From a virus (lineage: Duplodnaviria; Caudoviricetes): DNA of 31,034 bases. The notes under the pieces are model-generated. The model saw only the letters and a list, made by a program, of their open reading frames with translations. It did no database searches and had not been told where the DNA came from. The position numbers and the translations under genes are program-made. This document shows positions 1 through 31,034 of this stretch, piece after piece. Location of the stretch: positions 1-31,034 of IMG/VR virus record IMGVR_UViG_3300032295_000861; one strand, 5' to 3'. Position 1 is the first letter of the stretch; the number at the start of each line of letters is the position of its first letter.

Positions 1-123
1 AAGGTTGCAGATTTTGGCAACACAGACTCAGCAGAGCGTCAGAAGATTGGTTTCTATGATGAGAAGTTTAGAGCAATGTTCACAGATTTGCTAAACGCAG
101 GTGACTGGTATGATTTTTCAGGT
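1..123. repeat. Terminal direct repeat, copy 1 (circular assembly overlap)
   Basis: Bases 1-123 (aaggttgcag...ttttcaggt) are identical to 30912-31034, and a CDS reads in frame across the junction. Confidence 0.97.
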
Positions 124-186
124 GACAACACAATTGACATCACAGAGAAAGCACCTAGTCGTCAAAATCTAGTAAGAGTTAGATAA
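1..186 (+). CDS. 3' part of putative head-tail adaptor/connector (begins at 30579, wraps the junction, about 172 aa total)
   Basis: Frame 1 reads KVADFGNTDSAERQKIGFYDEKF...NLVRVR, stop TAA 184-186 overlapping the next ATG. It is in frame with the ORF at 30579 and lies directly after the capsid gene. Confidence 0.75.
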   Translation, partial: KVADFGNTDSAERQKIGFYDEKFRAMFTDLLNAGDWYDFSGDNTIDITEKAPSRQNLVRVR

Positions 187-578
187 TGAGAGCAGAACTG
201 TTATCATATCTAACCACAGCAACTTCAACGGCTACTATCAAGGTAGTCTCAGAGTTGCCTTGGAACACTGCTGGAGAGCCCTTATACATGAAGAACATGA
301 AGAAAATGTATCTGGATCAAACACAAGTCACACAGACTACTTTGATCCCTACCTTGAGTGGTGATGATGTATTTCAAAATGATCTAACTGTTACAGGATA
401 CTTTGCAGTAGATGCTAAGAATCAACCAACAGGCCTAAGTCAAGCCATTACCACTATATTAGGTGCGAAAGATAGGACAGGTATAACAAATTTCGGAAGC
501 GAAAGTGATTATACCACGGAGATACAAGACGATGTAATCATTTACACCGTTGAGTACAGATTAAACACCACAGCATAA
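186..578 (+). CDS. Putative tail terminator/tail completion protein
   Basis: 130 aa, between the head-tail adaptor and tail tube, with TAATG coupling. Assignment is by synteny and size. Confidence 0.55.
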   Translation: MRAELLSYLTTATSTATIKVVSELPWNTAGEPLYMKNMKKMYLDQTQVTQTTLIPTLSGDDVFQNDLTVTGYFAVDAKNQPTGLSQAITTILGAKDRTGITNFGSESDYTTEIQDDVIIYTVEYRLNTTA

Positions 579-594
579 CAAAAGGAGAACAACC

Positions 595-1083
595 GTGGCT
601 TATATTAATGTATCAGGAACTGGTGACTTCGCTACGCTACACATTAGCACAGCGACCATCGCCAGCACAACTGCAAGCACAGCAACTGGTGTTCTAAATG
701 TTTCTGGAATGCAAAACATTACCCTAAACAATGGTAATGGAACATTCCGTTGGAAACAATTAGACAGCACAAGTGAATACGCTGTTGCTATTGCGGCAAC
801 AAACCAACTCGGCTTAAATGTAGTCTTAGATGACTCTGCTTATTTCGGGGCAACAAGTGCAGACGCAAACAGCGCCACTGCCAAGGGCTTATTCAACCTA
901 TCAAACAACAAAACTCTGTTGTATTTTAGATTGTATTACCAAGGTACAGGTGCAGGCGACAAATATGTTTCAGGAACAGGTTATATTACAGGTCTAGCAC
1001 CTACAGTATCACCAGACAGTCCTGTATGGGTTAGCCCATTAAACATTGATGTTGTTGGCGACTTCACTTCAGGTTCAGTTTAA
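595..1083 (+). CDS. Major tail tube protein
   Basis: AAGGAG RBS and GTG start; 162 aa rich in Thr/Gly/Ser. The C-terminal 'YVSGTGYITGLAPTVSPDSPVWVSPLNIDVVG' is typical of siphovirus tube proteins. It is followed by a terminator and tail chaperones. Confidence 0.75.
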   Translation: MAYINVSGTGDFATLHISTATIASTTASTATGVLNVSGMQNITLNNGNGTFRWKQLDSTSEYAVAIAATNQLGLNVVLDDSAYFGATSADANSATAKGLFNLSNNKTLLYFRLYYQGTGAGDKYVSGTGYITGLAPTVSPDSPVWVSPLNIDVVGDFTSGSV

Positions 1084-1103
1084 TTTTAAATTGATTCAAA
1101 ACA

Positions 1104-1131
1104 GGCCCTATCTAAGTGGTAGGGCTTTTTT
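1104..1131 (+). terminator. Intrinsic terminator after tail tube gene
   Basis: GCCCTATC-taagt-GGTAGGGC stem followed by T6. Confidence 0.75.
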
Positions 1132-1153
1132 ATAAGTCTTGGGCTTTCAAGGT

Positions 1154-1159
1154 TAAATA
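1154..1159 (+). promoter_or_regulatory. T4-late-like promoter core TAAATA; leaderless start of the HNH gene
   Basis: ggtTAAATAtttgtATG: ATG 5 nt downstream with no SD sequence. Confidence 0.6.
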
Positions 1160-1164
1160 TTTGT

Positions 1165-1590
1165 ATGGATGCACTTAATAGATTTTATTCTTATGTAAAA
1201 AAAACTTCCTCTTGCTGGATTTGGCAAGGAAGTAAAAATAAATTTGGTCATGGAATGTTTAGTTTTAATGGAAAGACTTTGGGGGCACACAGATTTAGTG
1301 CTCAAATAGCAGGTTATAATATTGAAAACAAATGTGTTTGTCATCGATGTGATAATCCTAGTTGTGTTAATCCTAAGCATCTATTTGTTGGAACACAACA
1401 AGATAACATGATTGACAAATCAAAAAAAGGAAGGGCAACAGGCAGTAATGGAAAAAATGGAAAAAAGATTCAAACACCTGATGGAATCTTTGAAAGTAGG
1501 CTAGCGGCAGCAAAGCATTATGGAATTGATCCCTCATCAATTGGTAAGAGAATGGTGCGTTATCCTAGGGATTACTATTATATTCTGTAA
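1165..1590 (+). CDS. HNH homing endonuclease (HNH_3 type) with C-terminal HTH-like DNA-binding domain
   Basis: CWIWQG...AHRFS...VCHRCDNPSCVNPKHLFVGTQQDNM motif; C-terminal FESRLAAAKHYGI. Confidence 0.9.
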   Translation: MDALNRFYSYVKKTSSCWIWQGSKNKFGHGMFSFNGKTLGAHRFSAQIAGYNIENKCVCHRCDNPSCVNPKHLFVGTQQDNMIDKSKKGRATGSNGKNGKKIQTPDGIFESRLAAAKHYGIDPSSIGKRMVRYPRDYYYIL

Positions 1591-1593
1591 ATA
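1588..1593 (+). promoter_or_regulatory. T4-late-like promoter core TAAATA upstream of tail chaperone/tape measure genes
   Basis: TAAATA overlaps the HNH stop codon and precedes AAGGAAG and ATG 1620. Confidence 0.5.
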
Positions 1594-1619
1594 TCATTGA
1601 CTTATAGAAAGGAAGATAG

Positions 1620-1793
1620 ATGGATTTTAATCAATTAACTACACCAGAATTAGTTGATAGTATTTTAGGTGAAGTGGCCAAGACTCTAAATGAGATCCGT
1701 CACGCACAAGATGATTTAGACAAGGCTGAGAGTCGACTCAAGTTCGCACTGGCAGTCTTACACAATATTAGAGATAGAGATTTAAAGGAATAA
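1620..1793 (+). CDS. Small helical/coiled-coil protein (57 aa; not in ORF track)
   Basis: AAGGAAG RBS; MDFNQLTTPELVDSILGEVAKTLNEIRHAQDDLDKAESRLKFALAVLHNIRDRDLKE*, which fills the gap exactly. Confidence 0.8.
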   Translation: MDFNQLTTPELVDSILGEVAKTLNEIRHAQDDLDKAESRLKFALAVLHNIRDRDLKE

Positions 1794-1798
1794 GATTT

Positions 1799-2143
1799 AT
1801 GGATATCAAACAATTAGCCCGCAAACCCCAACTTATAGAAATTCGTCTTGATGATGATAATCTAGTAGCAGAATATGGTGAACCTATCACTTTCTGGATG
1901 GTAGACTATGTAGATATTAATACCTACTTTGATTTTTTTAAGAGTCAGTCGGACAAATCAGGGCAAGAACTAAACAACCTAATGCGTAAAATTATTCTCA
2001 ATGCTGAAGGCAAACCTGCCCTTGGCAATGATGAAGGATTGCCTATTGACATTAGCATTGCGGCATTGACTAAGATCAATGAAACGCTGGGAAAGTCAAA
2101 GACCAAGTCGTTGATCCAAAGCAGTGGGACACAGCCAAAATGA
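1799..2143 (+). CDS. Tail assembly chaperone (lambda gpG-like)
   Basis: Lies between tube and tape measure genes and has the G GGA AAG slippery site near its 3' end. Confidence 0.75.
   Translation: MDIKQLARKPQLIEIRLDDDNLVAEYGEPITFWMVDYVDINTYFDFFKSQSDKSGQELNNLMRKIILNAEGKPALGNDEGLPIDISIAALTKINETLGKSKTKSLIQSSGTQPK
2089..2095 (+). other. Programmed -1 ribosomal frameshift site GGGAAAG
   Basis: Same heptamer as lambda G/T and correctly phased. The -1 frame is open from 2089 into ORF 2140-2331. Confidence 0.85.
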
Positions 2144-2331
2144 TATCAATTGGGCACATTGCAAAGACCTACGGATTACTCCCTAGTGAAGTTGCAAGCC
2201 GTGCCACTACATTTGATATTATGATTACAGATGTGTATTCGACTTGGGAAAACTATCAAAAGAATCCTACTGCTATGAGTAATTTTAGTCAAGAACAACT
2301 GGCTGAAATTATAAAAAGAGGGAAAGAATGA
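2140..2331 (+). CDS. Tail assembly chaperone extension (gpT-like part of a G-T fusion of about 177 aa)
   Basis: In the -1 frame relative to 1799-2143, with no stop between the slippery site and this ORF. Confidence 0.7.
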   Translation: MISIGHIAKTYGLLPSEVASRATTFDIMITDVYSTWENYQKNPTAMSNFSQEQLAEIIKRGKE

Positions 2332-2606
2332 TGGCTGGACAAATTAACTTTAGAATTAATCAGATCAAAGGTATCTTAGATCCTTTGAAGATGGCCAAGG
2401 AAGCACACAAGGTCTTCAGGGCAAACACACCTATTAGGTCTGGTAATGCTAGACGCAATACCAACCTATATCAGGATACCATTGAAGCCAACTATCCTTA
2501 CGCACAGAGATTGGATCAAGGTTACAGTAAACAAAGGCCTGACGGAATGACCAAGCCAACAATGACATTTCTTCAGAATTATGTTAAAAAGAATTTAGGA
2601 AAATAA
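2328..2606 (+). CDS. HK97 gp10-like tail/neck component
   Basis: 'ANTPIRSGNARRN...NYPYAQRLDQGYSKQRPDGM' matches the P-x-x-[TS]G...YA..LE.G.S.QAP.G pattern of this family. Confidence 0.7.
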   Translation: MMAGQINFRINQIKGILDPLKMAKEAHKVFRANTPIRSGNARRNTNLYQDTIEANYPYAQRLDQGYSKQRPDGMTKPTMTFLQNYVKKNLGK

Positions 2607-2607
2607 T

Positions 2608-4755
2608 ATGGCAACCGTAGAAGAATTTAAAGTTAAAGTCACCACACAAGGCGTTGAACAACTTGATCGCTTGGGCAAAGTTAGTGATACTGTAAGGACT
2701 AAGTTATCAAGTCTAGGCACTACCATTGCAGGATTGGCCTTTGGTGGTTTTATTCAAGGTGCCATATCAGCCGCAGAACGCATTGATGATCTAAGCAATG
2801 CTACTGGTATTGCCGTAGGTACATTACTAGGGTTTGAACGAGCCCTAGATATTGCTGGTGGTAAGGCGGAGAATGCTGGTCGTGTTATCATGAGTTTCTA
2901 CAATGCCATTGAAGCAGCCAATGATGGTAGCCTTAAGGTTAGAGATGCTTTTAATAAAGTTGGTGTCAGCCTTGATGATCTAAGAAACAAAAGTGAAGCA
3001 GACCTATTACAGCAGACTGTACGGGGTCTAAGTGAATTAGAAGCAGGCAGTGAGCGTGCCAGTATTGCCACAACCTTACTGAGCAGAGCATTCCGTTCTG
3101 TTGATCCTAAACAGTTTCAGCAGGCATTGGCCACTGGTGACTTTAGTCAATTAGAAAAAAGTGTTCAACAGTCTGCAGCAGCCGCTGAACGCCTACAGTT
3201 GTCCTACAAAAATCTACAGATGGGCGCACTACAGGCAATTCAACCTATTATTGTGTTAATGGGTGACACTGAGGTAGGTGTTGAGAAAGCAAGATTGGCT
3301 GTATATGCTCTAGGCGCAGTATTTGCTGTGGCCATGGGAGCCAGTCTAATTAGAAACATTGCTACAATTAATAAGGCATTGGGAGTAACTGCGGCATTAA
3401 GCAACCTAGTTGGCAAAGGTCCTGTGGGTCTAATTGCCAAACTGGCTCTACTTGGTGGAGGGGCTGCTATAGCAGCCACACAATTAGATGATCTTATGGC
3501 GGCCAATGAGCGTCTTGAAAAGTCTATGGCTGATGGTGCAACTCCCGCACCTGAAAGTGGTAATGCTGGCAGAACACAAGAACTTGATGCTAGACAAAAA
3601 GCCGTATTAGAAAGTGGTAAGAGAGCAGCACAAAATCTTGCTGATGCTCAACTTCAAATTAGTTTAAGAAGTGCTAGTGAAATTGAACGCATTGAACTTG
3701 AAATGCGTAACAATATTGCCAAAGGTGTAGAAGAAATTAGATCAAAATCAGATTTAAGCGAAAGTGTAAGAGCCAAAGAAATTCTTTCGTTAGTTAGTAA
3801 AGAAACTGAAAAATCTTATTCTGATATTGCTAAGATTCGAAGAGACATTGATATAAAAGTTGCTACAGAGACCATGGCTCAAGCAGAACAAGATGCTAAA
3901 GAAATGGCTGCTTATTATCAACAAGTTGACCAGGCAAGATTACAGGCATTTGATCAAGTTGATGCGATTAAAAAACAAACTGAAGAATTACAAGGCCGCT
4001 TTGATTTAACTCAAAAGATTCTTGATTTAAGCACAACTGAACAAGAAAGACAAACTAAGTTATTTGATCTAGAGCAACAGAGAAAAGCCACTCTTGATGC
4101 TATTTCTAAGATCAAAGATTTACCCAACAATGAAAGACTTAGAAGAGAACAAGAACTCAATGCTGAATATGAAAAACGAATTGATCTGATTAACAAAGAA
4201 GCAGATGCAAGAAATGCCCGTGAACAAGACTTCTCTGCAGGCATTAGAGAATCAATGAAACGATATGAAGAATCATTGACTCCTCTCAAGCAGGGTCAAC
4301 AAATGGCCGAGAGTGTGTTCAGTAGCATGGGTTCAGCATTGGACAAGTTTGTTGAGACTGGTAAGTTTAACTTTGGTGACTTTGCCAAGAGTGTTATACA
4401 AGATTTGATTAAAATTCAATTGAGAGCCGCAGCCACACAGTTATTGAGCGCAGCGTTTGGTTCATTTTTTCCAATACCAGGCAAGGCCAATGGTGGTCCA
4501 GTGCAATCAGGACAACCTTACATAGTCGGTGAACGAGGTCCAGAATTGTTTATGCCTAACTCAGCAGGAACAATTGTTCCCAACGATAAATTATCAGGCG
4601 GTGCAGGCAGTGCTGGTGGATCTACAGTCAACAACTATTATACTATTAGTGCAATTGATGCCAAGTCCGTGGCTCAATTATTTGCAGAAAATAAAATGAC
4701 GCTACTAGGTACAGTTCGTCAGGCAGAGAAAGAACTGCCATTTAGAGGAAGATAA
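2608..4755 (+). CDS. Tail tape measure protein
   Basis: 715 aa, Ala/Leu/Glu-rich and helical, with the lambda-like C-terminal motif 'ANGGPVQSGQPYIVGERGPELFMP'. Confidence 0.92.
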   Translation: MATVEEFKVKVTTQGVEQLDRLGKVSDTVRTKLSSLGTTIAGLAFGGFIQGAISAAERIDDLSNATGIAVGTLLGFERALDIAGGKAENAGRVIMSFYNAIEAANDGSLKVRDAFNKVGVSLDDLRNKSEADLLQQTVRGLSELEAGSERASIATTLLSRAFRSVDPKQFQQALATGDFSQLEKSVQQSAAAAERLQLSYKNLQMGALQAIQPIIVLMGDTEVGVEKARLAVYALGAVFAVAMGASLIRNIATINKALGVTAALSNLVGKGPVGLIAKLALLGGGAAIAATQLDDLMAANERLEKSMADGATPAPESGNAGRTQELDARQKAVLESGKRAAQNLADAQLQISLRSASEIERIELEMRNNIAKGVEEIRSKSDLSESVRAKEILSLVSKETEKSYSDIAKIRRDIDIKVATETMAQAEQDAKEMAAYYQQVDQARLQAFDQVDAIKKQTEELQGRFDLTQKILDLSTTEQERQTKLFDLEQQRKATLDAISKIKDLPNNERLRREQELNAEYEKRIDLINKEADARNAREQDFSAGIRESMKRYEESLTPLKQGQQMAESVFSSMGSALDKFVETGKFNFGDFAKSVIQDLIKIQLRAAATQLLSAAFGSFFPIPGKANGGPVQSGQPYIVGERGPELFMPNSAGTIVPNDKLSGGAGSAGGSTVNNYYTISAIDAKSVAQLFAENKMTLLGTVRQAEKELPFRGR

Positions 4756-4757
4756 AC

Positions 4758-5408
4758 ATGAGCCTACAAACTATCATTAACATTGCAGAGAGCATAACAA
4801 TTAATCGTAGGAGAGTTATAGGTGTGCAATATACACGAAATGAAATTGCTCGTGTCAGCGAAACACCCACAAGAAATCCATGGCGCATGACTGTTACTGT
4901 CAGTGCTCTAATACCTTATGCACAAGGTCGACAACTTATAGAAGAATTAGATAGATTAGATCGTAGCATACCACAAACAGTTACATTCAGCAATAATCCT
5001 AAATTAAGTTTTATGTTCAAGTATCAAGGTGATTTCCCCACAAACATTGCCACAATGACTGTACAAAGTGCCAGCGGAAAACAAGTTGTTTTAACCAATC
5101 TATTGGTAGTTGATCCAACTGATGTTGTATTTTATGCAGGTGATATTATACAATTTGCGGGATATCCATATCCATTTACAGTTACACAAACTGTACAAAG
5201 AGGAAGCGGAAACACAGTTACGCTGTCCTTGCATAGACCTATATTTTTAGACACAGCAGATCTTGTGGGCAGTAATATCCTAGTAGGCAATTCTGTTAAT
5301 TTCCGTATGCTATGTGCCAACATGCCTACATATACAATTGTACCAGGACCGTATATACAGTTCAATGGTGACTTTGAATTGTATGAATCTACAGGAGCAA
5401 TTGTATGA
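4758..5408 (+). CDS. Putative distal tail protein
   Basis: Directly follows the tape measure gene; 216 aa, beta-rich. Confidence 0.55.
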   Translation: MSLQTIINIAESITINRRRVIGVQYTRNEIARVSETPTRNPWRMTVTVSALIPYAQGRQLIEELDRLDRSIPQTVTFSNNPKLSFMFKYQGDFPTNIATMTVQSASGKQVVLTNLLVVDPTDVVFYAGDIIQFAGYPYPFTVTQTVQRGSGNTVTLSLHRPIFLDTADLVGSNILVGNSVNFRMLCANMPTYTIVPGPYIQFNGDFELYESTGAIV

Positions 5409-6046
5409 TTAGTATTCCAGATGTAGTTGACAAAGAACGAGTCAGCAGTGCAGAGTTTGTTAAATTAACTGTTAAGAATACCAACACCACTGTTACCTAT
5501 ACTTTCTCCACAGCCTATAAGACAGAAACTATTAGTAGTGTAGAATATGCTGCTCTTGGTGGATTGTTAGCCATTGGTCAACAGCAACGAGATCTAAGAG
5601 TCACTAGTTTTGATACTACAATTGCACTTGCAGGTGTTGATCCAGAAAATATTTTTATTGTGCTGGGTAATCAAATTCGTGGAAGTAGCATTGAGATCAG
5701 TCGTGGCTTTTACAATGACAATGGAATATTAGGATCAGTCTATAATAGATTTAAAGGCATTGTGACCAGTTATAATATTACAGAAACTCGTGAAGGCCAA
5801 GATGATTCATTTAATATTGTAATTAATTGTAGCAGTTACAAAACTGTATTAGAAAATAATGTGGGTGGTCGTAAAACAAATCAGGATGATTGGAAGTTCT
5901 TGTATGGAAACACAGATACTAGCATGGACAATGTGTCTAATCTAGCAGGTGCATACTTTGACTTTGGTCTTCCTGTTACAGGTGGCTCAGGTGGTACTAC
6001 TGTTAATCCTGACACTGCTCCCGCAACTGTCACTGAACAACCATAA
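5405..6046 (+). CDS. Putative tail hub/minor tail protein
   Basis: Position in the tail-tip cassette; 'IEISRGFY...RFKGIVTSYNI' is hub-like. Confidence 0.55.
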   Translation: MISIPDVVDKERVSSAEFVKLTVKNTNTTVTYTFSTAYKTETISSVEYAALGGLLAIGQQQRDLRVTSFDTTIALAGVDPENIFIVLGNQIRGSSIEISRGFYNDNGILGSVYNRFKGIVTSYNITETREGQDDSFNIVINCSSYKTVLENNVGGRKTNQDDWKFLYGNTDTSMDNVSNLAGAYFDFGLPVTGGSGGTTVNPDTAPATVTEQP

Positions 6047-6047
6047 T

Positions 6048-6500
6048 ATGAAAATAAGATTTGCAGATAGATTTGATATACCCTACTTGATCCGTATGAT
6101 GTTGGACTATAGAAATTATAGTCCTGTTGAAAGATTAAGATATTGTGAAAATACAGAACATGCTGAAAGATTGTTTGATCAGATTCTAGCAGGTCGAGGC
6201 ATTGCCTTGGTCGCTGAAAAAGATAATTTACTAGTAGGTATGTTGATAGCAGTTAGAACTCCAAATGCTTGGGATCCAGATATTTGGGGAATACAGGAAT
6301 TGGCCTATTGGGTCGATCCAGAACACAGAACAAGTTCAGCAGGTTATAAGTTATTGAAAAAATATCAACAATTCTGTGAACAAGCCAAAGAATTAGGTAC
6401 AATTGATTATTATACAATTAGTAAAATGGTCAATAGTCCAGATCTTAGTTATGATAGATTTGGATTTAAAAAGATAGAAGAAACATGGAGTGTAACATAA
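6048..6500 (+). CDS. GNAT-family acetyltransferase-like protein
   Basis: True start is probably ATG 6048 (MKIRFADRFDIP...). 'LVAEKDNLLVGM...ELAYWVDPEHRTSSAGYKLL' resembles the GNAT acetyl-CoA binding motif A. Confidence 0.75.
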   Translation: MKIRFADRFDIPYLIRMMLDYRNYSPVERLRYCENTEHAERLFDQILAGRGIALVAEKDNLLVGMLIAVRTPNAWDPDIWGIQELAYWVDPEHRTSSAGYKLLKKYQQFCEQAKELGTIDYYTISKMVNSPDLSYDRFGFKKIEETWSVT

Positions 6501-6501
6501 T

Positions 6502-9500
6502 ATGCCAGTCTTTACAGCAGCAGCGGCCTATATAGCGACCGCAATTGGAGTTACCAGCGCATTTGGTATTGCAGCCATTGGATTTGGTATTAGATTAGTC
6601 ACAGCCTATGTTGTTTCTAGTATTATTGCCAATAGATCAGGAGCAGGAGCAGGTGGGAATCAACAAGCCGCCGCTGTTGGTAACAGAGTACAATTAGCCC
6701 CTAATACCACTAATAAAATTCCTGTAGTATATGGCAGTGCTTTCATGAAGCCAATATCAATAGATGCTAAGATCAGCACTGATCAACAGTACATGTGGCA
6801 TGTGCTAGCATTCAGTGAGGCCATGGAGTCTGATTCTATCGGAACATTTAGTTTCGGGGACATTTACTGGGGTGATAAGAAATTAGTATTTGATGAAACT
6901 GATCGCACCAAGGTAACAAGTTGGATTAACAGCGATGGTGAAACTGAAACACAACCTGATGGATTGTTAAATGTCTATCTATATCGTGATGGTTCAAGTC
7001 GTCCTCTTAACACCACAAGCACAGCAATTCAAGTACTAAGTGATGCAGGTATTGCAGAAGCCAATCGTTGGGATTCTACAAAACTAATGACAAAATTAGT
7101 ATTTGCCATTGTTAAGATCAAATATGATCAAGAAAAAGGTATTACAGGTCTAACTGAAATAACTGCAAAAATTACCAACACCTTGTCAAGTCCTGGAGCA
7201 GTAATCTTAGACTACTTGACAAATACTCGCTATGGTGCTGGCCTAGATTCTACTTCCGTAGATACTACAAGTTTAACAGCATTGAATAATTATGCTGCTC
7301 AAACTATAAGTTATACTCCTGCAGGCGGCGGAGCAGCACAGACAATGAATAGATATAGTATCAATGGACCTGTTGATACTACTCGCAATTTCTTAAGCAA
7401 TATTGTAGATATCTGTGATAGTTGCGACAGTTGGATACAATGGAATGAAGTAAAAGGACAGTGGGCTGTTATTATCAATCGCAGTTATCTAGACACTGAT
7501 CCAACCAGCGCCAATCTAATGCAGATTGATGATAATCAAATTGTTGGTGGCATTGATATCAATCCTATTGATTTAAACAGCACCTACAACAGTGTTCGAG
7601 TTGAATATCCCAATACAAGGATCAAAGATCAAGCAGGCTACCATATCATTACCTTAGAAGAATTTCCTAATTTAATGCGTAGTCCCAACGAACCTGACAA
7701 TCAGTTAAGTCTAACACTGCCTTATACAAATACAGTTATTCAAGCACAATACATTGCTGCTCGTAGATTGTTACAAAGTCGTGAAGACTTGGCCATTAAC
7801 TTTACCATGGACTACAGTGGCATTCAATTAGAAGCAGGTGATGTTATTGGTATCCACCATAATTGGTATGGTTGGGGTAGATACAGCGAAACTGTGGCAA
7901 TGCCATATGGTAAACTATTCCGCATTGCACAAGTTCAAGAAGGCAAAGCAGATGATGGCAGTTTATATGCCCGCATCACAGCCAGTGAATACAATGATGG
8001 TGTCTATGATGACGACAGCATTGATCTAGCAGATTTTATACCTGAACCTAACACAGGTATTAGCGATCCAGGCATTTTAACTAATTTAAATGCACCGACT
8101 ATTGTCAATATTAATCCCAAAGATCAAATTCCTAACTTTACTGTTAGAGCAGCAATACCTAGTACAGGCAATGTGCAGGCAGTGGAATATTGGTATGGAA
8201 CTACAGAAAGTCAAAGCAACAGCGTATATAAACTCTATGGTTTAGACTATCCTGCCAATACTAGTTTTTTCCCAAGATCAAGTACCAGCACACAACTAGT
8301 TACAAGTCTAAGCACAGGAACTTATTATTTCCGTGTTAGAGGAGTAGGTATTCGCCGTAAGACAGCATTTAGTAGTGCAACCAGCATTGCTTGGGCACCA
8401 GAATTTGTCAGCAGTGTAAGTGGATTACAATTTGGTGTTCAATTCCAACCACCTAGTATCGGTGTTCCTAGATTCAATAGTACTACCAGCAACACAGTTA
8501 CAACAAACTTGTCTGTGGTTAATCCCAAGGCCTATGGTACAGCAGGTGGAGCAGTTGTTCCATTTGTATTGGCCACAAGTGACAGTGATCCATTATTTGT
8601 CAACAACAGTTGGCGTATTGGTGCCAGTAGCAGCACTGGCTATCTAAGCACAGGTGCATTGACCACAAGCAGTATTGGATTTACAGCCACAACAATATCA
8701 ACCACTACAGATAATGGTGTGCAATTAGGCAATCCTACATTTATTACCAGCAGTACAGCCGCTGTTACAGTTCCTGTTCGATATAAGGACGGTGGCGGTA
8801 ACATTGTTCAAGCAGCACCCGCAACACAACAATTCTACATTGTTGATCCCGGTATCAATGGTAATACTCTGTATAGGCCTAGAGTTTATTTTAATGTGCC
8901 TATTAATGGAACCACTGTTACAATTTCAGGTGGTACATATAATAGAGAAACATTCGGTTGGGATTCAAGGCCAGTTACTAGATACGGTGCTCCTCCATAT
9001 ACCTATGTGGACAACTATGACTATGCTGTTGCCCTAACAACTGGCAGTTATAGATACACTGCCATGGCAGATCCTGTTTATACAACTACAAACTTTGGTT
9101 CATATGGCGCTACTTGGTCTACAGGTGTTCAAATTGAAGCAGGATTTGGTCCTAGAGGTTCTGATGGAGTAAGTCCAAGTTTCATTGACTTTGATTACAG
9201 CCAAGGAACTACTTTTGTCAAGAGCACTAGTAATCAATTTACTCCACAAAGTATTACAATTAGAGCAACTGCTACCAATATAAGTTTTGCTTTGTTTGAT
9301 TGGTCAATAACAGGTGCTGCTATTGCAAGTACCAGCACTAGTGTATTCCCTGGCGATACTGTCACGGTATATCCAAGTACAACCAGCAATAGAATTGTAT
9401 TAAGTGCCACAGCAGGTGGATTTAATAAGAGTATTACACTGCCAATTATTAGTTTGGCAGCAGATGGAACCAAAGGTGACCCAGGAGATCCAGGTGATCC

Positions 9501-10524
9501 AGGACCACGAGGATTTGTGCCATTAAGTTATATTCCTATGACTGTAGACCCTAATGCTGCTACAAATGCAGAACTAAGTGCAGCATGGTTAACAGCCACT
9601 GGTTATAATCCCATAACCAATGACGGTGGTAGTTTTTATTATGGAACAATAAGTAAAAGTCTAAGTTATAATAGTTCAGGTACTTGGATTGCCGCAACAT
9701 TTAAGATTGCAGGTGACCTAGTCGCAGATGGAACTATTCGAGCAAATGCTCTAGCAGCCAATAGTATTTTCACTAACAAGTCGGCCAGTACAGGTGCTAC
9801 ATTTGGTGACAACAACAGTGGCGGGTACTGGCTAGATGGATCAAGTGGTAATGCACGATTTGGTGGCACTGTCAGCATTGGTAACAATCTTAATGTTGCT
9901 GGACTTATTACCAGTAGTGCATTACAAACAGGTGTGGTAAACTATAATAACCTAGTCAAAGGTCTTCTTCCAGCGCCTGCAGGCACAAATTTTGCACCTG
10001 AATCTGTTACTGTATCAACCTCAGATACTTATGATCAATATTACAGCAACTCCGCCTCCGTATATGGTTATTGGAAAACGCTAGCCTATACTACTATACC
10101 AATTACTGAACTAATGATTGCAGGTTCAAACAACTATATTGTTAGTTTTACTGCATCACTAACAGGCTCTGGATTTTTAGCATATCCAAATGGTCCAATA
10201 TTCTTTCTATTTGGCAATGATAATACTCATGGTGGTAGTGGTAAAACTATTTTTATCCCTGTAAATCCAACGCCATTGCCTAGCGGTGCTTTAACAAACG
10301 GTAGTACCATTTATCCACAATTTGGTAGAACATTTGGATCTTCTACAAGTTACAACGGTGCTGTTAAGTTAAGTGCTACCTTTACAATGCCATCTTCTGG
10401 AACTTTAACAGTTGGTAGTACCATGGTTATTGGTTGTGGATTTATGAACGGCAATGGTAGTGTAGGTAGTACATTAGGAACTCTAGCATTTAGCAATATT
10501 GTATGGAGCGTAACGCTGGCTTAA
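6502..10524 (+). CDS. Tail tip / central fibre protein (lambda J-like) with FN3-like domain
   Basis: 1340 aa; N-terminal hydrophobic segment, 'KIPVVYG', 'LDYLTNTRYGAG', 'LEAGDVIGI', FN3-like 'TGTYYFRVRGV', and a short collagen-like GDPGDPGDPGP. Confidence 0.85.
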   Translation: MPVFTAAAAYIATAIGVTSAFGIAAIGFGIRLVTAYVVSSIIANRSGAGAGGNQQAAAVGNRVQLAPNTTNKIPVVYGSAFMKPISIDAKISTDQQYMWHVLAFSEAMESDSIGTFSFGDIYWGDKKLVFDETDRTKVTSWINSDGETETQPDGLLNVYLYRDGSSRPLNTTSTAIQVLSDAGIAEANRWDSTKLMTKLVFAIVKIKYDQEKGITGLTEITAKITNTLSSPGAVILDYLTNTRYGAGLDSTSVDTTSLTALNNYAAQTISYTPAGGGAAQTMNRYSINGPVDTTRNFLSNIVDICDSCDSWIQWNEVKGQWAVIINRSYLDTDPTSANLMQIDDNQIVGGIDINPIDLNSTYNSVRVEYPNTRIKDQAGYHIITLEEFPNLMRSPNEPDNQLSLTLPYTNTVIQAQYIAARRLLQSREDLAINFTMDYSGIQLEAGDVIGIHHNWYGWGRYSETVAMPYGKLFRIAQVQEGKADDGSLYARITASEYNDGVYDDDSIDLADFIPEPNTGISDPGILTNLNAPTIVNINPKDQIPNFTVRAAIPSTGNVQAVEYWYGTTESQSNSVYKLYGLDYPANTSFFPRSSTSTQLVTSLSTGTYYFRVRGVGIRRKTAFSSATSIAWAPEFVSSVSGLQFGVQFQPPSIGVPRFNSTTSNTVTTNLSVVNPKAYGTAGGAVVPFVLATSDSDPLFVNNSWRIGASSSTGYLSTGALTTSSIGFTATTISTTTDNGVQLGNPTFITSSTAAVTVPVRYKDGGGNIVQAAPATQQFYIVDPGINGNTLYRPRVYFNVPINGTTVTISGGTYNRETFGWDSRPVTRYGAPPYTYVDNYDYAVALTTGSYRYTAMADPVYTTTNFGSYGATWSTGVQIEAGFGPRGSDGVSPSFIDFDYSQGTTFVKSTSNQFTPQSITIRATATNISFALFDWSITGAAIASTSTSVFPGDTVTVYPSTTSNRIVLSATAGGFNKSITLPIISLAADGTKGDPGDPGDPGPRGFVPLSYIPMTVDPNAATNAELSAAWLTATGYNPITNDGGSFYYGTISKSLSYNSSGTWIAATFKIAGDLVADGTIRANALAANSIFTNKSASTGATFGDNNSGGYWLDGSSGNARFGGTVSIGNNLNVAGLITSSALQTGVVNYNNLVKGLLPAPAGTNFAPESVTVSTSDTYDQYYSNSASVYGYWKTLAYTTIPITELMIAGSNNYIVSFTASLTGSGFLAYPNGPIFFLFGNDNTHGGSGKTIFIPVNPTPLPSGALTNGSTIYPQFGRTFGSSTSYNGAVKLSATFTMPSSGTLTVGSTMVIGCGFMNGNGSVGSTLGTLAFSNIVWSVTLA

Positions 10525-10535
10525 TAGGAACAGAT

Positions 10536-10802
10536 ATGGCAATAAGCAATCAACAACAACAACAAACTATAAATGAAAGTTTTTATACAACTTGGGATCC
10601 TGAAAATCCTGGGCAATTAATCACTGTTCCAGGAGATCCTGAAATGCCTGCAATCATTAAAAGAATGCAGGCATACCAAGTTGAAGAAGAACTAAACTGT
10701 CTATATGATGATATCAAGGCGGGACTCTTTGGTGAACCAGCCAAGACTGGTTCCTTTATGGCCTACCTTGATTCAGTTAAGAGTCAATATCCTAAAGAAT
10801 AA
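10536..10802 (+). CDS. Small tail-fibre-associated protein (chaperone-like)
   Basis: AGGA RBS before ATG 10536. The C-terminal 'AYQVEEELNCLYDDIKAG...SVKSQYPK' pattern is common after phage fibre genes. Confidence 0.5.
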   Translation: MAISNQQQQQTINESFYTTWDPENPGQLITVPGDPEMPAIIKRMQAYQVEEELNCLYDDIKAGLFGEPAKTGSFMAYLDSVKSQYPKE

Positions 10803-10833
10803 GCCTTATCAAGCCGTAATTAGGGTCAAGGGT

Positions 10834-10839
10834 TAAATA
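10834..10839 (+). promoter_or_regulatory. T4-late-like promoter core TAAATA upstream of fibre operon
   Basis: ggtTAAATAtt, the same 11-mer context as at 1151-1161; intergenic. Confidence 0.6.
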
Positions 10840-10918
10840 TTGCAGCGGGGATACAGTGTCCCCAAGCCCGGATTAGTAGCCTTAGCACTAGTCTGTTTTA
10901 ACCCTCAGGAGAATCCAC

Positions 10919-11419
10919 ATGGCTGGAGTATTAAACTTTGCAAATTATATCGGCGGCGCCGACAACATTCAGATCGAACAGATCTTCCCCTCAACACAAA
11001 GAACAATGGTTTACAATTACGGTCAGAATATCACTGACTGGCGTTTTAATGTAGACTCACAGACCATCGTTGTTGACACAATGGCTTTCGACCGTAACAC
11101 AGGTGAGCCAAACTTTGCAGCCAGTACAGTCATAGGTGTATTCCCTAAAACACAAATTTCAACTGCTACCAATGTCAATGTAATTTCCGCCAGTTCAGGT
11201 ACTGTGGGCATTACATTCCCAGGTGGATTATACAGTGGTCCAGTATTGCCAGATGCTCGTAAAAATGTTCCTATCACCATTGTGGGTGTTACATGGAGCA
11301 CAGGTGATCTATTACCTCAGGTCAACACACATCGTTGGGCCTTTATTCAATCATGGGAACCTGGCGTAACTGCTGGTGATCCCACAACAATGACCAATTA
11401 TACTAGCATTGTAGGATAA
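10919..11419 (+). CDS. Virion structural protein, possibly a fibre attachment/adaptor
   Basis: AGGAG RBS; 166 aa, beta-rich; first gene of the fibre operon. Confidence 0.5.
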   Translation: MAGVLNFANYIGGADNIQIEQIFPSTQRTMVYNYGQNITDWRFNVDSQTIVVDTMAFDRNTGEPNFAASTVIGVFPKTQISTATNVNVISASSGTVGITFPGGLYSGPVLPDARKNVPITIVGVTWSTGDLLPQVNTHRWAFIQSWEPGVTAGDPTTMTNYTSIVG

Positions 11420-11425
11420 TAATCA

Positions 11426-13876
11426 ATGAGTGCTGTATTCACCATTACTAATGCCAGCCCTTATATCTTTACTGCAACAATAGTAAAGCCTGCGCTTGGC
11501 ATTACGGAAGCACTCTCAAATTACACAGTCAGTGAAGTTAACCCTAATTTCACTGCTACCTTGTTTAGAAGTCAAACAACAATTACCAATGACAATACTG
11601 TAATTGATGTAATACCAAGTCCTGCATATAGTTTTACAGGTAGTTTAGTTACTCAACAGATTGGCATTGTTGAAAAGACCACTGCCACAGTTAGAGTTAA
11701 CAACACAAACACAGTAGTTGGTGTTAATCAAGTACAAACACCTATTACCATTACCTACAATCCCACCATTGTAGAATATCTATATGCTGGTCAACCTGTT
11801 TACACAACCAGCAGTGTTCAATTTGCCAGTTTAACTCTGGGCACAACCAGCACATTTAGATTCCCTGATGATGATGGAGTTAATGGACAAGTATTGGCCA
11901 CAGATGGTTCTGGACAATTATATTGGACTGCTGGCGGTGGTGGCGGTGGCCTTGTAAGTCTAACAGAAGATTTACTGACCAATGGATTTAGAATTAACAG
12001 CGGCAGTTCAACTGTGCAACTTAGCATCATTGCTGGTGGCAGTGAATTGTTGTTGGATGATAACAGCACATATTTAAGTGCGGGTGCATATGGAGGAATA
12101 CATTGGAATAAAGTTGGTCAACCTTCTTTAAGTTATTGGTCATTGGGTTCTACTAGCAATATTCGACAAGAAAATAATTCTGTAACAATTAATGCTCCTG
12201 ATTCACAATTAATTATTGGACCACTTAGTTGGTGGAATACTGGTGCTATATATTTAGGAAAAGATGGTGCAAGCAATGTAAATGTTTCTGGAAATTTAGA
12301 TGTAGGTGCAACACTAACTACCAATAGCCTTGCAACAGATGGTCAATTTATTCTTGTTCCTTCACTTAAATTTCCAGATGGAAGTATTTTATCTAGTGCC
12401 AATCAAATAGGTACAGGTACAAATACTGGAACCACAGCCACAATCTACAGTCTACAGGCTGATTTATACACTAATGGCTATGACATTAAGGCCAGTGACA
12501 GCAGAGCCAGTCTAAGTCTAATACAGGGTCTAGGATCCTTGGTCATTGAAAATCAAATTGGCTATGAACAAGCCAAATTGATCTATGACACTAATAATTT
12601 TATTGTTGATGCCAATAAGATTCAACTTAATCACAAGCAGACTGGCAGTCTAGTCCGTGCGGCTGTTACCTTGGCTGACTATAATTCTACACAGAGCCAG
12701 GTCATTGTCACAGCCACACAGGTTACATTTAATGCACAAAATGCAGTAACATTTCAGAATGGTATTCGATTCGGTGATGGGACATATCAGACCACAGCAG
12801 GTGGCGGAACAGGAACCAGTGTTAGTAGTATTCTAGCAGGTGATGGAATTGCTGTTGTCAACAGTAGCAGTCAATATACAATCACCAACACAGGTGTAAG
12901 ATCTATTACCAGTGCCACAGCAGGTCGTATAACCATAACCACAGCCACTGGCAATGTACAAATTAGTCTAGGAACCCTGGACATTCAACCATTCTCTAAT
13001 ACGACTGGTCGATTCATTGTTACGAATAATGGCAACGGCGGATCAAGTCAGGTTGGATTTAGTTTACCTGTATTGGCCAGTTGTTTAGTGCCAGGTAATG
13101 GCGTATACATAACCAATACCAATGAATTAATCACAATTGGTCTTAACACACAGACTTTTGCCAGTCAATTAACTGGTGATTTGTTGACCAAAGGCAACAA
13201 CATCAATGGTGAAACCAATCAACTGACCATTGAAGCAGGCAAGTTTGAATTCTTAGGCAGCACACAGTCTAGCAAGATCTACATGCCCAGAAATGCTCAA
13301 ATGCAGATCACTAGTGATTTTGGTATTAGACTAGACACACCTGACGAAAGACCAATTGAGATTTACAGTCCGTTGACTGTCATGCACAGAGATGGCAGTA
13401 GCAGAATCTCAACAGATGCATTGGGCTTGACTAGATTAAATGACACAATCATTGCAATGACTGCCACAAGCAGGGTCATTGTTAACAAGAGTGTGTTTAG
13501 TGATGCCAGTATTATTCTACAAACTGACAGCACCAGCAGTTATATTTCATTGGGTCAAACAACCAGTACGATTGCCGGTGGAGATATTAAATTAGCCAGC
13601 ACTGCCACAGTGGTTGTTGGTAGCAGTTTATACAATTCTGAACTGGCTGTTCAGAAAATTACTAATTATAATAAAACAAGTGCTGTTCAGTTCCCTAGAG
13701 GAATTCAATTTGCCGACAATAGTGTTCAAAGAACAGCATTTCAAAGTACATTGAATTTTGGGCAAATTGCAAGTCCTGCTAACAACCCAACTGAATTTTT
13801 ACTACAATTACAGACTGTTGATTTTGGAACAGTAACAAGCCCAGGTACGCTGGGATATGATGGCGGAGCCATTTAA
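11426..13876 (+). CDS. Tail fibre-like structural protein
   Basis: 816 aa, Thr/Ser/Gly-rich. It has 'DGVNGQVLATDGSGQLYW', three '[KRQ]F-[PGA]-D-[GN]-[ST]' motifs and three 'DL[LY]T[NK]G' motifs, all typical of fibre shafts. Confidence 0.7.
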   Translation: MSAVFTITNASPYIFTATIVKPALGITEALSNYTVSEVNPNFTATLFRSQTTITNDNTVIDVIPSPAYSFTGSLVTQQIGIVEKTTATVRVNNTNTVVGVNQVQTPITITYNPTIVEYLYAGQPVYTTSSVQFASLTLGTTSTFRFPDDDGVNGQVLATDGSGQLYWTAGGGGGGLVSLTEDLLTNGFRINSGSSTVQLSIIAGGSELLLDDNSTYLSAGAYGGIHWNKVGQPSLSYWSLGSTSNIRQENNSVTINAPDSQLIIGPLSWWNTGAIYLGKDGASNVNVSGNLDVGATLTTNSLATDGQFILVPSLKFPDGSILSSANQIGTGTNTGTTATIYSLQADLYTNGYDIKASDSRASLSLIQGLGSLVIENQIGYEQAKLIYDTNNFIVDANKIQLNHKQTGSLVRAAVTLADYNSTQSQVIVTATQVTFNAQNAVTFQNGIRFGDGTYQTTAGGGTGTSVSSILAGDGIAVVNSSSQYTITNTGVRSITSATAGRITITTATGNVQISLGTLDIQPFSNTTGRFIVTNNGNGGSSQVGFSLPVLASCLVPGNGVYITNTNELITIGLNTQTFASQLTGDLLTKGNNINGETNQLTIEAGKFEFLGSTQSSKIYMPRNAQMQITSDFGIRLDTPDERPIEIYSPLTVMHRDGSSRISTDALGLTRLNDTIIAMTATSRVIVNKSVFSDASIILQTDSTSSYISLGQTTSTIAGGDIKLASTATVVVGSSLYNSELAVQKITNYNKTSAVQFPRGIQFADNSVQRTAFQSTLNFGQIASPANNPTEFLLQLQTVDFGTVTSPGTLGYDGGAI

Positions 13877-13887
13877 AGGAATAAAAT

Positions 13888-16800
13888 ATGTCATTACAGA
13901 TTAGAAGAGGTTCTACAGCAGATAGATTATCAATTACACCATTGGTAGGTGAATTGATCTTAGACACAACCACAAATGAATTATTTGTTGGAAATGGTGT
14001 CACTGTTGGTGGTGTTCTTATCACAGCAAATACCACTGTAACCAATTATGTCTTAACCACAGCAACTGCCAGTATACTAGGTGGTATCAAAGTTGGCAGT
14101 GGATTAAGTATCACAGGCGCTGGTGTATTAAGTGCCAATACCGGAACAACAGGTGCCACAGGCGCACAGGGTAGCATTGGTGCTACTGGAGCCACAGGAG
14201 CACAAGGTGCTACTGGTTTACAGGGCAATGCTGGAGCCACAGGTAGTGCAGGTGCAACAGGAGCACAAGGAACACAGGGCAATCAAGGAAGTACGGGCGC
14301 ACAAGGTAACAATGGCGCAACTGGTGCTGCCGGATCAAATGGATCAATTGGAGCCACAGGTGCTCAGGGCAATCAAGGAAGTACGGGCGCACAAGGTAAC
14401 AATGGCGCAACTGGTGCTACTGGTGAAATGGGTGCTACTGGACCACAAGGTGCCCAAGGTGTTATAGGTATTCAAGGAAGTACTGGAGCACAAGGTGTTC
14501 AAGGTAGTACTGGAAGTACTGGACCACAAGGAGCAACTGGATCACAAGGTCTAACAGGTGCAACTGGACCACAGGGATCAACAGGTGCAACTGGTCTAGG
14601 TGAAAGATATTCTACTCAGAGTACAACAGTAAATCAAATTGATTATACAGGTCCTAAACAATTCGTAGTTGCTGGTGGATTGGCCTACACTGCTGGACAA
14701 AGTGTAATTGCAGCCAGTACATCAACTAGTGCAAGACTACAAGGTACTGTTATCAGTTATAACAGCGGCAATGGTGAATTAAACATTAATCCAGATGCAA
14801 TAGTAGGTTTTGGAACTTATAATTCTTGGACTATCAATCTAGCAGGTGCAGTTGGTGTACAGGGAAGTACCGGACCACAAGGTGCCACAGGGCCAGCAGG
14901 AGCCACAGGTGCTGCCGGAACAAATGGTACAGATGGAAGTATTGGTAGCACAGGTGCAACTGGTCTAACTGGTAATCAAGGTAGTACTGGCGCACAGGGT
15001 TCTACTGGAGCAACTGGACTAACAGGTGCAACTGGATCTACAGGACCACAAGGACCACAGGGTCAAAGTAATAATATCTTTAACTACAAGGTTGGCAATT
15101 CAACTTCTAATACATATCCTGGCAATGGAAACTTAAATTTTAACAATGCTACCAATACTGCCAGTACTGTGCTCTATGTCAGTCACTTAAATGATGATGG
15201 TCAAGACATTGATCTTTATCTAAGTCTAATTCAACAGACTCAAGAAATTACTATTCAATCAAAAGATAGTTCAGAAAAAAGAATTGTTTGGACAGTTAGT
15301 GGAACTCCAACAGAAACTAACGATGGAACGGCAACCAGTTATTGGGCATTTCCTGTTACCTTAAAGAGTTATTTGGGCACAAGTTTTAGTCACAACAATG
15401 CCGTTATATTGGGTCTATTAAGCGGTGCAGAAGGTGCCACTGGTGCTACTGGTCTAACAGGAGCAACAGGTCCTCAAGGTAGTACTGGAGCAACAGGACC
15501 AGAAGGTAGTACTGGTCCAACAGGTGCAACTGGAGCAGGTCTAGGCGGATTAACTTCTAGTGACAGCGTGGCCATTGGCACAGGCAGTAAGACATTTGCT
15601 ACAAATTTAAGTGCTACACAAAGTGGCGTTCAAGTAGGTAATGTGGTCAATGTCCGTGCTACAGGTAGTCCAGGTGGTGCTTATGGTATGGGTGGCGTTG
15701 TCACAGCATTTAGTGGAAACAGTATCACAGTGCAAGTTGGTGCTATTATTGGCAGTGGAACTTACAGTTCATGGTCATTTGTTGTCACAGGCTTTAATGG
15801 TGCAACAGGTGCACAGGGTGCAACTGGACCCGCTGGATCTGTAGGTGCTACTGGTATCGGATCAACTGGTGCTACTGGCCAACAAGGTGCAACAGGTGTT
15901 GGACTAACATGGAAAGGTGCTTGGGATTACCTAACAGCCTATGTGGTAAATGATATTGTTCGTTACTCAACTGGCGACAATTATATTTGTGTGGCTGCAA
16001 ATACCGATAAAGATCCTGTTACAAATAATTCAAATCCAAGTGCGCCATTCTCATACTGGAATTTACAAACAAATGCTGGAGCACAGGGATCTACAGGTGC
16101 TACAGGACCACAAGGTGCTACTGGTGCTCAGGGATCTACAGGTGCAACAGGATTAGAAGGAGCAACTGGACTAGTAGGTGCTACTGGAATTGCCTATGAA
16201 ACATTGACTTCTACATCAACTGTAACTCCTACTCTAAATGCCAGCAATACATTTACAGTTAACAAATCCGCCGGAACTAACAGTCTTGGTGTAGGAGCAT
16301 TGGTATTTGTTCTAAGTGCTGATCAGTTGGCCTTTGTATATGGACAAATTCAATCATATTCAGGGACCACAATGGTGGTATATGGAACTGTTGCCAGTGG
16401 ATCAAGTAAATCTAGTTGGAATATCAATCTAACTGGTCCAAGAGGTGTTCAAGGATCAACAGGTGCTACTGGTCAGTCAGGTGCAACAGGTGCCGTGGGT
16501 AATATTGGCGCCACAGGAGCACAGGGAGCAGAAGGCAACATTGGTGCTACTGGAGCCGCAGGCACTAACGGAACAAATGGAAATCAGGGATCAACTGGTG
16601 CCACAGGAACTGCTGGAAATACTGGTGCAACAGGAGCCCAAGGAACTACAGGTAATGCTGGAGCCACAGGCGCAACTGGTCTACAAGGTGCCACTGGACT
16701 AAGTTTCATCTGGGAAGGCCCACACAGTATCACTGGCAGTTATACAGTCAATAGAAGCATTGTAAGTTATGGTGGCAACACTTGGCTATTGATCAGCGGT

Positions 16801-18522
16801 AATGGAACTGGACTACCAGGTGTTAGCGGTGATTGGCAACTATTCACAGCACAGGGCGCAACTGGAGCACAGGGCAATATCGGTGCAACTGGTGCCCAGG
16901 GAACTACCGGAAATACAGGCGCAACAGGTGCTACTGGCGCACAGGGCAACATTGGTGCTACTGGAGCACAGGGTAGTCAAGGCGACATCGGTGCTACTGG
17001 AGCACAAGGTACGCAAGGAAACATTGGAGCCACAGGTGCCCAAGGAACTACAGGTAATACTGGAGCAACCGGCGCTGCTGGAACAAATGGAACTAATGGC
17101 GATATCGGAGCCACAGGTGCCCAGGGTGCTACTGGCGCAGCCGGTACTAATGGTACTAACGGAACTAATGGCGATATCGGAGCAACTGGAGCCCAAGGTG
17201 CAACAGGCGCACAAGGTGTTCAAGGAGATCAAGGCTTTGCAGGTAATCAGGGTGCCACAGGCGCAACTGGCCTACAAGGAGCCACAGGTTCCTCAGCCAA
17301 TACAGGTAATATTGTATTCAATGTCAACACAGTTACTACTTTAAACACAGATGAACATTTATACATTGCTCCTAACGGCAAGGGTGAAGTTCGTTTCCAA
17401 AACACACTGACAATCTACAATCAATCCAGTATTGCATTTAGATTTATAGGTTCAACTGGAACAATTGCAAATCCTGCTACTCCTACAAGTGGTAGTGGTT
17501 TGGCTGCTATTGCTGTGGCTGCTTGGGATGGAAATGCCTATGCAGGTAGTCCTGAAGTGGGCATGGCTGCTAATAGTGGTTCACACATATTAGCCTATGC
17601 TGCTGAAGCATGGACAACCAGTTCACATGGAACAAGTTGGTTACTAAGAGGTTATCCTGCAGGTAACACAGGTTGGTATGATACTAGTAAGAGAACAGTA
17701 TTCGGTAACTGGACAACTGGAAGTTTTGCAACCACTGTTAATGCTTCAATAAATTATGATAATAGTGCAAATGCCAATGCAACGATTGCCACTACTAACT
17801 GGAATAGAAAAGTTATTGGACAAAGTGTGGGAACAGGTGCTCCTGGTGATAACTCGCAACCTAGCATCTTTATTCAGGGCAATACTTCAACAGGTGCATT
17901 GCTATCATTAAGAGCATTCCGTTGGGGCGCAGGCAGTACACTGACTACAGCCACCTTAAGTGCTGATATATTAGGTTCTATTGCTTTCTCTGGTAACAGC
18001 GGACAAAGTGCAGTTAGTATAACAACATTCGGTGCTGCCACACAGTATGCTGGTGCAACTATCAACAGTAGTGCAAGTCAGAACTGGACCAGTGGTGCAA
18101 GAGGAACTGATCTAAACTTCCGCACTACCAATCAAAATACCAATACTGACAGTCTAGTATTGACCTTGGGCAGTGGTGGTGCATTCTTGTACACTAATAC
18201 CAACTTCAAAGGTGTTGTTGAAAGCGTTTATGATATGGGTAATGCACTAGCAACACCTACAATCAATGTGACCAGTGGAACAGTGTTCAAGATGGTTCTA
18301 ACTGGAACAACCACAATCAACAGTCTAGGAAATGTATCTGCTGGTAGTAATGCAACCTTGATCTTGAAGCAAGATGGCACAGGTGGTAGAACACTAAGCA
18401 GCACAATGTTGTTTGCTGGTGCTAGCAAGACCTTGTCAACAGCGGCCAGCGCCACAGATATTATTTCAGTATTCTACGATGGAACTAACTACTACGCAAG
18501 TTTAGTCAAAGGATTCGCATAA
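13888..18522 (+). CDS. Long collagen-like tail fibre with Mtd-N-like anchor
   Basis: N-terminal 'LQIRRGS...[25 protein letters not shown]'. Several Gly-X-Y blocks (GATGAQ) are separated by globular modules such as '[19 protein letters not shown]'. C-terminal '[14 protein letters not shown]' domain. Confidence 0.85.
14275..14418 (+). repeat. Perfect 54-bp direct repeat (90-bp period) in the collagen region
   Basis: cagggcaatcaaggaagtacgggcgcacaaggtaacaatggcgcaactggtgct at 14275-14328 and 14365-14418. Confidence 0.9.
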
Positions 18523-19247
18523 TGTTATTTTCAAGGAACTTGGGGTTGGCCAACGCCAATCCCGCTGATTCAGATCCATACTGGGCAAATGTAATTTTCC
18601 TAGCAGGATTTGACAACAATGCCAACAATGAGAGTACGGGCACCAGTGCTCTCACGCTAGTAGGCAGTAGCAGTTATTCATCAGCAGTGGTCAAGTATGG
18701 TACGCACAGTGTTAACCTAACAGACAGCGCCGACAGCAACTATTACACTATGAGCAATGACAGTAATTTTGTCATGGGCACTGGTGACTTTACCATTGAA
18801 ACCTGGGTTCAGATTCCTACACAATTCACTGTGTCAGGTAATGTGGCCATACTTGGTTTTAATATGAATCTCAACGAAAGTACCTACAAACCAATTGCTT
18901 TCTTGTTGAGTAGAATTAACGCAAGTACCTATACAACCAGTTACTATGATTACAATGCTTTCAATAGCAACAGTGGCAATTATATGTCATTTGGCAGCAA
19001 TTGGTATCATATTGCTGTCTGTCGAGCAGGTGGTGTGATCTATTTGAGCAACAATGGTAATGTCCAAAGCAAAACCTATTCAACACGAAGCATTGACAGC
19101 AATCATGTTACTGATGTTCGAATCAAAGACGATGGTTACAGAGAAAATCGTGTGGGATTGTATTTTGATGAATTCCGTGTGACCAAAGGTGTGGCCCGTT
19201 ATACTGCCAATTATACACCACCTACAGCCAAATTCCCAAGGAGTTAA
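18522..19247 (+). CDS. Concanavalin A-like/LamG domain virion protein (putative receptor binding)
   Basis: 'DPYWANV', 'GTGDFTIETWV', 'WYHIAVCR' and 'FDEFRVTKGVARYTANYTPPT' are hallmark phage LamG motifs. Confidence 0.88.
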   Translation: MLFSRNLGLANANPADSDPYWANVIFLAGFDNNANNESTGTSALTLVGSSSYSSAVVKYGTHSVNLTDSADSNYYTMSNDSNFVMGTGDFTIETWVQIPTQFTVSGNVAILGFNMNLNESTYKPIAFLLSRINASTYTTSYYDYNAFNSNSGNYMSFGSNWYHIAVCRAGGVIYLSNNGNVQSKTYSTRSIDSNHVTDVRIKDDGYRENRVGLYFDEFRVTKGVARYTANYTPPTAKFPRS

Positions 19248-19248
19248 A

Positions 19249-19422
19249 ATGGCATTCATACAACAATCAACAACAGCAACCAATGAACAAGGTGGTTGGA
19301 TTTTCGTAGACATTGAAATTGAAGAAACTCGATGGAATGAATTACTAAACTTATTCAACACACCCGAATGGCAAATAAAATTTGATCAAGGTGTTAATGA
19401 AGGCTGGATAAGGAAACTATAA
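19249..19422 (+). CDS. Hypothetical protein (57 aa)
   Basis: AGGAG RBS before ATG 19249 (MAFIQQSTT...). Confidence 0.7.
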   Translation: MAFIQQSTTATNEQGGWIFVDIEIEETRWNELLNLFNTPEWQIKFDQGVNEGWIRKL

Positions 19423-19438
19423 TGCTACCAACTACGAA

Positions 19439-19951
19439 TCAACCATGCCTTCTAACATTACCTCGTCTAACTTGAGAGATTAAACTTTTAGATACATAAA
19501 ATTTATTAGCAAAATATTGATCAAGTTTAGAATCATTAGTAGATCTTATTTCAATAACATCTCCATTGGTTAATTTATGTTGAGCATGATCATCACCTGT
19601 TTTAATTAAATGATCATCAATACTATGAGATGTTATTTGCTTAGTAGTAGCAATTGAAAGATGTGATGGATTACAACATCTTTTATTGTTACAATGATGT
19701 AATAGGTAACCAGATTGATTAGGAGGAAGTTCAAGTAGATTAAATTTTTTATATTCTAAGGCATACATTATTCGATGCACTTTTTTAGATATTGTTTTTC
19801 CATCTAAAATAATAGTAGAATATCCATACCCCATGTTATCTACACATCCTGTCCAAATCCAACAATTTGAAGAAAGTTTATCAATTTTTTTCTCAATTGT
19901 TTGAATGCCAATACGAAGACGAGAATTTACTAAAATACGAGGAATAGCCAT
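19439..19951 (-). CDS. HNH homing endonuclease, reverse orientation
   Basis: CWIWTG...VHRIMY...LHHCNNKRCCNPSHL, with C-terminal 'KLTNGDVIEIR...FYVSKSLISQVRRG' HTH; AT-rich. Confidence 0.88.
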   Translation of the reverse strand: MAIPRILVNSRLRIGIQTIEKKIDKLSSNCWIWTGCVDNMGYGYSTIILDGKTISKKVHRIMYALEYKKFNLLELPPNQSGYLLHHCNNKRCCNPSHLSIATTKQITSHSIDDHLIKTGDDHAQHKLTNGDVIEIRSTNDSKLDQYFANKFYVSKSLISQVRRGNVRRHG

Positions 19952-20191
19952 ATGAAATTTTATAAAGATGAAGATACTGACCTACAATTACATGTTAGCA
20001 TATGTCAAGAAAGATATCAACAATTAGACCTCCGTTTAGGCAAAGTTGAGGCAAAATTAGACCAGATCGAAGAGAAAATAGACCGGTTTAAGGATGAAAT
20101 TGCCTGGCTTTTAATCAAGGGTGGCTTTGGTGTTATCATTACCTTATTAGGTAGTATTGCAGCCATTTTAAAACTATTTGGACATTGGTGA
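19952..20191 (+). CDS. Coiled-coil plus C-terminal transmembrane protein (XhlA/holin-like)
   Basis: 'LHVSICQERYQQLDLRLGKVEAKLDQIEEKI' followed by a hydrophobic helix; GAGGA RBS lies inside the reverse HNH gene. Confidence 0.55.
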   Translation: MKFYKDEDTDLQLHVSICQERYQQLDLRLGKVEAKLDQIEEKIDRFKDEIAWLLIKGGFGVIITLLGSIAAILKLFGHW

Positions 20192-20195
20192 CCTT

Positions 20196-20201
20196 TAAAT
20201 A
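20196..20201 (+). promoter_or_regulatory. T4-late-like promoter core TAAATA; leaderless start
   Basis: TAAATAggttcATG (5-nt spacing to ATG 20207). Confidence 0.6.
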
Positions 20202-20206
20202 GGTTC

Positions 20207-20509
20207 ATGGACCGAAAACAATTTGAATCATTATTAGACCAACACACCAAGAAATGGTGGATTGATGTAGATAAAAGCAACACTGGCCATCTAACTGGTC
20301 GTATTAAGAATGGCGTGCAAATGTCATCCTACTCTCCCAATCCCAGCGGATATCCTGTGGTATTGGAACACAAAATACCTTGTGAATTTTGCACCATGTG
20401 CTGTCGACAGGTAGAAGGCAAGCGAGAACTAGTTGACTTACAGAGCAAGGTAGTTCAATGTAAATGTGGTCTAAAATACCCAATATCTATTGACAGTTTA
20501 ATCAGATGA
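20207..20509 (+). CDS. Putative zinc-ribbon protein
   Basis: CEFC..CC and CKCG cysteine clusters. Confidence 0.6.
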   Translation: MDRKQFESLLDQHTKKWWIDVDKSNTGHLTGRIKNGVQMSSYSPNPSGYPVVLEHKIPCEFCTMCCRQVEGKRELVDLQSKVVQCKCGLKYPISIDSLIR

Positions 20510-20518
20510 GTAAATAAT
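20490..20518 (+). promoter_or_regulatory. Composite promoter: TTGACA -35 plus TAAATA/AATAAT
   Basis: TTGACA 20490-20495, TAAATA 20511-20516, and AATAAT at 17-nt spacing (20513-20518). Confidence 0.6.
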
Positions 20519-20521
20519 ATA

Positions 20522-20712
20522 GTGTGCGGTGAGGGGTTTTCTTGTTTGATTCCTAGTTATAATAACGCCATTTTATAATATCCTCTCTATACCTCACCAC
20601 ACACCTTAGTAACAGTGTTCTCATATGTAAATTCATAATGTTCCAAGACTGTCAAATCTTACTGTTACTAATGTGAAAAACCCCGAAGAGCAATTCCGAG
20701 GGGTTTTTCTTT
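20522..20712 (+). ncRNA. Putative antisense sRNA with two large anti-RBS/anti-AUG loops and a terminator
   Basis: Stem 1 20522-20534/20592-20604 (12/13 bp); stem 2 20606-20616/20661-20671 (11/11 bp); terminator stem 20675-20684/20700-20709 plus T-run. No sizeable ORF, and a promoter lies directly upstream. Confidence 0.65.
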
Positions 20713-20727
20713 GGCAATTTTAGCCTC

Positions 20728-20761
20728 TTTACAGGCCTAATTTTTTAGTCTATACTAAATA
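20728..20761 (+). promoter_or_regulatory. Composite promoter: sigma70-type TTTACA-17-TATACT overlapping TAAATA
   Basis: TTTACA 20728-20733, TATACT 20751-20756, TAAATA 20756-20761. Confidence 0.6.
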
Positions 20762-20806
20762 CTAATAACAAAATGCTTTGACAGGGCTTTTGTTTTAAGG
20801 AACAGT

Positions 20807-21205
20807 ATGAATTTGAATTTACTAACTCAATCCGAATTAAAAACTTATTATACTAATGTATGGGTTAAGACTAAGGGTCTTAAAATTCGAGATATTACAA
20901 ATCATCCTCAAATTGATGATGCTATTTTGTTGGTAACAATTCGTGACGAATACTGGTCATTTTTTAATGCAAGCAATAAAGGACTTTGGGCCGCTCTTTG
21001 GAATAAAGTCTACCATCTTCAATTTAAACTTAAAAATAAACATCTTAAACAATTAGAACAATTAGTAATTACAGGCACATCAAGGCAACAAGAATTAAAT
21101 CAAACAAGACAACTTATTAAAGCAAATCGTAATAGAATAAAAAAAGGGGTAGTTCATATGACGACTAATCCTACCCCCGCCGCAGAATCTCTTATTGGGT
21201 TTTGA
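20807..21205 (+). CDS. Hypothetical basic protein (candidate replication/regulatory factor)
   Basis: AAGGAA RBS; 132 aa. It has its own promoter, an antisense-targeted start and a hairpin-rich region downstream. No family recognised. Confidence 0.7.
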   Translation: MNLNLLTQSELKTYYTNVWVKTKGLKIRDITNHPQIDDAILLVTIRDEYWSFFNASNKGLWAALWNKVYHLQFKLKNKHLKQLEQLVITGTSRQQELNQTRQLIKANRNRIKKGVVHMTTNPTPAAESLIGF

Positions 21206-21484
21206 ATAACGGAAGGTGTCCACGACGCCAGGAAACTGGTAGCAGTAGAATATAGCCAAACATCTGCTCGCAAGGTCTCAATAAGTCTCTACCCTTACAG
21301 GGTCAAGTTCTGTAAGAGTTTTTACAGTGGTAGAGAGATGACTAGGGAATTAGAATTTTTTTTAAGTTCTAATCCTATTAGTCGTCTCTTGACTGCGTCT
21401 GTAAGATCTCTTTCAAAACTTAATCTTAAAAGATAATAGTTCGAGTAAACGGAGTTTACGATGAACAGATGTCGTAAGACATCT
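21146..21484. other. Multi-hairpin non-coding region (candidate origin or structured RNA)
   Basis: Stems include ggggtag/ctacccc, ccag-GAAA-ctgg, tctctacc/ggtagaga enclosing cttacag/ctgtaag, gagatgacta/tagtcgtctc, gtaaac-gga-gtttac and agatgtc-GTAA-gacatct. Confidence 0.55.
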
Positions 21485-21501
21485 ATTAATAAAGGAAATA
21501 T

Positions 21502-22032
21502 ATGATATTTGATGATAACACTAAAATTAGATTTAAAAAATTTATTAAAGAAGATATTACCACTAAATGTTGGGAATGGCAAGGAACTAAACTTCCTAGA
21601 GGATATGGAAGATTTAATTATAAAGGAAAATTTTATCTTGCTCATAGATTTAGTATGATGTTAGAAGGAAATGATGTTACTGGATTTTTTGTATGTCATC
21701 ACTGTGATAATCCTAAATGTGTTAATCCTTTACATTTGTTTTTAGGTACTCATATTGATAACATGAAAGACATGATATCAAAAGGTAGAAATAAAAATAT
21801 TATTAAAAAAAAATATACTAGACAATCTACTGGCGGCTTAAAAGGTATATTAAATCACAGTGCAAAACTTACAGATGATATTGTTCGTGAGATTAGAAAT
21901 AAAGCATATGTTGGAAAATCTGGAAGATATAATACTGGTGGTAATATTAAAGAACTTTCTAAAAAATATAATGTTTCAGGAACTACTATAAAACATATAT
22001 TAAATGGAAAGACTTGGAAACATGTGACCTAA
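21502..22032 (+). CDS. HNH homing endonuclease with C-terminal HTH
   Basis: CWEWQG...AHRFS...VCHHCDNPKCVNPLHLFLGTHIDNMKDM; 'AKLTDDIVREIR...LSKKYNVSGTTIKHILNGKTWKHV'. Confidence 0.92.
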   Translation: MIFDDNTKIRFKKFIKEDITTKCWEWQGTKLPRGYGRFNYKGKFYLAHRFSMMLEGNDVTGFFVCHHCDNPKCVNPLHLFLGTHIDNMKDMISKGRNKNIIKKKYTRQSTGGLKGILNHSAKLTDDIVREIRNKAYVGKSGRYNTGGNIKELSKKYNVSGTTIKHILNGKTWKHVT

Positions 22033-22067
22033 AATTCACCTATTTCATAACCATTGTTTATCTTCTG

Positions 22068-22075
22068 TATAAATA
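22068..22075 (+). promoter_or_regulatory. Exact T4 late promoter consensus TATAAATA
   Basis: Intergenic, followed by AGGAG and ATG 22094. Confidence 0.6.
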
Positions 22076-22093
22076 TTAATATAGGAGAAAGCA

Positions 22094-22519
22094 ATGGCAA
22101 GAAGTAAACATCCATTATACAAAACACACTATCAATGGTGGCGTGCCTGTAATACACCTGGAGTTGGACATTGGAATCAATATGGCGGTCTAGGTGTTAA
22201 AATGTATCGACCATGGAATCAACTCAAACTGGGTTTTGATCGTTTCGAGCAATGGGTTCTAGATCATTTAGGTCCAAGACCATTCCCTGAAGCAGTACTT
22301 AGAAGAATTGATACTACAGGCGATATCAAACCCGGTAATCTAATGTGGAGCACAAGACAGCATCTGTGCAACACTCGCAAGACCAACTTGATGATTAAAA
22401 TCAATGGTCAAAAAAAGAGTCTAGCAGATTGGGCTAGACATTACGGTAAAAATTATGACGCAGTCTACAGCCGAATTGTTGACTACGGATTTAAACCCAA
22501 GGACGCATTGACAAAATGA
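22094..22519 (+). CDS. Divergent HNH-like protein with C-terminal HTH
   Basis: 'YGGLGVKM...W...F..W...LGPRP...LRRIDTTGDIKPGNLMW' resembles the phage 'YGGRGI...DRIDN.G.Y.P.NCRW' family; 'KSLADWARHYG' HTH. Confidence 0.7.
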   Translation: MARSKHPLYKTHYQWWRACNTPGVGHWNQYGGLGVKMYRPWNQLKLGFDRFEQWVLDHLGPRPFPEAVLRRIDTTGDIKPGNLMWSTRQHLCNTRKTNLMIKINGQKKSLADWARHYGKNYDAVYSRIVDYGFKPKDALTK

Positions 22520-22656
22520 TCTCAACTGGCACTAACTTAAAATCTATATTGAATTCAATATATCCCCCACAGAAAATATATCCCACAATACCCACATGGC
22601 ATTACAGTCATGGCACACCGTACCCATCGACCAAGGAACAAAATGAAAACAAGTAA
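22516..22656 (+). CDS. Possible small protein (46 aa; not in ORF track)
   Basis: ATGA overlap with the upstream stop; MISTGTNLKSILNSIYPPQKIYPTIPTWHYSHGTPYPSTKEQNENK*. Confidence 0.3.
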   Translation: MISTGTNLKSILNSIYPPQKIYPTIPTWHYSHGTPYPSTKEQNENK

Positions 22657-22972
22657 TAGAGGACGGAAGCCCGGCCCATTCCCCGCAGGTTGGCATTATA
22701 AAGAGCCCATGCTGCATGAACAACACATTGCATTTCTTAGACAGAAAGCACAGGCCAAGTTTCGCAATGAACCATGGGATTTGACCATTGAAGAATATTT
22801 TAAATTATGGACACCTGAACTGTGGGTGCAAAGAGGAAGAAAGGCCACTGACCTTTGCATGATACGAATAGACACAAATCTTGCTTGGAGAACGGACAAT
22901 GTGGAAATTGTTGAACGATACTATCAACTCACAGTGGTACAAGGTAAAATCCCCAAAAGGAAACAAGGATGA
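22643..22972 (+). CDS. Divergent HNH-like protein
   Basis: AAGGA RBS before ATG 22643. 'AKFRNEPWDLTIEEYFKLW...RGRKATDLCMIRID...WRTDNVEIV' resembles phage beta-beta-alpha-metal-fold proteins. Confidence 0.6.
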   Translation: MKTSNRGRKPGPFPAGWHYKEPMLHEQHIAFLRQKAQAKFRNEPWDLTIEEYFKLWTPELWVQRGRKATDLCMIRIDTNLAWRTDNVEIVERYYQLTVVQGKIPKRKQG

Positions 22973-23349
22973 AACGAAGAATACACTACATACCCAAGGT
23001 CACAGCCAGTCGAGCAAACTACAGAGAAATCAGTGATGAGGACATGAGTTGGCTCAAAGAAGAACTTATTCGTTGGATGGCCACAATGGGTGAATTGGAT
23101 CAATTCCATGATGTGGATGCCAAATGGGTCCGCGACTCTTATTGGCACAAAAGAACTGACACACTGCCCCGTGGCAAGTTTGGCAACAACAGCCCTTGTA
23201 GTTTTGTCAGCGGCCTACTCAACAACCTAGTATTTGGTCAACAAAAAGATCTCAGTGACAAACAAATGGACGCAGTACAGAATATCAGTCATATCGTGGG
23301 AGCAGCCACAGAGTCATGTACAGAAATAACTTTTCAAGTGGGGTTTTAA
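22969..23349 (+). CDS. Hypothetical protein
   Basis: 126-aa ORF with ATGA coupling. Confidence 0.7.
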   Translation: MKRRIHYIPKVTASRANYREISDEDMSWLKEELIRWMATMGELDQFHDVDAKWVRDSYWHKRTDTLPRGKFGNNSPCSFVSGLLNNLVFGQQKDLSDKQMDAVQNISHIVGAATESCTEITFQVGF

Positions 23350-23351
23350 TT

Positions 23352-23567
23352 ATGTGGAACGCAGACTTTGATCCAATGCAGCAATTGATTGAATTACAGA
23401 CCAATCAATTGGTCTCTAACAAAAACATATTAGAATTAACACGAAGCATCAATGCCCATGGTGAACTAATAAAAAAATTGATTGACCAGATGAATTATCA
23501 GACACAGGCAATCAACAATTTAGACTATCGTCTAGATCAATTAGAAAAAATATATATTAATGGATGA
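23352..23567 (+). CDS. Hypothetical coiled-coil protein
   Basis: Likely start ATG 23352 (MWNADFDPMQQL...); heptad pattern. Confidence 0.65.
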   Translation: MWNADFDPMQQLIELQTNQLVSNKNILELTRSINAHGELIKKLIDQMNYQTQAINNLDYRLDQLEKIYING

Positions 23568-23573
23568 ATCAAA

Positions 23574-23756
23574 ATGAAAAAAGAAAAGACCCTACTACCA
23601 ACAGCATACTTGACACTGAGCAATGGAGTCACAGCACAGATCCAATTCAGTGATCCCGCATACACACAAAAGTTTGCCAATGAACTCTTGGCCGTGGGAA
23701 CACTATTGGGTTCTTGGATCAAGGGCATCGAAGTTACAGATAAACCCGCTGATTGA
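23574..23756 (+). CDS. Hypothetical protein
   Basis: 60-aa ORF in the co-directional run. Confidence 0.6.
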   Translation: MKKEKTLLPTAYLTLSNGVTAQIQFSDPAYTQKFANELLAVGTLLGSWIKGIEVTDKPAD

Positions 23757-23768
23757 ACAAATTGATCA

Positions 23769-23797
23769 TTGTGTGATCCTACAAAATACTGTATAAT
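23769..23797 (+). promoter_or_regulatory. Putative sigma70 promoter
   Basis: TTGTGT-17-TATAAT, followed by AGGAG and ATG 23818. Confidence 0.5.
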
Positions 23798-23817
23798 ATA
23801 CTGTATAGGAGAACACA

Positions 23818-24003
23818 ATGACAAGATCACAGCAAGCAGAACAATTGGTCCAATTTCGAAAAGAAGCACGGACTATTTTTAAATCGCATCCTAAATTTGA
23901 AGTAACAGCAGTCAATGCCTATGCAAGACGAATTCTTGAAATTCAAGAAATGGCTGCTAGAGCAAGAGAACAACATGAACTTTCTAACAAAACCACAGAT
24001 TGA
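23818..24003 (+). CDS. Hypothetical protein
   Basis: AGGAG RBS; 61 aa. Confidence 0.7.
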   Translation: MTRSQQAEQLVQFRKEARTIFKSHPKFEVTAVNAYARRILEIQEMAARAREQHELSNKTTD

Positions 24004-24214
24004 TCTACTGGATTTAACGGACTGTAAGAAAAATCTTAAACAGTTAAAAACAGAATATGATCTAGAACGACCACTAGAAGAAACATTTGACACTGTGTGG
24101 CCCGTGATAGATCCATTGACCAACAACCTAATTTGGTTAGAGGACAGAATTTATTATTTGGAAACTTGTGCTCGATTAGACAGCATTAGACGAGTCAACC
24201 CAGTAACAGAATAA
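23975..24214 (+). CDS. Hypothetical protein
   Basis: Likely start ATG 23975 (MNFLTKPQ...), preceded by AAGAG. Confidence 0.6.
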   Translation: MNFLTKPQIDLLDLTDCKKNLKQLKTEYDLERPLEETFDTVWPVIDPLTNNLIWLEDRIYYLETCARLDSIRRVNPVTE

Positions 24215-24221
24215 GGACCAT

Positions 24222-24270
24222 GGTGGATTCAAAAAAACTTGTCCGTTTGTACCGTGAATCCACCTTTTTT
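24222..24270 (+). terminator. Hairpin with T-run (terminator-like, large loop)
   Basis: GGTGGATTC 24222-24230 / GAATCCACC 24256-24264, then T6. Confidence 0.45.
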
Positions 24271-24321
24271 GATACTCCCGGGGTAGTAGAGAGTCCGAAA
24301 CCCCGATTTTAAACACACACT

Positions 24322-24525
24322 ATGCGACCACTGATAACAATTTTCCTACTAGTAATCATCTCAGGATGCAGTCATTACAATCCAATATTGAGTGATGTTG
24401 ATTGTCAATTTGTGGGCAAGCCCAATGACTATAAATTACCCAGCAAGTGCGGTCCAAAATCCTACAGTAAATCTTCAGTAGTGATCCGAAAAACTAGTCC
24501 CCATACCTACACAATATACAAATAA
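24322..24525 (+). CDS. Putative lipoprotein
   Basis: Signal peptide MRPLITIFLLVIISG followed by lipobox Cys; two further Cys. Confidence 0.7.
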   Translation: MRPLITIFLLVIISGCSHYNPILSDVDCQFVGKPNDYKLPSKCGPKSYSKSSVVIRKTSPHTYTIYK

Positions 24526-24549
24526 AACTCTTTCTGGCTAATTTTATCA

Positions 24550-24578
24550 TTGCATATAAATACTTTTAATGTTATACT
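24550..24578 (+). promoter_or_regulatory. Composite promoter: TTGCAT-17-TGnTATACT with nested TATAAATA
   Basis: TTGCAT 24550-24555, TATAAATA 24555-24562, extended -10 TATACT 24573-24578. Confidence 0.6.
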
Positions 24579-24627
24579 AGTATTACTGCGGTGCAATGCA
24601 GTAATCATTAACCAAAAGGAGATTAAA

Positions 24628-24876
24628 ATGATTTATAAATTAAGTTACAATCTAGCGTTTGATCCAAAAGCAACACAAGAAGTTTTTGCAGAAAATGAAA
24701 TAGAGTTGGCACATGCATTATTGGATATGGAAAGAGATGTTGGTAAGGTATGTTTTAATGTAGTAATTGAAGAAGTTGAAAGACCAGAAGACTTTCAAAG
24801 AATGGATCAAGCAACTTGTCTAAGAGCAATTCAACACTGGGCAAAGATACTTGAAAAAGATTTGAAAAACAAATAA
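24628..24876 (+). CDS. Hypothetical protein (82 aa), standalone transcription unit
   Basis: AAGGAG RBS before ATG 24628; own promoter and terminator. Confidence 0.75.
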   Translation: MIYKLSYNLAFDPKATQEVFAENEIELAHALLDMERDVGKVCFNVVIEEVERPEDFQRMDQATCLRAIQHWAKILEKDLKNK

Positions 24877-24883
24877 AATGGAC

Positions 24884-24901
24884 AGGGCTAGCAATAGCCC
24901 T
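24884..24901 (+). terminator. Hairpin after ORF 24628
   Basis: AGGGCTA-GCAA-TAGCCCT; the T-run is weak. Confidence 0.45.
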
Positions 24902-24965
24902 CCTCGCTCTTACTAGGTGGAGTGTCCAGCACCTAGTCTTTGGATGATTTAGATCTTATTGGGTA

Positions 24966-24994
24966 TTGACCTGATTGCACCGCAGTGCTATACT
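24966..24994 (+). promoter_or_regulatory. Near-consensus sigma70 promoter
   Basis: TTGACC-17-TATACT; the spacer contains ATTGCACCGCAGT. Confidence 0.65.
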
Positions 24995-25081
24995 AATAAT
25001 AAGAAAACAAAGGCCCCTTTATTGCACGAGCAGTAAGGGGTTTCTTTTGGCCTTTTTTTACGACTAAAATTTCCTTTTAGT

Positions 25082-25087
25082 TAAATA
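25082..25087 (+). promoter_or_regulatory. T4-late-like promoter core TAAATA; leaderless start of terminase operon
   Basis: TAAATAtcgttATG (5-nt spacing), no SD sequence. Confidence 0.6.
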
Positions 25088-25092
25088 TCGTT

Positions 25093-25551
25093 ATGGAAGA
25101 ACAACCAAACGATATTCCCACCTCCGATCAACAGTTACCAAATTATGAAGTAATTGCATTAGAGCCGGAGCCCCCTGTTGATCCCTCTAAGACTGGCAAT
25201 AAACCCAAACAACTTAAAGCCATTGAAGTCTATGGTTATGAAGTGGGTCGTGGTAATCGCAAGAAGGTAGTCACTCCTGAAGACATATACAAACTAGCAA
25301 GTATTGGCTGCACTGACAGTGAAATAGCCCGCTGGTTTGACATAGCAGAAAGCACACTAAAATACAACTTTAGTGAAATCCTTGCAAAAGGTCGTGAGGA
25401 TATCAAGATGGCACTCCGCCACGCTATGATTAAGAATGCCCTAGGTGGCAATGCTGTAATGCAAATATGGTTATCGAAGAATTGGTTGGGAATGTCAGAC
25501 AATCCAACTAACACTGATGCCAATGCTCCTTTACCATGGACTGAGGAATAA
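25093..25551 (+). CDS. terS: Terminase small subunit
   Basis: HTH 'LASIGCTDSEIARWFDIAESTL' and 'GGNAVMQIWLSKNWLGMSD'; directly upstream of TerL. Confidence 0.85.
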   Translation: MEEQPNDIPTSDQQLPNYEVIALEPEPPVDPSKTGNKPKQLKAIEVYGYEVGRGNRKKVVTPEDIYKLASIGCTDSEIARWFDIAESTLKYNFSEILAKGREDIKMALRHAMIKNALGGNAVMQIWLSKNWLGMSDNPTNTDANAPLPWTEE

Positions 25552-26786
25552 TGCCACTTAGTCTAGCACAAGACACTATTGCCAAGTGTAAGAATCGTTT
25601 TATCACAGTTGTAGCAGGTCGTAGATTTGGCAAGACACATTTAAGCATTCGTCAACTGTGTTACCACGCTAAAGAACCTGATCGTAATGTTTGGTATGTT
25701 GCCCCCACATACAGACAAGCCAAACAGATTGTGTGGCGTAAGTTAAAGAATAAACTGCAAGATCTCAAGTGGACCAAACGAGTTAATGAAAGTGAACTTA
25801 CCATTGAACTTAAGAATGGAAGTCTAATATCACTTAAAGGTGCTGACAATGCCGACTCCTTAAGAGGTGTTGGTCTAGACTATCTGGTCATGGATGAGTT
25901 TGCAGACATTGATCCTGAAGCATGGTATGAAGTACTTCGTCCTACACTAGCAGACAAAGAGGGTGGTGCTCTATTCATCGGCACACCCAAAGGTCTGGGC
26001 AACTGGGCACATGACCTATACAATATGCCCACAGAGCAACCTGAGCAGTGGGCCAGTTTTCAATACACTACCATAGATGGCGGCAATGTTAAACCTGAAG
26101 AGATTGAAGCAGCCCGCAGGGACTTAGACGAGCGAACATTTAGACAAGAGTTTCTAGCAACCTTTGAAACTTATGCTGGCAGAATATATTACGCATTTGA
26201 TCGTAAGAAAAACATAACCACACTGACTGACATTAAGACTGATGTTATACACATTGGTATTGACTTTAACATTGACCCTATGTCAGCAGTGATAGCAGTT
26301 CAATTTAAGGACTATCTCTATGTCATCGACGAAATCCGTATGTTTTCTAGTAACACCCAAGAACTTGTGGCAGAAATTAAGGCACGATACCCAGCAAGCA
26401 GGGTCTGGGCATATCCTGACCCAGCATCGAGGCAAAGGAAAACATCAGCGGGCGGCGCTACTGATCTCACCATACTACAGAACGCAGGATTTGTCTGCAA
26501 AGCACCCAATGCACACACACCAGTTAGAGACAGGATCAACGCAGTTAACTCAAGATTAGGCAATTCTGCTGGCGAATCTAGACTGTTAATTGCTCCAAGT
26601 TGTAAATATACCATAGAAGGTCTGGAGCGACAAACCTATAAAGAAGGTACTGTTCAACCTGACAAAGAATCAGGTTACGATCACCAAATGGACGCATTGG
26701 GATACATGGTGGATTATATGTTCCCTGTTCGCAGAGATACTGCACCATATACACCACAACGATGGGGCCATCAATTGGCTGCATAA
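25551..26786 (+). CDS. terL: Terminase large subunit
   Basis: Walker A 'AGRRFGKT', 'YVAPTYRQAK', Walker B 'LRGVGLDYLVMDE', 'IGTPKG', and nuclease motifs 'GIDFNIDP' and 'DHQMDALGY'. Confidence 0.97.
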   Translation: MPLSLAQDTIAKCKNRFITVVAGRRFGKTHLSIRQLCYHAKEPDRNVWYVAPTYRQAKQIVWRKLKNKLQDLKWTKRVNESELTIELKNGSLISLKGADNADSLRGVGLDYLVMDEFADIDPEAWYEVLRPTLADKEGGALFIGTPKGLGNWAHDLYNMPTEQPEQWASFQYTTIDGGNVKPEEIEAARRDLDERTFRQEFLATFETYAGRIYYAFDRKKNITTLTDIKTDVIHIGIDFNIDPMSAVIAVQFKDYLYVIDEIRMFSSNTQELVAEIKARYPASRVWAYPDPASRQRKTSAGGATDLTILQNAGFVCKAPNAHTPVRDRINAVNSRLGNSAGESRLLIAPSCKYTIEGLERQTYKEGTVQPDKESGYDHQMDALGYMVDYMFPVRRDTAPYTPQRWGHQLAA

Positions 26787-26801
26787 CAAGGAAATACATA
26801 A

Positions 26802-28361
26802 ATGAGCGATCAAACATTAAGCCAAGACTTTGCACGAGTCTCAACTACAAACTTAGAATACAGCCGCAACAGAGATCGTTGGGCTTTTCTATTAGATTCA
26901 TATGTAGGTGGAGATCAATACAAGCAGGGCACCTATCTAACCCGCTATCAACTAGAGACAGCACAAGAGTATAATGGTCGCATCAACAACACACCATTGA
27001 TCAATCATTGCTCGTCAATTATCTCAGTTTACACCAGTTTCCTATTCCGTGAAGAACCAGATAGAGACTTTGGCACATGGCAAGGCCGCCCTGACCTAGA
27101 AGCATTCTTAGAAGACTGCGACATGGAAGGCAGAGACCTAGACTCATTCATGAAGGATGTGGCAACTTGGAATTCAGTGTTTGGCCATTGCTGGTTGTTA
27201 ATGACCAAACCCAACATTGGTGCTGCCACACAAGCAGATGAACAAGTCTTAGGACTACGACCTTGGCTTAACCTATTAACACCATTGGCTGTATTAGATT
27301 GGACTTGGGAGCGAACACCCACTGGCTACTATGAATTAACAGAGTTCAAATACATTGAAGAAATTGTTGACAAGATCACTATTGTCAAAGAATGGACCAA
27401 GTCAGAGATCCGCACTTGGGTCATGGATGATCAAAATAAGAAAGCCGCACTAAAAAGCATAGAAGTTAATGGACTAGGTATGATACCTGCTGTACTGGCC
27501 TATAACAAGCGCAGTATTGTCAAGGGCATTGGTGTTAGTGACATTGCTGACATTGCTGATCTACAGCGTATGATCTATAACTTGACCAGTGAATTAGATC
27601 AAAGTCACAGACAAGACGGACATCCCAGCCTTGTAGTCACACCTGATGTACAGTATGGCAGTGGTGCTGGTGCTGTAATAGTTGTGCCAGAAAATAGTGA
27701 TCCTGGCCTAAGACCTTATTATCTAGAGCATGGTGGTGCTAACATTGTCAGTCTACACAACACAATACAAAAATTAGTGGACAACATTGACAAAATTGCC
27801 AACACTGGTGGAGTTCGTGCTACAGAAAGCAGAACACTGTCAGGTGTAGCCATGGAAGTTGAATTTAGTTTGTTGAACAGTCGTCTTGCTGAAAAAGCAG
27901 ATAACTTAGAACTTGCTGAAGAACAATTATGGGCAATATTTGCAGCCTATCAAGGATTAGATTCCTCAGAGGTAGAAGTAGAATATCCAGGCAGTTTCAA
28001 CATCCGTGATGATCAACGAGAATTCCAGCAACTGGCCAGTGCCAAGTCAGCGGCCACTGATCCTGTATTATTGCGTGTCATTGACGAAAAACTATTAGAA
28101 ATGTTAGGTGAAGAAAAAGAAAGATTGCCCTACATTGATATCAATCCTATCCCAGGTAGAACATATCCTGATGGCCAAGCAATCCCAGAGAGTCTACCAC
28201 CATTATACATAGACAGCGCAGATCCACAAGTCCCTGAAGGACAGAACTGCCAAGGTTGCGAATATTATAAATCCACTGAAGGTTACTGTACCAAATTTGA
28301 TGCACTAGTCCGTGCTACTTGGTGGTGTGCGAAATTCGAGCCCGCAGAAGAGGACTATTGA
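26802..28361 (+). CDS. Portal protein with C-terminal HiPIP-like 4-Cys extension
   Basis: Follows TerL; SPP1-like portal features ('NGLGMIPAV', 'GVSDIADIADLQRMIYN', 'SGVAM'); C-terminal C-x2-C-x9-C-x12-C. Confidence 0.9.
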   Translation: MSDQTLSQDFARVSTTNLEYSRNRDRWAFLLDSYVGGDQYKQGTYLTRYQLETAQEYNGRINNTPLINHCSSIISVYTSFLFREEPDRDFGTWQGRPDLEAFLEDCDMEGRDLDSFMKDVATWNSVFGHCWLLMTKPNIGAATQADEQVLGLRPWLNLLTPLAVLDWTWERTPTGYYELTEFKYIEEIVDKITIVKEWTKSEIRTWVMDDQNKKAALKSIEVNGLGMIPAVLAYNKRSIVKGIGVSDIADIADLQRMIYNLTSELDQSHRQDGHPSLVVTPDVQYGSGAGAVIVVPENSDPGLRPYYLEHGGANIVSLHNTIQKLVDNIDKIANTGGVRATESRTLSGVAMEVEFSLLNSRLAEKADNLELAEEQLWAIFAAYQGLDSSEVEVEYPGSFNIRDDQREFQQLASAKSAATDPVLLRVIDEKLLEMLGEEKERLPYIDINPIPGRTYPDGQAIPESLPPLYIDSADPQVPEGQNCQGCEYYKSTEGYCTKFDALVRATWWCAKFEPAEEDY

Positions 28362-28671
28362 TATCAGGACCAGTCCATTGATTTCTGACTCTCTTTTTAT
28401 TTTTCATATCATCCATATTCTCTTGGTGGGTGCCTAAAAATAAATGAGCAGGATTGATACAACGACGATTATCACAACTATGACAAACATCCATATTATC
28501 AGGAAGGTGCCCATTGGCAAGCAAGAATGCCAATCTATGTGCGGCATATCGTTTTCCGTGATACCACGCTTGTCCATAACCCCAAATGGTAGTTGTCTTA
28601 CTCCACTCCCAACAATCGTTTGGAGTTTTTATTGTAGAATTAAAAATGTTTTCAGGTGTATTCTTTCGCAT
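28315..28671 (-). CDS. HNH endonuclease, reverse orientation, overlapping portal 3' end
   Basis: CWEWS...AHRLAF...VCHSCDNRRCINPAHLFLGTHQENMDDM. Confidence 0.9.
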   Translation of the reverse strand: MRKNTPENIFNSTIKTPNDCWEWSKTTTIWGYGQAWYHGKRYAAHRLAFLLANGHLPDNMDVCHSCDNRRCINPAHLFLGTHQENMDDMKNKKRVRNQWTGPDINSPLLRARISHTTK

Positions 28672-28709
28672 ACTGCTAATGATACACTATTTTATAAAGG
28701 AAGTCAATC

Positions 28710-28784
28710 ATGAACAATCCATTACCAGTTCGCGGCATGAGAACCGCTAAGAACAAAAAGCGTCCTAAGCCGCCTAAGAAATAA
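28710..28784 (+). CDS. Tiny basic peptide (24 aa)
   Basis: AAGGAAG RBS; MNNPLPVRGMRTAKNKKRPKPPKK*, with TAATG coupling to the next ORF. Confidence 0.6.
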   Translation: MNNPLPVRGMRTAKNKKRPKPPKK

Positions 28785-28933
28785 TGCCAATACATCGAGC
28801 AACAGGCCCTAGAGGCGGCAAAGGTTATCAATACGGCACACAAGGGAAAGTATATCCCACCCGTGCTCAGGCAGTAAAACAAGCACAAGCCATCAAGGCA
28901 TCACAGGCTGCTGCCAAGAAAAAAGGCAAATAA
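28784..28933 (+). CDS. Small basic protein (49 aa)
   Basis: MPIHRATGPRGGKGYQYGTQGKVYPTRAQAVKQAQAIKASQAAAKKKGK*. Confidence 0.7.
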   Translation: MPIHRATGPRGGKGYQYGTQGKVYPTRAQAVKQAQAIKASQAAAKKKGK

Positions 28934-28965
28934 GCCTAAAGTTTAACGATTTATACCAAGTTCGT

Positions 28966-28971
28966 TAAATA
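28966..28971 (+). promoter_or_regulatory. T4-late-like promoter core TAAATA upstream of scaffold/capsid
   Basis: gtTAAATA in the intergenic gap, then GGAGG RBS and ATG 29009. Confidence 0.6.
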
Positions 28972-29008
28972 ACATATTAAACAACTCTGAAAGGGAGGCA
29001 CGCTTACT

Positions 29009-29680
29009 ATGAGCAACCAAGACATAGGCAATCTGGACAATACTGATGAGTCCACTACAAATAATCAGGCCGCAGTCAAAACTTACACACAAGAGGAATT
29101 TGATCAGCACATGGCAAGGATGAAGGCCAGCATATCTAAAAAATATGAAAAGACCTTTGCCGAACTAGGTGATATCGATGAACTTAAGACACTCAAGCAA
29201 CAAGCAGAACAGCGTAAGCAAGAAGAAAGTGTCAAGCGTGGTGAATTTGAAAAAGTTCTACAAGATATGGCAGCAAAGAAAGATGCTGAAATTCAGCGTC
29301 GTGATCAAATTATTAGAGAATATACTGTGGATGTGCCATTGGTTACAGCAGCAGCAAACTACAAGGCAGTCAATGCCGAGCAAGTTCGCACACTGTTAAA
29401 ACCCAGTGTTCGTCTAGGTGAAGATGGTCAAGTGGAAATCGTTGACAAAGAAGGAAAAGTTAGATATAACGATTCGGGTCAGCCTTTCAGAGTAGATGAT
29501 TTAGTCAAAGAATTCCTTGACACTAATCCTCACTTTAAGTCAGCAACACCAGCCACCTCCTCAGGCAAATCTAATATTGGTCAAAAGCAAGATAAGGTTG
29601 ACATTTCTAAATTGAATATGTCTAACCCAGAAGACCGTAAGATTTACGCACAATATCGTAAATCAAACGGTATAGCCTAA
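29009..29680 (+). CDS. Capsid scaffolding protein
   Basis: 'KTYTQEEFD' motif, long charged coiled coil, directly before the capsid gene. Confidence 0.85.
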   Translation: MSNQDIGNLDNTDESTTNNQAAVKTYTQEEFDQHMARMKASISKKYEKTFAELGDIDELKTLKQQAEQRKQEESVKRGEFEKVLQDMAAKKDAEIQRRDQIIREYTVDVPLVTAAANYKAVNAEQVRTLLKPSVRLGEDGQVEIVDKEGKVRYNDSGQPFRVDDLVKEFLDTNPHFKSATPATSSGKSNIGQKQDKVDISKLNMSNPEDRKIYAQYRKSNGIA

Positions 29681-29700
29681 CAAATTAAAGGAGACTTAAA

Positions 29701-30564
29701 ATGGCTGGATCTACAATGACAACTTTGAACGACTTACTACCTACCATCGTTCAAGAAGCATTATTCGTTGCAAGCGAGCGCAGTATCATGCGCGGTATTG
29801 TAAAAAATTATTCTTTGGGCCCTGCTCAAGGTAAAACAATTCAGGTTCCAATTTACCCAATTCAGACTGCTGTAGCAGTTACTGAGGGTGATGAGGTATC
29901 TAACACAGAAGTATCTACCAATGTTGCTACATTTGATGTTGCACAAGTTGGTATCCGTACTCTAGTAACTGACATGGCATTGAACGCAAGTTCTAGCAAT
30001 GTCGTTGCTGACCTAGGCCGTTTATTCGGTGACGCTATTGCTCGTAAGATGGACCAGGACTTGATTGCCAAGTTCAGTTCTTTCACTTCTAACACTGTTG
30101 GTTCTACCAGCACAACTATTACTCCAGCATTATTGATGCAAGCCATCACTAAGTTGAAGAATGGTGCTGTTCCTACAGATGGTTTAGTTTGTGTATTACA
30201 CCCAAGCGTAGCCTATGACTTAAAAGCAGCATTGACTACACAAGGTAACACAGCGTTTGGCGCCAATGGCACAAGCAATGATGTTGCCAATGAAGCAATG
30301 CGTGAAGGTTATGTTGGTCGTTTGTTCGGTGTTCCAGTATTTGAAACATCTAACTTCTCTAACACTGGCGCTGCTGGTGACTTTGTTGGTGGTATTTTCC
30401 ACCGTGACGCTCTAGGCCTAGGCATTATGCGTGACATTCAGATCGAAACACAACGCCGTGCTAGTTACCTAGGCACTGACATTGTTGCTTCTGCTATGTA
30501 TGGTACTGGTGTTGTCTATGAAGGTTACGGTTGTGCCGCAACTTTCGATTCTACAGTTCTTTAA
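29701..30564 (+). CDS. Major capsid protein (HK97 fold)
   Basis: AAGGAG RBS; 287 aa; 'GKTIQVP', 'AIARKMDQDL', 'VLHPSVAYDL', 'GYVGRLFGVPVFETSN'. Confidence 0.93.
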   Translation: MAGSTMTTLNDLLPTIVQEALFVASERSIMRGIVKNYSLGPAQGKTIQVPIYPIQTAVAVTEGDEVSNTEVSTNVATFDVAQVGIRTLVTDMALNASSSNVVADLGRLFGDAIARKMDQDLIAKFSSFTSNTVGSTSTTITPALLMQAITKLKNGAVPTDGLVCVLHPSVAYDLKAALTTQGNTAFGANGTSNDVANEAMREGYVGRLFGVPVFETSNFSNTGAAGDFVGGIFHRDALGLGIMRDIQIETQRRASYLGTDIVASAMYGTGVVYEGYGCAATFDSTVL

Positions 30565-30578
30565 TTAGGGGAAATATA

Positions 30579-31034
30579 ATGGCATTCATTACTTCAGGTA
30601 GTACAGTTATAAGTTTTGCTGAATATGAAGATGTTCTAGCAATTGACCAACGCCTATTTGAGGCTAATGAAGGCTTTACTGATGTTATTGTTGAGGATGC
30701 GTTGATCAAAGCGACCACTCGTATCCTTAACAAGATTAGAGCCAGTGACTGGTGGAAGAATTACTATATCAGTAGAACTACTGATTTGAGTAGCATTGCC
30801 ACTAGGACTGGTTATAGTTTGCCTAGTCCAGTTGGTGCTAAGATTCTAACCCGCAAGGACGAGTTTCAAGACATGTGTGTTTATTTCGCACTTGCTGAAT
30901 ACTTGTACCCCAAGGTTGCAGATTTTGGCAACACAGACTCAGCAGAGCGTCAGAAGATTGGTTTCTATGATGAGAAGTTTAGAGCAATGTTCACAGATTT
31001 GCTAAACGCAGGTGACTGGTATGATTTTTCAGGT
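30579..31034 (+). CDS. 5' part of putative head-tail adaptor/connector (continues through the junction to stop at 186)
   Basis: ATG 30579 (MAFITSGSTVISFAEYEDVLAIDQRLFEANEG...), open to the end of the window. Confidence 0.75.
   Translation, partial: MAFITSGSTVISFAEYEDVLAIDQRLFEANEGFTDVIVEDALIKATTRILNKIRASDWWKNYYISRTTDLSSIATRTGYSLPSPVGAKILTRKDEFQDMCVYFALAEYLYPKVADFGNTDSAERQKIGFYDEKFRAMFTDLLNAGDWYDFSG
30912..31034. repeat. Terminal direct repeat, copy 2
   Basis: Identical to 1-123. Confidence 0.97.

Follow-up and report, generated by a model that had tools for sequence, protein, structure and literature searches.

Gene content and closure of the genome

The window, by which we mean the entire 31,034-nucleotide stretch of DNA analyzed here, carries a packaging and head operon, neck and long-tail genes, and a non-structural block (Table 1). 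PHROG and Pfam matches identify TerS, TerL, portal, scaffold, major capsid, neck, tape measure, distal tail, hub and fiber proteins, and the genes for the tail tube, terminator and chaperone were named from position only; the C-terminal domain of the fiber is a signature of the group to which this genome belongs. The full virion and packaging set described in the initial annotation is thus borne out, for some tail genes by position. Across the 44 ORFs and 4 re-cut ORFs, we likewise recovered no polymerase, primase, helicase, SSB, recombinase, integrase, repressor or endolysin family, in agreement with the earlier claim that replication, lysogeny and endolysin families are absent; the sole “sigma factor” row is a weak match (E 0.014) on the HTH of TerS. 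No tRNA was found in the window. The ORFs of the non-structural block are all shorter than 180 aa, as had been stated, the largest within 19.2–25 kb having 176 aa. About 12 small ORFs belong to no family; fold prediction covered two small ORFs, and a cryptic activator or lysin may lie among the remaining ones.

Table 1. Features of the 31-kb genome, in window positions
Feature	Position	Strand	Basis or remark
Terminal overlap	1–123, copy at 30912–31034	.	
Neck and long-tail genes	186–19247	+	PHROG/Pfam, partly position
Tail tube	595–1083	+	Position
Late-type TAAATA pair	1154–1593	+	Site 1154: HNH gene ATG at +11
Late-type TAAATA	1588	+	Second site of the pair; precedes conserved 57-aa gene
Free-standing HNH endonuclease genes (four)	1165–1590; 19439–19951; 21502–22032; 28315–28671	+; −; +; −	PHROG/Pfam
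Chaperone	1799–2143	+	Position
Tape measure	2608–4755	+	
Distal tail	4758–5408	+	
Hub-region genes	5405–10524	+	
Late-type TAAATA	10834–10839	+	Before distal tail/fiber operon
Collagen-like fiber	13888–18522	+	
LamG protein	18522–19247	+	
Holin-like small membrane protein	19952–20191	+	Weak XhlA/hemolysin-type match, C-terminal hydrophobic stretch
TAAATA and 100-aa cysteine-rich orphan gene	20196–20509	+	ATG at +11
Predicted small RNA	20511–20715	+	TAAATA overlapping TTGACA-17-AATAAT, stem, two loops, terminator
Sigma70-type TTTACA-17-TATACT overlapping TAAATA	20728–20761	+	Precedes variable replication slot
132-aa helical protein	20807–21205	+	In replication slot; no known family
Conserved structured non-coding element	21160–21430	+	Covarying pairs
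HNH-fold gene pair	22094–22972	+	Behind TATAAATA at 22068
Terminator-like hairpin	25015–25040		5′ of TerS TAAATA
Late-type TAAATA	25082–25087	+	TerS ATG 11 nt from its first base
Packaging and head operon	25093–31034	+	PHROG/Pfam
TerS	25093–25551	+	
TerL	25551–26786	+	
Portal	26802–28361	+	
Late-type TAAATA	28966–28971	+	Before scaffold/capsid genes
Scaffold	29009–29680	+	
Major capsid	29701–30564	+	
Head-tail adaptor-position gene	30579 through join to 186	+	Position and conservation

That the genome is closed (a circle of 30,911 bp) is upheld by the identity of bases 1–123 with the last 123 bases, by a reading frame that continues uninterrupted through the join, in a gene whose family is present in 27 other records, and by a second record, G006, which spans the join and matches at 100% identity across 20,951 bp. 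A mis-assembly or a defective remnant of a larger genome might be suspected from the metagenomic origin of the record and from an overlap whose length resembles assembly k-mer sizes; however, G006 is identical through the join, seven further records with direct terminal repeats match in size and gene order, and every core gene is intact. Hence, we consider this reading very improbable and already largely refuted.

A single query recovered at least 25 such genomes, which constitute an aquatic and widespread group; a literature search found no matching paper. We found no integrase family and no host-flanked copy in GTDB genomes or metagenome loci, which bears out the proposal that the element is non-integrating: the GTDB genomes yielded one match only, a 28-kb contig, and the metagenome loci (80 of 123 kept) are contigs of at most 32 kb, one tandem duplicate excepted. 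As the TerL, capsid and portal trees disagree, placing the autonomous kin as nested in one case and as sister in another, we claim no order of events.

A late-promoter grammar shared across the group

TAAATA is the top intergenic hexamer of the window (binomial p 5e-12, shuffle p 0.004): 10 of its 11 plus-strand sites are intergenic, as against neither of the 2 on the minus strand. Before the head and tail operons it is found solely on the coding strand, and in 21 of 22 records it lies at most 90 nt from the start of the scaffold gene. At 3 of the 13 window sites, a start ATG follows exactly 11 nt after TAAATA; in the available text of PMC1524935 the T4 late consensus is placed at −13 to −6, with the 11-nt offset from TAAATA falling on +1. 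The TerS mRNA is predicted to be leaderless. By sequence, the sites combine a TAAATA core, a +1 at 11 nt and no −35 element, much as the −10-only late promoters of the T4 gp55/gp33/gp45 system, which have the same core and an equal +1 distance (PMC7892883, PMC1524935). Thus, the earlier designation “T4-late-like” stands with respect to core and +1 geometry, but the full T4 motif TATAAATA is present at just 2 of the 11 plus-strand sites, TAAATA being the core common to them. We rejected an archaeal TATA box, given the ATG at 11 nt, the lack of an upstream purine element and the presence of Shine-Dalgarno and sigma70 signals.

Relatives had been suggested as a check, and the TAAATA grammar is indeed kept in 24 related genomes; it also recurs in a jumbo-myophage group and in a pelagiphage that encodes gp55. 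Among sites no more than 70 nt from an ORF start, the 25 group sequences, which are related and not independent samples, have 128 forward vs 21 reverse, and a T4-like cyanophage control has 24 vs 4; the corresponding counts are 9 vs 18 in HTVC111P/202P and 5 vs 7 in the records G009 and G010. A gene-start ATG lies exactly 11 nt beyond TAAATA at 21/346 sites of the group (again from non-independent genomes), 9/112 of the gp55-encoding HTVC008M and 10/163 of the jumbo-phage loci (plus 7 at 10 nt), as against 0/201 in the autonomous kin. The T4-like cyanophage control has the motif without the 11-nt peak (0/132), and six non-overlapping control hexamers gave 0–3 ATGs at that offset. A sigma70 −35/−10 pair is found beside 0/100 structural-gene sites and 5/74 other sites, and four autonomous relatives with lysins are devoid of the grammar.

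Late transcription and lysis

Neither gp55 (phrog_234) nor the jumbo late sigma (phrog_12791) was detected in six frames of 23 records, the same search recovering phrog_12791 in the jumbo record G032 at 1e-79. The 31-kb genome has no recognizable gene for the T4 late-transcription factors; a search for the sliding-clamp family gave no match in any record, not even the jumbo records, and is therefore uninformative. Nor is any non-structural gene conserved in all records, and hence none qualifies as a shared activator of their own. The claim that late transcription is supplied from outside is supported by promoters whose geometry matches that of gp55-type phages and is absent from the autonomous kin. 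Because the virion operons lie behind T4-late-type TAAATA with no recognizable factor to read these promoters, the element is likely a satellite: we propose, with a probability of about 0.65, that it is a satellite virus with a complete tail and no integrated stage, whose hosts of dependence are large phages that encode a late sigma. Its head and tail genes would be expressed, and its particles released, only in cells that such a phage has also infected.

Lysis genes had been described as lacking altogether. Recognizable endolysins are absent group-wide: 23 relatives, with 239 accessory proteins between them, yielded no lysis or endolysin family, with the sister G009 yielding endolysin, Sak, exonuclease, NinB/G and HTH matches in the same library; G005 and G007 encode a putative metallopeptidase. 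However, the 31-kb genome may possess a holin-like gene, as suggested by a weak XhlA/hemolysin-type match (E 0.008 in both libraries) of a protein whose family is present in 10 records; no endolysin adjoins this gene.

One might instead envisage an autonomous lytic phage with unrecognized factors, in which host enzymes replicate the DNA from an RNA-primed or small-protein origin, TAAATA is read by an own small protein or by a sigma factor of the host, and the holin-like protein works together with a novel lysin or wall-synthesis inhibitor. Such a phage would accord with the family-less small ORFs, the sigma70-type early promoters, the holin-like gene and the candidate origin, as also with the HTVC111P-type phages, which are described as having no polymerase and yet were isolated on Pelagibacter. 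We nevertheless regard it as unlikely: no non-structural gene occurs in every record, those found most often (in 17 and 13 records) have HNH and not sigma folds, the promoter geometry copies that of gp55-type phages, and the lysin-keeping kin have no motif bias.

As for the helper of the proposed satellite, a T4-like phage had been suggested, but the best candidates include, no less than T4-like phages sensu stricto, jumbo myophages of ~350 kb whose late sigma is related to gp55. Against the satellite reading, the 17.5–31 kb portion of the window has no DNA similarity to 5 jumbo records, and the accessory and fiber genes trace to the element’s own group and not to large phages. A blastn search of 19.2–25.6 kb against annotated phages returned short HNH matches only. 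Genes that might be shared with a helper (the HNH gene at 1165–1590, the 100-aa orphan, the fiber tip and LamG) gave distant or in-group matches only.

Replication slot, small RNA and HNH-fold proteins

In the window no replication gene is recognized, and the variable slot is occupied by the 132-aa protein, a candidate initiator. This protein had no Atlas match and no fold match beyond generic helical bundles, and showed no longer homolog among 8000 scored candidates. By its position, the conserved structured element at 21160–21430 is a candidate origin or primer RNA. At the same slot, 7 relatives carry primase-type genes and some records have long structured non-coding regions; replication dependence is therefore not a trait common to the group. 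Moreover, the cultured HTVC111P-type kin are described as growing on pure hosts with no polymerase gene (10.1101/2019.12.14.876532). Thus, the suggestion that the helper supplies replication is not upheld, replication may need the host only, and dependence on late transcription and lysis is the best supported.

The 5′ stem of the predicted small RNA begins at +11 of TAAATA. One loop, UAACGCCAUU, is complementary to SD/ATG-GCN-NTA starts, the second loop is complementary to TTTGACAG in the next leader, and in several records a loop is complementary to the leader of the replication slot. The start-codon loop does not find better targets in its own genome than in others, and an exact search with the window’s RNA seed gave 9 loci and no recurring target. 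No Rfam match in the window reached the gathering score, and both RNA elements gave chance rows only. The HNH-fold pair, conserved in 13 and 17 records, comprises the commonest non-structural genes; the catalytic residues are apparently degenerate, and the pair is predicted to act as DNA-binding regulators.

These features also bear on a variant that overlaps with the satellite explanation, namely a resident, plasmid-like carrier state replicated by the host, in which virions are made only upon superinfection by a late-sigma phage; the helper would be required only for late-gene expression and lysis, and the host population may gain protection from the element. The slot with its primase-type genes or structured regions, the loop complementary to its leader, reminiscent of antisense copy control, and the confinement of sigma70 promoters to non-structural units are all consistent with this. 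Against it, we found no partition, repressor or addiction family and just the one match in GTDB genomes, making it a quite improbable alternative.

Comparison with known systems

Phage satellites known so far are mostly thieves of virion parts, detected via integrases and primases. The PLE of Vibrio cholerae reportedly has a small RNA. In P4, PICI, cf-PICI and PLE one expects an integrase with chromosomal residence and helper-derived capsids or tails; the satellite proposed here has neither, encoding its own tape measure, distal tail, hub and fibers. PLE integrates and steals virion parts, unlike the 31-kb genome, and its CapR is described as an endonuclease-derived DNA-binding protein (PMC8096241), to which the predicted HNH-fold pair may be analogous. 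By analogy with the PLE small RNA and CapR, the predicted small RNA and HNH-fold pair could be anti-helper tools.

Closer parallels are offered by MiniFlayer and MulchRoom of Streptomyces, which, in the available text of PMC10690885, have their own capsid and packaging genes, no recognizable primase, an HNH gene and a small membrane protein, as here; MiniFlayer is also non-integrating, and the helpers are large virulent phages. These have 20–26 genes, with short fibers in MiniFlayer and a tail apparently made by the helper in MulchRoom, unlike the full long-tail set with tape measure of the 31-kb genome. Helper dependence is demonstrated for them and inferred here, where it would be encoded in the late promoters; “promoter” is a word absent from the available text of that paper.

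The closest cultured kin, the HTVC111P-type pelagiphages (TerL 50–52% and capsid 45–49% identical), are similar in size and gene order and likewise lack a polymerase gene as described in the available text of 10.1101/2019.12.14.876532. They differ in that they carry DnaD-domain, HTH and lysozyme/peptidase M15 genes as well as a divergent early arm, and lack the TAAATA bias; their own lysin and DnaD/HTH early module are absent from the 31-kb genome. The metagenome-assembled DSL-LC06 (29.8 kb) of the proposed “Nanhuiviridae” (PMC10611076) is a member of the same group, with the HNH-fold pair, TAAATA before the scaffold and other operons, and no annotated lysin or replication gene, and differs in having another tail-tube subfamily. 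It is treated as an ordinary phage, with dependence unmentioned in the available text of that paper.

Proposed life cycle and implications

We propose that the satellite would enter the cell by its own tail, and that a few early units (the small RNA and the replication slot) would be read by host sigma70. Enzymes of the host or of the helper might copy its DNA, starting at the structured element, after which the gp55-type late sigma of the helper would switch on the terminase, head and tail genes. Release would occur via the endolysin of the helper, perhaps timed by the holin-like protein. Together with both HNH-fold proteins, the small RNA could adjust the early genes of the satellite or dampen late genes of the helper. 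Of the virophage-like hyperparasite originally envisaged, the outside late sigma, the missing endolysin and the lack of integration are retained, but not helper-supplied replication.

A possible, though doubtful, extension is that these genomes represent an overlooked, widespread family of 27–32 kb tailed satellites parasitizing the late transcription and lysis of T4-like and jumbo myophages, with interchangeable protein and RNA origins. Here, a late-induced small RNA directed against the start codon of the helper sheath/tube, together with disarmed HNH proteins, would restrain the helper, making them bacterial counterparts of virophages that are recognizable in metagenomes by promoters alone. 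If true, borrowers of a late sigma with their own virion would escape integrase and primase searches and pass as ordinary small phages. A late promoter without its sigma would then offer a sequence-only test of helper dependence that also predicts which large phages are parasitized, and this would bear on the limits to jumbo and T4-like phages in lakes and seas.

Genome closure and gene content

The window is a virus record carrying direct terminal repeats, and its closure as a circle of 30,911 bp holds: 123 bases are common to both ends, the frame is open through the join, and a second IMG/VR record, 100% identical across the join over 20,951 bp (G006), speaks against a mis-assembled circle. 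As the initial annotation had it, a scan of 44 ORFs recovers head, packaging, neck and tail genes, while families for replication, recombination and integration are missing, as are repressors and endolysins; the 19.2-25 kb block holds only small ORFs, the longest of 176 aa. The scan also recognized five HNH-family genes and one acetyltransferase. The four mobile-type HNH genes per 31 kb are many relative to related genomes.

Coordinates of features in the window and, where a sequence handle is given, in related genomes
Position	Feature	Remarks
1620-1793	coiled-coil gene of 57 aa behind a late promoter of its own	between tail tube and chaperone; no family; conserved in 16 records
17602-18522	fibre	last 110 aa conserved in about 50 contigs, mostly from the group; candidate attachment or assembly domain
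19952-20191	plausible holin	weak XhlA-type match; hydrophobic C-terminus
about 20522-20715	small RNA	predicted; hairpin loop UAACGCCAUU
20807-21205 (+)	132-aa helical protein	no known family; in the slot
24322-24525	67-aa protein, lipoprotein-type signal (hydrophobic stretch, then SGC)	also in record G011; candidate exclusion lipoprotein or spanin component
24564-24597 / 24974-25007	34-nt inverted repeat	pairs 5' leader with 3' end in the transcript of the 82-aa gene at 24628; in record G015 both arms changed in matching fashion
24966	sigma70-like promoter	overlaps second repeat arm
25015-25040	terminator-like hairpin	early block on one side, TerS promoter on the other
28315-28671 (-)	HNH gene	overlaps portal end
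L145:8905-9945 (G018)	stand-alone family A polymerase-like protein, ~345 aa	also in relatives; YDI, K-x-IINA and HDG motifs; no Pfam/PHROG family
L043:4921-5380 (G002)	~450-nt non-coding slot region	also in G003, G015, G025; identity between genomes <=90%; no Rfam match

Relatives of the window

Capsid and terminase searches matched 37 and 159 IMG/VR stretches, respectively (80 of the latter kept). The comparison set comprised 25 rebuilt records, DSL-LC06, two cultured pelagiphages and one 21-kb locus, with relatives' genes called by a simple purpose-made ORF caller. The group discussed here accounts for 26 of 30 sequences, counting the window and its duplicate, and the autonomous kin for four (HTVC111P, HTVC202P, G009, G010), a split that is not blind because it is based on gene content and the TAAATA motif itself. 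No integrated copy was seen in GTDB genomes, where only one genome matched, as a 28-kb contig, or in the best 80 of 123 metagenome loci, whose contigs are <=32 kb except for a 50.6-kb tandem duplicate. One group member is a 28-kb contig binned in a Porticoccaceae MAG (L130), either an artefact or a host hint.

Late promoters without a recognised late sigma factor

The main evidence for a helper is TAAATA, the core of the T4-type late promoter. The window has 11 plus-strand copies, 10 of them intergenic, and two minus-strand copies, neither of them intergenic; among intergenic hexamers TAAATA ranks first (binomial p 5e-12; against dinucleotide shuffles with a mean of 3.2, p 0.004), with no over-representation genome-wide. 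Within 70 nt of ORF starts it is found 128 times forward versus 21 reversed in 25 group sequences and 24 versus 4 in a T4-like cyanophage; the counts are 9 versus 18 in pelagiphages and 5 versus 7 in G009/G010.

Gene-start ATGs peak exactly 11 nt past the motif's first T (21/346 group sites, versus 0-3 for six control hexamers without motif overlap) and cluster again at 23-28 nt. In the available text of two studies, the T4 late promoter is TATAAATA at -13..-6, that of Aeh1 is CTAAATA, and late promoters have no -35 element (PMC1524935, PMC7892883); the 11-nt offset therefore corresponds to +1, and leaderless mRNAs are predicted. These are mostly for TerS, with ATG exactly at 11 nt in 8 of 20 records. 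The peak recurs in HTVC008M, which encodes a late sigma (9/112 sites), and in jumbo myophage loci (10/163, with 7 at 10 nt), and is absent from the autonomous kin (0/201) and the cyanophage (0/132). Many leaderless late mRNAs, with ATG 10-11 nt past TAAATA, appear to be made in HTVC008M, a T4-like pelagiphage (L328/L329), and jumbo phages (L387-L422), unlike in the cyanophage tested. A sigma70 pair accompanies TAAATA at 0/100 structural-gene sites versus 5/74 others; as the general sigma70 scan is at chance level (31 versus 23.7 expected, sd 5.4), single early promoters are assigned from position.

Six-frame searches found neither phrog_234 (gp55) nor phrog_12791 (the jumbo late sigma, related to gp55 at 7e-16) in any of 23 records; the positive control, record G032, matches the latter at 1e-79. 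Likewise, tblastn with gp55, gp33, gp45, gp43, gp32 and gp59 gave no match in 30 sequences. Judged by family matches, the genome encodes no factor to read these promoters.

No non-structural family is common to all records. The commonest, found in 17 records, is a protein with a PacI-like HNH fold (Z 6.2, rmsd 4.1, 94 aligned); next comes an HNH-family protein found in 13. Judged from the alignments, the usual catalytic residue seems to be missing from both. By analogy only, they recall CapR of PLE, described in the portion of the source available as an endonuclease-related repressor acting on the helper's capsid operon (PMC8096241).

Lysis

The claim that lysis genes are lacking stands for endolysin families, but not for the plausible holin. 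Among 239 proteins from 23 relatives (one representative per family plus all singletons, 60-600 aa) no lysis family was found in PHROGs, nor in Pfam for 161 hand-picked from them; G005/G007 have a putative metallopeptidase. As a control, an endolysin is recovered from the sister G009 at 1e-20 together with a normal recombination module, and pelagiphages have an annotated lysozyme or peptidase M15.

The putative replication slot

The first reading is weakest on replication. In most records the tail genes are followed by TAAATA, a structured RNA, a terminator, a sigma70 promoter overlapping TAAATA and a variable slot. In G004 and G007 this slot encodes a primase and a helicase. In G012, G017, G018, G022 and G003 (cut) it encodes a protein of 341-359 aa; the predicted fold of this protein is similar to those of family A polymerase domains and of helicase-fused proteins, at a TM of 0.57-0.60, which falls short of the naming bar. 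In G002, G003, G015, G016 and DSL-LC06 it contains long non-coding regions that are conserved. The predicted structures nearest to the polymerase-like protein come from Preplasmiviricota clusters, where they are fused with D5-type helicases. Behind the window's 132-aa gene lies a 270-nt element that is shared by 7 distinct loci and G005; 14/29 of its predicted pairs show a two-sided change. Together they are a candidate origin module, which host or helper enzymes may fire. Replication by a helper is unproven, given the primase and helicase of G004/G007 and the polymerase-less HTVC111P-type phages, which show that an absent polymerase alone means little (bioRxiv 10.1101/2019.12.14.876532).

A predicted small RNA and a possible helper target

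In 13 records the predicted small RNA has a GCCAU loop, whose complement reads as a ribosome site plus ATG-GCN-(T/G/A)T; in several records a second loop matches TGACAG of the next leader. As first-loop targets, own genes are no better than foreign ones, and the window's own seed has no recurring target (9 loci). The seed common to G011 and G016 matches 56 loci; of these, six are one tail sheath start behind TAAATA in phage fragments estimated at about 350 kb (identical in sequence and hence one event), nine another, unrelated phage gene, and two the RNAs themselves. A-ATG-GCN-(T/G/A)TA starts make up 4/98 gene starts in six such jumbo loci, all sheath genes. This match is post hoc and partly circular, and such starts are favoured by any anti-SD/anti-ATGGC loop; it serves as a lead to a possible helper. 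The window's 17.5-31 kb shares no DNA with five jumbo records.

A probable satellite with its own virion

The genome is real, as is the late-promoter system without its sigma factor, conserved across the group; the surveys found no endolysin and no integration. Dependence on a co-infecting phage for late expression and lysis is our best reading, at a probability of roughly two in three; the claimed dependence for replication does not share that standing.

MiniFlayer and MulchRoom set the precedent of satellites that encode a capsid of their own and no primase (PMC10690885), and tails or capsids are missing from Ando and EPIPs (PMC13587820, PMC12822802); compared with these, a complete long tail and a predicted promoter-level dependence are the group's features. 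We found no paper describing such a group in the open main texts of the literature on satellites with T4-like phages, gp55 or late promoters; DSL-LC06 is handled as an ordinary phage in the part of its report available (PMC10611076).

Follow-up and report, generated by a model that had tools for sequence, protein, structure and literature searches.

A shape-conserved, two-loop RNA element of small tailed phages with one loop complementary to the leader of the adjacent gene

Antisense control near the 5' end of an early or replication transcript is exercised by the P4 CI RNA and by the plasmid copy-number antisense RNAs (RNA I, CopA, ctRNA). The plasmid RNAs are made from the strand opposite their target and are fully complementary to it. 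In the account of the phage C4 RNA given in PMC5320573, the loops pair bipartitely with the ribosome-binding site (RBS) and an upstream site of C4's own downstream operon, and loop changes set specificity. The SviR RNA of the Vibrio cholerae PLE is described as having separate seeds for its own and for helper transcripts, and as reducing how much of a putative structural protein of the helper is translated (bioRxiv 10.1101/2022.04.08.487710). Here, we describe an RNA element that shares features with both C4 and SviR and assess its likely targets.

The element lies in what we call the window, the whole stretch of DNA that was analysed, which is a complete virus record of 31,034 bases with terminal repeats. 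The two ends of the record (1–126 and 30909–31034) form a repeat inside a head-tail gene, which we read as the assembly overlap of a circular genome. The window encodes terminase, portal, scaffold, capsid, tape measure and tail proteins together with five HNH nucleases; a small holin-like protein at 19952–20191 has a weak XhlA match (E 0.008). Among its 31 + 8 proteins there was no PHROGs-type match to replication, integration or sigma families, apart from a spurious tail-fibre stretch, and targeted searches of the window for sigma70 region 2 and for the PolA-like gene of the clade were empty. Close variants of the window were found in freshwater and lake runs X5–X7. By capsid, the nearest annotated phages are the HTVC111P-type pelagiphages and DSL-LC06 (40–49% identity). 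HTVC111P differs from the window in lacking a strand bias of the motif TAAATA (37 vs 41) and in carrying annotated DnaD and regulator genes. Searches of the annotated phages by blastn with the RNA region and with loop 1 returned none and 17 chance-level records, respectively, single-protein scans using both genes that flank the element did not find relatives, and our literature search on the clade, its promoter use or its RNA found nothing pertinent. The features of the window used below are as follows.

20490–20518, + strand: P1, sigma70-like promoter TTGACA-17-AATAAT (11/12 match)
20511–20516, + strand: TAAATA late-type promoter core within P1, overlapping the sigma70-like site
20522–20604, + strand: stem 1 (arms 20522–20534 and 20592–20604), 12/13 pairs, enclosing the 57-nt loop 1
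20552–20588, + strand: putative guide 1, an anti-start-codon and anti-Shine-Dalgarno segment that resembles the complement of jumbo-phage tail-sheath starts
20606–20671, + strand: stem 2 (arms 20606–20616 and 20661–20671), 11 perfect pairs, enclosing the 44-nt loop 2
20628–20644 and 20649–20656, + strand: putative bipartite guide 2, with complementarity to gene 20807 at its leader and start
20675–20712, + strand: intrinsic terminator hairpin (20675–20709) and U-run, with a U-run also on the other strand
20728–20761, + strand: P2, sigma70-like promoter (10/12 match) predicted to drive the target gene, overlapped by TAAATA at 20756–20761
20777–20784 and 20799–20815, + strand: candidate target sites in the P2 leader, the latter spanning the Shine-Dalgarno region and start codon
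20807–21205, + strand: candidate target gene, 132 aa, predicted to be all-helical
21150–21500, no strand assigned: another conserved non-coding structure, with long hairpins, that accompanies the 132-aa gene family
1165–1590, 19439–19951, 21502–22032, 22094–22519 and 28315–28671, two on the opposite strand: HNH endonuclease genes, two with their own TAAATA

The element is about 190 nt long and folds with a minimum free energy of −51.3 kcal/mol (z −4.67), a stability reached by none of 200 shuffles. Both stems and the terminator are present as in the original prediction, made from the letters alone, and stem 2 begins one base past stem 1. The promoter proposed with them is also present, but a scan of the window returned 12 promoter sites against 13.0 ± 4.2 in shuffles, so the sigma70 match at P1 is insignificant alone; the overlapping TAAATA had been missed. 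The terminator scan reported the hairpin on the − strand only; the hairpin is bidirectional. Both sequences that had been quoted as translation-initiation regions complementary to the loops occur in the window, as do both copies of GAGGGGTTTT, one in the 5' arm (20531) and one in the terminator (20698). An alternative fold had been proposed from this repeat, and here the relatives disagree: the repeat is lost in the closest variants, and pairing between the 5' region and a terminator arm at −10 kcal/mol or better occurs in only 5 of 26 family members. Rfam yielded nothing at gathering score for the window and 12 related loci, the C4 model included, and a search of 20300–21600 down to E 10 gave 11 weak matches, all far below cut-off and C4 (RF01695) not among them. 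The plasmid model ctRNA_p42d reached 16 bits, where its cut-off is 50. The neighbouring element at 21150–21500, which may be a candidate origin, is conserved in G001, L396, L397, L111 and contigs of X3 and X7.

The RNA belongs to a family of 29 members, all in small (~30 kb) tailed phages and absent from Rfam. Each opens with a TAAATA promoter, followed by one or two coaxial stems with variable loops (10–118 nt) and usually a terminator; a second promoter and an early gene come next. Spacing is tight: stem 1 begins 1–6 nt after TAAATA, the second stem (in most members) 0–5 nt later, then the terminator, and the second leader begins 20–67 nt past every one of 26 members. Loci were gathered by terminase, by promoter-terminator pattern, by a 132-aa or PolA-like neighbour, and from whole records; all statistics use 26 members, with three more found later. 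Since TAAATA was the search key, its presence at P1 of all members is by construction, and some members were chosen by eye. A descriptor of TAAATA, stem and terminator gave 14 distinct matches at 2343 TAAATA sites (280 loci) and none at 2343 shuffled controls; L174, L240, L254 and L274 were dropped from these, and other matches were dropped if they lay in genes or had no second promoter. In a further set, 11 of 36 loci passed, of which two repeated G011 and G012; L439 was dropped, and L403 and L428 were added by eye. A member is present in 12 of the 13 complete clade genomes examined (missing in G013), whereas the descriptor search found no such RNA in HTVC111P, DSL-LC06 or at ~940 TAAATA sites in nine large-phage stretches.

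Members share shape and not sequence. There are 25 distinct 5' arms among the 26 members, and the stem-1 arms carry swapped sequences that pair with their own partner at 10.5 of 11 positions and with the arms of other members at 6.4. MAFFT on 11 members left the stems unaligned (mean identity 36%), so covariation was counted directly and a covariance model was omitted. Such stem covariation was the check put forward with the original prediction, as were variable loops complementary to translation-start regions, which hold across the family. The loops also prove swappable, as had been supposed: near-identical phages in runs X3, X5 and X6 match the window up to 20537 and then carry a different loop. 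In X3, there is one mismatch over 20036–20537 and divergence sets in exactly past the stem-1 5' arm, suggesting exchange of either the loops or the entire downstream cassette. Altogether, the RNA family is real, conserved and, as far as we have searched, undescribed, and it would be a variant of the phage trans-acting antisense RNAs. A model of it may be among the viral structured RNAs catalogued in PMC10690425; six contig identifiers had no match in three of the supplementary files of that paper.

Of the two guides in the original prediction, the one in loop 2 has gained a likely target, which had been missed: the leader of the next gene, 130–170 nt downstream. In the window, loop 2 forms two blocks of pairing, at 20777–20784 and 20799–20815, and the start codon of gene 20807 is included; of 6152 genome windows this leader is the best (−26.5 kcal/mol), and in a second genome-wide ranking it comes 1st of 2460. 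When all 26 leaders compete for each RNA, 8 RNAs rank their own leader first and 18 place it among the top three, a result equalled in none of 100,000 permutations; the misses are G010 (25th), L435 (12th), G015 (9th) and L397 (7th). The own leader beats the own upstream DNA in 21 of 26 members, and the own sequence shifted by +90 and +180 in 22 and 23. In 16 of 26 members the best-scoring helix reaches the Shine-Dalgarno region or the start codon, and in 19 it begins no more than 15 nt from P2. For the three members found later, the own leader ranked 1, 2 and 27 of 29, the last being G005. Genome-wide ranks in nine complete genomes were 1, 27, 48, 3, 27, 1844, 1, 107 and 133 of ~2300–3000 windows, which for five of the nine is no better than the top 1–6% and for G010 is poor.

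The main argument for function is that this loop-leader rule survives gene swaps, as it persists across unrelated downstream genes. The slot after the RNA holds the 132-aa family, a 347-aa PolA-like protein, others, or no long open reading frame (ORF) at all (G008 and G009). The 132-aa family has 18 proteins, predicted to be helical and soluble, and searches of Pfam, PHROG, Atlas and PDB gave no functional assignment (best Z 7.0, helical). The 347-aa protein (L043:3783–4826) has no Pfam or PHROG match; it has a predicted minimal family-A polymerase fold, 429 relatives and structural neighbours that include D5-helicase fusions, and the PolA-like fold of the slot gene in G011 has a best E of 8.4e-5 with 15 matches at 1e-3. 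A type I toxin-antitoxin pair was rejected, as the candidate targets are 132-aa soluble helical or 347-aa PolA-like proteins and not a hydrophobic toxin shorter than ~60 aa. We judge from the sequences that the element is very probably an expressed RNA and that guide 2 probably represses the adjacent gene. The RNA would be transcribed from P1, and guide 2 would pair in trans with the P2 transcript at its leader and start codon, so that the early gene is repressed. Less firmly, the target operon may be a replication or early module, in which case the RNA would set copy number or stop early genes once late transcription begins. The family would offer a natural scaffold whose shape is kept while its guides are rewritten to track their targets, with ~29 cognate guide-target pairs.

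The same complementarity could instead act in cis, as a read-through attenuator from P1, or on DNA, with the hairpins serving as a single-stranded-DNA origin or primer structure beside a replication gene. Tests of wobble pairs and strand do not favour RNA: the counts of G-U against A-C (11 vs 8 for stems, 9 vs 10 for guide helices) do not tell pairing in RNA from pairing in DNA, and + outscores − in only 17 of 26 members. Pairing often falls at the extreme 5' end of the P2 transcript (the 19 members above), even where no ORF follows, and some members have a PolA-like neighbour. However, 24 of 26 members have a terminator between guide and target, with G010 and L436 set by hand. A promoter of its own also precedes the target, the antiterminator fold is not kept among relatives, and RBS or AUG is touched by the 16 helices above. 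We consider pairing in cis or on DNA unlikely.

An RNA that acts in trans on the adjacent leader comes closest to C4 of P1 and P7, being likewise phage-encoded and antisense from the same strand as its target, with loops that pair bipartitely and co-vary with the RBS region downstream. It does not match the C4 model, however, and C4 is a 77-nt RNA of three stem-loops produced by RNase P processing, whereas the present RNA has two long coaxial stems with its own promoter and terminator. Its target operon would be replication or early, and that of C4 is anti-repressor. A plasmid copy-number RNA of the opposite-strand kind was rejected, as one strand carries both guide and target here, at separate places and with partial complementarity, and the two must co-evolve.

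The promoters of these phages bear on the question of whether they depend on another phage. The window shows the T4-type late-promoter pattern, in which the TAAATA core lies upstream of genes and is avoided elsewhere: 11 copies are on the coding strand and 2 on the other, with 10 outside long ORFs. Across the clade, TAAATA likewise lies between genes on the coding strand, and its opposite-strand count is two or fewer in 10 of 13 genomes. P2 carries TAAATA in 22 of 26 members. A sigma70 match of at least 9/12 accompanies P2 in 10 of 26 compared with 5 of 87 other TAAATA sites, and P1 in 5 of 26, the window included. In the large myoviruses retrieved, TAAATA precedes sheath, tube and neck genes and stands before 44 of 154 called genes in G039; their sheath is that of the PA5oct, Atu_ph07 and PBECO4 group. 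For phage CBB, PMC5259590 reports ATAAATA as a late motif together with a gp55-like sigma, and late transcription in T4 is described as requiring gp55, gp33 and gp45 (PMC7892883). In the clade genomes G001–G017 and the window, TAAATA precedes genes and neither a sigma factor nor a replicase was detected; these are possibly virion-complete parasites of jumbo phages.

This promoter arrangement suggests that host polymerase can make the early gene, while the virion genes and the RNA of most members would await a helper's late sigma. With less support, TAAATA may be read by the gp55-like sigma of the helper. No endolysin was recognised among the scanned proteins of the window, which would fit dependence on another phage for lysis. 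Overall, we lean slightly toward helper dependence of the small phages, and a common aquatic phage clade seems to be wired to the late promoter of another phage.

If a helper exists, its transcripts are candidates for loop 1. For the window itself, no target of loop 1 stands out among its own genes, sibling leaders or clade starts. Across the family, 12 of 15 distinct anti-AUG loops read M-A-(L/I/V) in reverse complement (third codon with middle T), the proportion being 101 of 434 among clade starts and 7 of 34 among the M-A starts of large phages. A pattern common to the G001 and G009 loops found 60 loci, 24 of them at likely starts, and among the matches were six jumbo tail-sheath contigs, two tail-tube contigs and one clade capsid start. 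Sheath and tube were picked post hoc, after these matches had been viewed. Sheath proteins start with M-A-L-V-S-P-G (86 of 120) or M-A-L-T-S-P-G (28 of 120), and close-type tube starts include M-A-I-A-S-L, M-A-V-S-S-L and M-A-I-S-T-L (28 of 150 proteins). The G001 loop spells the sheath start M-A-L-V-S. The G003 loop, found after the idea had formed, spells M-A-I-A-S-L-T (p 0.001–0.004), of which M-A-I-A-S-L is a jumbo tail-tube start, and the G004 loop fits M-A-V-S-S with wobble (p 0.02). Window loop 1 agrees with the sheath start at 12 of 15 positions, with three mismatches (p 0.002 if that peptide is taken by itself, 0.06 across 15 peptides). The loops of G005, G016, G017 and L396 are not outstanding (p ~0.5 over seven codons for G005 and G016). 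Over the 12 loops not used in forming the idea, shuffling gave a combined p of ~0.007–0.01, which, like the other loop-1 p-values, overstates the significance because the loops are related. Among 39 M-A starts, the best of seven sheath and tube starts had a mean rank of 2.75 vs 5.0 expected (P 0.005), a comparison in which G001 and G009 are circular. With 237 real starts as candidates, from five large-phage fragments none of which is a known true partner, no loop clearly beat its shuffles; window loop 1 ranked sheath 6th, at −17.9 kcal/mol. Separately, a pattern from the window and G008 loops found 74 loci, with a 193-aa M-A-L-W-G protein as best start match, and was rejected (p 0.64 vs shuffles for the window). 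Altogether, we treat the tail-gene reading as a lead and not a finding, and tentatively propose that guide 1 is aimed at helper tail genes.

It is quite possible, if somewhat short of our preference, that the RNA is purely self-regulatory, loop 1 being a leftover from the exchange of cassettes or a generic, weakly acting anti-RBS segment for the phage's own late genes such as capsid. Single-stem members (G002, G014, G015, L396 and L397) do carry an anti-AUG loop beside an M-A gene of their own, the cassette exchange point lies at the stem-1 arm, and the major capsid start is the best of the window's own genes for loop 1. That pairing is weak, however (−16.4 kcal/mol), the window's own genome ranks only 6th of nine for this loop, and two-loop forms recur in many lineages. 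Moreover, seven loops lie close to an own gene beginning M-A, and in five of these the third codon follows M-A-(L/I/V) instead of that gene.

Loop 1 could also be an immunity guide against the early leaders or capsid starts of sibling small phages, in the way C4 acts between P1 and P7. Loop 1 of G001 shares a 20-nt match with the capsid start of L442, a distant clade-mate, and that of G008 forms a good pairing with the leader of L407. Yet L442 was retrieved with a pattern built from the G001 loop itself, eight of nine loops did no better than on control starts, and for most of 10 loops the best energies over 2230 clade starts lay within what shuffles gave, so that we regard sibling immunity as quite unlikely. 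Host mRNAs are a very unlikely target in our estimation. Loop 1 does have a generic anti-SD/anti-AUG sequence, which would suit such a role; the host-link search gave only two metagenome-bin contigs and speaks neither for nor against it.

Taking both loops together, we find it fairly likely that this is a trans-acting antisense RNA in which loop 2 likely represses the adjacent early gene and loop 1 possibly silences jumbo tail sheath or tube genes, the latter in a co-infecting phage on which the small phage would depend. By analogy, the RNA may be likened to C4 for its self-target and to SviR for possible two-genome targeting, as a member of neither family. As in SviR, there may be separate seeds; here the own seed is supported and the helper seed is suggestive, with no real site above controls. 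SviR is described as conserved across PLEs, whereas here sequence is free and shape alone is kept, and PLE lacks a virion of its own while the present element encodes capsid, portal, terminase and tail. In its widest form, which we consider rather doubtful, the proposal would make the 30-kb phages virion-complete parasites of jumbo myoviruses, a bacterial counterpart of the virophages, borrowing a late sigma and using an exchangeable two-loop RNA to check both their own replication gene and the giant's sheath or tube. Should loop 1 indeed silence jumbo tail genes, one fully tailed phage would be interfering with another by means of a guide RNA, and helpers could be named for a clade that has no known host.

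One further sequence was seen past the second promoter. In L006 and L027, a GC-rich stretch 100–130 nt downstream of it is conserved at the nucleotide level, in different reading frames and with no long ORF, and L032 carries a looser form.
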